NCBI GenBank assembly: GCA_964187785.1
Contig: OZ076409.1
Location: 70,806,001 to 70,870,000 of the forward strand
Direction: 5' to 3'
From: Amphiscolops sp. MND2022
Taxonomy: Eukaryota
Length of the DNA stretch: 64,000 bases
Under the pieces are notes generated by a model. That model was not told the DNA's origin. It searched no databases and saw only the letters and a list, made by a program, of their open reading frames with translations. Of this stretch, positions 1 to 64,000 are shown one piece after another; positions within the stretch are counted from its first letter, which is position 1, and each line of letters begins with the position of its first letter. The position numbers and the translations under genes are program-made.

Positions 1-590
1 GAGATATAGCGTTTTTCCGGAGCGGGGGGGTTTCATCTTTCTAACGGTCCAGCTTATCTTTGCCATTTTTTCGAAAATGCACTCGCCTAAAGGCCTCCCC
101 TGGCCGGTTTTATTCCCAGCAAAACCATTTGGCCCTAAATACGGAGTTTCAGCGTTCCAGCATTCCCGGGCAAAAAGTTGTGGGACTTAGAAAATTTCAA
201 AAATTTTCAAAATTTTTTTTTCCGTTATTTGGGCCCCCAAAGTGGGGGAAAAGACCCCCCAACCAGTAAAGCAAGTGAATGCATGTGCAAAGCCCTTGTT
301 TAGAGGAGAAAAATGCCGTTTAGAACGTCTTTTTATCTTGGCTCAACGTTGACTTATGACGTTTTGAAGGTGATGTTTGGAGGTGTAAAGCACGTGAATA
401 GTAAACGTTATGAGTATTTATCTGATCTGAAAGCCATTGAGATGCAATATGGTTTGCTCAAAACGTAATTCATTGCAGTTTGGCAATCAATCAACACCCT
501 TTGTTGTCGTTTGACATACTTTTTTGTTGTTATAATAAAAAATTTTGTGTATTTATTCATTTTTTTCTCATCAAATAACTTGAAACAGTT

Positions 591-635
591 GAGTACATTC
601 CATCCCCCCCTTCCGGGGGAGATGAGAATGTACTC
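591..635 (+). other. Internal bulged hairpin GAGTACATTC-CATC...GATG-A-GAATGTACTC (representative; one per 1.3-kb, F and G unit)
   Basis: Inverted repeat read directly; recurs about 200 nt upstream of the terminal hairpin in 1.3-kb units. Confidence 0.85.
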
Positions 636-841
636 GCAAAAAGCACCGAACTACGGCCCTTACCTTCCCGAGCTACGCAGTATAGGGATTACATATTGGT
701 TCCGACATTTTCATAGAGTTAAATCTTGGTAATCTGTCTGGATATGCAGAAAAATCAGCACGTGCCTTTTAATACCAAGTTGCTTACAACGACAATTATT
801 TTATATCAACGCCCCCATATTTATCAACGCCCCCCGTCCGT

Positions 842-861
842 GGGCATGCCGAGGCATGCCC
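842..861 (+). other. Conserved terminal palindrome GGGCATGCC-GA-GGCATGCCC (representative of 38 copies)
   Basis: Perfect 9-bp inverted repeat, extended by CGTC...GACG; lies about 35-55 nt upstream of the CTAG junction. Confidence 0.95.
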
Positions 862-904
862 TTCGACGACGTATACCAAGATATGCGTTAACGCGTTAGC
901 CTAG

Positions 905-2878
905 GTGCGGGGGGGTAACCCCAACAAATATATTGGAGGATTCGGTTAGGGTCCTGAATCCGATTTTAACTCTAATAGCTATCGATAGGAAATCGTGCAA
1001 AAATTTCGGGATCTCGTGATCTAACCATAGGATTTTAAAGTTGGAGCGGCCCCCACCAGATTTTCCAAAGTTATTCGCCCCCCACCGGGTTCCAGCGTGA
1101 TTGAAATATTTTGACGGGGTACACGGGCGACCGTTAGGGGTCATTTTGGGGGTAAAATTTATATCCGGTCGCATAACTTTTTTCCTGTTGGTTTAAAACT
1201 TTGGGACCCTGCTAAAAGTTTCTTGACCGTGTTGCAGTGGCTCCGGAGGTCCAAACCAAATTTTTCTATCTTGAAGCTATCTCCAAGTACCCCCCCGCTC
1301 AAACCGTTATTTTTCCGGAAACGCAGGTTTTTGACCCGGAAGGAGTCGTCTGAGCGCGTGGTCGTTAGGTGATGTTTTGGGGACGGCCTTGAGACGAAGT
1401 GGGGGACATGTAGTTTGCCAACCTCAGTTTACCCCCCGGACGGGAAATGACCGTTATATGAGCGGGAAAATTGCCCCCCTCCACGTTTAACCGCTATTTC
1501 CGGTGTGAAGGAGTGGGAGTAGCGCGTCGGGTGTCATATATCAAAAGTAGGTTTAGACAAGGACCTATCGGAAACATGTAGTTTGGGACCCCCTGGTCCA
1601 ACCCGTTAGCGAGAAATGGCGCTTCCGCCTCCTTTTTTTACTGCTAAAACCGTAAAATGGGCATTGAGGGGTAAATATCTCGTGAACGCGTGGAGCAATC
1701 GTGTCCATCACTACTACAAGGTTTCATACCCATGATATGGTGCCTTCAGGGGGGCAAACAGATTTCCGCTATCTATCACCGTTACCGACTTGGCCCCCCA
1801 GCCTAACCGCTATGTGACCGGAAATGTCACTTTTTGAGCCCAAAGGGTCGGTCCCAGCCGGGGAACGTTAGGAAACTTATTGTAGTACTCAATGAGACGA
1901 GTTGGGGGATATAGTTTCAGTCACCCCCCGTTACCCCTTGGGACCGGAAATGACCGTTATGTGGGTAAAATTGCAATTTTTATACTTTTTCAAGTGTATT
2001 TAGGTGCGGAAGGCGTGGTAATAGGTGCTTGGACACTATATGAGGTAAGGGAGGACGTGAGGCGAGCATTCGGAAATAACCGTTATGTTGACCCTAAAGT
2101 CCCCCTGGTACCGTAAACGACCGGAAATGGTCAAATTTTGTGTCTATTGGGTACAAATAATTATTATTTTGTAGATAAAAGTTTCTTTTAGGTGTTTCGA
2201 CGGTCTGCAATAGTGAACATAGTCATGAAACCTTGTGGGGGGTAACGGGGTATATAGCACCGGAAGTCCAAACCGTTGGACACAGGATAGGTTTTTGGTT
2301 TGAAAATGTCTTTCGGCGTACTTTTGTCGACTATTATGGACTATTATTAAAAATTAAAGATTTTCCATATAGTTTCAGAGACTCCGAAACCTCAACCAAC
2401 ATAACCGTTACATTTTGATAGCCTTTCAAGTTGGCCTGGTGTCAACTTGGAAGCGCTATCCTTCTGAAATCGTTAATCAAGAGTGTTTTTGGGTAGGTAT
2501 ATATTGCATTAGTACCAATTAGAGCTTCATCAACAGTGTATCAACGACAAAAACTATGCCGTCATGATTCCGTTATCAGAATCATAGTGAGCAAATTGTT
2601 GAAAAAAATGGTTTTTTCCATACAAAATGTGTCCTAAATGCCAGGAAACCTATTTACCTAACAAATGGTATTAATTGGAATGTATGTAACAGAGTTATAA
2701 AAGTTCAAATTGAATATTACATTTCATTATGGAAGCTGAAACGTCATATTTTAGTTTAATTAACGTCCACGCCACATACTTTACATCAACGCCCACCGTC
2801 TGTGGGCATGCCGAGGCATGCCCTTCGACGACGTATACCAAATACATACCCAAACGACGCCCGTACATCCCGGGCTAG
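905..2878 (+). mobile_element. Family A unit (1974 bp)
   Basis: Starts GTGCGGGGGGG; GATAGCC hairpin 2417-2460; terminal hairpin and CTAG. Confidence 0.6.
2417..2460 (+). other. Family A internal hairpin GATAGCC-TTTCAAGTTG...CAACTTGGAA-(G/C)GCTATC (representative)
   Basis: Imperfect inverted repeat in all 8 A units (e.g. 5676-5719, 10944-10987); diverged copy at 52382-52426. Confidence 0.8.
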
Positions 2879-4164
2879 GTGCCGGGATTTCCATTCGATA
2901 AGGAATTCTGCGCGTGTGGGTAGGGCCCCTGGCGCGCTCCTGTGTTTTCGGTTTTCCTACTCCAAATTCACACCCCAGTTATCTCCGATCTCGTAAACTA
3001 TCCATACGATTTGGCTGAAATTTGGCACACGTACCCCCCTCGGCACGGTGAAGATGATTTCCTACTGACGTTTTTCCCGCTAAACATTTTTTGTTGACCA
3101 AAATAACGGTTTTTGGGGTAAAATTTTCAACTTTTTTTAAATTTTATCTTATATCTCGCCACGGGTACACGCTAGCGCTTCCAAACCTTGCTGACGAAAG
3201 TTTGCAAACTGTCTCAGGAATGCTGTGTGAAATTTTCAGCTCAATCGGACTTAAACTCGAGGAGATATAGCGTTTTTCCGGAGCGGGGGGGTTTCATTTT
3301 TCTAACGGTCCAGCTTATCTTTGCCATTTTTTCGAAAATGCACTCGCCTAAAGGCCTCCCCTGGCCGGTTTTATTCCCAGCAAAACCATTTGGCCCTAAA
3401 TACGGAGTTTCAGCGTTCCAGCATTCCCGGGCGAAAAGTTGTGGGACTTAGAAAATTTCAAAAATTTTCAAAAATTTTTTTTCCGTTATTTGGGCCCCCA
3501 AAGTGGGGGAAAAGACCCCCCAACCAGTAAAGCAAGTGAAAGCATGTGCAAAGCCCTTGTTTAGAGGAGAAAAATGCCGTTTAGAACGTCTTTTTATCTT
3601 GGCTCAACGTTGACTTATGACGTTTTGAAGGTGATGTTTGGAGGTGTAAATCACGTGAATAGTAAACGTTATGAGTATTTATCTGATCTGAAAGCCATTG
3701 AGATGCAATATGGTTTGCTCAAAACGTAATTCATGGCAGTTTGGCAATCAATCAACACCCTTTGTTGTCGTTTGACATACTTTTTTGTTGTTATAATAAA
3801 AATTTTGTGTATTTGTTCATTTTTTTCTCATCAAATAACTTGAAACAGTTGAGTACATTCCATCCCCCCTTCCGGGGGAGATGAGAATGTACTCGCAAAA
3901 AGCAGCGAATTACGGCCCTTACCTTCCCGAGCTACGCAGTATAAGGATTACATATTGGTTCCGACATTTTCATAGAGTTAAATCTTGGTAATCTGTCTGG
4001 ATATGCAGAAAAATCAGCACGTGCCTTTTAATACCAAGTTGCTCACAACGACAATTATTTTATATCAACGCCCCCATATTTATCAACGCCCCCCGTCCGT
4101 GGGCATGCCGAGGCATGCCCTTCGACGACGTATACCAAGATATACATCGAGCGCGTTAGCCTAG
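2879..4164 (+). mobile_element. 1.3-kb-class unit, B type (1286 bp)
   Basis: Bounded by CTAG|GTG junctions; left hairpin 2910-2937. Confidence 0.6.
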
Positions 4165-6135
4165 GTGCGGGGGGGTAACCCCAACTTTTTTCTTGGAGGA
4201 ATCGGGTAGGGTCCTGATTCCGAGCTTAGTGCCGCCAGCTATCGTTAAAAACCCATACCTTTTAAACCCGATCTCGGGAACTAACCACGCCCCTTCTTTA
4301 ATTTTTTGGCCCCCACTCACTTTTTGAGAGTAGATCGCCCCCCATTGGGTTCGATGTTGGGCAAAAATGGAGATCATGGGTAACGGGGACCGTTAAGGGG
4401 TAACTCAGGGGGTAAAATTTATTTTTTGCGTCATATCTTTTCCCCCCGTGGATTTAGCGCTTCCGGTCAGCAGACAAAACCTCATGTACGTGATACGGGG
4501 CCTCCATAGGTCCAAACAAAATTTTTCTATCATGCACCGTTACGGACTTGGCCCCCCGGCCCAACCGTTATTTTACCGGAAATTGCACTTTTTGACCGGG
4601 AAGGAGTCGTCTGAGCACGGAGTCGTTTGGTAATGTTTTGTAGTGCATCTGGAGACGTGTTGGGGGACATGTAGTTTGCCGGCCCCAGTTTACCCCCCGG
4701 ACGGGAAATGACCGTTATGTGAGTTTTAAAACTACCCCCCTTCAATTTTCCCCGTTATTTCCGGTGTGAAGGAGTGGGAGTAGCGCGTCGGGTGCCATAT
4801 ATCAAAAGTAGGTTTAGACAAGGACCAACCGGAAACTTGTAGTTTGGGACCCCCTGACCCAACCCGTTAGCCGTTATAAGGGTGATCGCCTCCTTTTTTT
4901 ACTCTCAAAACCGGAAAATGGGCATTGAGGGGTAAATATCTCGTGAACGCGTGGAGCAATCGTGTCCATCACTACTACAAGGTTTCATACCCATGATATG
5001 GTGCCTTCAGGGGGGCAAACAGATTACCGCTATCTATCACCGTTACCGACTTGGCCCCCCAGCCTAACCGCTATGTGACCGGAAATGTCACTTTTTGAGC
5101 CCAAAGGGTCGGTCCCAGCCGGGGAACGTTAGGTAACTTATTGTAGTACTCAATGAGACGAGTTGGGGGATATAGTTTTAGTCACCCCCCGTTACCCCTT
5201 GGGACCGGAAATGACCGTTATGTGGGTAAAATTGCAATTTTTATACTTTTTCAAGTGTATTTAGGTGCGGAAGGAGTGGTAATAGGTGCTTGGACACTAT
5301 ATGAGGTAAGGGAGGACGTGAGGCGTGCATTCGGAAATAACCGTTATGTTGACCCTAAAGTCCCCCTGGTACCGTAAACGACCGGAAATGGTCAAATTTT
5401 GTGTCTATTGGGTACAAATGTTTTGTATTTTGTAGATAAAAGTATCTATTAGGTGTTTCGACGGTCTACAGTAGTGAACATAGTCATGAAACCTTGTGGG
5501 GGGTAACGGTATATAGCACCGGAAGTCAAAACGTTGGAGACAGGATAGGTTTTTTGGTTTTAAAATGTCTTTCGGCGTAATTTTTCCGACTCTTGTGGAC
5601 TATTTTTAAAAATTAAAGTTTTTCCATATAGTTTCAGAGACTCCGAAACCTCAACCAACATAACCGTTACCTTATGATAGCCTTTCAAGTTGGCCTGGTG
5701 TCAACTTGGAAGCGCTATCCTTCTGAAATCGTTAATCAAGAGTGTTTTTGGGTAGGTATATATTGCATTAGTACCAATTAGAGCTTCATCAACAGTGTAT
5801 CAACGACAAAAACTATGCCGTCATGATTCCGTTATTAGAATCATAGTGAGCAAATTGTTGAAAAAATGGTTTTTTCCATACAAAATGTGTCCTAAATGCC
5901 AGGCAACCTATTTACCTAACAAATGGTATTAATTGGAATGTTTGTAACAGATTTATAAAAGTTCAAATTGATAATTACATTTCATTATGGAAGCTGAAAC
6001 GTCATATTTTAGTTTAATTAACGTCAACGCCACACACTTTACATCAACGCACACCGTCTGTGGGCATGCCGAGGCATGCCCTTCGACGACGTATGACAAA
6101 TCCATATCAAACGACGCCCGTACATCCCGGGCTAG
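4165..6135 (+). mobile_element. Family A unit with divergent 5' ~600 bp (1971 bp)
   Basis: 3' two-thirds near-identical to 905-2878; 5' part diverged but colinear. Confidence 0.6.
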
Positions 6136-8109
6136 GTGCGGGGGGGAAACCCCATCCCTTATCTTGGAGGATTCGGGTAGGGTCCTGAATCCGAGTTCAG
6201 TGCCGCCAGCTCTCAGTAGAAATCTGGGAAATTTTTTGCGATCTCGTGATCTAACCATAGGATTTTAAAGTTGGAGCGGCCCCCACCAGATTTTCCAAAG
6301 TTATTCGCCCCCCACCGGGTTCCAGCGTGATTGAAATATTTCGTCGGGGTACACGGGCGACCGTTAGGGGTCATTTTGGGGGTAAAATTTATATCCGGTC
6401 GCATAACTTTTTTCCTGTTGGTTTAAAACTTTGGGACCCTGCTAAAAGTTTCTTGACCTTGTTGCAGTGGCTCCGGAGGTCCAAACCAAATTTTTCTATC
6501 TTGAAGCTATCTCCAAGTACCCCCCCGCCCAAACCGTTATTTTTCCGGAAACGCAGGTTTTTGACCCGGAAGGAGTCGTCTGAGCGCGGGGTCGTTAGGT
6601 GATGTATTGGGGACGGCCTTGAGACGAAGCGGGGGACATGTAGTTTGCCGACCCCAGTTTACCCCCCGGACGGGAAATGACCGTTATATGAGCGGGAAAA
6701 AGGCCCCCCTCCACGTTTTACCGCTATTTCCGGTGTGAAGGAGTGGGAGTAGCGCGTCGAGTGTTATATAACAAAAGTAGGTTTAGACAAGGACCTATCG
6801 GAAACATGTAGTTTGGGACCCCCTGGACCAACCCGTTAGCGGGAAATGGGGCTTCCGCCTCCTTTTTTTACGATTAAAAACGGAAAATGGGCATTGAGGG
6901 GTAAATATCTCGTGAACGCGTGGAGCTACGGTGTCCTTCACTACTACAAGGTTTCATACCCATGATATGGTGCCTTCAGGGGGGCAAACAGATTTCCGCT
7001 ATCTATCACCGTTACGGACTTGGCCCCCCAGCCTAACCGTTAAGTGACCGGAAATGTCATATTTTGAGCCCAAAGGGTCGGTCTCAGCCAGGGAACGTTA
7101 GGTAACTTATTGTAGTACTCATTGAGACGAGTTGGGGGACATAGTTTCAGTCACCCCCCGTTACCCCTTAGGACCGGAAATGACCGTTATGTGAGTAAAA
7201 ATGCCATTTTTGTCCTATTTGAAGGTCATTTAGATGCGGAAGGAGTGGTAATAGGTGCTTGGACACTATATGAGGTAAGGGAGGACGTGAGGCGGGCATT
7301 CAGACATAACCGTTATGTTGACCCCAAAGTCCCCCTGGTACCGTAAACGACCGGAAATGGTCAAATTTTGTGTCTATTGGGTACAAATGTTTGGTATTTT
7401 GTAAATGAAAGTATCTATTAGGTGTTTCGACGGTTTGCAGTAGTGAACATAGTCATGAAACCTTGTGGGGGGTAACGGTATATAGCACCGGAAATCCGAA
7501 CCGTTGGAGACAGGATAAGTTTTTTGGTTTTAAAACGTCTTTCGGCCTACTTTTGTCGACTATTATGGTCTATTTTTGAAAAAATAAATTTTTCCATATA
7601 GTTTTAGAGACTCCGAAACCTCAACCAACATAACCGTTACCTTATGATAGCCTTTCAAGTTGGCCTGGTGTCAACTTGGAAGGGCTATCCTTCAAAAATC
7701 ATTAATCAAGTGTGTTTTTGAGTATGTTTGTATTACTTTAGAATCAATTAGAGCTTCAAGAAAAGTTTGCCAACGACAAAAACTATGTTGTGATGATTCC
7801 GTTATTAGAATACTTGTTAACAAAGTTTTAAAAACGTTGATTTTTTACATTTCAAATGTGTCCTAAATGCCAGAAAACCTCTTTACCAAACAAATGGTAT
7901 TGATTGAATTGTATATAACAGCTAATAAAAGTTCAAACTGAATATTACGTTTCATTTTGGAAGCTGAAACGTCATTTTATAGTTTCATTAACGTCAACGC
8001 CACATACTTTACATCAACGCCCACCGTCCGTAGGCATGCCGAGGCATGCCTTTCGACGACGTATACCAAATTCCTTTAACACAACACCCCCGAGCGCGTT
8101 AGCAGCTAG
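6136..8109 (+). mobile_element. Family A unit (1974 bp)
   Basis: Junction-bounded; compensatory terminal hairpin variant 8032-8051. Confidence 0.6.
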
Positions 8110-9411
8110 GTGCCGGTGTCTTTTTACACAATGGGGGAAGTTGCGCGGTTGGGGAGGGTCCCTGACGCGCTTCCGTGAGATCAGGTTTTTCAACTAGTGA
8201 AATCGACAAAGAAAATTGAGATCTCGTAAACTAGCCATACGATTTGGCTGAAATTTGGCACACGTACCCCCCTCGGCACGGTGAAGATGATTTCCTACTG
8301 ACGTTTTTCCCGCTAAACATTTTTTGTTGACCAAAATAACGGTTTTTGGGGTAAAATTTTCAACTTTTTTTAAATTTCATCTTATATCTCGCCACGGGTG
8401 CACGCTAGCGCTTCCGAATCTTGCTGACGAAAGTTTGCAAACTGTCTCAGGAATGCTGTGTGAAAATTTCAGCTCAATCGGACTAAATCGGGCTAAATTC
8501 GAGGAGATATAGCGTTTTTCCGGAGCGGGGGGGTTTCATTTCTCTAACGGTCCAGCTTATCTTTGCCATTTTTTCGAAAATGCACTCGCCTAAAGGCCTC
8601 CCCTGGCCGGTTTTATTCCCAGCAAAACCATTTGGCCCTAAATACGGAGTTTCAGCGTTCCAGCATTTTCGGGCGAAAAGTTGTGGGACTTCGAAAATTT
8701 CAAAAATTTTCAAAATATTTTTTTTTTTCGTTATTTGGGCCCCCAAAGTGGGGGAAAAGACCCCCCAACCAGTAAATCAAGTGAATGCATGTGGAAAGGC
8801 CATGTTTAGAGGAGAAAAATGCCGTTTAGAACGTCTTTTTATCTTGGCTCAACGTTGACTTATGACGTTTTGAAGGTGATGTTTGGAGGTGTAAAGCAAG
8901 TGAATAGTAAACGTTATGAGTATTTATCTGATCTGAAAGCCATTGAGATGCAATATGATTGCTCAAAACGTAATTCATTGCAGTTTGGCAATCAATCAAC
9001 ACCCTTTGTTGTCGTTTGACATACTTTTTTGTTGTTAAAATAAAAAATTTTGTGTATTTATTCATTTTTTTCTCATCAAATAACTTGGAACAGTTGAGTA
9101 CATTCCATCCCCCCCTTCCGGGGGAGATGAGAATGTACTCGCAAAAAGCACCGAACTACGGCCCTTACCTTCCCGAGCTACGCAGTATAAGGATTACATA
9201 TTGGTTCCGACATTTTCATAGAGTTATATCTTGGTAATCTGTCTGGATATGCCGAAAAATCAGCACGTGCCTTTTAATACCAAGTTGCTCACAACGACAA
9301 TTATTTTATATCAACGCCCCCATATTTATCAACGCCCCCCGTCCGTGGGCATGCCGAGGCATGCCCTTCGACGACCCGCACCAAAATATGCGTTAGCGCG
9401 GTAGCCGCTAG
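8110..9411 (+). mobile_element. 1.3-kb-class unit, C head (1302 bp)
   Basis: Head GTGCCGGTGTCTTTTTACAC shared with the units at 16642 and 39869. Confidence 0.6.
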
Positions 9412-11405
9412 GTGCGGGGGGGAAACCCCATCCCTTATCTTGGAGGATTCGGGTAGGGTCCTGAATCCGAGTTCAGTGCCGCCAGCTCTCAGTAGAAATC
9501 TGGGCATTTTTTTGCGATCTCGTGATCTAACCATAGGATTTTAAAGTTGGAGCGGCCCCCACCAGATTTTCCAAAGTTATTCGCCCCCCACCGGGTTCCA
9601 GCGTGATTGAAATATTTTGACGGGGTACACGGGCGACCGTTAGGGGTCATTTTGGGGGTAAAATTTATATCCGGTCGCATAACTTTTTTCCTGTTGGATT
9701 AAAACTTTGGGACCCTGCTAAAAGTTTCTTGACCGTGTTGCGGGGGCTCCGGAGGTCCAAACCAAATTTTTCTATCTTGAAGCTATCTCCAAGTACCCCC
9801 CCGCCCAAACCGTTATTTTTCCGGAAACGCAGGTTTTTGACCCGGAAGGAGTCGTCTGAGCGCGGGGTCGTTAGGTGATGTATTGGGGACGGCCTTGAGA
9901 CGAAGCGGGGGATATATAGTTTGCCGACCCCAGTTTACCCCCCGGACGGGAAATGACCGTTATATGAGCGGGAAAAATGCCCCCCTCCACGTTTTACCGC
10001 TATTTCCGGTGTGAAGGAGTGGGAGTAGCGCTTCGGGTGCCATATATCAAAAATAAGTTTAGACAAGGACCTATCGGAAACATGTAGTTTGGGACCCCCT
10101 GGACCAACCCGTTAGCGGGAAATGGGGCTTCCGCCTCCTTTTTTTACTGCTAAAACCGTAAAATGGGCATTGAGGGGTAAATATCTCGTGAACGCGTGGA
10201 GCAATCGTGTCCATCACTACTACAAGGTTTCATACCCATGATATGGTGCCTTCAGGGGGGCAAACAGATTTCCGCTATCTATCACCGTTACCGACTTGGC
10301 CCCCCAGCCTAACCGCTATGTGACCGGAAATGTCACTTTTTGAGCCCAAAGGGTCGGTCCCAGCCGGGGAACGTTAGGTAACTTATTGTAGTACTCAATG
10401 AGACGAGTTGGGGGATATAGTTTCAGTCAACCCCCGTTACCCCTTGGGACCGGAAATGACCGTTATGTGGGTAAATTTGCAATTTTTATACTCTTTGAAG
10501 TGTATTTAGGTGCGGAAGGAGTGGTAATAGGTGCTTGGACACTATATGATGTAATGGAGGTCGTGAGGAGAGCATTCGGAAATAACCGTTATGTTGACCC
10601 CAAAGTCCCCTTGGTACCGTTAACGACCGGAAATGGCCAAATTTTGTGTCTATTGGGTACAAATGTTTGGTATTTTATGGATAAAAGTACCTGGAAGGTG
10701 TTTTAAAGGCCTCCAGAAGTGAACATAGTCATGAAACCTTGTGGGGGGGTAACGGTATATAGCACCGGAAGTCCAAACCGTTGGTCACAGAATAGGTTTT
10801 TTGGTTTCAAAATGTCTTTAGGCATAGTTTTGTGGGTAGAATCGTCATAATATCAACTAATACGGACTTTTTTCGGAAATAAAATTTTTTCACATTAGTT
10901 TCAGGGACCTCCAATGCTTCAGTCAACATAACCGTTACATTTTGATAGCCTTTCAAGTTGACCTGGTGTCAACTTGGAAGGGCTATCCTTCTAAAATCGT
11001 TAATCAAGAGTGTTTTTGGGTAGGTATATGTTGCATTAGTACCAATTAGAGCTTCATCAACAGTTTGCCAACGGCAAAAACGATGTCGTGATAATTCCGT
11101 TATAAAAATATTAGTTAACAAATTGTTTTCAAAGTTGATTTTTTCCATTAAAAATGTGTCCTAATGCCACCAAATTGAATAAAATAATAAATGGTATTGA
11201 CTAAAACTAAATAACAATGAAAAAGAAGATCAACATTTTTATTAGGTCTCATTATGGAAGCTGAAACCTCACGTTTTAGTTTAATTAACGTCAACGCCAC
11301 ATACTTTACATCAACGCCCACCGTCTGTGGGCATGCCGAGGCATGCCCTTCGACGACGTATACCAAACAACCTCCATATCTACACCCACCCGCGGTAGCA
11401 GCTAG
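9412..11405 (+). mobile_element. Family A unit (1994 bp)
   Basis: Junction-bounded, homologous to 905-2878. Confidence 0.6.
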
Positions 11406-13377
11406 GTGCGGGGGGGAAACCCCAACAAAATTTTTGGAGGATTCGGGTAGGGTCCTGAATCCGAGTTCAGTGCTGCCAGCTTTCGTTAAGAAAATTTGGA
11501 TAGGATTCGGGATCTCGTGATCTAACCATAGGATTTTAAAGTTGGAGCGGCCCCCACCAGATTTTCCGAAAATTAGCGCCCCCCACCGGGTTCCATACCC
11601 CGGAAAATTTTTTTCTGGCCACACGGGCGACCGTTAGGGGGTCATTTTAGGGGTAAAATTCATATTGGGCCACATAACTTTTTTTCTGTTGATTTAAAAC
11701 TTTGGGACCCTGCTAAAAGTTTCTTGACCGTGTTGCAGGGGCCCCGGAGGTCCAAACCAAATTTTTCTAGCTTGAAGCTATCTCCAAGTACCCCCCCGCC
11801 CAAAACGTTATTTTTCCGGAAACGCAGGTTTTTGACCCGGAAGGAGTCGTCTGAGCGCGGGGTCGTTAGTTGATGTATTGGGGACGGCCTTGAGACGAAG
11901 TGGGGGACATGCAGTTTGCCAACCCCAGTTTACCCCCCGGACGGGAAATGACCGTTATATGAGCGGGAAAATTGCCCCCCTCCACGTTTTACCGCTATTT
12001 CCGGTGTGAAGGAGTGGGAGTAGCGCGTCGGGTGTTAAATAAAAAAAGTAGGTTTAGACAAGGACCTATCGGAAACATGTAGTTTGGGACCCCCTGGTCC
12101 AACCCGTTAGCGGGAAATGGGACTTCCGCCTCCTTTTTTTACTGCTAAAACCGTAAAATGGGCATTGAGGGGTAAATATCTCGTGAACGCGTGGAGCAAT
12201 CGTGTCCATCACTACTACAAGGTTTCATACCCATGATATGGTGCCTTCAGGGGGGCAAACAGATTTCCGCTATCTATCACCGTTACCGACTTGGCCCCCC
12301 AGCCTAACCGCTATGTGACCGGAAATGTCCATTTTTGAGCCCAAAGGGTCGGTCCCAGCCGGGGAACGTTAGGTAACTTATTGTAGTACTCAATGAGACG
12401 AGTTTGGGGATATAGTTTCAGTCACCCCCCGTTACCCCTTGGGACCGGAAATGACCGTTATGTGGGTAAAATTGCAATTTTTATACTTTTTCAAGTGTAT
12501 TTAGGTGCGGAAGGAGTGGTAATAGGTGCTTGGACACTATATGAGGTAAGGGAGGACGTGAGGCGAGCATTCGGAAATAACCGTTATGTTGACCCTAAAG
12601 TCCCCCTGGTACCGTAAACGACCGGAAATGGTCAAATTTTGTGTCTATTGGTTACAAATGTTTAGTATTTTGTAGATAAAAGTATCTATTAGGTGTTTCG
12701 ACGGTCTGCAATAGTGAACATAGTCATGAAACCTTGTGGGGGGTAACGGTATATAGCACCGGAAGTCCAAACCGTTGGAGACAGGATGAGTTTTTTGGTT
12801 TTAAAATGTCTTTCGGTGTTCCTTTGTCGACTATTAAGGACTATTTTTAAAAATTAAAGTTTTTCCATATAGTTTCAGAGACTCCGAAATCTCAACCAAC
12901 ATAACCGTTACATTTTGATAGCCTTTCAAGTTGGCCTGGTGTCAACTTGGAAGCGCTATCCTTCTGAAATCGTTAATCAAGAGTGTTTTTGGGTAGGTAT
13001 ATATTGCATTAGTACCAATTAGAGCTTCATCAACAGTGTATCAACGACAAAAACTATGCCGTCATGATTCCGTTATTAGAATCATAGTGAGCAAATTGTT
13101 GAAAAAAATGGTTTTTTCCATACAAAATGTGTCCTAAATGCCAGGAAACCTATTTACCTAACAAATGGTATTAATTGGAATGTATGTAACAGATTTATAA
13201 AAGTTCAAATTGAATATTACATTTCATTATGGAAGCTGAAACGTCATATTTTAGTTTAATTAACGTCAACGCCACACACTTTACATCAACGCACACCGTC
13301 TGTGGGCATGCCGAGGCATGCCCTTCGACGACGTATGACAAATCCATATCAAACGACGCCCGTACATCCCGGGCTAG
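11406..13377 (+). mobile_element. Family A unit (1972 bp)
   Basis: Junction-bounded, homologous to 905-2878. Confidence 0.6.
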
Positions 13378-14645
13378 GTGGCCGTGTCTTTTCGACGTGC
13401 TTTTGCATCGAGGAGTGGGTAGGGCCCCGCGACGACCTAGAAGAATTGGATGCTCACCGAAACGTGCAGAATTCTACGAGATCTCATAGTTTGAGCCATA
13501 CGATTTTGCTGAAATTTGGCATGTGGCCTGGAATTGGTGAGTAGGTAAAACGTGTAGGAGGTGATTTTTCCCAAATTCCACTGTGAGACGAGATATGGGC
13601 AAATAACGGTCCCAAAAATGGCAAAAATGCACTTTTTTCAAGTTTGTCAGCCCATATCTCGTTCCCAGGTGCCCGGAGCGGGACGCGTTAAGCTGATTAT
13701 AAACTCTAGGGTGTTGAGGCTGTACGGGGAAGTCAGGCCCGTTCCGATCGGACTTGTAGTCTTGGAGAAATAACGGTATTTTTGGGGAACCTTTTCTAAC
13801 GGTCCAGCTTATCTTTGCCATTTTTTCGAAAATGTACTCGCCTAAAGGCCTTCCCCTGGCCAAATTTACTCCCAGCAAAACCATTTGGCCCTAAATACGG
13901 AGTTTCAGCGTTCCAGCATTCCCGGGCGAAAAGTTGTGGGACTTGGAAAATTTTCAAAAATTTTCAAAAATTTTTTTTTTCGTTTTCCGGGCCCCCAATG
14001 AAGGGGAAACGACCCCCAACCAGTATTTTGAGTGAATTCATGTGGAAAGCCCTTGTTTTGACGAGAAAAATACCGTTTAGAACATCTTTTTATCTTGACT
14101 CAACGTTGACTTATGACGTTTTGAATGTGATGTAAGGATGTAGGAGGCATGTGATAAGTTGATGTTTTGAGTCTTTATCACATATGAAAGCGGTTGAGAT
14201 GCAAGCTGTCCTGCTCAAAACGTCTTTCGTTGTAATTTTCCAGTGCACCAATACCCTTTGGTGTCATATAAACATACTTTTCGTCGATATATTAACAATT
14301 TTAATGTATTTATTCCCATTTTTATTATCTTATAACTCAAAACAGTTGAGTACATTTCATCTCCCTTTCGGGGGAGATGAGAATGTACTCGCTAAAGACC
14401 TAGCGCCATGACCAAAAGTTTGAAACCCACGTTTTTTATCTTCTTACAGACTTGTTTTTGTATTTTTTCGGAATTTTTTAAAAATTAATATACTTGAAAT
14501 ACATTACTTGACTTTACTACTACAATCCACCTCCAACGTCAACGCCCCCCTGCTTGCATCAACGCCCACCGTCCGTGGGCATGCCGAGGCATGCCCTTCG
14601 ACGACGTATGCCAAATGCCCAGTGCCACGCAGTCATTATCGCTAG
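13378..14645 (+). mobile_element. 1.3-kb-class unit, D type (1268 bp)
   Basis: Near-identical to 23081-24348. Confidence 0.6.
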
Positions 14646-16641
14646 GTGCGGGGGGGAAACCCCAACAAAATTTTTGGAGGATTCGGGTAGGGTCCTGAAT
14701 CCGAGTTCAGTGCTGCCAGCTTTCGTTAAGAAAATTTGGATAGGATTCGGGATCTCGTGATCTAACCATAGGATTTTAAAGTTGGAGCGGCCCCCACCAG
14801 ATTTTCCGAAAATTAGCGCCCCCCACCGGGTTCCATACCCCGGAAAATTTTTTTCTGGCCACACGGGCGACCGTTAGGGGGTCATTTTAGGGGTAAAATT
14901 CATATTGGGCCACATAACTTTTTTTCTGTTGATTTAAAACTTTGGGACCCTGCTAAAAGTTTCTTGACCGTGTTGCAAGGGCTCCGGAGGTCCAAACCAA
15001 ATTTTTCTATCTTGAAGCTATCTCCAAGTACCCCCCCGCCCAAAACGTTATTTTTCCGGAAACGCAGGTTTTAGACCCGGAAGGAGTCGTCTGAGCGCGG
15101 GGTCGTTAGGTGATGTTTTGGGGACGGCCTTGAGACGAAGTGGGGGACATGCAGTTTGCCAACCCCAGTTTTCCCCCCGGACGGGAAATGACCGTTATAT
15201 GAGCGGCAAAAATGTCCCCCTCCACGTTTTACCGCTATTTCCGGTGTGAAGGAATGGGAGTAGCGCGTCGGGTGCCATATATCAAAAGTAGGTTTAGACA
15301 AGGATCTATCGGAAACATGTGGTTTGGGACCCCCTAGACCAACCCGTTAGCAGGAAATGGGGCTTCCGGCCCGTTTTTTTACGGTTAAAAACGGAAAATG
15401 GGCATTGAGGGGTAAATATCTCGTGAACGCGTGGAGCAATCGTGTCCATCACTACTACAAGGTTTCATACCCATGATATGGTGCCTTCAGGGGGGCAAAC
15501 AGATTTCCGCTATCTATCACCGTTACCGACTTGGCCCCCCAGCCTAACCGCTATGTGACCGGAAATGTCACTTTTTGAGCCCAAAGGGTCGGTCCCAGCC
15601 GGGGAACGTTAGGTAACTTATTGTAGTACTCAATGAGACGAGTTGGGGGATATAGTTTCAGTCACCCCCCGTTACCCCTTGGGACCGGAAATGACCGTTA
15701 TGTGGGTAAAATTGCAATTTTTGTGCTTTTTCGAGGGCATTTAGGTGCGGAAGGAGTGGTAATAGGTGCTTGGACACTATATGATGATAGGGAGGACGTG
15801 AGGCGAGCATTCGGAAATAACCGTTATGTTGACCCTAAAGTCCCCCTGGTACCGTAAACGACCGGAAATGGTCAAATGTTGTGTTTTTAGGGTACAAATG
15901 ATTAGAATTTTATGGAAAAAAGTACCTGGTCGGTGTTTCAACGGCTTGCAGTAGTGAACATAGTCATGAAACCTTGTGGGGGGTAACGGTATATAGCACC
16001 GGAAGTCCAAACCGTTGGAGAAAGGATAGGTATTTTGATTTTAAAATGCCTATAAGCGTACTTTTGTGGGTTGAATCGTTTCAATATCGACTAATTTGGA
16101 GATTTTTTTGACATTGAAGGTTTTTTCAATAGTTTCAGGGACCTCCAATGCTTCAATCAATATAACCGTTACCTTATGATAGCCTTTCAAGTTGGCCTGG
16201 TGTCAACTTGGAAGGGCTATCCTTCGAAAATCGTAATTCAAGTGTGTTTTTGAGTACGTTTTTATTACTTTAATATCAATTAGAGCCTAATCATTAGTTT
16301 GCCAACGACAAAAACTATGACGTGATGATACCGTTAGTAGAAGAATAGTTAACAATTTGTTGACAAAATTGATTTTTTTTGCATTTTAAATGTTTCCTAA
16401 ATGCCAGGAAAACAATTTATCTAATGAATGGTACTGATTGAACCCAAGTATCATTTGAAAAAAAGTTAAACATTGTTTTTTCGTTTCATTATGGAAGCTG
16501 AAACCTCACGTTTTAGGTCACTTAACGTCAACGCCACATACTTTACATCAACGCCCACCGTCTGTGGGCATGCCGAGGCATGCCCTTCGACGACGTATAC
16601 CAATTACATATATATCTACACCCACCCGCGGTAGCAGCTAG
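14646..16641 (+). mobile_element. Family A unit (1996 bp)
   Basis: Junction-bounded, homologous to 905-2878. Confidence 0.6.
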
Positions 16642-17931
16642 GTGCCGGTGTCTTTTTACACAATGGGGGAAGTTGCGCGGTTGGGGAGGGTCCCTGACGC
16701 GCTTCCGTGAGATCAGGTTTTTCAACTAGTGAAATCGACAAAGAAAATTGAGATCTCGTAAACTAGCCATACGATTTGGCTGAAATTTGGCACACGTACC
16801 CCCCTCGGCACGGTGAAGATGATTTCCTTCTGACGTTTTTCCCGCTAAACATTTTTTGTTGACCAAAATAACGGTTTTTGGGGTAAAATTTTCAACTTTT
16901 TTTAAATTTCATCTTATATCTCGCCACGGGTGCACGCTAGCGCTTCCGAACCTTGCTGACGAAAGTTTGCAAACTGTCTCAGGAATGCTGTGTGAAAATT
17001 TCAGCTCAATCGGACTTAAACTCGAGGAGATATAGCGTTTTTCCGGAGCGGGGGGGTTTCATTTTTCTAACGGTCCAGCTTATCTTTGCCATTTTTTAGG
17101 AAATGCACTCGCCTAAAGGCCTCCCCTGGCCGGTTTTATTCCCAGCAAAACCATTTGGCCCTAAATACGGAGTTTCAGCGTTCCAGCATTCTCGGGCGAA
17201 AAGTTGTGGGACTTAGAAAATTTCAAAAATTTTCAAAAAAATTTTTTTCGTTATTTGGGCCCCCAAAGTGGGGGAAAAGACCCCCCAACCAGTAAAGCAA
17301 GTGAATGCATGTGGAAAGGCCATGTTTAGAGGAGAAAAATGCCGTTTAGAACGTCTTTTTATCTTGGCTCAACGTTGACTTATGACGTTTTGAAGGTGAT
17401 GTTTGGAGGTGTAAAGCAAGTGAATAGTAAACGTTGTGAGTATTTATCTGATCTTAAAGCCATTGAGATGCAATATGATTGCTCAAAACGTAATTCATTG
17501 CAGTTTGGCAATCAATCAACACCCTTTGTTGTCGTTTGACATACTTTTTTGTTGTTAAAATAAAAAATTTTGTGTATTTATTCATTTTTTTCTCATCAAA
17601 TAACTTGGAACAGTTGAGTACATTCCATCCCCCCCTTCCGGGGGAGATGAGAATGTACTCGCAAAAAGCACCGAACTACGGCCCTTACCTTCCCGAGCTA
17701 CGCAGTATAAGGATTACATATTGGTTCCGACATTTTCATAGAGTTATATCTTGGTAATCTGTCTGGATATGCCGAAAAATCAGCACGTGCCTTTTAATAC
17801 CAAGTTGCTCACAACGACAATTATTTTATATCAACGCCCCCATATTTATCAACGCCCCCCGTCCGTGGGCATGCCGAGGCATGCCCTTCGACGACCCGCA
17901 CCAAAATATGCGTTAGCGCGGTAGCCGCTAG
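16642..17931 (+). mobile_element. 1.3-kb-class unit, C head (1290 bp)
   Basis: Near-identical to 8110-9411. Confidence 0.6.
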
Positions 17932-19205
17932 GTGCCGGTGTTTTTTTACACAATGGGGGAAGTTGCGCGGTTGGGGAGGGTCCCTGACGCGCTTCCGTGG
18001 TATCGGGTCTTTCAACCGATGAAAACGACATAAAAAATTGGGATCTCGTAAACTAGCCATACGATTTGGCTGAAATTTGGCACACGTACCCCCCTCGGCA
18101 CGGTGAAGATGATTCCCTACTGACGTTTTGCCCGCTAAACATTTTTTGTTGACCAAAATAACGGTTTTTGGGGTAAAATTTTGAACTTTTTTTAAATTTC
18201 ATCTTATATCTCGCCACGGGTACACGCTAGCGCTTCCAAACCTTGCTGACGAACGTTTGCAAACTGTTTCAGGAATGCTGTGTGAAATTTTCAGCTCAAT
18301 CGGACTTAAACTCGAGGAGATATAGCGTTTTTCCGGAGCGGGGGGGTTTCATTTTTCTAACGGTCCAGCTTATCTTTGCCATTTTTTCAAAAATGCACTC
18401 GCCTAAAGGCCTCCCCTGGCCGGTTTTATTCCCAGCAAAACCATTTGGCCCTAAATACGGAGTTTCAGCGTTCCAGCATTCCCGGGCGAAAAGTTGTGGG
18501 ACTTAGAATTTTTCAAAAATTTTCAAAATTTTTTTTTCCGTTATTTGGGCCCCCAAAGTGGGGGAAAGCACCCCCCAACCAGTAAAGCAAGTGAATGCAT
18601 GTGGAAAGCCCTTGTTTAGACAAGAAAAATGGCGTTTAGAATGTCTTTTTATCTTAATTTGACATTGACTTTTGTCGTTTTGAAGGTGACCGTTAGATAC
18701 AGAAAATTGATATTTTGAGTATTTATCCCATCTGAAAGCCATTGAGATACAACATGTTTTGCTCAAAACGTGTTTCATTGCAGTTCCGCTGTCCATTGAC
18801 ACCCTTTGATGTCTTTTGACGTAATTTTCTTTTCTATAATAACACTTTTTTTGTGTATTTATTCATTTTTTTCTCATCAAATAACTTGAAACAGTTGAGT
18901 ACATTCCATCTCCCTTCCCGGGGGAGATGAGAATGTACTCGCTAAAGGTCAGGAACTACGGTCTATATCTTCCACAACACAAAAGCAATTGAAAATTGTT
19001 TCAGTTTGTCGCAGAAAACTTTTCTTTTTGCACTCAGTGACTCGGCAAAGTGAACGATTTTGACCCATATTGAATCTTACTTTACCACAACTCATCTCTA
19101 ACGTCAACGCCCCCCACACACATCAACGCCCCCCGTCCGTGGGCATGCCGAGGCATGCCCTTCGACGACGTATAGCAAAATATATTCGAACGCGGTAGCC
19201 GCTAG
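17932..19205 (+). mobile_element. 1.3-kb-class unit, C-like head with alternative 3' module (1274 bp)
   Basis: 3' module shared with 25635-26904. Confidence 0.6.
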
Positions 19206-20519
19206 GTGCCCGGATTTCTATTCATTAAAGTATGTTGCGCGTGTGGGTAGGGCCCCGTGGCGCGCTCTTGTGTCCCTGTTCTCATAACTGCAATTTCCGG
19301 CAGCATTCTGAGCGATTTTCTAAACTATCCATACGATTCGGCTGAAATTTGGCATGTGAGTTCCTATGACAGTTCTAAGAAACATTTCCTACTGGCGTTT
19401 TGCCCGGAAAATTTTTTTTGTTGACTTATAACGGTTTTTTTGGCCAAAAAATGCAATTTTTTCAAAAAATTTTTTTTTCGGAGCCCATATCTTTTTTCAG
19501 GGTGCCCGGAGCGGGACGCGTTAAACTGATTATAAACTCTACGGTTCATGGGCTTTACGGAGAACCTAGGCTCGTTTCGATCGGACAAATAGTCTTGGAG
19601 ATATAACGGCATTTTTTGGGAATTTTTTGGAAATTTTTCTAACGGTCCAGCTTATCTTTGCCATTTTTTCGAAAATGTACTCGCCTAAAGGCCTCCCCTG
19701 GCCGTTTTTAATCCCAGCAAAACCATTTGGCCCTAAATACGGAGTTTCAGCGTTCCAGCATTCCCGGGCGAAAAGTTGTGGGACTTAGAAAAATTTCAAA
19801 ATTTTTCAAATTTTTTTTTCCGTTTTCCGCCCTCCCCCCCGAGGGGAAAAGACCCCCCAACCAGTAATTTGAGTGAATTCATGTGGAAAGGCCATGTTTA
19901 GAGGAGAAAAATGCCGTTTAGATCGTCTTTTTATTTTAACCTGTCGTTGACTTATGTTGTTTTGAAGGTGATGTTTGGATGTGTGAAGCATGTGAAAAGG
20001 TAATTTATTATGTCTTTAGCTCTTCTAAAAGCCATTGAGATACACGGTGTGCGACTCAGAACGTGTTTAATTCTAATTTAGCAATGCATCAACACATTTT
20101 TGTGTCTTTTGACTCGATTAAAAAATGTTTTCTTCCCAAAACTTTAAAAAAAATCAACAATTTTTCATCTTTTTTTCTGATCTCATGACTCGAAACAGTT
20201 GAGTACATTCCATCTCCCTTCCCGGGGGAGATGAGAATGTACTCTTTAGAGACCAGGTACCACAGTACTTACCTTCTCCGAGCAACGTCCATAAAAGTTC
20301 CGCTTTGATCCAGATATTTTGATATAATTTCATCTTTGTAATTTGACTGAAAATGAAGAAAATTCCGCACGTGCTCTTTTACATCAAGTATCTTAACAAC
20401 GCCATCTCTTTTACGTCAACGCCCCAAATTTTACATCAACGCCCACCGTCCGTGGGCATGCCGAGGCATGCCCTTCGACGACGTATACCAAGATATACAT
20501 CGAGCGCGGTAGCCGCTAG
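19206..20519 (+). mobile_element. 1.3-kb-class unit, H type (1314 bp)
   Basis: Closely similar to 30770-32085. Confidence 0.6.
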
Positions 20520-21793
20520 GTGCCGGGATTTCTATTCGTTCGAGTATGTGGCGCGTGTGGGTAGGGCCCCTGGCGCGCTCTTTTATTTCGGGTACACCTA
20601 CTCCAAATTCACGATGTGATTTCGACGATCTCGTAAACTAGCCACACGATTTGGCTGAAAATTGGCACACGTACCCCCCTCGGCACGGTGAAGATGATTT
20701 CCTACTGACGTTTTTCCCGCTAAACATTTTTTGTTGACCAAAATAACGGTTTTTGGGGTAAAATTTTCAACTTTTTTTAAATTTCATCTTATATCTCGCC
20801 GCGGGTACACGCTAGCGCTTCCAAACCTTGCTGACGAAAGTTTGCAAACTGTCTCAGGAATGCTGTGTGAAATTTTCAGCTCAATCGGACTTAAACTCGA
20901 GGAGATATAGCGTTTTTCCGGAGCGGGGGGGTTTCATTTTTCTAACGGTCCAGCTTATCTTTGCCATTTTTTCGAAAATGCACTCGCCTAAAGGCCTCCC
21001 CTGGCCGGTTTTACTCCCAAAAAAACCATTTGGCCCTAAATACGGAGTTTCAGCGTTCTAGCATTCTCGGGCGAAAAGTTGTGGGACTTAGAAAATTTCA
21101 AAAATTTTCAAAAAAATTTTTTTTTGTTATTTGGGCCCCCAAAGTGGGGGAAAGGACCCCCCAACCATTAATTTGAGTGAATGCATGTGCAAAGCCCTTG
21201 TATAGAGGAGAAAAATGCCGTTTAGAACGTCTTTTTATCTTTACTCAACGTTGACTTATGACGTTTTGAAGGTGACCGTTAGATATGGAAAATTGATGTT
21301 TTGAGTATTTATCTCATCTGAAAGCCATTGAGATACAACATGTTTTGCTCAAAACGGGTTTCATTGCAGTTTCGCTGTCTATTAACACCCTTTGGTGACT
21401 TTTGACATATTTTTGCTTTTATATAAAACCAATTTTTTGTGCATTTTTTCTTTTTTTTTCATCTAATATCTTGAAACAGTTGAGTACATTCCATCTCCCT
21501 TCCCGGGGGAGATGAGAATGTACTCGCTAAAAGCCAAGAACTACGGCCAATACCTTCCCGAGCTATGCACTACAAATATTGCATATGCATGCAGACCTTT
21601 TGATACATTTTTATCTTTGTAGATTGACTGGAAAAACCGAAAACTCTGTCCTGATTATACAAAGTTTCCTCACAACGACACATGTTTACGTCAACGCCCC
21701 ATAGTTCTTATCAACGCCCCCCGTCCGTGGGCATGCCGAGGCATGCCCTTCGACGACGTGCACCAAAATATATTCGAGCGCGGTAGCCGCTAG
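20520..21793 (+). mobile_element. 1.3-kb-class unit, B type (1274 bp)
   Basis: Head shared with the unit at 25635. Confidence 0.6.
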
Positions 21794-23080
21794 GTGGCCG
21801 GAAATTTTTTTTTTCATCAAAATCTTTGCCATTGGGGGAGGGGCCCCGGATGGCCAGTAGTACGGGATAGCTTCCTACCAAATCCAGGCGGAAAAAACGT
21901 GATTTTGGAAACTAGCCGTCAGAATTTGCTCAAATTTTGCATACGGCTTCCTATGACAATCCTAAGAACTAATCCCTACTGGCATTTTGCCCAAAAAACG
22001 CAAAAAGTTGGTCAAAATCTTAGTTTTTTGGTCAAAAAATGGCGTTTTTTCGAAAAAAAAATTTTTCAGAGACAATTACTCGTAACTGGTTCACCCAGCG
22101 CAAAAACGCCTAGCTGATTTATTGTTGGGCACTTCATGAGGAGTGCGTATACAAATTTTCGTCCAGATCGAAAAAAAAATGACTAAGTATTAGCCGGAAT
22201 TCGGACGCATTTTTTCGCAAATTTTTGAAAACCTAGTCTATCTCTGCCGTTTTTTGCCCAGATTTTTTTCCAGGTCCTCTCCTAAAGGCCTCCCCTGGCC
22301 GGTTTACTTCCCAGAAAAACCAATTGGCCCTAAATACGGAGTTTCAGCGTTCTAGCATTCCCGGGCGAAAAGATGTGGGACTTAGAAAAAATTCAAAATT
22401 TTTCAAAAAATTTTTTTTCGTTTTCCGGCCCCCCAATGAAGGGGAACGACCCCCCAACGAGGATTTTTGGTGAATTCACGTGGAAAGGCCTTGTTTTGTG
22501 GAGCAAATTGCCGTTTAGAGCAACTTTTTATCTTAACTTGACGTTGACCTCTGTCGTTTTGAATTTGATATTAGTATGTGCTGAGCATGTGAAAAGTTGA
22601 TGATTTCAGTTGTTCTCTCGTGTTCAAGCCATTGAGATACAAGCGGTAGTGATCAAAATGTGATTTATCGCAATTTGATGGTGCTTTTGGTGTATTTTGA
22701 TTCTTTTAAATAAAAAGTTGTTCTTTATATATTTGGTGTATTGATTCAAATGAACAAGAAACAGTTGAGTACATTTCATCTCCCCCCTTGTGGGGGAGAT
22801 GAGGATGTACCCGCTAAATGACACGCACAATGGCCTAATTTTATTTTTATGCGACATTTTCTAGGCTTTTGCGCAAGCCCACTAAAATTTAGACTGGTTT
22901 CCTTTTCTTTTACTCCAAAATTTTCCGTACTAACCACCTTACGCACCACCAGCTCAACGTAACATCTGTAACGTCAACGCCACACACTCTCACTAACGCC
23001 CACCGTCCGTGGGCATGCCGAGGCATGCCCTTCGACGACGTATGCCAAATAGCGCCACAGGGCGCAAACATTCCCGCTAG
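21794..23080 (+). mobile_element. 1.3-kb-class unit, E type (1287 bp)
   Basis: Near-identical to 37310-38596. Confidence 0.6.
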
Positions 23081-24348
23081 GTGGCCGTGTCTTTTCGACG
23101 TGCTTTTGCATTGAGGAGTGGGTAGGGCCCCGCGACGACCTAGAAGAATTGGATGCTCACCGAAACGTGCAGAATTCTACGAGATCTCATAGTTTGAGCC
23201 ATACGATTTTTCTGAAATTTGGCATGTGGCCTGGAATTGGTGAGTAGGTAAAACGTGTAGGAGGTGATTTTTCCCAAATTCCACTGTGAGACGAGATATG
23301 GGCAAATAACGGTCCCAAAAATGGCAAAAATGCACTTTTTTCAACTTTGTCAGCCCATATCTCGTTCCCAGGTGCCCGGAGCGGGACGCGTTAAGCTGAT
23401 TATAAACTCTAGGGTGTTGAGGCTGTACGGGGAAGTCAGGCCCGTTCCGATCGGACTTGTAGTCTTGGAGAAATAACGGTATTTTTGGGGAACCTTTTCT
23501 AACGGTCCAGCTTATCTTTGCCATTTTTTCGAAAATGTACTCGCCTAAAGGCCTCCCCCTGGCCGAATTTACTCCCAGCAAAACCATTTGGCCCTAAATA
23601 CGGAGTTTCAGCGTTCCAGCATTCCCGGGCGAAAAGTTGTGGGACTTAGAAAAATTTCAAAAATTTTCAAAAAATTTTTTTCCGTTTTCCGCCCTCCCCC
23701 CCGAGGGGAAAAGACCCCCCAACCAGTAATTTGAGTGAATGCATGTCAAAAGCCCTTGTTTTGACGAGAAAAATACCGTTTAGAACATCTTTTTATCTTG
23801 ACTCAACGTTGACTTATGACGTTTTGAATGTGATGTAAGGATGTAGGAGGCATGTGATAAGTTGATGTTTTGAGACTTTATCTCATATGAAAGCGGTTGA
23901 GATGCAAGCTGTCCTGCTCAAAACGTCTTTCGTTATAATTTTCCAGTGCACCAATACCCTTTGGTGTCATATAAACATACTTTTTGTCGATATATTAACA
24001 ATTTTAATGTATTTATTCCAATTTTTATTATCTTATAACTCAAAACAGTTGAGTACATTTCATCTCCCTTTCGGGGGAGATGAGAATGTACTCGCTAAAG
24101 ACCTAGCGCCATGACCAAAAGTTTGAAACCCACGTTTTTTATCTTCTTACAGACTTGTTTTTGTATTTTTTCGGAATTTTTTAAAAATTAATATACTTGA
24201 AATACATTACTTGACTTTACTACTACAATCCACCTTCAACGTCAACGCCCCCCTGCTTGCATCAACGCCCACCGTCCGTGGGCATGCCGAGGCATGCCCT
24301 TCGACGACGTATGCCAAATGCCCAGTGCCACGCAGTCATTATCGCTAG
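23081..24348 (+). mobile_element. 1.3-kb-class unit, D type (1268 bp)
   Basis: Near-identical to 13378-14645. Confidence 0.6.
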
Positions 24349-25634
24349 GTGCCGGGATTTCTATTCGATAAAGTATGTGGCGCGTGTGGGTAGGGTCCCT
24401 GGCGCGCTCTTGGGTATGGTGTTCACCAGCTAGGAAACAGGGGTCGATTTTTCGGGATCTCCTAAACTAGCCACACGATTTGGCTGAAATTTGGCACACG
24501 TACTCCCCTCGGCACGGTGAAGATGATTTCCTACTGACGTTTTTCCCGCAAAATTTTTTTTGTTGTCCAAAATAACGGTTTTTGGGGTAAAATTTTGAAT
24601 TTTTTTTAAATTTTATCTTATATCTCGCCACCGGTTTACGCTAGCGCTTCAAAACCCTGCTAAAGAAAGCTTGCAAACTGTCTCAGGAATGCGGTGTGAA
24701 ATTTTCAGCTCAATCGGACTTAAACTCAGGGAGATATAGCGTTTTTCCGGAGCGGGGGGGTTTCATTTTTCTAACGGTCCAGCTTATCTTTGCCATTTTT
24801 TCGAAAATGCACTCGCCTAAAGGCCTCCCCTGGCCGGTTTTATTCCCAGCAAAACCATTTGGCCCTAAATACGGAGTTTCAGCGTTCCAGCATTCCCGGG
24901 CGAAAAGTTGTGGGACTTAGAAAAGTTCAAAAATTTTCAAAAATTTTTTTTCCGTTTTCCGCCCTCCCCCCCCTAGGGGAAAAGACCCCCCAACCAGTAA
25001 TTTGAGTGAATTCATGTGGAAAGGCCATGTTTAGAGGAGAAAAATGCCGTTTAGAACGTCTTTTTATCTTGGTTCAACGTTGACTTATGACGTTTTGAAG
25101 GTGATGTTTGGAGGTGTAAAGCACGTGAATAGTAAACGTTATGAGTATTTATCTGATCAGAAAGCCATTGACATGAATATGGTTTGCTCAAAACGTAATT
25201 CATGGCAGTTTGGCAATCAATCAACACCCTTTGTTGTCGTTTGACATACTTTTTTGTTGTTATGATAAAAAATTTTGTGTATTTATTCATTTTTTTCTCA
25301 TCAAATAACTTGAAACAGTTGAGTACATTCCATCCCCCCTTCCGGGGGAGATGAGAATGTACTCGCAAAAAGCACCGAACTACGGCCCTTACCTTCCCGA
25401 GCTACGCAGTATAAGGATTACATATTGGTTCCGACATTTTCATAGAGTTAAATCTTGGTAATCTGTCTGGATATGCAGAAAAACCAGCACGTGCTTTTTT
25501 ATACCAAGTTGCTTACAACGACAATTATTTTATATCAACGCCCCCATATTTATCAACGCCCACCGTCCGTGGGCATGCCGAGGCATGCCCTTCGACGACG
25601 TTTACCAAGATATACATCGAGCGCGTTAGCCTAG
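24349..25634 (+). mobile_element. 1.3-kb-class unit, B type (1286 bp)
   Basis: Junction-bounded, B body. Confidence 0.6.
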
Positions 25635-26904
25635 GTGCCGGGATTACTATTCGTTCGAGTATGTGGCGCGTGTGGGTAGGGCCCCTGGCGCGCTCTTTTA
25701 TTTCGGGTACACCTACTCCAAATTCACGATGTGATTTCGACGATCTCGTAAACTAGCCACACGATTTGGCTGAAATTTGGCACACGTACCCCCCTCGGCA
25801 CGGTGAAGATGATTCCCTACTGACGTTTTGCCCGCTAAACATTTTTTGTTGACCAAAATAACGGTTTTTGGGGGAAAATTTTGAACTTTTTTTAAATTTC
25901 GTCTTATATCTCGCCACGGGTTTACGCTAGCGCTTCAAAACCTTGCTAACGAAAGTTTGCAAACTGTCTCAGGAATGCGGTGTGAAAATTTCAGCCCAAT
26001 CGGACTTAAACTCGAGGAGATATAGCGTTTTTCCGGAGCGGGGGGGTTTCATTTTTCTAACGGTCCAGCTTATCTTTGCCATTTTTTCGAAAATGCACTC
26101 GCCTAAAGGCCTCCCCTGGCCGGTTTTATTCCCAGCAAAACCATTTGGCCCTAAATACGGAGTTTCAGCGTTCCAGCATTCCCGGGCGAAAAGTTGTGGG
26201 ACTTAGAAAATTTCAAAAATTTTCAAAAAAATTTTTTCCGTTATTTGGGCCCCCAAAGTGGGGCAAAAGACCCCCCAACCAGTAAAGCAAGTGAATGCAT
26301 GTGGAAAGCCCTTGTTTAGACGAGAAAAATGGCGTTTAGAACGTTTTTTTTATCGTAACTTGACATTGACTTTTGTCGTTTTGAAGGTGACCGTTAGATA
26401 CGGAAAATTGATGTTTTGAGTGTTTATCCCATCTGAAAGCCATTGAGATACAACATGTTTTGCTCAAAACGTGTTTCATTGCAGTTTCGCTGTCCATTAA
26501 CACCCTTTGGTGTCTTTTGACGTAATTTTCTTTTCTATAATAACAATTTCTTTGTGTATTTATTCATTTTTTTCTCATCAAAGAACTTGAAACAGTTGAG
26601 TACATTCCATCTCCCTTCCCGGGGGAGATGAGAATGTACTCGCTAAAGGTCAGGAACTACGGTCTATATCTTCCACAACACAAAAGAGATTGCAAATTGT
26701 TTCAGTTTGTCGCAGAAAACTTCTTTTTGCACTCTGTGACTCGACAAAGTGAACGTTTCTTACTTACTTTGAATCTCACCATACCACAACTCATCTCTAA
26801 CGTCAACGCCCCCCACACACATCAACGCCCCCCGTCCGTGGGCATGCCGAGGCATGCCCTTCGACGACGTATAGCAAATTATATTCGAACGCGGTAGCCG
26901 CTAG
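25635..26904 (+). mobile_element. 1.3-kb-class unit, B type with alternative 3' module (1270 bp)
   Basis: Junction-bounded; head as at 20520, 3' module as in 17932-19205. Confidence 0.6.
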
Positions 26905-28193
26905 GTGCCCGGATTTCTATTCATTAAAGTATGTTGCGCGTGTGGGTAGGGCCCCGTGGCGCGCTCTTGTGTCCCTGTTCTAAAATCTGTAATTTCCGGC
27001 AGCATTCTGAGCGATTTTCTAAACTATCCATACGATTCGGCTGAAATTTGGCACACGTACCCCCCTCGGCACGGTGAAGATGATTTCCTACTGACGTTTT
27101 TCCCGCAAAATTTTTTTTGTTGTCCAAAATAACGGTTTTTGGGGTAAAATTTTGAATTTTTTTTAAATTTTATCTTATATCTCGCCACCGGTTTACGCTA
27201 GCGCTTCAAAACCCTGCTAAAGAAAGCTTGCAAACTGTCTCAGGAACGCGGTGTGAAATTTTCAGCTCAATCGGACTTAAACTCGGGGAGATATAGCGTT
27301 TTTCCGGAGCGGGGGGGTTTCAATTTTCTAACGGTCCAGCTTATCTTTGCCATTTTTTCGAAAATGCACTCGCCTAAAGGCCTCCCCTGGCCGGTTTTAT
27401 TCCCAGCAAAACCATTTGGCCCTAAATACGGAGTTTCAGCGTTCCAGCATTCCCGGGCGAAAAGTTGTGGGACTTAGAAAAGTTCAAAAATTTTCAAAAC
27501 ATTTTTTTTCCGTTTTCCGCCCTCCCCCCCTAGGGGAAAAGACCCCCCAACCAGTAATTTGAGTGAATTCATGTGGAAAGGCCATGTTTAGAGGAGAAAA
27601 ATGCCGTTTAGAACGTCTTTTTATCTTGGCTCAACGTTGACTTATGACGTTTTGAAGGTGATGTTTGGAGGTGTAAAGCACGTGAATAGTAAACGTTATG
27701 AGTATTTATCTGATCTGAAAGCCATTGAGATGAACATGGTTTGCTCAAAACGTAATTCATGGCAGTTTGGCAATCAATCAACACCCTTTGTTGTCGTTTG
27801 ACATACTTTTTTGTTGTTATAATAAAAAATTTAGTGTATTTATTCATTTTTTTCTCATCAAATAACTTGAAACAGTTGAGTACATTCCATCCCCCCCTTC
27901 CGGGGGAGATGAGAATGTACTCGCAAAAAGCACCGAACTACGGCCCTTACCTTCCCGAGCTACGCAGTATAAGGATTACATATTGGTTCCGACATTTTCA
28001 TAGAGTTAAATCTTGGTAATCTGTCTGGATATGCAGAAAAACCAGCACGTGCTTTTTTATACCAAGTTGCTTACAACGACAATTATTTTATATCAACGCC
28101 CCCATGTTTATCAACGCCCCCCGTCCGTGGGCATGCCGAGGCATGCCCTTCGACGACGTATACCAAGATATGTTCGAGCGCGGTAGCAGCTAG
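26905..28193 (+). mobile_element. 1.3-kb-class unit, H head / B body mosaic (1289 bp)
   Basis: Head as at 19206, body as at 24349. Confidence 0.6.
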
Positions 28194-29479
28194 GTGCCCG
28201 GATTTCTATTCATTAAAGTATGTTGCGCGTGCGGGTAGGGTCCCTTGCGCGCTCTTGGGTATGGTGTTCACCAGCTAGGAAACAGGGGTCGATTTTTCGG
28301 GATCTCCTAAACTAGCCACACGATTTGGCTGAAATTTGGCACACGTACCCCCCTCGGCACGGTGAAGATGATTTCCTACTGACGTTTTTCCCGCAAAATT
28401 TTTTTTGTTGTCCAAAATAACGGTTTTTGGGGGAAAATTTTGAACTTTTTTTAAATTTCATCTCATATCTCGCCACCGGTTTACGCTAGCGCTTCAAAAC
28501 CCTGCTAAAGAAAGCTTGCAAACTGTCTCAGGAATGCGGTGTGAAATTTTCAGCTCAATCGGACTCAAACTCAGGGAGATATAGCGTTTTTCCGGAGCGG
28601 GGGGGTTTCATTTTTCTAACGGTCCAGCTTATCTTAGCCATTTTTTCGAAAATGTACTCGCCTAAAGACCTCCCCTGGCCGGTTTTATTCCCAGCAAAAC
28701 CATTTGGCCCTAAATACGGAGTTTCAGCGTTCCAGCATTCCCGGGCGAAAAGTTGTGGGACTTAGATAATTTCAAAAATTTTCAAAAAATTTTTTTCCGT
28801 TTTCCGCCCTCCCCCCCTAGGGGAAAAGACCCCCCAACCAGTAATTTGAGTGAATTCATGTGGAAAGGCCATGTTTAGAGGAGAAAAATCCCGTTTAAAT
28901 TGTCTTTTTATCTTTATTCAACGTTGACTTATGACGTTTTGAAGGTGATGTTTGGAGGTGTGAAGCACGTGAAAAGTAAACGTTATGAGTATTTATCTGA
29001 TCTGAAAGCCATTGAGATGCAACCTGTTTTGCTCAAAACGTAATTCATATCAATTTGGTAGTCAATAAACACCCTTTGTTGTCATTTGACATCTTTTTTT
29101 GTTGATATAAGAAAAAATTTCGTGTATTTATTCATTTTTTTCTCAACAAATAACTTGAAACAGTTGAGTACATTCCATCCCCCCTTCACGGGGGAGATGA
29201 GAATGTACTCGCAAAAAGCCCCGAACTACGGCCCTTACCTTCCTGAGCTACGCAGTATAAAGATTGCATATTGGTTCCGACATTTTGATAGAGTTATATC
29301 TTGGTAATCTGTCTGGGTATGCAGAAAAACCAGCACGTGCTTTTTTATACCAAGTTGCTCACAACGACATTTATTTTATATCAACGCCCCCATATTTATC
29401 AACGCCCCCCGTCCGTGGGCATGCCGAGGCATGCCCTTCGACGACGTATACCAAGATATGTTCGACCGCGTTAGCCTAG
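28194..29479 (+). mobile_element. 1.3-kb-class unit, mosaic B type (1286 bp)
   Basis: First ~40 nt as at 26905, then as at 24349. Confidence 0.6.
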
Positions 29480-30769
29480 GTGCCCGGATTTCTATTCATT
29501 AAAGTATGTTGCGCGTGTGGGTAGGGCCCCGTGGCGCGCTCTTGTGTCCCTGTTCTAAAATCTGTAATTTCCGGCAGCATTCTGAGCGATTTTCTAAACT
29601 ATCCATACGATTCGGCTGAAATTTGGCACACGTACCCCCCTCGGCACGGTGAAGATGATTTCCTACTGACGTTTTTCCCGCAAAATTTTTTTTGTTGTCC
29701 AAAATAACGGTTTTTGGGGTAAAATTTTGAATTTTTTTTAAATTTTATCTTATATCTCGACACCGGTTTACGCTAGCGCTTCAAAACCCTGCTAAAGAAA
29801 GCTTGCAAACTGTCTCAGGAATGCGGTGTGAAATTTTCAGCTCAATCGGACTGAAACTCGGGGAGATATAGCGTTTTTCCGGAGCGGGGGGGTTTCATTT
29901 TTCTAACGGTCCAGCTTATCTTTGCCATTTTTTCGAAAATGCACTCGCCTAAAGGCCTCCCCTGGCCGGTTTTTTTCCCAGCAAAACCATTTGGCCCTAA
30001 ATACGGAGTTTCAGCGTTCCAGCATTCCCGGGCGAAAAGTTGTGGGACTTAGAAAAGTTCAAAAATTTTCAAAAAATTTTTTTTTCCGTTTTCCGCCCTC
30101 CCCCCCTAGGGGAAAAGACCCCCCAACCAGTAATTTGAGTGAATTCATGTGGAAAGGCAATGTTTAGAGGAGAAAAATGCCGTTTAGAACGTCTTTTTAT
30201 CTTGGCTCAACGTTGACTTATGACGTTTTGAAGGTGATGTTTGGAGGTGTAAAGCACGTGAATAGTAAACGTTATGAGTATTTATCTGATCTGAAAGCCA
30301 TTGAGATGAATATGGTTTGCTCAAAACGTAATTCATGGCAGTTTGGCAATCAATCAACACCCTTTGTTGTCGTTTGACATACTTTTTTGTTGTTATAATA
30401 AAAAATTTTGTGTATTTATTCATTTTTTTCTCATCAAATAACTTGAAACAGTTGAGTACATTCCATCCCCCCTTCACGGGGGAGATGAGAATGTACTCGC
30501 AAAAAGCCCCAAACTACGGCCCTTACCTTCCTGAGCTACACAGTATAAAGATTGCATATTGGTTCCGACATTTTGATAGAGTTATATCTTGGTAATCTGT
30601 CTGGGTATGCAGAAAAACCAGCACGTGCTTTTTTATACCAAGTTGCTCACAACGACATTTATTTTATATCAACGCCCCTATATTTATCAACGCCCCCCGT
30701 CCGTGGGCATGCCGAGGCATGCCCTTCGACGACGTATGCTCAAGATATACCCCGAGCGCGTTAGCCTAG
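29480..30769 (+). mobile_element. 1.3-kb-class unit, H head / B body mosaic (1290 bp)
   Basis: Head as at 26905. Confidence 0.6.
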
Positions 30770-32085
30770 GTGCCCGGATTTCTATTCATTAAAGTATGTT
30801 GCGCGTGTGGGTAGGGCCCCGTGGCGCGCTCTTGTGTCCCTGTTCTCATAACTGCAATTTCCGGCAGCATTCTGAGCGATTTTCTAAACTATCCATACGA
30901 TTCGGCTGAAATTTGGCATGTGAGTTCCTATGACAGTTCTAAGAAACATTTCCTACTGGCGTTTTGCCCGGAAAATTTTTTTTGTTGACTTATAACGGTT
31001 TTTTTGGCCAAAAAATGCAATTTTTTCAAAAAAATTTTTTTTCGGAGTCCATATCTTTTTTCAGGGTGCCCGGAGCGGGACGCGTTAAACTGATTATAAA
31101 CTCTACGGTTCATGGGCTTTACGGAGAACCTAGGCTCGTTTCGATCGGACAAATAGTCTTGGAGATATAACGGCATTTTTTGGGAATTTTTTGGAAATTT
31201 TTCTAACGGTCCAGCTTATCTTTGCCATTTTTTCGAAAATGTACTCGCCTAAAGGCCTCCCCTGGCCGTTTTTAATCCCAGCAAAACCATTTGGCCCTAA
31301 ATACGGAGTTTCAGCGTTCCAGCATTCCCGGGCGAAAAGTTGTGGGACTTAGAAAAATTTCAAAATTTTTCAAATTTTTTTTTCCGTTTTCCGCCCTCCC
31401 CCCCGAGGGGAAAAGACCCCCCAACCAGTAATTTGAGTGAATTCATGTGGAAAGGCCATGTTTAGAGGAGAAAAATGCCGTTTAGATCGTCTTTTTATTT
31501 TAACCTGTCGTTGACTTATGTTGTTTTGAAGGTGATGTTTGGATGTGTGAAGCATGTGAAAACGTTATTAATTGTGTCTTTAGCTCTTCTAAAAGTCATT
31601 GAGATACACGGTGTGTGACTCAGAACGTGTTTAATTCTAATTTAGCAATGCATCAACACTTTTTTGTGTCTTTTGACTCTGTTTTAAAAAATTTTTCCGA
31701 CTAAAATCAAAAATTATTCATAATTATTCACATTTTTTTTCTGATCTCATGACTCGAAACAGTTGAGTACATTCCATCTCCCTTCACGGGGGAGATGAGA
31801 ATGTACTCTTTAGAGACCAGGTACTACAGTACTTACCTTCCCCGAGCAACGCCCCATAAAAATTGCGTTTTGATCCAGATATTTTGACATAATTTTATCT
31901 TTGTAATTTGACTGAAAATGAAGAAAATTCCGCACGTGCTCTTTTACATCAAGTATCTTAACAACGCCATCTCTTTTACGTCAACGCCCCATATTTTACA
32001 TCAACGCCCACTGTCCGTGGGCATGCCGAGGCATGCCCTTCGACGACCCGCACCAAAATATGCTCCCAAGCGCGGTAGCGGCTAG
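30770..32085 (+). mobile_element. 1.3-kb-class unit, H type (1316 bp)
   Basis: Closely similar to 19206-20519. Confidence 0.6.
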
Positions 32086-34060
32086 GTGCGGGGGGGAAAC
32101 CCCAACAAAATTTTTGGAGGATTCGGGTAGGGTCCTGAATCCGAGTTCAGTGCTGCCAGCTTTCGTTAAGAAAATTTGGATAGGATTCGGGATCTCGTGA
32201 TCTAACCATAGGATTTTAAAGTTGGAGCGGCCCCCACCAGATTTTCCGAAAATTAGCGCCCCCCACCGGGTTCCATACCCCGGAAAATTTTTTTCTGGCC
32301 ACACGGGCGACCGTTAGGGGGTCATTTTAGGGGTAAAATTCATATAGGGCCACATAACTTTTTTTCTGTTGATTTAAAACTTTGGGACCCTGCTAAAAGT
32401 TTCTTGACCGTGTTGCAAGGGCTCCGGAGGTCCAAACCAAATTTTTCTAGCTTGAAGCTATCTCCAAGTACCCCCCCGCCCAAAACGTTATTTTTCCGGA
32501 AACGCAGGTTTTTGACCCGGAAGGAGTCGTCTGAGCGCGGGGTCGTTAGGTGATGTTTTGGGGACGGCCTTGAGACGAAGTGGGGGACATGTAGTTTGCC
32601 AACCCCAGTTTACCCCCCGGACGGGAAATGACCGTTATATGAGCGGGAAAATTGCCCCCCTCCACGTTTTACCGCTATTTCCGGTGTGAAGGAGTGGGAG
32701 TAGCGCGTCGGGTGCCATATATCAAAAGTAGGTTTAAACAAGGATCTATCGGAAACATGTGGTTTGGGACCCCCTGGACCAACCCGTTAGCGGGAAATGG
32801 CGCTTCCGCTTCCTTTTTTTACTGCTAAAACCGTAAAATGGGCATTGAGGGGTAAATATCTCGTGAACGCGTGGAGCTACGGTGTCCTTCACTACTACAA
32901 GGTTTCATACCCATGATATGGTGCCTTCAGGGGGGCAAACAGATTTCCGCTATCTATCACCGTTACTGACTTGGCCCCCCAGCCTAACCGCTATGTGACC
33001 GGAAATGTCACTTTTTGAGCCCAAAGGGTCGGTCCCAGCCGGGGAACGTTAGGTAACTTATTGTAGCACTCAATGAGACGAGTTGGGGGACATAGTTTCA
33101 GTCACCCCCCGTTACCCCTTGAGACCGGAAATGACCGTTATGTGGGTAAATTTGCATTTTTTATACTCTTTGAAGTGCATTTATGTGCGGAAGGAGTGGT
33201 AATAGGTGCTTGGACACTATATGAGGTAAGGGAGGACGTGAGGCGAGCATTCGGAAATAACCGTTATGTTGACCCTAAAGTCCCCCTGGTACCGGAAGTG
33301 ACCCGTAATGGTCAAATTTTGTGTTCAAAGGGTACAAATGTTTGGTGTTTTATGGATAACAGTGCCTATTAGGTGTTTCGACGGTCTGCAGTCGTGAACA
33401 TAGTCATGAAACCTTGTGGGGGGTAACGGTATATAGCACCGGAAGTCCAAAACTTTGGAGAAAGGATAAGTGTTTTGGTTTTAAAATGTCTTTCGGCCTA
33501 CTTTTGTCGACTATTATGGTCTATTTTTGAAAAATAAAGTTTTTCCATATAGTTTCAGAGACTCCGAAACCTCAACCAACATAACCGTTACGTTATGATA
33601 GCCTTTCAAGTTGGCCTGGTGTCAACTTGGAAGGGCTATCCTTCAAAAATCATTAATCAAGTGTGTTTTTGAGTATGTTTGTATTACTTTAGAATCAATT
33701 AGAGCTTCAAGAAAAGTTTGCCAACGACAAAAACTATGTCGTGATGATTCCGTTATTAGAATAATGGTTAAGAAAATGTTGATAAATTTGATTTTTTACA
33801 TTTCAAATGTGTCCTAAATGCCAGAAAACCTCTTTACCAAACAAATGGTTTTGAGTGAATTGTATATAACAGCTAATAAAAGTTCAAATTGAATCTTACG
33901 TTTCATTATTCAAGCTAAAACTTCATAACATAGTTTAATTAACGTCAACGCCACACACTTTACATCAACGCCCACCGTCCGTAGGCATGCCGAGGCATGC
34001 CTTTCGACGACGTATACCAAATTCCACCCACACAACACCCCCGAGCGCGGTAGCAGCTAG
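32086..34060 (+). mobile_element. Family A unit (1975 bp)
   Basis: Junction-bounded; compensatory hairpin variant 33983-34002. Confidence 0.6.
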
Positions 34061-35335
34061 GTGCCGGTGTTTTCTTCACTTTTGAGGATGTTGCGCGTGT
34101 GGGTAGGGCCCCTGGCGCGCTCCGTTGTCCCCCTGTTTATATCTTCGTAATTTTGAACAATTTTTTGGGATCTCGAAAACTGGCCACACGATTTGGCTGA
34201 AATTTTGCATGCGGCTTCCTATAACACTTCTAAGAACTAATCCCTAGTGGCGTTTTGCTGGGAAAATTTTTTTTGTTGACTTATTCACATTTTTAGGGTC
34301 AAAAAAAGGCGTTTTTTTGAAAAATTTTTTTTTCAGAGACGATTACTCGAAACTGGTGCACCCAGCGCAGTAACGCCTAGCTGATTTATTGTTGGGCATT
34401 TCATGAGGAGTCCGTATACAAATTTTTGTCCAAATCGGATAAAAATTGATTGAGAAATAACTGAAAATTTGAGGAATTTTTTTGGATATTTTCGAAAACC
34501 CAGTCTATCTCTGCCGTTTTTTGCCCAGATTTTTTTTGAGACACTCTTCTAAAGACCTCCCCTGGCCGGTTTTCCTCCCAGCAAAACCATTTGGCCCTAA
34601 ATACGAAGTTTCAGCGTTCTAGCATTCCCGGGCGAAAAGTTGTGGGACTTAGAAAAAATTTTTGGAAACGCAAAATTTGTAAAGTCAACTTCAGGTCTCA
34701 CAAAGTCAAGAAACTTCCACACTACTAGTATTGCAAGTGAATGCATGTGGAAAGTACTCGAATAGACGAGAAAAATGAGCTATAGAACAGCTCTGTAGCT
34801 TAACTTGACGTTGACTTATGACAATTTTAGTGTGAGCCTGCTATGTGAGATAAAAATTCAAAATTGAAAATCGAAGCTAAGTCTCGTCCAAAACTCATCG
34901 GAACACGTTCAATCCATCCCAGAGCGGTTTAATTCCAGCTATATAATGCAGCTACACTATTCAAGATCATTTGATCCACTTACATTAGTTTTGACACCAT
35001 ATTATTCATCCGATAGCACAAAACAATTGAGTACATTCCATCTCCCCTCCGTGGGAGATGAGAATGTACTCGCTAAAGTCCAGGTACTACAGCCCATATT
35101 TGTTTTTATGCGGCGCTCTTTGTGCTAGTGCGCACCCGTATTAACCTTTTAACTGATTTTCTTTTGTCTGTACTTTGACTTTGACTTGACATATGCTGAA
35201 CGTTTTGTACTTACAACATACACATGACAAACGTCAACGCCACATCCTTGCATCAACGCCCACCGTCCGTGGGCATGCCGAGGCATGCCCTTCGACGACG
35301 TATGCCAAAGATATACCTGGAGCGCGTTAGCCTAG
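34061..35335 (+). mobile_element. 1.3-kb-class unit, singleton (1275 bp)
   Basis: B-like left hairpin, E-like middle, 3' part related to the 38597 unit. Confidence 0.55.
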
Positions 35336-37309
35336 GTGCGGGGGGGAAACCCCAACAAAAATTTTGGAGGATTCGGGTAGGGTCCTGAATCCGAGTTCAG
35401 TGCTGCCAGCTTTCGTTAAGAAAATTTGGATAGGATTCGGGATCTCGTGATCTAACCATAGGATTTTAAAGTTGGAGCGGCCCCCACCAGATTTTCCGAA
35501 AATTAGCGCCCCCCACCGGGTTCCATACCCCGGAAAATTTTTTTCTGGCCACACGGGCGACCGTTAGGGGGTCATTTTAGGGGTAAAATTCATATTGGGC
35601 CACATAACTTTTTTTCTGTTGATTTAAAACTTTGGGACCCTGCTAAAAGTTTCTTGACCGTGTTGCAGGGGCCCCGGAGGTCCAAACCAAATTTTTCTAT
35701 CTTGAAGCTATCTCCAAGTACCCCCCCGCTCAAACCGTTATTTTTCCGGAAACGCAGGTTTTTGACCCGGAAGGAGTCGTCTGAGCGCGGGGTCGTTAGG
35801 TGATGTTTTGGGGACGGCCTTGAGACGAAGCGGGGGACATGTAGTTTGCCGACCCCAGTTTACCCCCCGCACGGGAAATGACCGTTATATGAGCGGGAAA
35901 AATGCCCCCCTCCACGTTTTACCGCTATTTCCGGTGTGAAGGAGTGGGAGTAGCGCGTCGGGTGCCATATATCAAAAGTAGGTTTAGACAAGGATCTATC
36001 GGAAACATGTGATTTGGGACCCCCTGGACCAACCCGTTAGCAGGAAATGGGGCTTCCGGCCCGTTTTTTTACGGTTAAAAACGGAAAATGGGCATTGAGG
36101 GGTAAATATCTCGTGAACGCGTGGAGCTACGGTGTCCTTCACTACTACAAGGTTTCATACCCATGATATGGTGCCTTCAGGGGGGCAAACAGATTTCCGC
36201 TATCTATCACCGTTACGGACTTGGCCCCCCAGCCTAACCGCTAAGTGACCGGAAATGTCACTTTTTGAGCCCAAAGGGTCGGTCCCAGCCAGGGAACGTT
36301 AGGTAACTTATTGTAGTACTCATTGAGATGAGTTGGGGGACATAGTTTCAGTCACCCCCCGTTACACCTTAAGACCGGAAATGACCGTTATGTGAGTAAA
36401 TTTGCCGTTTTTGTCCTATTTGAAGGGCATTTAGATGCGGAAGGAGTGGTAATAGGTGCTTGGACACTATATGATGTAAGGGAGGATATGAGGCGAGCAT
36501 TCGGAAATAACCGTTATGTTGACCCTAAAATCCCCCTGGTACCGTAAACGACCGGAAATGGTCAAATTTTGTGTCTATTGGGTACAAATGTTGGGTATTT
36601 TGTAGATAAAAGTATCTATTAGGTGTTTCGACGGTCTGCAGTAGTGAACATAGTCATGAAACCTTGTAGGGGGTAACGGTATATAGCACCGGAAGTCCAA
36701 ACCGTTGGTGACAGGATAGGTTTTTTGGTTTTAAAATGTCTTTCGGCGTACCTTTGTCGACTATTAAGGACTATTTTTAAAAATTAAAGATTTTCCATAT
36801 AGTTTCAGAGACTCCGAAACCTCAACCAACATAACCGTTACCTCATGATAGCCTTTCAAGTTGGCCTGGTGTCAACTTGGAAGGGCTATCCTTCAAAAAT
36901 CGTCAATCAAGTGTGTTTTTGGGTATGTTTGTATCATTTTAGAATCAATTAGAGCTTCAAGAAAAGTTTCCCAACAACAAAAACTATGTCGTGAAGATTC
37001 CGTTACTAGAATTATAGTTAGCAAATTGTTGAGAAAAATGTTTTTTTTTCCAAATTAAATGTGTCCTAAATGCCAGGAAACTTGTTTAACTAACAAATGG
37101 TATTGATTGGAATGTATGTAACAGATTTATAAAAGTTCAAATTGATTATTAAGTTTCATTATGGAAGCTGAAACGTAATATTTTAGTTTAATTAACGTCA
37201 ACGTCACATACTTTTTATCAACGCCCACCGTCTGTGGGCATGCCGAGGCATGCCCTTCGACGACGTATACCAAATACATACCTAACGACGCCCGTACATG
37301 CCGGGCTAG
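35336..37309 (+). mobile_element. Family A unit (1974 bp)
   Basis: Junction-bounded, homologous to 905-2878. Confidence 0.6.
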
Positions 37310-38596
37310 GTGGCCGGAAATTTTTTTTTTCATCAAAATCTTTGCCATTGGGGGAGGGGCCCCGGATGGCCAGTAGTACGGGATAGCTTCCTACCAAATC
37401 CAGATGGAAAAAACGTGATTTTGGAAACTAGCCGTCAGAATTTGCTCAAATTTTGCATACGGCTTCCTATAACAATCCTAAGAACTAATCCCTACTGGCA
37501 TTTTGCCCAAAAAACGCAAAAAGTTGGTCAAAATCTTAGTTTTTTGGTCAAAAAATGGCGTTTTTTCGAAAAAAATTTTTTTCAGAGACAATTACTCGTA
37601 ACTGGTTCACCCAGCGCAAAAACGCCTAGCTGATTTATTGTTGGGCACTTCATGAGGAGTGCGTATACAAATTTTCGTCTAGATCGGAAAAAAAATGACT
37701 AAGTATTAGCCGGAATTCGGACGCATTTTTTCGCAAATTTTTGAAAACCTAGTCTATCTCTGCCGTTTTTTGCCCAGATTTTTTTCCAGGTCCTCTCCTA
37801 AAGGCCTCCCCTGGCCGGTTTACTTCCCAGAAAAACCAATTGGCCCTAAATACGGAGTTTCAGCGTTCTAGCATTCCCGGGCGAAAAGATGTGGGACTTA
37901 GAAAAAATTCAAAATTTTTCAAAAAAATTTTTTTCGTTTTCCGGCCCCCCAATGAAGGGGAACGACCCCCCAACGAGGATTTTTGGTGAATTCACGTGGA
38001 AAGGCCTTGTTTTGTGGAGCAAATTGCCGTTTAGAGCAACTTTTTATCTTAACTTGACGTTGACCCCTGTCGTTTTGAATTTGATTTTAGTATGTGTTGA
38101 GCATGTGAAAAGTTGATGATTTCAGTTGTTCTCTCGTGTTCAAGCCATTGAGATACAAGCGGTAGTGATCAAAATGTGATTTATCGCACTTTGATGGTGC
38201 TTTTGGTGTATTTTGATTCTTTTAAATAAAAAGTTGTTCTTTATATATTTGGTGTATTGATTCAAATGAACAAGAAACAGTTGAGTACATTTCATCTCCC
38301 CCCTTGTGGGGGAGATGAGGATGTACCCGCTAAATGACACGCACAATGGCCCAATTTTATTTTTATGCGACATTTTCTAGGCTTTTGCGCAAGCCCACTA
38401 AAATTTAGACTGGTTTCCTTTTCTTTTACTCCAAAATTTTCCGTACTAACCACCTTACGCACCACCAGCTCAACGTAACATCTGTAACGTCAACGCCACA
38501 CACTCTCACTAACGCCCACCGTCCGTGGGCATGCCGAGGCATGCCCTTCGACGACGTATGCCAAATAGCGCCACAGGGCGCAAACATTCCCGCTAG
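37310..38596 (+). mobile_element. 1.3-kb-class unit, E type (1287 bp)
   Basis: Near-identical to 21794-23080. Confidence 0.6.
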
Positions 38597-39868
38597 GTGG
38601 CCGGGAACTTTTTTTCCTGCATTTTTCTGTCCAATTGGGGGAGGGGCCCCAAGTGGCTGTTATCCGGTTTTACTACCTACCCTAAACACGCTCAAAAAAT
38701 GACGATCTCGAAAACCACCCCTTAGATTTTCCTGAAACTTTGCATACAGGCTTAGAATCAAATCCTAAGAACTATTTCCTACTAGCGTTTTTCCGAATTT
38801 TTTCAAAAAGTTGGTCAAAAATGCAACAAAAGTTGCCAATGGACATAAAAAACGCAACTTTTCGACTTTGAGGGCTCATAACTTTTTCCAGAGTGCCCGG
38901 AGCGATTCGCACAGTAAGAACAGTATTGCTCAGCATTGTTGGAGGAGTGCGTGGACAAATTTGGGGTTGAATTGGATGAAAATTGACTGAGAAATAAACG
39001 AAAATTTTGGTGCATTTGTTGCAAATACCAGTTTATCTCTGGCATTTTCGCCCAAAATTTTTCCCAGAGCCTTTACAGGAGGCAACCCCTGCCCAAATTT
39101 CTGCCGAGCAAACCCATTTGGCCCTAAATACGAGGTTTCAGCGTTCTAGCACTTCCTGGCAAAAAGTTGTGGGACTTAGAAAAATTTCAAAAAAACGCAA
39201 AAATTGTAAAAATTACCTTCTGGCGTCCCAAAGTCAGGAAACTTCCACACAACTAGTATTGCAAGTGAATGCATGTGGAAAGTACTTGAATAGACGAGAA
39301 AAATGAGCTATAGAACGACTCTGTAGCTTAATCTGATGTTGACTTATGACATTTTGAGTGTGAGCATCTTATAGGATTTTAATGTCAAAAATGAGATTTT
39401 GTAAGTCATGTCTAATCAAAAACTCATCGGAATACGTTCAATCATCCCCATAGCTGTTCAATCACCGTTGCTTAGTAGAACAAAGCCTTTTAATGTCTTT
39501 GGACCCATTTTGAAAATTTTCCTTACCGTCTTATTCGTCCGATATCACGAAACAGTTGAGTACATTCCATCTCCCCCCTTGTGGGGGAGATGAGAATGTA
39601 CTCGCCAAAGACCTGATACAATGGCCCATATTGGTTTTTATTTGACCTTTCTCACAATATTGCACACGGATAGTTGTGTTTGGTAAAAGTTTTCCTTCGC
39701 ACCATGTCTCCAGAAGCTAAACCACTTCTTTACCTTACTACTACTCAAACATCACTAACGTCAACGCCACATACTCGCATCAACGCCCACCGTCCGTGGG
39801 CATGCCGAGGCATGCCCTTCGACGACGTATGCCAAATAGCGCCACCTGGCGCCCCCAATTTCCGCTAG
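38597..39868 (+). mobile_element. 1.3-kb-class unit, divergent singleton (1272 bp)
   Basis: All conserved boxes and hairpins present, body diverged. Confidence 0.55.
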
Positions 39869-41157
39869 GTGCCGGTGTCTTTTTACACAATGGGGGAAGT
39901 TGCGCGGTTGGGGAGGGTCCCTGACGCGCTTCCGTGAGATCAGGTTTTTCAACTAGTGAAATCGACAAAGAAAATTGAGATCTCGTAAACTAGCCATACG
40001 ATTTGGCTGAAATTTGGCACACGTACCCCCCTCGGCACGGTGAAGATGATTTCCTACTGACGTTTTTCCCGCTAAACATTTTTTGTTGACCAAAATAACG
40101 GTTTTTGGGGTAAAATTTTCAACTTTTTTTAAATTTCATCTCATATCTCGCCACGGATGCACGCTAGCGCTTCCAAACTTTGCTGATGAAAGTTTGCAAA
40201 CTGTCTCAGGAATGCTGTGTGAAAATTTCAGCTCAATCGGACTTAAACTCGAGGAGATATAGCGTTTTTCCGGAGCGGGGGGGTTTCATTTTTCTAACGG
40301 TCCAGCTTATCTTTGCCATTTTTTCGAAAATGCACTCGCCTAAAGGCCTCCCCTGGCCGGTTTTATTCCCAGCAAAACCATTTGGCCCTAAATACGGAGT
40401 TTCAGCGTTCCAGCATTCTCGGGCGAAAAGTTGTGGGACTTAGAAAATTTCAAAAATTTTCAAAAAAATTTTTTTCCGTTATTTGGGCCCCCAAAGTGGG
40501 GGAAAAGACCCCCCAACCAGTAAATCAAGTGAATGCATGTGGAAAGGCCATGTTTAGAGGAGAAAAATGCCGTTTAGAACGTCTTTTTATCTTGGCTCAA
40601 CGTTGACTTATGACGTTTTGAAGGTGATGTTTGGAGGTGTAAAGCAAGTGAATAGTAAACGTTATGAGTATTTATCTGATCTGAAAGCCATTGAGATGCA
40701 ATATGATTGCTCAAAACGTAATTCATTGCAGTTTGGCAATCAATCAACACCCTTTGTTGTCGTTTGACATACTTTTTTGTTGTTAAAATAAAAAATTTTG
40801 TGTATTTATTCATTTTTTTCTCATCAAATAACTTGGAACAGTTGAGTACATTCCATCCCCCCCTTCCGGGGGAGATGGGAATGTACTCGCAAAAAGCACC
40901 GAACTACGACCCTTACCTTCCCGAGCTACGCAGTATAAGGATTACATATTGGTTCCGACATTTTCATAGAGTTATATCTTGGTAATCTGTCTGGATATGC
41001 CGAAAAATCAGCACGTGCCTTTTAATACCAAGTTGCTTACAACGACAATTATTTTATATCAACGCCCCCATATTTATCAACGCCCCCCGTCCGTGGGCAT
41101 GCCGAGGCATGCCCTTCGACGACGTATACCAAGATATGCGTTAACGCGTTAGCCTAG
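39869..41157 (+). mobile_element. 1.3-kb-class unit, C head (1289 bp)
   Basis: Near-identical to 16642-17931 except the tail. Confidence 0.6.
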
Positions 41158-43346
41158 GTGGAGGTTATTTTATAATAATTAAAGTGTTTTTTTCCGGAGT
41201 TTGTGGCTTTGGAAAAAACAAAAGGCGAGAAATTGGGCACTCCGGGCTGAACCGTATACACTCAAAATTCGCCCAATATTTATACGATCTCGAAACCCAG
41301 CCGTACGATTTGGCTGAAAATTTGCATGCGGCTAAAAAATCAGATTCTAAGAACTATTTCCTGCTGACATTTTTTTGAAATTTTTGTGTACGTTTCCCCC
41401 CCGCCCCCTAAAGGGGTCAATTTTCCCCAATTTTGCACTTATGAGTCAATTTCTCAAAACTGGTGTATCTGAGCGTCTTCCCGGCGGGGACAACTTTTAA
41501 CAAGCGCTCTTCAGTAGACCTTTTGGACTTTTTACTTTGGTAGTACGTTCACCCCCCAAGGAGGAAATGGCGTTTTTGTGACTTCCGGTGGAGACTTTTT
41601 TCACCCAAAAAATAGAAATAAGCCAGTTTTGAGCAGGAAGGAGTGGATTTAAAGTGTCTGTACCCTGCTAAAAATTTGTTGGGCTTGTAGCGATATATCT
41701 CATACCAAGTCTGGTTTTCACCCCCAAACCCCCCTTGAGACCAAAATTCACCCAAATTGTTTTACCTCTGTTTGTAGTTTTTTTGCAAAATGTCGTCATT
41801 TCCATGGGTAAGGCGTTGAATTAGGGACTCCTAATAGGGTACCAATGTTCAAGTACACTTGCAGTGCAACTGAGTGACCCTTTTGGGGCCTCTCCTGTGT
41901 TCGGCAAGGACCGGAAGTGGTGTAAACCCCCCTTTTTTGACGTTTGTTGATCTTGAGACTCGCGCTTAGATGACGTTTATGTCGCGCAAATCCTACAAAC
42001 CAGTATTAGGATGACATGCTAGCCAACTAGAGAGCACTAAGGGAAACTATACTATACCGGAAGTAACCCCCCGTGACCGGAAGTTGTCATTTTTGACCGG
42101 AAATGGTCCAAAACATAGCGTAAAAGCAGTTTTTCATTGCTTTTAAAGTCAACTTATTACTTTTTTCACTCTGCGCGAGCGTGCCTTCAGGTTCGTTAGT
42201 GTTGCCCGTGCACACTGCAACAAATGTACATCTGTAAAATTTTCGCTATAATATCGTCGGAGAGAGAAATAACGGGTTTTTGGGATTTTTTTCAAAAATA
42301 TTAGTCTTTATCTGTCATTTTTACCCAACGTTATTGAACAGTAGAACCACAGGGGTTAGTCTCTGCCCGATTATATGCCTAACAAAAGCATTTGTCCCAT
42401 TGGTTGCAGTTTGAGCGTTCTAGCTTTGCCTGGTCACAAGTTAGGAGACTTGAAAAACTTTCAAAAACATTTCCGAAATTTTTTTCTAAACGTCACGTCT
42501 CCCAAAGTTAAGAAACTTCCTCACAACTAGGACTGCAAGTGAATGCATGTGGTAAGGCCTATAAATGGAAAGAAAAACTCCGTTTAGATTGTCTCTTTAT
42601 CGTAACGTGACGTTAAGAGATGTTACTTTGAATGTGAGTTTGATAATGCGTCGAGAAGTAAAAGTGTGTAAATGGAACCTTTGTCTCGATAAATACCCAT
42701 CGCAATACATGCGATGAACCCCAATTACCCTCAGTTTCAGTTGCTTAGTACATCAACGTCTTCCAAGGACCTTTTATCTACTTTGAAAAGTGTCGAAATC
42801 ATTATTAATATCAGTTATCAAGAAACACTTGAGTACATTCTCATCTCTCCCCATCGGGTGAGATGAGAATGTTTTTGCTAAAAGTCAGGTACTACGGCCC
42901 CCTTTTGTTTTAATACGATGCATTCTCTGCTTTAGCACACAAATATTTTATTTCGCCTGATTGTGTGTATACTCTCTGACTTGTTGTTATAAATCTCCCG
43001 TCATTACTTTACATAAATATACACAAAAAATCATTATTGTCAACGCCACATACATTTAGACGCCCACCATTCCGTAGGTATGTCGAGGCATACCTTTCGA
43101 TTACGTATGTCAAAACGCAAACGAGATAAAACCTGCTGAAAGTCTGAAACAGTGACAAACAATTTTGACTATTTGACATATGGTAGGTTTTAATATGGGA
43201 GTTACACATCACTGGCATTTCCCATCATTCCAGCTGACGTCCACATACCAACATCAACGCCCACCGTCCGTGGGCATGCCGAGGCATGCCCTTCGACGAC
43301 GTATGCCAACTTCTGTATATCTACACTCAATTGCGGTAGCGGCTAG
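41158..43346 (+). mobile_element. Family G1 unit (2189 bp)
   Basis: Head GTGGAGGTTAT; homologous to the units at 54904 and 57089. Confidence 0.6.
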
Positions 43347-45717
43347 GTGGTCGGGGTGTGTTTCCCAGCCAATTTTGCCGCGCGGGGAGGGACCCGTTCA
43401 GCGGCCCAGGTAATTAAGATTTTGTCATTAAAAAAATGACCCATCCGGAAAGCGATTTCGAAACCCACCCGTAGGATCCCTCTGAATTTTTGCATGCACC
43501 TCCGTATAACAGATGTAAGATAAAGTCAGCAAGGGCGTTTTCAGTTCTAAACGGGGAATGTTGACCAAAAAGCGCAATTTATGTCCGAAAAAATGCAATT
43601 TTTCGACTTTTTTATTTTTGACGGCCAACAGCTTTTTTCCAGATGCCCGCCCAAGTCATAAACCGGAGTAAGCTTTTGTTGGGCACTTCGTGAAGAATCT
43701 TTAGGGTGATTTTCGTTTCATTCCTATTTCCTGACGTTGACTTATGGTTGGGTGAAAAAACGCAACATTTGTTACAAAAAGTGCTTTTGGTACTCAAGGG
43801 CCCATAACTCGTGACATAATCAATTGAGCAAGTTCGTGTATCCTTACGATTTTGTTGCCTATCTATAGGAGAACAAACAAGCGGAAACTAAAATTTCTGT
43901 GGGAAATCGTCAAAAAAAGATATCACAGGTTTTATACTCAATAAAACAGTGTTTTTCGGTTACCGTGGAAAAAATGTAAAATGGTGGCATTTTTCGGCTG
44001 TTTAAGGTAGCGGGTATTTTATTGCAGTTAATAACTCACATCTAGTAGTCATTTACTTGGTTGATTTTCAGTTTTGATAAATTGCTTGATAGACTTCATT
44101 TTTTGCGTCACCAATATTGACACCCACAACTACAGTCAATTTTTTCGCGATCACGTTTTTGAGTGGATATAACTTTTTTCCAGTGCGTTTTACGGTCCTC
44201 ACACAGGAGTGCAAAATTGTTGGCCGTCTTAAGCAGAAAATATATGGTAAGTTTGAAGTCATTTGAAACGTTTTTGAAATGTCCAGAGATGCACAAATTT
44301 ACAGTTTTTTTGCCCACAAAACACTATTTTACGAAACCCAACACTTTTTGCCAAAAAAGTCAAACTTTGTCCACACAACTTAGATTGCAAGTGAATGCAT
44401 GCGGAGAGTACTTGAAATGATGGGAAAAATGAGCTATAGAACGCTCATTTACGACAACCTGACGTGGACTTAGGATAATTTGAAAAAGTACGAAAAAAAA
44501 AGAACAACGGTTCCAAAACAATCAGTTTGTAGTAAATGGCCAATAACTCCATACACAACCCTCCGCGCAAGCTAGTGTCCAAGTACGTTTTTGTTACCCG
44601 TGAACAGTGCAACAAATAAGTAAAAGTAAAACTTTATGTAGAGAATCGTCGGAGAAAGAAATAACGGGATTTTTTATCACATTTAAGAGACAAAATTGAA
44701 AAATTAGTCTATTCCTGGCATTTTACCTAAACTTTTTCGACAGTACACATACAGGAGGTAAAATTCGCCCAATATCATGCCTAACAAAACTATTTGATCC
44801 ATGGGCCGCAATTTGAGCGTTCCACCTTTCCCCAGTCATAAATTATGGGAGTTCAAAAATTTTCAAAATTTCCATTTTTCAACAAAATTTCAAATTCAGG
44901 CCCCCCAAAGGTAAGAAAGTTCCACACAACTAGGATTGCAAGTGGTTGCATGTGGAAAGTACTTGAACTGACGAGAAAAATGGGCTTTAGAACGTCTCTT
45001 TATCGTAACCTGACGTTGACTTATGATGTTTTGAATGTGAGATTGCTACGGGGTCGAGAAGTGTAAGTGGAACATATGTCTCGTCGAAAACTCAGCGGAA
45101 TACATCCAATGTACCCCAATCATCCTCAATTGCAGTTTCCTAGTGCAACAACGTCTGTCAAGGACCTTTTTTGATAAGAGTCGAAATTATTATTAAATTC
45201 AGTTAGCAAGAAACACTTGAGTACATTCTCATCTCTCCCCGTCGGGGGAGATGAGAATGTACTTGCTTAAACGGTCTTTTTGTTTCCATGCGAGGCATTC
45301 TGTGCTTTGGCACATAAATAACTCTGTTTCGTCTGACTTTGACTTAAACGTTGTCTCATTAAATTTCCCGTCATTACTTCACGTAACATAAACATTCTAC
45401 CATTCACCTTTAACTTCAAAGCCACATGAATTTAGACTCCTATCGTCGAAAAACATACCGCGGCATCTTTTTCGATGACGTATGCCGAAACACAAATGTG
45501 AAAAAAAGTGATGAGATTCAGAAACAGTGACAAACATTTTTTACTATTTGACATAAGGTAGGTTTTTATATGGAACTTACACATCACTGATATTTAATAA
45601 CAATCCAGCTGACGAACACATACCAACATCACCGCCCACCGTCCGTAGGCATGCCGAGGCATGCCTTTCGACGACGTATGCCTAATCCATTCCTCCGACG
45701 CCCCCTCCTTCCCCTAG
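43347..45717 (+). mobile_element. Family F unit (2371 bp)
   Basis: Head GTGGTCGGGG; homologous to the units at 45718, 59274, 61651. Confidence 0.6.
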
Positions 45718-48089
45718 GTGGTCGGGGTGTTTCCCAGCCGATTTTGCCGCGCGGGGAGGGACCCGTTCAGCGGCCCTGGTAATTCTCAAAAATGTACCGA
45801 AGGAAATGATAACGAGGAAAGCGATTTCGAAACCCACCCGTAGGATCCCTCTAATTTTTTGCATACACCTCCGTATAACAGTTGTAAGAAAAAGTCAGCA
45901 AGGACGTTTTTAATTCTAAATGGGGAATGTTGACCAAAAAGCGCAATTTATGTCCGAAAAAATGCAATTTTTCGACTTTTTTATTTTTGACGGCCTACAG
46001 CTCTTTTCCAGAGTCCCGCCCAAGTCATAAACCGGAGAGAACTTTTGTTGGGCACTTCGTGAAGAATCTTTAGGGGGATTTTCGTTTCAATTCTATTTCC
46101 TGACGTTGACTTATGGTTGGGTGAAAAAAACGCAACATTTGTTACAAAAAGTGCTTTTGGTACTCAAGGGCCCATAACTCGTGACATAATCAATTGAGCA
46201 AGTTCGTGTATTCCTACAAATTTGTTGCCTATCTATAGGAGAACAAACAAGCAGAAACAAAATTTTCTGTGGGAAATCGTCAAAAAAAGATATCACAGGT
46301 TTTATACTCAATAAAACAGTGTTTTTCAGTTATCGTGGAAAAAATGTAAAATGGTGGCATTTTTCGGCTGTTTAAGGTAGCGGGTATTTTATTGCAGTTA
46401 TTAACTCACCTCTAGTAGTCATTTACTTGGATGATTCTCACATTTGACAAATTGCATTATAAACTTCATTTTTCGCGTCACCAATTTTGACACCCACGAT
46501 TACAGTCACTTTTTTCGCGTTCACGTTTTTGAGTGGTTATAACTTTTTTCCAGTGCGTTTTACGGTCTTCATCCAGGAGCACAAAATTGTTGGCCGTCTT
46601 AAGCAGAAAATACATGGTAAGTTTAGAGTCATTTGAAACGTTTTTGAAATGTCCAGAGATGCACAAATTTACAGTTTTTTTGCCCACAAAACATTATTTT
46701 ACGAAACCCAACACTCTTTGCCAAAAAAGTCAAACTTCGTCCACACAACTTAGATTGCAAGTGGATGCATGCGAAGAGTACTTGAAATGATGAGAAAAAT
46801 GAGCTATAGAACGCTCATTTACGACAACCTGACGTGGACTTAGGATAATTTGAAAAATTACGAAAATAAAGAACAACGGTTCCAAAACAATCAGTTTGTA
46901 GTAAATGGCCAATAACTCCATACACAACCCTCCGCGCAAGCTAGTGTCCAAGTACGTTTTTGTTACCCGTGAACAGTGCAACAAATAAGTAAAAGTAAAA
47001 TTTTATGTAGAATTTCGTCAGTGGAAATAATAACGTGATTTTATGTCACATTTGAGTGACAAAATTGAAAAATTAGTCTATTCCGGGCATTTTACCTAAA
47101 TTTTTTCGACAGTACACATACAGGGGGTAAAATTGGCCAAATATCATGCCTAACAAAACTATTTGATCCACTGGCCGCAATTTGAGCGTTCCACCTTTCC
47201 CCGGTTATAAATTATGAAACTTCAAAAATTTTCAAAATTTTCTTTTTTCAACAAAATTTCAACTTCAGGCCTCCCAAAGGTAAGAAAGTTCCACACAACT
47301 AGGATTGCAAGTGGATGCATGTGAAAAGTACTCGAATACACAAGAAAAATGGGCTTTAGAACATCTCTCTATCGTAACTTGACGTTGACTTATGATGTTT
47401 TGAATGTGAGATTGCTACGGGCTCGAGAAGTGTAAGTGGAACATATGTCTCGTTGAAAACTCATCAGAATACATCCAATGAACCCCAATCACCCTCAATT
47501 GCAGTTTCCTAGTGCAACAACGTCTTTCATAGACCGTTTTTGTTAAGAGTCGAAATCATTAGTAACTTCAGTTAGCAAGAAACACTTGAGTACATTCTCA
47601 TCTCTCCCCATCGGGGGAGATGAGAATGTACTTGCTAAAACGGTCTCCTTTGTTTTCATGCGAGGCATTCTGTGCTTTGGCACATAAATACCTTTGTTTC
47701 GTCTGACGTTTTGGATAAATGGTGACTTTTCATTGAATTTCCCGTCACTACTTTACGTAACATAATTTTTCTACCATTCACCTTTAACTTCAAAGCCACA
47801 AAAATTTAGACTCCTATCGTCGATAAACATACCGTGGCATGTTTTCGACGACGTATGCCGAAACACAAACGCAAACAACAGTGCTGAATGTCAGAAACAG
47901 TGACAAACAATATTGACTATTTGACATAAGGTAGGTTTTTATATGGAACTCACACATCACTGATATTTAACAACAATCCAGCTGACGCACACAATGCAAC
48001 ATCAACGCCCATCGTCCGTGGGCATGCCGAGGCATGCCCTTCGACGACGTATGGCTAATCCACTCCCCGACTTCCCCTCCTACCTCTAG
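45718..48089 (+). mobile_element. Family F unit (2372 bp)
   Basis: Homologous to 43347-45717. Confidence 0.6.
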
Positions 48090-50275
48090 GTGGAGGTTAT
48101 TATATATCAATTAAAGTGTTTTTTTCCGGAGTTTGTGGCTTTGGAAAAAACAAAAGGCGACAAATTGGGCACTCCAGGCTGAACCGTAAAGGCCGATTTT
48201 ATACTGTAAAAAACGCCCATTCTAATTACGATCTCGAAACCCAGCCGTACGATTTGGCTGAAAATTTGCATGTGGCTCCTAATCAATAAGTAATGAAAAA
48301 GTGTAGGAGTGACTTTTCCTGAAAAAACTTTTTTTGTTGCACTTTTTGCGCAATTTTTGGCCGATTGTTGCGTTTTTTATGTCACTTTCGTCTTTTCAGG
48401 CAAAAAACTCAGGGATGCTTTGATCCTAGCGCATCAAGTGTTTCGACCAAAAAGTTGCAGCATGTTCTTTTACGTATGCTGAGAAAATTTGGTTCCCATC
48501 GTATTACCCCCCACTGAGATAGAGGGGGACTTCCGGTGAATTTTAGCACCCTAAAAACGAGGACTTCCTAAATTTCAGCATGAAGCGGTAGTTTTAGCGT
48601 GCTCATACCCTGCTGAAGTTTTGTTGGGCATATTGAGATAGTCATGATATCATGTGTTCAGTTCACCCCCCATCACCCCCTGGACCGGAAATGAACTTTT
48701 TTGTGCACTATCATACCGGAAGTCTCCAATTTCACCGTTAGGCGGTCCTTGTACGAGCAACCACCAGGACATCAAAAGTGAAGTACCACCTGAGGTCAAT
48801 GCAGTGACTACGTGTTGTCCAGTCATAGGTTCCGCTTTGACCGGAAATGGAGTCAAAACTCCCTTTTTTGTTGTTTTTTAACAATTTGACTAGTGTTTGT
48901 CCACTTTCAAGTCGCGTAAGTCAATTTAACCAGTGTGAGCATAAACTGTGTGTTCACTGCGTAGACGTAACTGACTTTGACAGATACCGGAAGTAACCCC
49001 CCGTGACCGGAAGTTGTCATTTTTGACCGGAAATGGTCCAAAAACAGCGTAAAATCAAATTTCAGTGCTTTTTAAAGTTAACTTATTACTTTTTAAATCA
49101 GCGCGAGCTTGTATTCAGGTTCGTTTTTGTTACCAGTTTATTTTGCAACAAATATAAATCTGTAAAGTTTTCTCTATAATATCGTCGGATAGAGAAATAA
49201 CGTGTTTTTGGGACTTGTTTCAAAAATATTAGACTCTATCTGTCATTTTTACCCAAAGTTATTCAACAGTACAACCACAGTGGTTAGTCTCTGCCAAAAT
49301 ATATGCCTAGCAAAACTATTTGGCCCATTGGCCTCAGTTTGAGCTTTCCAGCTTTGCGTGGTCATAAGCTAAGGGACTTGAAAAATTTTCAAACTTTTTT
49401 AAAAAAAAATTTCTCACATTCATGTCTCCCAAATTAAAGAAACTTCCACACAACTACGATTGCAAGTGGATGCGTGTGGCAAGCCCTATAATTGAAGCGA
49501 AAAATGCCGCTTAGAACGTCTCTTTATCGTAACTTGACGTTAACGTATGGTGCTTTGAATGAGAGCTTGATAATAGATCGAGAAGTCAAAGTGTGTAAAT
49601 GGTACGTATGTCTCGTCGAAAACTCATCGGAAAACATGCAATGAACCCCCAATTGTCCTCAATTGCAGTTGCCTACTGCAACAACGTCTTTCAGGGACAT
49701 TTTACCCATTTTTATAAGTGTCAAAATTATATTTAAATTCAGTTAGCATGAAACACTTGAGTACATTCTCATCTCTCCCCATCGGGTGAGATGAGAATGT
49801 TCTTGCTAAAAGCCAGATACTACGGCCCAATTTTGTTTTATTGCGACGTATTCTGTGCTTTAGCACATAGATACTTTTATGTCGTCTCACTTTTTGTAAA
49901 CACTCTGAGTTGTTGTTATAAATTTCTCGTCATTTCTTTACATGAACTTACAACCATAAAACGTTATCATCAACGCCACATACATTTAGACGCCCACCAT
50001 TCCGTAGGTATGTCGAGGCATACCTGTCGAGTACGTATGTCAAAACGCAAACGCGATAAAATGTGCTGAAATTCTGAAACAGTGAAACATTTTTGACTAT
50101 TTGACATATGGTAGGTTTTTAAATGGAACTTACACATCACTGACATTCCACAACAAACCAGCTGACGCCCACATACCAACATCAACGCCCACCGTCCGTG
50201 GGCATGCCGAGGCATGCCCTTCGACGACGTATGGCAATTCCCTTTATATCTACACCCAATTGCGGTAGCAGCTAG
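48090..50275 (+). mobile_element. Family G2 unit (2186 bp)
   Basis: G head with alternative body; homologous to 52734-54903. Confidence 0.6.
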
Positions 50276-51345
50276 GTGGTCAAGGGGGATGCCCATCAGA
50301 AAATATTGCGAGGCCGGGGAGGGTCCCGAGAGCCGAGCACATTCTATCAATTCCTACCTTCAGGATTGCGAAGTATTTTAACCGATCTCGGAATTCACCC
50401 GTAGGATTTGTCTGAAACTTTGCATGTGGCTTTATCTCAAAAAATTAGGAATTTTTTTCTGCTGACGTTTTTCCAGGAAAATTCATTTTGTAGGGTTTTT
50501 TGCGTTTTTTTGGTTTTTTTTCATCTTTTTTCATCTTTGATTAATCAATGACCGAATCAAAGGCCATTTTCACCACGAAGGAAAGCCCGTAGCGGCAAAG
50601 TGCACTTTTATGAAAATCATCAACGGTCAACGGTCTTTCGAACGGTCCGAAAAAATTTCCCCCCGGGGGAAACCAAAGTGCCGAAAAGTGCCAAAATTTT
50701 TTTTTTGACTGAATCACTTTGATCAAATTGATGATTTGAGCAGCCGGAACGGTCCGCACGGTCTCGGACAATAAGGTCAAAAATTGTCAGCATCCAATGG
50801 GGGTTCCAAAAATGTAATTCGTTCACCTGTAGGAGACATCAGAAAAAAGTTGATTTTTTGGGGTATATGTCATTATGAGTGATTGGATGAGAAATAATTG
50901 TATCACTTTCAGTTGGATATGATGCAGCACAGGAAGCAGCTGCAGCAAACTTGAAACTGATTATGGGGCTGGGGTTTACCCTCTGTATCGAGCAAAATAG
51001 CCCTAGGGCATAAGTTGTGCCAAAAAATGCCTCAAAGTGATGATTTGGTTATTGCAAATCGATCAGCAAAATTTATTGTCACCGGTGTTCCGAGAGTTGC
51101 GCAGCATCTCGCAGGAACAACGGTGCTTGCTTAGAAAGCAAAGAACCACAAAATCCCTTGAGTTAAGTTGACGGCAGTCACCATAGACATTCACTCGTCA
51201 GGGTGATGATATTTATCGTTCAATCCCAGAATAACTTACAAAAAATTGCTAGCCTCAATATTTCTTTTTCATACTCCATTAGCAAAGGTTGCGCTGTTAA
51301 GTTTAGGCCTTTTACTAGCAGTGCTCTAAATCGCTCCATCGCTAG
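50276..51345 (+). mobile_element. Orphan unit X (1070 bp) lacking the GGGCATGCC terminal hairpin
   Basis: Conserved head (AGGG-loop hairpin, GATCTCG box) and CTAG|GTG end, unique body. Confidence 0.5.
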
Positions 51346-52733
51346 GTGGTTGGGGCGGTCCCCAGAACGCACAAGGAGGCGCGGGGAGGGTCCTGCGCCG
51401 ACGTAGAATAATTTCATATAATACTAGTATCCTACATGGGTGTTTTAGAGGCGATTTTGGAATCTAACCGTAGGATTTGAATAATTTTTTGCATGCGGCC
51501 ATAACTCGAAATTCTAAGAACTTTTTCCTACTGTCATTTTCCCCGCAAATTGTTTTTTGTTGACTTATGGCCGAAAAACCGGAAATAACGTCCTTTTTAG
51601 ACGTTATATCCGAAGTGTCGTCATAACTTTTTTCCAAGGCATGCTAGCGTTCTCGTTCACTTTTACACTTAGTTGCAGCATCTCAAAATACAACTGGTGG
51701 AAAATTTTGGTTGCATTCGGATCACCCCCCACCGAGATAGAAGGGTTCCCCCCTCCAGTTTTACCCCCCAAATTTGCAAAATAGCCAATTTTGAGCATGA
51801 AGCCGAGGATTTAGCGTACCCGCACCCTCCTGATGTTTTGTTGTACGTATTGGGGTCAATCTGACGACATGTGTGGTTTTCACCCCCAACCCCCCCTTGG
51901 ACCGGAAATGACACTTTTTTGTGTTTTTTGGCAGAATTTAGCCTTTTTCATTATTAGGCAGTCGTTTTAGGGACTCCTAGCAGGATATCGAAATTGAAAT
52001 ACAACCTGATCACACTCCAGTGACAACATGTTGGCCACTTGGAGGTATCATCATGACCGGAAGTGGGGTCAACCCCCCTTTTTGTGACCGCTTTTTGACC
52101 TTGTGCACCAAAATGCCAACAACTTGAGGCCTAATGACGCATTCAAATCTGTACAAAGATAGAATGTTAGACAACTGAAGTCCCGGAAGATCTTAGCATA
52201 TAGCCGGAAGTTACCCCCCATGACCGGAAGTTACCCAATGTGACCGGAAATGGTCCAAAAATTAATGAAAAGTTGAATTTTTCACTATTTCAAGAGCACT
52301 TCATTGAACATTTTCAATCGCAAAACTAGCGTATTGGCTTGTTTTGCTGAATTTATGGAAATTGATGAGCCCTATCACCCCCGATAGCCTTCGAAGTTGA
52401 CCTTGCGTCAACTTTGGAGGCTATCGATACTGAAAATGAACAACAAAGTACATTGTTGCTCTCGGTTTTTTCCCGTTGTTTTTCCTCAAACATTCTTGAG
52501 ACATTAACATGGCCGTTAGTTGAAATCAATATTTAGCCCATGTTATAGCTGGACCAGCGAAGCGTTACACAGACTAGTGTGGTTTTGAAATTACATTATT
52601 TAAATTAACAACAGATCGTTTTAGTCAACTCCACACATTCATACCAACGCCCACCGTCTGTGGGCATGCCGAGGCATGCCCTTCGACGACGTATGACGAA
52701 TCCACTCCAACGACACCCGCAGTCCTCAGCTAG
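51346..52733 (+). mobile_element. Orphan unit Y (1388 bp): G-like body, A-like 3' end
   Basis: Left hairpin 51378-51399; GATAGCC hairpin 52382-52426; terminal hairpin and CTAG. Confidence 0.55.
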
Positions 52734-54903
52734 GTGGAGGTTATTATATATCAATTAAAGTGTTTTTTTCCGGAGTTTGTGGCTTTGGAAAAAACAAAAG
52801 GCGAGAAATTGGGCACTCCAGGCTGAACCTAAAAACACCCTAAAATTCGCCCGATTTTTTTACGATCTCGAAACCCAACCGTACGATTTGGCTGAAAATT
52901 TGCATGTGGCTCCTAATCAATGAGTAATGAAAAAGTGTAGGAGTGACTTTTCCTGGGAAAATTGTTTTTGTTGCACTTTTTGCGCAATTTTTGACCGATT
53001 GTTGCGTTTTTTATGTCACTTTTGACTTTTCAGGCAAAAAACTCATAGATGCTTTGATCCTAGCGCATCGAGTGTTTCGACCAAAAAGTTGCAACATGGT
53101 CTTTTACGTACGTTGAGAAAATTTGGTAGCCATCGTATTACCCCCCACTGAGATAGAGGGAACTTCCGGTGGATTTTCGCACTCTAAAAACGAGGACCTC
53201 CTAAATTTCAGCATGAAGCCGTAGTTTTAGCGTGCTCATACCCTGCTGAAGTTTTGTTGGGCATATTGAGATAGTTATGATATCATGTGTTCAGTTCACC
53301 CCCCATCACCCCCTGGACCGGAAATGAACTTTTTTTGCACTATCATACCGGAAGTCTCCAATTTCACCGTTAAGCAGTTCTTGTACGAGCAACTACCAGG
53401 ACATCAAAATTGAAGTACCACCTGAGGTCAACGTAGTGACTACGTGTTGTCCAGTCATAGGTTCCGCTATGACCGGAAATGGGGTCCAAACCCCCTTTTT
53501 TGGTTGTTTTTCAACAATTTTACGAGTGTTTGGTCCACATTCAAGTCGCGTAAGTCAATTGAATCAGTGTGAGCATAAACTGTATGTTCACTGCGTAGAC
53601 GTAACTGACACTGACAGATACCGGAAGTAACCCCCCGTGACCGGAAGTTGTCATTTTTGACCGGAAATGGTCCAAAATGTAGCGTAAAATCAGTTTTCCA
53701 CTGCTTTTTAAAGTCAACTTATTATTTTTTCAATCTCCGCGAGCTTGTATTCAGGTTCGTTTTTGTTACCCGTGCACTTTGCAACAAATATACATCTGTA
53801 AAATTTTCTCTATAATATCTTCGGATAGAGAAATAACGTGTTTTTGAGACTTTTTTCAAAAATATTAGACTATATCTGTCATTTACCCAAAGTTTTTCAA
53901 CATAACGACCACAGTGGTTCGTCTCTGCCCAAATTTGTGCCTAAAAAACTATTTGGCCCATTGGCCTCAGTTTGAGCGTTCCAGCTTTGCGTGATCATAA
54001 GCTAAGGGACTTGAAAAAATTTCGAACTTTTTTCAAAAAAAAATTCTCACATTCATGTCTCCCAAAGTGAAGAAACTTCCACACAACTAGGATTGCAAGT
54101 GGATGCATGTGGCAAGCCCTATAATTGAAGGGAAAAATGCCGCTTAGAACGTCTCTTTATCGTAACTTGACGTTAACGTATGGTGCTTTGAATGAGAGCT
54201 TGATAAGAGGTCGAGAAGTCAAAGTGTGTAAATGGAACGTATGTCTCGTCGAAAACTCACCGGAATTCATGCAATGAACCCCAATTGTCCTCAATTGCAG
54301 TTGCCTACTGCAACAACGTCTTTCTGGTACATTTTACTCTTTTTCATAAGTGTCAAAATTATTTTTAAATTCAGTTAGCAAGAAACACTTGAGTACATTT
54401 TCATCTCTCCCCAGCGGGTGAGATGAGAATGTTCTTGCTAAATGCCAGGTACTACGGCCCCCCTTTTGTTTTAATGCGACGCATTCTCTGCTTTAGCACA
54501 TAGATATTTCATTTCGCCTGGTTTTTTGTATACTCTCTGACTTGTTATTATAAAGTTCTCGTCATTACTGTACATAAATTTACAACCATAAATCGTTATC
54601 GGCAACGCCACATACACTTAGACACCCACCATTCTGTAGGTATGTCGAGGCATACCTTTCGATTATGTCATAACGCAAACGCGATAAAAAGTGCTGAAAT
54701 TCAGAAACAGTGACAATCAATTTTCACTATTTGACATATGGTAGGTTTTTATAGGGAACTTACACATCACTGACATTTCACAACATTCCAGCTGACGCCC
54801 ACATACCATATTAACGCCCACCGTCCGTGGGCATGCCGAGGCATGCCCTTCGACGACGTATGCCAATTTTTTTATATCTACACTCAATTGCGGTAGCAGC
54901 TAG
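52734..54903 (+). mobile_element. Family G2 unit (2170 bp)
   Basis: Homologous to 48090-50275. Confidence 0.6.
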
Positions 54904-57088
54904 GTGGAGGTTATTTTATAATAATTAAAGTGTTTTTTTCCGGAGTTTGTGGCTTTGGAAAAAACAAAAGGCGAGAAATTGGGCACTCCGGGCTGAACCG
55001 TATACACTCAAAATTCGCCCAAAATTTATACGATCTCGAAACCCAGCCGTACGATTTGGCTGAAAATTTGCATGCGGCTAAAAAATCAGATTCTAAGAAC
55101 TATTTCCTGCTGACATTTTTTTGAAATTTTTGTGTACGTTTCCCCCCCGCCCCCTAAAGGGGTCAATTTTCCCCAATTTTGCACTTTTTAGTCAAATTCT
55201 CAAAACTGGTGGATCTGAGCTTTTTCCCGATGGGGACAACTTTTAACAAGCGCTGTTCAGTAGACCTTTTTGACTTTTTACTTTGGTGGTACGTTCACCC
55301 CCCAAGGAGGAAATGGCGTTTTTGTGACTTCCGGTCGAGACTTTTTTCACCCAAAAAATAGAAATAAGCCAGTTTTGAGCAAGAAGGAGTGGATTTAAAG
55401 TGTCTGTACCCTGCTAAAAATTTGTGGGGCGTGTAGCGATATATCTCATACCAAGTGTGGTTTTCACCCCCGAACCCCCCTCGAGACCAAAATTCACCCA
55501 AACGTTTTACCTCTATTTGTGGTTTTTTCACAAAATGTCGTCATTTCCATCGGCAAAGATTTGAATTAGGGGCTCCTAATAGGGTACCAAAGTTCAAGTA
55601 CACTTGGAGTGCAACTGAGTGACCCTTTTTGGGACTCTCGTGTGTTCGGCAATAACCGGAAGTTGTATAAACCCCCCTTTTTTGACGTTTGTTGACCTTG
55701 AGACTCGCGCTTAGATGACGTTTATGTCGCGCAAATCCTACAAACCAGTATTAGAATGACATGCTAGCCAACTAGAGAGCAATAAGGGAAACTATACTAT
55801 ACCGGAAGTAAACCCCTCTTGACCGGAAGTTGTCATTTTTGACCGGAAATGGTCCAAAACCTAGCGTGAAAGCTGTTTTTCATTGCTTTTAAAGTCAACT
55901 TATTACTTTTTTCACTCTGCGCGAGCTTGCCTTCAGGTTCGTTAGTGTTGCCCGTACACACTGCAACAAATATACATCTGTAAAATTTTCGCTATAATAT
56001 CGTCGGAGAGAGAAATAACGGGTTTTTGGGATTTTTTTTCAAAAATATTAGTGTTTATCTGTCATTTTTACCCAACGTTATTGAACAGTAGAACCATAGG
56101 GGTTAGTATTCGCCCAAATATATGCCTAACAAAAGCACTTGTCCCATTGGTTGCAGTTTGGGCGTTTTAGCTTTGCCTGGTCACAAGTTAGGGGACTTGA
56201 AAAACTTTCAAAATCATTTCCGAAATTTTTTTCTAAACGTCACGTCTCCCAAAGTTAAGAAACTTCCTCACAACTAGGACCGCAAGTGAATGCATGTGGT
56301 TAGACCTATAAATGGAGAGAAAAACTCCGTTTAGAACATCTCTTTATCGTAACGTGACGTTAAGAGATGTTGCTTTGAATGTGAATTTGATAATGCGTCG
56401 AGAAGTAAAAGTGTGTAAATGGAACCTTTGTCTCGATAAATACTCCTCGCAATACATGCGATGAACCCCAATTACCCTCAGTTTCAGTTGCTTAGTACAT
56501 CAACGTCTTCCAAGGACCTTTTATCTATTTTGAAAATGTCGAAATCATTATTAATATCAGTTATCAAGAAACACATGAGCACATTCTCATCTCTCCCCAT
56601 CGGGTGAGGTGAGAATGTTCTTGCTAAAAGCCAGGTACTACGGCCCCCTTTTGTTTTAATACGATGCATTCTCTGCTTTAGCTCATAGATATTTTTTTTC
56701 GCCTGATTGTTTGTATACTCTCTGACTTCTTGTTATAAATCTCTCGTCATTACTTTACATAAATATACAACCAAAAATCATTATCGTCAACGCCACATAC
56801 ATTTAGACGCCCACCATTCCGTAGGTATGTCGAGGCATACCTTTCGATTACGTATGTCAAAACGCAAACGTGATAAAAAGTGCTGGAAGTCTCAAACAGT
56901 GACAAACAAATTTGACTACTTGAAATATGGGAGGTTTTTATATGGAACTTACACATAGCTGACATTTCACAACTTTGCAGCTGACGCCCACATGCCAACA
57001 TCAACGCCCACCGTCCGTGGGCATGCCGAGGCATGCCCTTCGACGACGTATAGCAAATCCCTTTCACCGACGCGCACTCTCCCGCTAG
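54904..57088 (+). mobile_element. Family G1 unit (2185 bp)
   Basis: Near-identical to the adjacent 57089-59273. Confidence 0.6.
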
Positions 57089-59273
57089 GTGGAGGTTATT
57101 TTATATGAATTAAAGTGTTTTTTTCCGGAGTTTGTGGCTTTGGAAAAAACAAAAGGCGAGAAATTGGGCACTCCGGGCTGAACCGTATACACTCAAAATT
57201 CGCCCAAAATTTATACGATCTCGAAACCCAGCCGTACGATTTGGCTGAAAATTTGCATGCGGCTAAAAAATCAGATTCTAAGAACTATTTCCTGCTGACA
57301 TTTTTTTGAAATTTTTGTGTACGTTTCCCCCCCGCCCCCTAAAGGGGTCAATTTTCCCCAATTTTGCACTTTTTAGTCAAATTCTCAAAACTGGTGGATC
57401 TGAGCTTTTTCCCGATGGGGACAACTTTTAACAAGCGCTGTTCAGTAGACCTTTTTGACTTTTTACTTTGGTGGTACGTTCACCCCCCAAGGAGGAAATG
57501 GCGTTTTTGTGACTTCCGGTCGAGACTTTTTTCACCCAAAAAATAGAAATAAGCCAGTTTTGAGCAGGAAGGAGTGGATTTAAAGTGTCTGTACCCTGCT
57601 AAAAATTTGTGGGGCGTGTAGCGATATATCTCATATCAAGTCTGGTTTTCACCCCCGAACCCCCCTCGAGACCAAAATTCACCCAAACGTTTTACCTCTA
57701 TTTGTGGTTTTTTCACAAAATGTCGTCATTTCCATCGGCAAAGATTTGAATTAGGGGCTCCTAATAGGGTACCAAAGTTCAAGTACACTTGGAGTGCAAC
57801 TGAGTGACCCTTTTTGGGCCTCTCGTGTGTTCGGCAATAACCGGAAGTTGTATAAACCCCCCTTTTTTGACGTTTGTTGACCTTGAGACTCGCGCTTAGA
57901 TGACGTTTATGTCGCGCAAATCCTACAAACCAGTATTAGAATGACATGCTAGCCAACTAGAGAGCAATAAGGGAAACTATACTATACCGGAAGTAACCCC
58001 CTCTTGACCGGAAGTTGTCATTTTTGACCGGAAATGGTCCAAAACCTAGCGTGAAAGCTGTTTTTCATTGCTTTTAAAGTCAACTTATTACTTTTTTCAC
58101 TCTGCGCGAGCTTGCCTTCAGGTTCGTTAGTGTTGCCCGTACACACTGCAACAAATATACATCTGTAAAATTTTCGCTATAATATCGTCGGAGAGAGAAA
58201 TAACGGGTTTTTGGGATTTTTTTTTCAAAAATATTAGTGTTTATCTGTCATTTTTACCCAACGTTATTGAACAGTAGAACCATAGGGGTTAGTCTTCGCC
58301 CAAATATGTGCCTAACAAAAGCACTTGTCCCATTGGTTGCAGTTTGGGCGTTTTAGCTTTGCCTGGTCACAAGTTAGGGGACTTGAAAAACTTTCAAAAT
58401 CATTTCCGAAATTTTTTTCTAAACGTCACGTCTCCCAAAGTTAAGAAACTTCCTCACAACTAGGACCGCAAGTGAATGCATGTGGTTAGACCTATAAATG
58501 GAGAGAAAAACTCCGTTTAGAACATCTCTTTATCGTAACGTGACGTTAAGAGATGTTGCTTTGAATGTGAATTTGATAATGCGTCGAGAAGTAAAAGTGT
58601 GTAAATGGAACCTTTGTCTCGATAAATACTCCTCGCAATACATGCGATGAACCCCAATTACCCTCAGTTTCAGTTGCTTAGTACATCAACGTCTTCCAAG
58701 GACCTTTTATCTATTTTGAAAATGTCGAAATCATTATTAATATCAGTTATCAAGAAACACATGAGCACATTCTCATCTCTCCCCATCGGGTGAGGTGAGA
58801 ATGTTCTTGCTAAAAGCCAGGTACTACGGCCCCCTTTTGTTTTAATACGATGCATTCTCTGCTTTAGCTCATAGATATTTTTTTCGCCTGATTGTTTGTA
58901 TACTCTCTGACTTCTTGTTATAAATCTCTCGTCATTACTTTACATAAATATACAACCAAAAATCATTATCGTCAACGCCACATACATTTAGACGCCCACC
59001 ATTCCGTAGGTATGTCGAGGCATACCTTTCGATTACGTATGTCAAAACGCAAACGTGATAAAAAGTGCTGGAAGTCTCAAACAGTGACAAACAAATTTGA
59101 CTACTTGAAATATGGGAGGTTTTTATATGGAACTTACACATAGCTGACATTTCACAACTTTGCAGCTGACGCCCACATGCCAACATCAACGCCCACCGTC
59201 CGTGGGCATGCCGAGGCATGCCCTTCGACGACGTATAGCAAATCCCTTTCACCGACGCGCACTCTCCCGCTAG
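57089..59273 (+). mobile_element. Family G1 unit (2185 bp)
   Basis: Near-identical to the adjacent 54904-57088. Confidence 0.6.
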
Positions 59274-61650
59274 GTGGTCGGGGTGTGTTTCCCAGCCGAT
59301 TTTGCCGCGCGGGGAGGGACCCGTTCAGCGGCCCAGGTCATTATTTTTTTACATTAAAAAAAACGATACCCCGGAAAGCGATTTCGAAACCCACCCGTAG
59401 GATCCCTCTGAATTTTTGCATACACCTCCGTATAACAGTTCTAAGAAAAAGTCAGCAAGGGCGTTTTCAGTTCTAAACGGGGAATGTTGACCAAAAAGCG
59501 CAATTTATGTCCAAAAAAATGCAATTTTTCGACTTTTTTATTTTTGACGGCCAACAGCTCTTTTCCAGATGCCCGCCCAAGTCATAAACCGGAGTAAACT
59601 TTTGTTGGGCACTTCGTGAAGAATCTTTAGGGTGATTTTCGTTTCATTCCTATTTCCTGACGTTGACTTATAATTGGGTGAAAAAACGCAACATTTGTTA
59701 CAAAAAGTGCTTTTGGTACTCAAGGGCCCATAACTCGTGACATAATCAATTGAGCAAGTTCGTGTATACTTACGATTTTGTTGCCTATCTATAGGAGAAC
59801 AAACAAGCAGTGACAAAACTTTCTGTGGGAAGACGTCAAAAAAAGATATCACAGGTTTTATAATCAATAAAACAGTGTTTTTCGGTTATCGTGGAAAAAA
59901 TGTAAAAGGGTGGCATTTTTCGGCTGTTTAAGGTAGCGGGTATTTTATTGCTGTTATTAACTCACCTCTAGAATTCATTTACTTGGATGATTTTCAATTT
60001 TGATAAATTACATGATAAACTTCATTTTTTGCGTCACCAATATTGACACCCACGATTACAGTCATTTTTTTCGCGTTCACGTTTTTGAGTGGATATAACT
60101 TTTTTCCAGTGTGTTTTACGGTCATCATCCAAGAGCACAAAATTGTTGGCCGTCTTAAGCAGAAAATATATGGTAAGTTTAGAGTCATTTGAAACGTTTT
60201 TGAAATGTCCAGAGATGCACAAATTTACAGTTTTTTTGCCCACAAAACACTATTTTACGAAACCCAACACTTTTTGCCAAAAAAGTCAAACTTTGTCCAC
60301 ACAACTTAGATTGCAAGTGAATGCATGCGGAGAGTACTTGAAATGATGGGAAAAATGAGCTATAGAACGCTCATTTACGACAACCTGACGTGGACTTAGG
60401 ACAATTTGAAAAAGTACGAAAAAAAAGAACAACGGTTCCAAAACAATCAGTTTGTAGTAAATGGCCAATAACTCCATACACAACCTTCCGCGCAAGCTAG
60501 TGTCCAAGTACGTTTTTGTTACCCGTGAACAGTGCAACAAATAAGTAAAAGTAAAACTTTATGTAGAGAATCGTCGGAGAAAGAAATAACGGGATTTTTT
60601 GTCACATTTAAGAGACAAAATTGAAAAATTAGTCTATTCCTGGCATTTTACCTAAACTTTTTCGACAGTACACATACAGGAGGTAAAATTCGCCCAATAC
60701 CATGCCTAACAAAACTATTTGATCCATTGGCCGCAATTTGAGCGTTCCACCTTTCCCCAGTCATAAATTATGGGACTTCGAAATTTTTCAAAATTTCCAT
60801 TTTTCAACAAAATTTCAAATTCAGGCCTCCCAAAGGTAAGAAAGTTCCACACAACTAGGATTGCAAGTGGTTGCATGTGGAAAGTGCTCGATCCGACGAG
60901 AAAAATGGGCTTTAGAACGTCTCTCTATCGTAACCTGACGTTGACTTATGATGTTTTGAATGTGAGACTGCTACGTGCTCGAGAAGTGTAAGTGGAACAT
61001 ATGTCTCGTTGAAAACTCATCGGAATACATTCAATGAACCCAATCACCCTAAATTGCAGTTTCCTAGTGCAACAACGTCTGTCAAGGACCTTTTTTGATA
61101 AGAGTCGAAATTATTATTAAATTCAGTTAGCAAGAAACACTTGAGTACATTCTCATCTCTCCCCATCGGGGGAGATGAGAATGTACTTGCTAAAACGGCT
61201 TCTTTGTTTTCATGCGATGGATTCTGTGCCTTGCCACACATATAACTTTGTTTTGTGTGACCTTGCGTATATACTTTGACTTGTCATAATAAATTTTTTC
61301 TCGTAAATTTACGTAAATCAACAATGCATCTACAATGCACCTTCAACGTCAAAGCCAAATAAATATAGCTGGCCACCGTCCGTAGGCAGAGCAAGGCATG
61401 CTTTTTGACGACGTATTCCGAAACACAAACGCAAACAAAACTGCTGAAAATCGGAAACAGTGACCAACAATTTTGACTGTTTGACATATGGTAGGTTTTT
61501 ATATGGAACTTACACATCACTGATATTTCACAACATTTCAGCTGACGCCCACCTACCACTATCAACGCGCACCGTCAGTGGGCATGCCGAGGCATGCCCT
61601 TCGACGACGTATGGCTAACACCTTCAGCGACGCCCCCACTGCGCCCCTAG
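59274..61650 (+). mobile_element. Family F unit (2377 bp)
   Basis: Homologous to 43347-45717. Confidence 0.6.
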
Positions 61651-64000
61651 GTGGTCGGGGTGTGTTTCCCAGCCGTTTTTGCCGCGCGGGGAGGGACCCG
61701 TTCAGCGGCCCTGGTAATTCAAAATGTACATTCAAAAAGTGACCACCCTGAAAGCGATTTCGAAACCCACCCGTAGGATCCCTCTGAATTTTTGCATACA
61801 CCTCCGTATAACAGATGTAAGAAAAAGTCAGCAAGGGCGTTTTCAGTTCTAAACGGGGAATGTTGACCAAAAAGCGCAATTTATGTCCAAAAAAATGCAA
61901 TTTTTCGACTTTTTTATTTTTGACGGTCAACAGCTCTTTTCCAGATGCCCGCCCAAGTCATAAACCGGAGAGAGCTTTTGTTGGGCACTTCGTGAAGAAT
62001 CTTCAGGGTGATTTTCATTTCAATCGTATTTCCTGACGTTGACTTTTATGTGACGCAATTAGGTGACAAATTGGGTGAAAAAACGCAATTTTGGTACTAT
62101 AGGGCTCATAACTCGTTACAGAGTCAGTTTAGCAAGTTCATTTATATTTACGTTTTTGTTGTCTATCTATAAACAAACAATTAGGCAGAGACAAAATTTT
62201 CTGTGAAACATCGTGAAAAAAAGATATCACAGGTGTAAAAAACGCAAAAAATGTACTTTTTCGGATTTCGTGGAAAAAATTCAAAAAAGTCACATCTACC
62301 GGCTGTTTCAGGTAGCGGGGTTTTTATTGCAGTTAATAGCTTACCTTTAGCAGTCATTTACTTGGATGGTTTTTGATTTTGATGAATTGCATGAAAACTT
62401 TCATTTTTTGCCTCACCAATATTGACACCCACGACTACAGTCGATTTTTCGAAATCACGTATTTAACTGGATATAACGTTTTTCCTGTGCGTTTTACGGT
62501 CCTCACACAGGGGTGCAAAATTGTTCCCCGTCTTAAACAGAGGGCATATGGTGAGTTTAGAGTAATTTGAAACGTTTTTGAAATGTCCAGAGATGAACAA
62601 ATTTACGGTTTTTTTGCCCACAAAACACTATTTTACGAAACCCAACACGTTTTGCCAAAAAAGACAAACTTCGTCCACACAACTTAGATTGCAAGTGGAT
62701 GCATGCGAAGAGCACTTGAAATGACGAGAAAAATGAGCTATAGAACGTTCCTTTACGACCACCTGACGTGGACTTAAGATAATTTGAAAAATCACAAAAA
62801 AGAACAACGGTTCCAAAACAATCAGTTTGTAGTAAATGGCCAAAAACTCCATACACAACCCTCCGCGCAAGATAGTGTACGAGTACGTTTTTATAACCAG
62901 TGAGCAGTGCAACAAATAAGCAAAAGTAAAACTTTATGTAGAAAATCGTCGGGAAAAGAAAAACGGGATTTTATATCACATTTAGGTGACAAAATTCAAA
63001 AATCAGTCTATCCATGGCATTTTCCTTAATATTTTTCGACAATACACCCACACTGGGTAAAATCTGCCTAAAATTGTGCCTACTAATACTATTTGATCAT
63101 TTGGCCGCAAATTGAGCGTTCTAGTTTCCCCAGTCAAAAATTATGGGACTTCGAAATTTTTCAAAATTTTCATTTTTCAACAAAATTTCAACTTCAGGCC
63201 TCCCAAAGGTAAGAAAAACCCACACAACTAGGATTGCAAGTGGATGCATGTGGAAAGTACTTGAATAGACGAGATTAATGGGCTTTAGAACGTCTCTCTA
63301 TCGTATTTTGACGTTGACTTATGATGTTTTGAATGTGAGTTTGCTAAGGGGTCGAGAAGTCAAAGTGTAAAAGTGGAACATATGTCTCGTCGAAAACTCA
63401 TCGGTATACATGCAATGAACCCCAATCACCCTCAATTACAGATGACTAGTGCAACAACGTCTGTCAAGGACATTTTTTGATAAGTGTCGAAATCACTACT
63501 AAATTCAGTTAGTAAGAAACTCTTGGGTACATTCTCATCTCTCCCCATCGGGGGAGATGAGAATGTACTTGCTAAAACGGTATCTTTTGTTTTCATGCGA
63601 GACATTATGTGCTTCGGCACATAGAAAACTTTGTGTTGTCTGACTTTTCGTATATACGTTAATTTTTCATGAATTTTCTCGTCATTACGTAACAAAAACT
63701 TTCTACCATTCACCTTTAACTTTAGATTCCTAATAATAAATTTAGACTCCTGTCGTCGAAAAACATACTGAGGCATGTTTTTCGACGACGTATGCCGAAA
63801 CATAAATGCGAACAAAAGTGCTGAATTTCAGAATCAGTGACAAACAATTTTGACTATTTGACATATGGTAGCTTTTTATATGGATCTTACACATCACTGA
63901 TATTTCACAACATTCCAGCTGACGCCCACAATCCAACATCAACGCCCATCGTCTGTGGGCATGCCGAGGCATGCCCTTCGACGACGTATGGCTAATACCT
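61651..64000 (+). mobile_element. Family F unit, cut by the window end just after its terminal hairpin
   Basis: F head; terminal hairpin 63957-63976. Confidence 0.6.

Follow-up and report, generated by a model that had tools for sequence, protein, structure and literature searches.

What keeps a short palindrome nearly unchanged at the right end of repeat units that belong to several families, and what might it do there? The window, by which we mean the whole 64,000-nt stretch analysed (1..64000, + strand), consists of 39 non-coding units, all arranged head-to-tail, with the two end units cut by the window edges. About ten unit families are present, and their order, in labels assigned during the analysis, is BABAABAACABBbBDCBBBBBbAcADdBEFFEGHEEEFF. 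Unit alignments gave body identities of 73–99.6% within families; families B–F are mutually homologous (~60–84% over 250–1300 bp), and the only bodies largely unrelated to families B–D are those of family A and of the units at 50276 and 51346. An earlier note on this DNA had counted 38 units with bodies otherwise hard to align. Both statements need correction, since most bodies fall into alignable families and an additional junction at 51342 closes a unit that lacks the palindrome.

50276..51345, + strand: unit whose left end is normal and which closes with a CTAG junction but lacks a terminal or central palindrome; its sequence past ~+240 is found nowhere else in the window
54904..59273, + strand: the sole adjacent pair of near-identical units (99.6%)

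The remaining 38 of the 39 units carry a 20-nt terminal palindrome that is perfect in every copy, from 842–861 to 63957–63976, and its flanking motif always has the same orientation. The near-invariant right-end palindrome of the earlier note is thus confirmed in 38 copies. The features of the right end are as follows.

842, 2804, 4101, 6062, 8032, 9347, 11329, 13304, 14577, 16566, 17867, 19141, 20454, 21729, 23011, 24280, 25571, 26840, 28129, + strand: starts of the terminal palindrome
29417, 30705, 32019, 33983, 35271, 37236, 38527, 39798, 41095, 43272, 45647, 48020, 50200, 52662, 54829, 57019, 59204, 61580, 63957, + strand: starts of the terminal palindrome, continued
836..870, + strand: first copy of an invariant 35-nt block around the palindrome (-6 to +9)
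804..835, + strand: two direct CAACGCC copies ~20 nt apart, directly upstream of the block, which may be protein-binding repeats
862..900, + strand: first hairpin-CTAG spacer, variable past ~+18 and usually linked to the upstream body
901..907, + strand: first of 38 CTAGGTG junctions in the window
901, 2875, 4161, 6132, 8106, 9408, 11402, 13374, 14642, 16638, 17928, 19202, 20516, 21790, 23077, 24345, 25631, 26901, 28190: junction starts
29476, 30766, 32082, 34057, 35332, 37306, 38593, 39865, 41154, 43343, 45714, 48086, 50272, 51342, 52730, 54900, 57085, 59270, 61647: junction starts, continued

The palindrome folds into 8 bp with a CGAG loop (z ~ -3 on either strand), and folding of this right hairpin shows no strand preference. 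Conservation extends beyond the stem: the 35-nt block varies at only 3 positions across the 38 copies, and its unpaired flanking positions are as invariant as the paired ones. The sequence context described previously, CGTC-N-GT...TTCGACGAC, holds, with N being C in 29 copies, T in 8 and A in 1, and with TGTC in one copy. The outer CGTC/GACG register with a 3x3 internal loop can be drawn as proposed, but it shows no two-sided change in the 38 copies and is missing from centroid folds. Judging by within-family body variation, ~14.5 of the 20 palindrome positions should be variable and 2 are (binomial P = 8e-9, a value that is overstated because independence of sites and absence of homogenisation are assumed). 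Even unselected, the block could have become uniform through the swapping of ends between families. The 35-nt block is likely a protein-bound signal marking the right end, and it would be recognised mainly by its sequence and not solely by its stem.

An internal control is provided by nine relic copies of the palindrome that lie within the units.

43076..43095, + strand (also 50006, 54638, 56823 and 59008): family E relics, in which the outer pair is A-T, one further pair is changed on both sides and one pair is T-G
63752..63789, + strand (also 45451 and 47825): family F relics whose left flank has been converted into the right flank's reverse complement
61384..61403, + strand: unconverted family F relic, broken (three mismatches, one G-T)

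The palindrome is perfect in 38/38 terminal copies versus 0/9 internal relics, and no junction follows any relic. Rewriting of the left flank in family F is the pattern of template switching, that is, arm-to-arm copying; at 63752..63789 the conversion leaves perfect 15-bp arms together with a mismatch beside the loop. Such copying has closed the 3x3 asymmetry in 3/4 family F relics, whereas the asymmetry is retained in all 38 terminal copies and in L003, a diverged relative. L003 was one of three matches in a metagenome search with free stem positions, a true relative agreeing at 9/9 pairs; the other two matches are due to chance (2/9 pairs, no similarity to the window). Its body is ~60–70% identical to window units, its 35-nt block is identical, and it retains the central palindrome, the junction (as CGAGGTG), the left hairpin and the block at +110. 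Among 185,579 prokaryote genomes, no match was obtained with the stem fixed and one chance match with the stem free, giving no relative; viral contigs likewise gave no relative and six chance matches (1–3/9 pairs).

The earlier reading had relied on compensatory double substitutions in the stem, and variants changed in both arms do occur exactly where it placed them.

8032..8051, + strand: A-T outer pair, family A, sharing its tail type and a C at -3 with the 33983 copy
33983..34002, + strand: A-T outer pair, family A
45647..45666, + strand: A-T outer pair, family F

The outer pair is G-C in 35 terminal copies and A-T in these 3, and single-arm changes are absent (0/38). Both arms are indeed changed, but only one pair with two alleles is involved, which is weak evidence for compensation. 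The two family A copies count as one event on account of their common tail and linked flank allele. Moreover, the A-T pair is found in 9/9 relics and in L003, so that one old change can explain every instance, and the A-T allele is probably old. The case for compensation is weakened further because the unpaired flanks are just as invariant and template switching yields double changes without selection. The difference likely goes back to a single old mutation that template switching copied onto the opposite arm and that end exchange then spread between families. The relics carry a general warning: two-sided changes in a palindrome may arise by template switching and alone do not prove selection on structure.

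A second hairpin, near the left end of the units, was overlooked in the earlier note; its family-specific stems covary. The left-end and central features are listed here.

4198..4221, + strand: left-end hairpin, family A example, with the core GG-(T/G)AGGG-N-CC and a family-specific outer stem
41187..41218, + strand: left hairpin of family E, at the same position with another loop (5 units)
2988..3070, + strand: conserved left block, beginning at ~+105 to +111 (~+130 in family E)
590..637, + strand: central palindrome of ~45 nt, the type of families B–F and L003
2414..2462, + strand: central palindrome of a second type, in family A and the unit at 51346

The loop of the left hairpin lies at +39 to +45 in 33/38 left ends. 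Among 14 aligned ends, two-sided changes occur at 5/8 predicted pairs. The + strand folds better in 24/25 haplotypes and G-T pairs are present in 21/25; part of this bias may reflect G-richness. In family C the hairpin is unclear (z +0.8 and +1.4). The strict pattern of the left block is found in 30/38 left ends (in 23 it lies at +105 to +111), and this block may resemble the DINE-1 core. One or other type of central palindrome is present in 36/39 units, and the B–F/L003 type ends 186–395 nt upstream of the terminal hairpin.

The boundary between units falls somewhere inside the 7-nt CTAGGTG. A hairpin precedes 37/38 junctions, the exception being the junction of unit 50276–51345, and in 37/37 cases the junction is the first CTAG after the hairpin; no left end follows any of the 100 other CTAGs, which lie in unit bodies. 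The distance from hairpin to CTAG is 39–54 nt in the 37 measurable units, which narrows the 35–55 nt given previously and upholds the remark that it exceeds the ~11 nt of Helitrons. On either side of CTAGGTG the sequence varies from the first base, and inverted binding sites are absent. The units share no direct repeat beyond the heptamer, and a heptamer shared by neighbours would look like distinct ends. Terminal or subterminal inverted repeats did not rise above the shuffled background (mean best match with one mismatch 8.3, versus 8.7 when shuffled); the longest subterminal match, 11, was seen in 3/37 units at unshared places. Pairing between tails and left ends gave no signal (own -7.5, next -7.3, all -7.1 kcal/mol, sd 2.2). 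One tail type is common to families A and E. Tails nevertheless go with the upstream body, not with the downstream left end, and a nick inside the hairpin block was ruled out on that basis.

Units also move singly, with the breakpoint at the junction, since the most similar units have unlike neighbours. Across the 22 most similar unit pairs (94–99.6%), the neighbours belong to different families or, in 9/22, to the same family at only 78–93%. Comparison across the window shows the bodies to be mosaic, and the 64-kb array contains no higher-order repeat of the kind expected from unequal crossing-over. A concatemer of one circle and higher-order duplication were both rejected as the main route to the array. 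Misassembly at the junction is unlikely, because only 7 nt are shared and because L003 and one X1 contig (2792–2939) show the same kind of junction. Two sequencing runs contain 26% and 5% of the window's words; reads of the two runs over 1700–4010 gave 14 and 6 short, low-depth contigs, with no array edge or solo flank among the listed results, and no RNA sequencing run with the window's words was listed.

Pfam detected nothing above cut-off in 82 ORFs from 9 representative units (one match, E 0.016, lay below its cut-off), and no transposase or remnant of one was found in these ORFs. No Rfam family reached its gathering score in the window, a scan of 2600–4300 gave sub-threshold matches only, and no tRNA, snRNA or other RNA gene was found there.

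Taking the array, its shared ends and junction, the decay of internal copies and the shuffling of single units as observed, we favour a reading in which the units are non-autonomous rolling-circle (HUH endonuclease) transposons and the hairpin block is the right-end signal that marks the next CTAG; on the sequence evidence this is probably correct. The earlier proposal of a cis-acting rolling-circle signal thus survives on other grounds: position, the 38/38 versus 0/9 relic control and the first CTAG in 37/37 carry it, not compensatory change. A transposase encoded elsewhere would recognise the left end by the hairpin at +30 to +60 and nick the + strand there within CTAGGTG. The strand would be displaced up to the right-end block, and the first CTAG beyond it would be cut and joined to the left end, yielding a single-unit circle. 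Its preferred target would be the hairpin plus CTAG at the right end of a unit already in place, and units of any family would therefore stack head-to-tail. Insertion of units at each other's ends is likely.

Precedents exist for several of these steps. In Helraiser, transposition is terminated by a 19-bp palindrome ahead of CTAG, the head-to-tail junctions of circles are precise, and bat genomes show 5′ ends abutting 3′ ends (PMC4778049); the plus strand forms the junction (PMC5876387). Like Helitrons of the HLE1 type (Helraiser, Helibat), for which head-to-tail junctions and tandem arrays are reported, the units have a palindrome of ~20 nt before a terminal CTAG and lack terminal inverted repeats. 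The palindrome, 20 nt in 38/39 units, agrees with the 16–20 nt of HLE1. Of the HLE1 3′ CTRR, the units show CTAG at 38/38 junctions and L003 shows CGAG, which is not CTRR; the boundary may lie anywhere within the heptamer. The 5′ TC of HLE1 is absent in or beside CTAGGTG at 38/38 junctions, and units start with GTG (or TG). HLE1 insertion falls between A and T and leaves no duplication, and autonomous HLE1 and HLE2 elements encode a RepHel transposase, of which Pfam gave no match above cut-off in the 82 ORFs. The HLE1 palindrome lies ~11 bp from the end (PMC4067079), as against 39–54 nt before CTAG here. The Helraiser stem sequence is exchangeable, whereas stem and unpaired flanks are frozen across our families, and a covarying left hairpin and long arrays mixing families unit by unit further distinguish the units from HLE1. 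They resemble HLE2 elements (Helentron, Helitron2, HINE, DINE-1) in being non-coding with a hairpin at each end (weak in family C). In mite HINE, up to 35 bp separate the palindrome and the 3′ end, compared with 39–54 nt between hairpin and CTAG here; the units lack the HLE2 subterminal inverted repeats of 11–18 bp, and their junction, as seen within the array, is CTAGGTG in place of a T-T or T-C insertion site with T-rich ends.

The IS91 family (IS91, IS801, IS1294) shares subterminal palindromes at both ends. In IS801 and IS1294, which have such palindromes, the target tetranucleotide is identical to the one cleaved at terIS (PMC13181058). For the family, target and terminal cleavage tetranucleotides are equal or close, with no target duplication; judged from array junctions only, all left ends of our units follow CTAG. 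The IS91 target is the tetranucleotide alone, however, whereas 100 body CTAGs are unused here, and the family is bacterial and carries tnpA, whereas the units gave no tnpA ORF match and no relative in the 185,579 prokaryote genomes. Helitron-derived subtelomeric arrays of Hydractinia and Paramecium are likewise large local accumulations of Helitron-related non-coding repeats; in the available parts of the sources they are single-family repeats or satellite-carrying elements, and many families joined at one 7-nt site are not described. Nor was a description of mixed-family arrays of such units found in the open-licence literature.

Replitrons, HUH elements whose Y1 Rep transposase has no helicase, raise a related alternative in which neighbouring units share the heptamer as a terminal direct repeat. 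They have short direct terminal repeats, ~53 bp conserved ends, a right-end palindrome and a 910-bp non-autonomous form, and they insert 3′ of RG (PMC10288648, available part). Our units too have a right-end palindrome, both are of kilobase size in non-autonomous form, the heptamer may be a repeat of this kind, and AG and GG occur within the CTAGGTG junction. Against this, the matches listed from seven supplementary files of PMC10288648 include no terminal match, those viewed being all internal; tandem or mixed arrays are not described in the available part of the source; and their known host range comprises green plants and algae, stramenopiles, cryptophytes and haptophytes. We consider a Replitron-type origin unlikely. 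Slightly less unlikely are cassettes of a tyrosine recombinase, Crypton-like or integron-like, with CTAGGTG as crossover core and the flanking hairpins as folded or bound arms; circles would be released and inserted again at junctions. Shuffling of single units about a fixed 7-nt core, hairpins ~30–55 nt on either side of it and a mixed, cassette-like unit order would all fit. Known cassettes of this kind have inverted recombinase binding sites around a 6–8 bp core, however, and here flanks vary immediately on both core sides without inverted sites, spacer length varies by 15 nt, the units contain no genes (Pfam, 82 ORFs), and neither prokaryote genomes nor viruses hold a relative.

Dada-like elements, target-specific cut-and-paste transposons without TIRs, could leave a 7-bp target duplication between units by re-inserting at one site, and both the constant 7-nt sequence between all units and single-unit insertion agree with this. 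We give it the least credence, as the window offers no RNA gene (snRNA, tRNA or other) as a target, the known right end of rolling-circle elements has its hairpin before CTAG, and the heptamer differs in L003; a Crypton/Dada search of the open-licence literature gave no match. The units read GT...AG if cut after CTAG, and G-T pairs in the left hairpin favour the + strand, as might be expected of RNA-based units, either monomers of retrozyme type that carry a self-cleaving ribozyme, or intron-like units in a stack. That too is very improbable: L003 terminates in GAG, no Rfam family reaches gathering score in the window, and a hammerhead or HDV-like ribozyme per unit was not found at the 38 ends with Rfam and motif searches, the hammerhead core occurring at 0/38 ends on either strand and HDV loop-like strings at 11, always in family-specific sequence outside the block. 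It is also improbable, if a shade less so, that the hairpin is functionless and the array a satellite-like collection of dead elements, with gene conversion and template switching holding their shared end uniform. Tails exchanged between unrelated families, mosaic bodies and the arm-to-arm copying visible in relics speak for such processes. Yet at a distance of 200 bp, relics within the same units have decayed, the 3x3 asymmetry persists in 38/38 terminal copies and in L003, whose block is identical although its body has diverged by 30–40%, and no higher-order repeat of the unequal-crossing-over type exists.

If the rolling-circle reading is right, the target of these elements would be strict and self-renewing, in contrast to canonical Helitrons with their near-random A-T insertion, and the elements would account for mixed long-period satellite arrays by serial insertion, not by unequal crossing-over or concatemer rolling. 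It is possible, though we hold this only tentatively, that they form a group of eukaryotic single-strand transposons not yet described, with C(T/G)AG|GTG ends and a transposase that lands at the element's own right-end hairpin, so that unrelated families build integron-like cassette arrays of tens of kilobases, conserved across species. The shared ends offer a direct handle for finding the transposase, a candidate site-specific integrase.

The window consists entirely of 39 units of 1.1–2.4 kb in head-to-tail array, cut at 38 junctions with the heptamer CTAGGTG. The units form about ten groups with 73–99.6% identity within groups; families B, C, D, E and F have 250–1300 bp in common at ~60–84%, and family A has little beyond the ends in common with other families. 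Unit bodies are mosaic. Families E and F (41158–50275 and 52734–64000) are composites of modules; in E the left half is related to the unit at 51346 and the right half is B-like. Internal duplications occur in family F (unit positions 409–594 with 1148–1333, and 1024–1138 with 1575–1689) and family A (311–570 with 814–1070), and tails, the spacers between hairpin and CTAG, have been exchanged between families A and E. CCGGAA-type motifs recur across families A, E and the unit at 51346, and short tandem repeats with 10-bp and 20-bp periods lie within bodies at 13947–13974 and 52204–52249. No Pfam domain was above cut-off in 82 ORFs from 9 representative units, and no Rfam family or tRNA in the window.

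Near the 3′ end of the units lies a 20-nt palindrome. A scan with a tolerance of 4 mismatches yielded 38 copies, whose outer pair is G-C in 35 and A-T in 3, in agreement with the count, A-T variants and coordinates of the earlier note. In each of the 37 complete copies CTAGGTG follows after 39–54 nt and is always the first CTAG 3′ of the hairpin. The predicted fold is an 8-bp stem with a CGAG loop (z ~ −3; the folding program does not permit 2-nt loops), with no preference between strands. Variation within family bodies predicts ~14.5 variable sites of 20 vs 2 observed, with P = 8e-9, a value that assumes independent sites and is overstated. The surrounding 35-nt block (−6 to +9) has just three variable positions; its loop is invariant in 38/38, as are the unpaired bases at −2, −1, +1 to +3, +8 and +9. 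The palindrome is real and constrained. Conservation extends beyond the paired bases, and no two-sided change occurs in the outer CGTC/GACG helix, a pattern that fits a site recognised by its sequence. Just outside the block, one family-B unit has a one-base insertion in its tail (30725–30745), and a CCCG change at +10 to +13 is common to units 9347, 17867 and 32019, spanning two subfamilies.

The earlier note had also proposed compensatory double substitutions in this hairpin. The two-arm change is present and single-arm changes are absent (0/38), but the argument from them is weak, as it concerns one pair with two states. Both family-A copies that carry A-T have a common tail type and C at −3, where the other six A copies have T, and thus represent one event; they probably received their end from another family. 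Since a family-F copy, the terminal copy of L003, a diverged metagenomic relative, and 9/9 internal relic copies also have the A-T pair, a single old change suffices. These relics are second copies of the right-end motif in families E and F, ~200 bp upstream and with no junction after them. Perfect arms are found in 0/9, and both single-arm and two-arm changes occur (analysed on 8 of the 9 relics together with 4 terminal copies, one relic with an identical palindrome being left out). In 3/4 family-F relics the right flank is unchanged and the left flank now reads as its reverse complement, transversions included, which closes the 3x3 internal loop; the copy at 63752 has 15-bp perfect arms. PMC8604942 and PMC3820800 describe template switching between inverted-repeat arms as a source of such conversion. 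Double changes therefore arise here without selection. While relics decay, the loop is closed in 0/38 terminal copies and not in L003, so the terminal block is under constraint.

Real covariation is found in the left-end hairpin, which the earlier note had overlooked, and not in the right one. The left loop lies at +39 to +45 in 33/38 left ends; the hairpin core is conserved and the stems differ by family, and two-sided changes affect 5/8 predicted pairs among 14 aligned ends, hand-chosen to span families with E excluded. Family E forms another hairpin at this position, and in family C the hairpin is poor. The + strand folds better in 24/25 haplotypes, with G-T pairs used in 21/25; G-richness may contribute to this bias. 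The left hairpins of two family-A copies (4198–4221 and 6169–6192) differ by an A-T to T-A swap in both arms. Units also contain two further features overlooked in the note, a conserved block near +110 and, in 36/39, a central palindrome of ~45 nt of two unrelated types. (T/G)AGG occurs in the junction at 901–907, the right-hairpin loop at 849–855 and the left-hairpin loop at 4206–4212, possibly by chance. In unit 50276–51345 the left end is normal and a CTAG junction is present, but the terminal and central palindromes are both missing; its ~830 bp unique in the window are possibly captured flank, and it may move together with the following unit as a composite, or the hairpin may not always be needed.

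Of three matches in a metagenome scan with free stem, L003 is a true relative. Its body is 60–70% identical to window units, and it has the central palindrome, A-T allele, left hairpin, +110 block and a 48-nt spacer. Its junction, CGAGGTG (880–886), breaks the CTRR rule and retains AGGTG; CGAGG is also found in the right-hairpin loop. Searches of prokaryote genomes and viral contigs gave no relatives, which, together with 64 kb of repeats lacking coding sequence, suggests a eukaryotic host. Two sequencing runs contain parts of the window sequence at low depth: a contig of one run spans 2792–2939 with, among the differences listed, some in the tail and none in palindrome or heptamer, and in a contig of the other run a B-type body is followed 46 letters on by the right-end block, as in a deletion derivative.

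The array has two domains (P 0.013 overall), families A–D in the first 41 kb (1–41157; units of 1.3 and 2.0 kb) and E–H in the rest (41158–64000; 2.2–2.4 kb and two shorter ones), with random family order inside each half (P 0.58 and 0.32). Only one pair of adjacent units is near-identical. Among the 22 most similar unit pairs, a same-family pair of neighbours is absent from both sides in 13, and is present in 9 with an identity of only 78–93%. Tails accompany the upstream body, so the breaks lie in the heptamer, and 100 CTAGs within bodies are unused as junctions. From these differing neighbours, heptamer breaks and unused CTAGs, single units appear to enter the array at hairpin-marked junctions.

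With moderate confidence we regard the units as non-autonomous elements of the HUH endonuclease, rolling-circle class. A nick would be made at the left end and the + strand displaced from it; termination and closure of the circle would take place at the first CTAG past the block, and integration at the same kind of site. The literature describes a palindrome-plus-CTAG terminator and precise circles for Helraiser (PMC4778049, PMC5876387) and, for the IS91 family, a target tetranucleotide matching the terminal one and palindromes at both ends (PMC13181058). By analogy the array units would work like these elements, yet they are no member by their definitions. The canonical Helitron (HLE1) definition (PMC11417382, PMC4067079) is not fitted, given the absence of 5′ TC, the long spacer and CGAG in L003. 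Unlike the Helentron/Helitron2/HINE/DINE-1 group (HLE2), the units have neither subTIRs nor T ends. General descriptions of Crypton, Dada, integron and the DINE-1 core were also compared with the units. Replitrons (PMC10288648) may be another class for them. The Helitron-related terminal arrays in PMC13085455 and PMC11934779 are of other form, and a search of open-licence papers gave no description of such mixed arrays. The larger and more interesting object is this mixed array of single units with one joining site and hairpins on both sides of it.

Follow-up and report, generated by a model that had tools for sequence, protein, structure and literature searches.

The window, by which we mean the whole 64 kb of DNA analysed here, is an uninterrupted head-to-tail train of 39 units in one orientation, which fall into 11 sequence families and are joined unit by unit, exactly and with a constant polarity, at a 7-bp word, CTAGGTG, with nothing else common to the neighbours at the joint. 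The reading that best accounts for this arrangement, to which we give a probability of roughly one half, is that the units are non-autonomous rolling-circle-type transposons moved in trans by an HUH nicking enzyme. An earlier note on this DNA had described duplicate units with different neighbours whose similarity stops at the heptamer. This observation was confirmed as real, free of artefact and stronger than that note had presented it, and the coordinates, lengths, tails and neighbours that it gave for the two copies each of units D and E were all recovered.

Organization of the array

When cut after CTAG, the units range from 1.07 to 2.38 kb in size, with no spacer DNA between them, the first and the last being truncated by the window edges (Table 1). 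The heptamer occurs 38 times on the forward strand and not at all on the reverse, against a composition-based expectation of 3.1 per strand, and every copy, unchanged in 38 of 38, is a unit boundary. No gene was found in the window, the longest open reading frame encoding 158 amino acids, and neither Rfam at the gathering score nor a tRNA scan returned a match within it; Tandem Repeats Finder reported only three short arrays. Families B, C, D, E, F and I form a set of six short families (1268-1316 bp) with mutual global identities of 62-79%, and families A, G, J, H and K can be aligned with other families only block by block. The net indels among the short families fit random drift, and a size constraint on the units was rejected on this ground.

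Within each of the two zones of the array the order of families is random, like neighbours being at chance level in both the left zone (7 against 6.9 expected) and the right zone (4 against 2.9 expected). This lack of an excess of like neighbours suggests that the units arrive singly and not via local duplication. In every family the A/T tracts show a phasing of about 10.5 bp, to a degree reached by none of 200 shuffles, and CpG is undepleted in the window (observed/expected 1.0).

Table 1. Positions of the array, its units and their terminal features in the window (a slash marks the cut between units)
Feature	Position	Strand	Description
Whole array	1..64000	+	Unit order BABAABAADABBCBEDBBBBBCAFAEIB (left zone), then GJJGKHGGGJJ (right zone)
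Right zone	41158..64000	+	All 11 G/J/K/H units; none in the left zone (1-41157)
Unit D, copy 1	13378..14645	+	1268 bp; context A-D-A
Unit D, copy 2	23081..24348	+	1268 bp; context E-D-B; 98% identical to copy 1
Unit E, copy 1	21794..23080	+	1287 bp; context B-E-D
Unit E, copy 2	37310..38596	+	1287 bp; context A-E-I; 99% identical to copy 1
Junction heptamer, A to D	13374..13380	+	CTAG/GTG; one of 38
Further junction heptamers, focal region	14642, 21790, 23077, 24345, 37306, 38593	+	
Conserved end block, D example	14558..14609	+	GGGCATGCC block; 20-nt palindrome at 14577-14596
Variable tail, D example	14610..14641	+	Between block and heptamer; hypervariable in family B
Head hairpin, A example	14679..14702	+	Conserved loop KAGGGN
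Inner, decayed second end palindrome	50006..50025	+	Found in units G and J, some 190 nt upstream of the working copy; no heptamer after it
Unit K	50276..51345	+	Normal head, no end block, terminates at CTAG
Imperfect hairpin of K's own	about 51080-51125	+	
Chimeric unit	26905..28193	+	C-type head as far as about nt 137-146, with a B body after it

Similarity between junctions ends at the heptamer

The 37 palindrome-bearing junctions yield 666 pairs, which are interdependent in that the families have several members. Among the 18 same-head pairs, which share the head and the next 200 nt, none shares a tail, and identity extends for only 0-6 nt 5' of the heptamer; conversely, in 10 of the 11 same-tail pairs the similarity is lost after 0-4 nt on the 3' side. 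The sole exception (19202/26901) remains identical for 74 nt past the heptamer, and it is only in this one of the 11 same-tail pairs that tails co-segregate with the downstream unit, the pattern which the earlier note had named as contrary to its proposal. Its further example also stands: the tail at 901 recurs at 41154, being followed by an A head in the one case and a G head in the other. Identity of at least 10 nt on both flanks is seen in a single one of 703 junction pairs.

At the 27 left-zone junctions, tail similarity correlates with the similarity of the body upstream (rho 0.56, p=0.001) but shows no such relation to the head that comes next (rho 0.03, p=0.27); the weak tail-head correlation over all 37 junctions (rho 0.11, p=0.03) is attributable to the two-zone layout, and at the nine right-zone junctions neither correlation is significant. 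The 100 internal CTAG words, none of which has GT next, imply that the target exceeds a tetranucleotide. The restriction of sharing between neighbours to 7 bp, the tracking of the upstream body by the tail, and the joining of family K at the same word despite its lack of an end block (see below) together exclude ordinary homologous exchange as the means of joining, and bear out the proposal of the earlier note that the joining is site-specific, which we consider very probable. A choice of neighbours through base-pairing across the joint was also considered and rejected, as it was not significant at 12, 20 or 30 nt.

A public run (X1) contains a fraction of 0.24 of the sampled window words, the parts of the window uncovered in it being uninformative, and one of its contigs joins the A head found at 14641 to a non-D tail. 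The search of public runs for window words recovered no RNA dataset among its matches.

Terminal features of the units

The end block, which is present in all units except K, has 38 of its 52 columns invariant in the 38 copies, and at 37 of the 38 junctions the distance from the end of its palindrome to CTAG is 40-55 nt. At the opposite end, the KAGGGN-loop motif of the head hairpin begins 32-38 nt past the heptamer in 33 of the 38 heads, the five G heads being those in which it is missing. The stems of this hairpin vary between families and covary: pairing between the two arms of one hairpin is stronger (-7.6 kcal/mol) than pairing between arms of different families (-5.1 kcal/mol; permutation p=1e-5 among 11 representatives, some of them related). 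Of the 17 distinct heads, 16 have a hairpin that is more stable when formed by the top strand, a preference which fits the need of a single-strand chemistry and which may partly stem from the G-rich head strand (G 0.36). No terminal inverted repeat between head and tail was detected in six units, and pairing between a unit's own head and tail is weak and window-dependent. The units are polar, exactly bounded elements with two terminal hairpins, and include one family without the end block.

Family K and relatives outside the window

A phmmer search with the minus-strand read-through of K recovered 17 proteins, of which 16 are short, unnamed ORF calls located on further copies of K and the last an unrelated repetitive protein. 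From this and a follow-up search, ten antisense chance ORF calls, one being the window's own, cross from the downstream head into the K tail. In this protein-level view the heads number eight, and six of these are attached to one and the same K tail. His, the reverse reading of RTG (GTG or ATG), stands at the joint in every one of the ten; beyond it nine continue as the heptamer dictates and one differs. P0018 gives a different reading on the tail side of the word, and its head is found next to the normal word in another place. The contigs that carry K-like calls come in 21 sizes, from 114 kb to 1.52 Mb, and may all be part of one assembly. These calls show K to be a real family, present also on further contigs, where different heads follow it. 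Its joining at the same word in the absence of the end block shows that the block is dispensable for joining. The idea that K is a truncated unit or the relic of an enzyme gene was dropped after neither Pfam nor two word-index searches gave a match, and a likeness to retroelement polymerases noticed by eye proved unsupported.

A scan of metagenomes with a short palindrome pattern yielded 77 loci, of which 76 were chance-like and one (L058) was a relative, with a body about 70% alike and a block that differs from the window majority at 3 of 52 positions. L058 has the same architecture as the window, its junction reading CGAG/GTG and leading into an H-like head. The long pattern gave no locus in the metagenomes; the pattern scan of prokaryote genomes likewise gave none, and those of viral contigs gave none or chance matches. 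The lack of genes, together with the lack of any match in prokaryotes, makes a eukaryotic host likely.

Homologous exchange superimposed on joining

Beyond the joints, the units bear traces of a different process. The rule that a tail stays with its body is true at the level of families and of recent duplicates but not of every copy, as only 7 of the 31 pairs that are nearly identical over their last 200 nt retain 90% identity or more in the tail. The low retention is due to the hypervariable tails of family B: nine B units are 99.5% alike in the block and 93-96% in the body, and only 77% in the tail, and eleven B heads are 60% alike at positions 70-120. Unit bodies are mosaics. In the unit at 26905-28193, which from its sequence appears to be a product of homologous exchange, the switch from C to B falls in the second conserved head block, and the second D copy contains a tract, at unit positions of about 555-680, that is nearer to B and C units than to the first D copy. 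A and G units have tail types in common (z 6-9, 556 cross-family pairs). The mosaic bodies, swapped heads, and shared or hypervariable tails show that homologous exchange through the conserved blocks also occurs, on top of the heptamer-exact joining. This second process, the head hairpin and the dispensability of the end block were absent from the earlier note.

Origin of the array

In the rolling-circle reading that we favour, an HUH enzyme encoded elsewhere would nick the top strand at G/GTG, and the stretch from one nick site to the next, a single unit, would be set free as a single-stranded circle. The second nick signal could be supplied by the head of the next unit, in which case K would need no end block. 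The circle would then be joined into an existing tail-head junction, which would regenerate the site at either end of the new unit and let arrays grow from a mixed pool of units, and homologous conversion via the shared blocks would more slowly scramble bodies, heads and tails. Such a model would account for the unused internal CTAG words, for family K, for a word that tolerates change in its tail part and for the top-strand hairpin. It is further supported by the asymmetric ends, the lack of terminal inverted repeats, the lack of any duplication past the common word, the dispensable terminator hairpin and a target word that nearly matches the element's own terminal word, which are features of Helraiser and the IS91 family as the available portions of their descriptions present them. 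The window holds no gene for the enzyme, and the interior of K matches no known protein. Some observations sit less easily with the model: a fully conserved asymmetric 7-bp common word also resembles the overlap of a tyrosine recombinase; neither circles nor solo copies, empty sites or ends of an array were observed; the sharp zone border at 41157 goes unexplained if insertion is free to use any junction; the unit ends match no described Helitron group; and five G heads have no loop motif.

The main rival to the HUH model is that the units are tyrosine-recombinase cassettes, either Crypton-like or integron-like on folded single strands, with CTAGGTG as the strand-exchange core and circles integrating at any core. 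Polarity and cassette-like shuffling would be expected of such a system, an asymmetric 7-bp word flanks every unit (38 of 38), and the terminal direct repeats of Cryptons (4-6 bp) and the cores of recombinases (6-8 bp) are, in the part of the published survey used here, of a similar order (PMC3212892). However, the inverted binding sites of 11-13 bp that should flank the core are absent, the flanks being instead the most variable parts of the units. Variation on the tail side of the word, seen in L058 and P0018, would be badly tolerated by a homology-dependent overlap, and no recombinase gene is present in the window; on the whole we consider this explanation unlikely, if well ahead of those that follow. 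Spread through RNA, by target-specific retroposition or reverse splicing, is suggested by units that start with GTG and finish with CTAG, giving GT...AG ends, and by a head resembling a structured RNA, with G-T pairs in its hairpin on the top strand. Yet none of the 38 heads is 5'-truncated, there is no poly(A), the donor words past GT are poor and the L058 unit ends in GAG; moreover, Rfam gave only sub-threshold matches in 13 kb and none at the gathering score, and the hammerhead-like cores amount to seven chance words, none at a junction. This makes an RNA route quite improbable.

The homologous layer described above lends some credence to the view that the array is an old satellite shuffled only by unequal crossing-over and conversion, with the heptamer as a protein-binding word and not a joint: the mosaic bodies, chimeric heads and tail types shared by A and G show that homologous exchange takes place, and the strong A-tract phasing suggests a chromatin role. 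But crossing-over copies both flanks, which is at odds with the junction pairs, of which just one shares 10 nt on each side and no same-head pair shares a tail; the K junctions, with eight heads and no block, largely refute it, and we hold it to be highly improbable. An assembly artefact, or a concatenation of small circles such as organellar minicircles or satellite-virus-like replicons, might be suspected from the discrete size classes, conserved block and phased A-tracts, and from the origin of the sequence in a metagenome-type assembly. An assembler cannot, however, be guided by seven shared bases; the short-read contig of run X1 and L058 each span a junction of unlike units; K-like sequence is spread over contigs of many sizes; and no size constraint beyond random indel drift is seen in the short families, nor any viral match. 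This explanation, too, seems very remote.

Relationship to known mobile elements

Compared with Helitron1 (HLE1), the array agrees in the 3' CTRR, present as CTAG at 38 of 38 junctions (CGAG in the relative L058), and differs in having heads that read GTG after CTAG (38 of 38) instead of a 5' TC, a palindrome 40-55 nt before the end (absent in K) instead of a hairpin at 10-12 nt, and G/G joints, all of them within the array, instead of insertion between A and T. Insofar as the sources at hand describe them, HLE1 elements and Helraiser resemble the array units in the 3' CTAG, the dispensable palindrome, precise head-to-tail joints, the lack of a target duplication and degenerate internal repeats (PMC4778049, PMC11417382), Helraiser requiring its left end and not its right-end hairpin (PMC4778049). 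The Helitron arrays described in the portions consulted of four reports are single-family and often truncated, or lie amid satellites or telomere repeats (PMC12628747, PMC12001565, PMC13404089, PMC13085455), whereas the present array mixes full-length families.

Like Helitron2 (HLE2/HINE), whose 3' hairpin lies about 40-50 bp from the terminus, the units have hairpins at both ends, the exceptions being K for the block and G for the loop; the 3' hairpins of FoHeli1/2, placed 38-51 bp from the end in the extracts available, are comparable (PMC5148889, PMC4067079). The asymmetric inverted repeats of 12-16 nt of Helitron2/Helentron, the T-rich ends and the TT (T/T) insertion of Helitron2 have no counterpart in the array. 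The elements therefore act like non-autonomous rolling-circle elements but belong to neither HLE1 nor HLE2 as these are defined in the sections drawn on here (PMC11417382, PMC5148889, PMC4067079).

Replitrons, as far as their partial account goes, are HUH copy-and-paste elements with a short direct repeat at each end and a hairpin in the last 50 bp or so at the right end, and may in these respects resemble the array (PMC10288648), in which a 7-bp word flanks each unit and is common to neighbours. They are, however, dispersed, whereas the array is junction-targeted and has no Rep gene, fuzzy ends or target duplications (PMC10288648, in the same part). The IS91 family, in the passages available, has functionally different ends with subterminal palindromes, a target tetranucleotide that is or resembles the element's own end word, and a termination that can fail (PMC13181058); unlike the array, which leaves its internal CTAG words unused, its members are bacterial, bear tnpA and use any matching tetranucleotide. 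Cryptons share with the array a short direct repeat (core) at both ends, here 7 bp at 38 of 38 junctions, and a circular intermediate has been proposed for them in the part of the survey cited above (PMC3212892). The array flanks are variable, with no complementarity between neighbours and no inverted sites of the Crypton/tyrosine-recombinase kind, and in contrast to Cryptons and integrons the array has neither recombinase nor gene cargo, and two unrelated hairpins in place of one folded core site. Integron cassette arrays are themselves polar and mixed.

A catalytic RNA motif of the retrozyme or group II intron kind is not evident, as there is neither an Rfam match nor a hammerhead core at the junctions. 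DDE/TIR transposons or MITE dimers with one target duplication were rejected, given the lack of any inverted match, the GTG heads and the varied tail words. A centromere atlas describes, in the portion available, tandem repeats of mosaic structure that host recombination copies (bioRxiv 10.64898/2026.09.17.752431). No junction-targeted mixed-family array was found in the literature covered by our search, which lay outside repeat databases and most subscription journals.

Implications

It is possible, though we put this forward only tentatively, that the array represents a eukaryotic system of site-specific cassettes that forms a new class of its own, in which an undescribed enzyme targeting only its own junctions builds very long, polar, integron-like non-coding trains on many chromosomes, with A-tract-phased bodies that may be structural (centromeric or at chromosome ends) and a zone order that records time. 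The heptamer, the head hairpin and the end block together provide a ready probe for an enzyme search. If the proposal is true, the enzyme would be a eukaryotic integrase with kilobase cargo, polar, precise and regenerating its site after each insertion, and as such of interest for the ordered insertion of multiple cassettes. The elements would then be mobile elements that spare host genes by landing solely on their own joints, and would exemplify a direct, homology-free path from a transposon to a mixed large-unit satellite.

Junction words and internal landmarks

The junction of L058, a distantly related metagenome locus, taken together with P0018, a relative whose joint reads differently while its head elsewhere adjoins the normal word, suggests that only the first-position C and the terminal GGTG of the junction word are fixed across lineages. 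The inverted repeat spanning one joint is not general among junctions. A third, long palindrome, lying about 250–290 nt upstream of the unit end in short units and about 500 nt in G and J, is conserved in the short, G and J families and also in L058. Plus-strand CCGGAAR words recur in A, G and H, and units A and J carry old internal duplications.

Positions of individual features within the train and in L058
Feature	Location	Detail
Head (example)	window 14646-14702	small hairpin, T-rich strand, hairpin
Third palindrome (internal)	window 3859-3896	equivalents in other units
Old internal duplications, unit A	window 14646-16641	spacing 503 bp and 126 bp
Old internal duplications, unit J	window 59274-61650	spacing 550 bp and 196 bp
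L058 junction	L058 880-886	CGAGGTG
Inverted repeat across a junction	window 2867-2888	7 bp

With a small hairpin, a T-rich strand and then a hairpin, the layout of the unit heads resembles that of the 3' half in Sm-class small RNAs. The T-rich word of the heads is kept only loosely, and the heads gave no Rfam match.

Possible array history and selection

Two pools of families, each internally in random order, meet at a sharp border at window 41157/41158, which may preserve the timing of polar growth, or else be the seam of two fused arrays. Given a window-wide CpG observed/expected ratio of 1.0 and CpG transitions at only 6 of 63 isolated substitutions, the sequence bears little sign of methylation decay. 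Each of the 12 family representatives from the window (1-64000) shows AAA/TTT tracts with a phasing of ~10.5 bp, a level reached by none of 200 shuffles, which suggests selection for bending or nucleosome wrapping.
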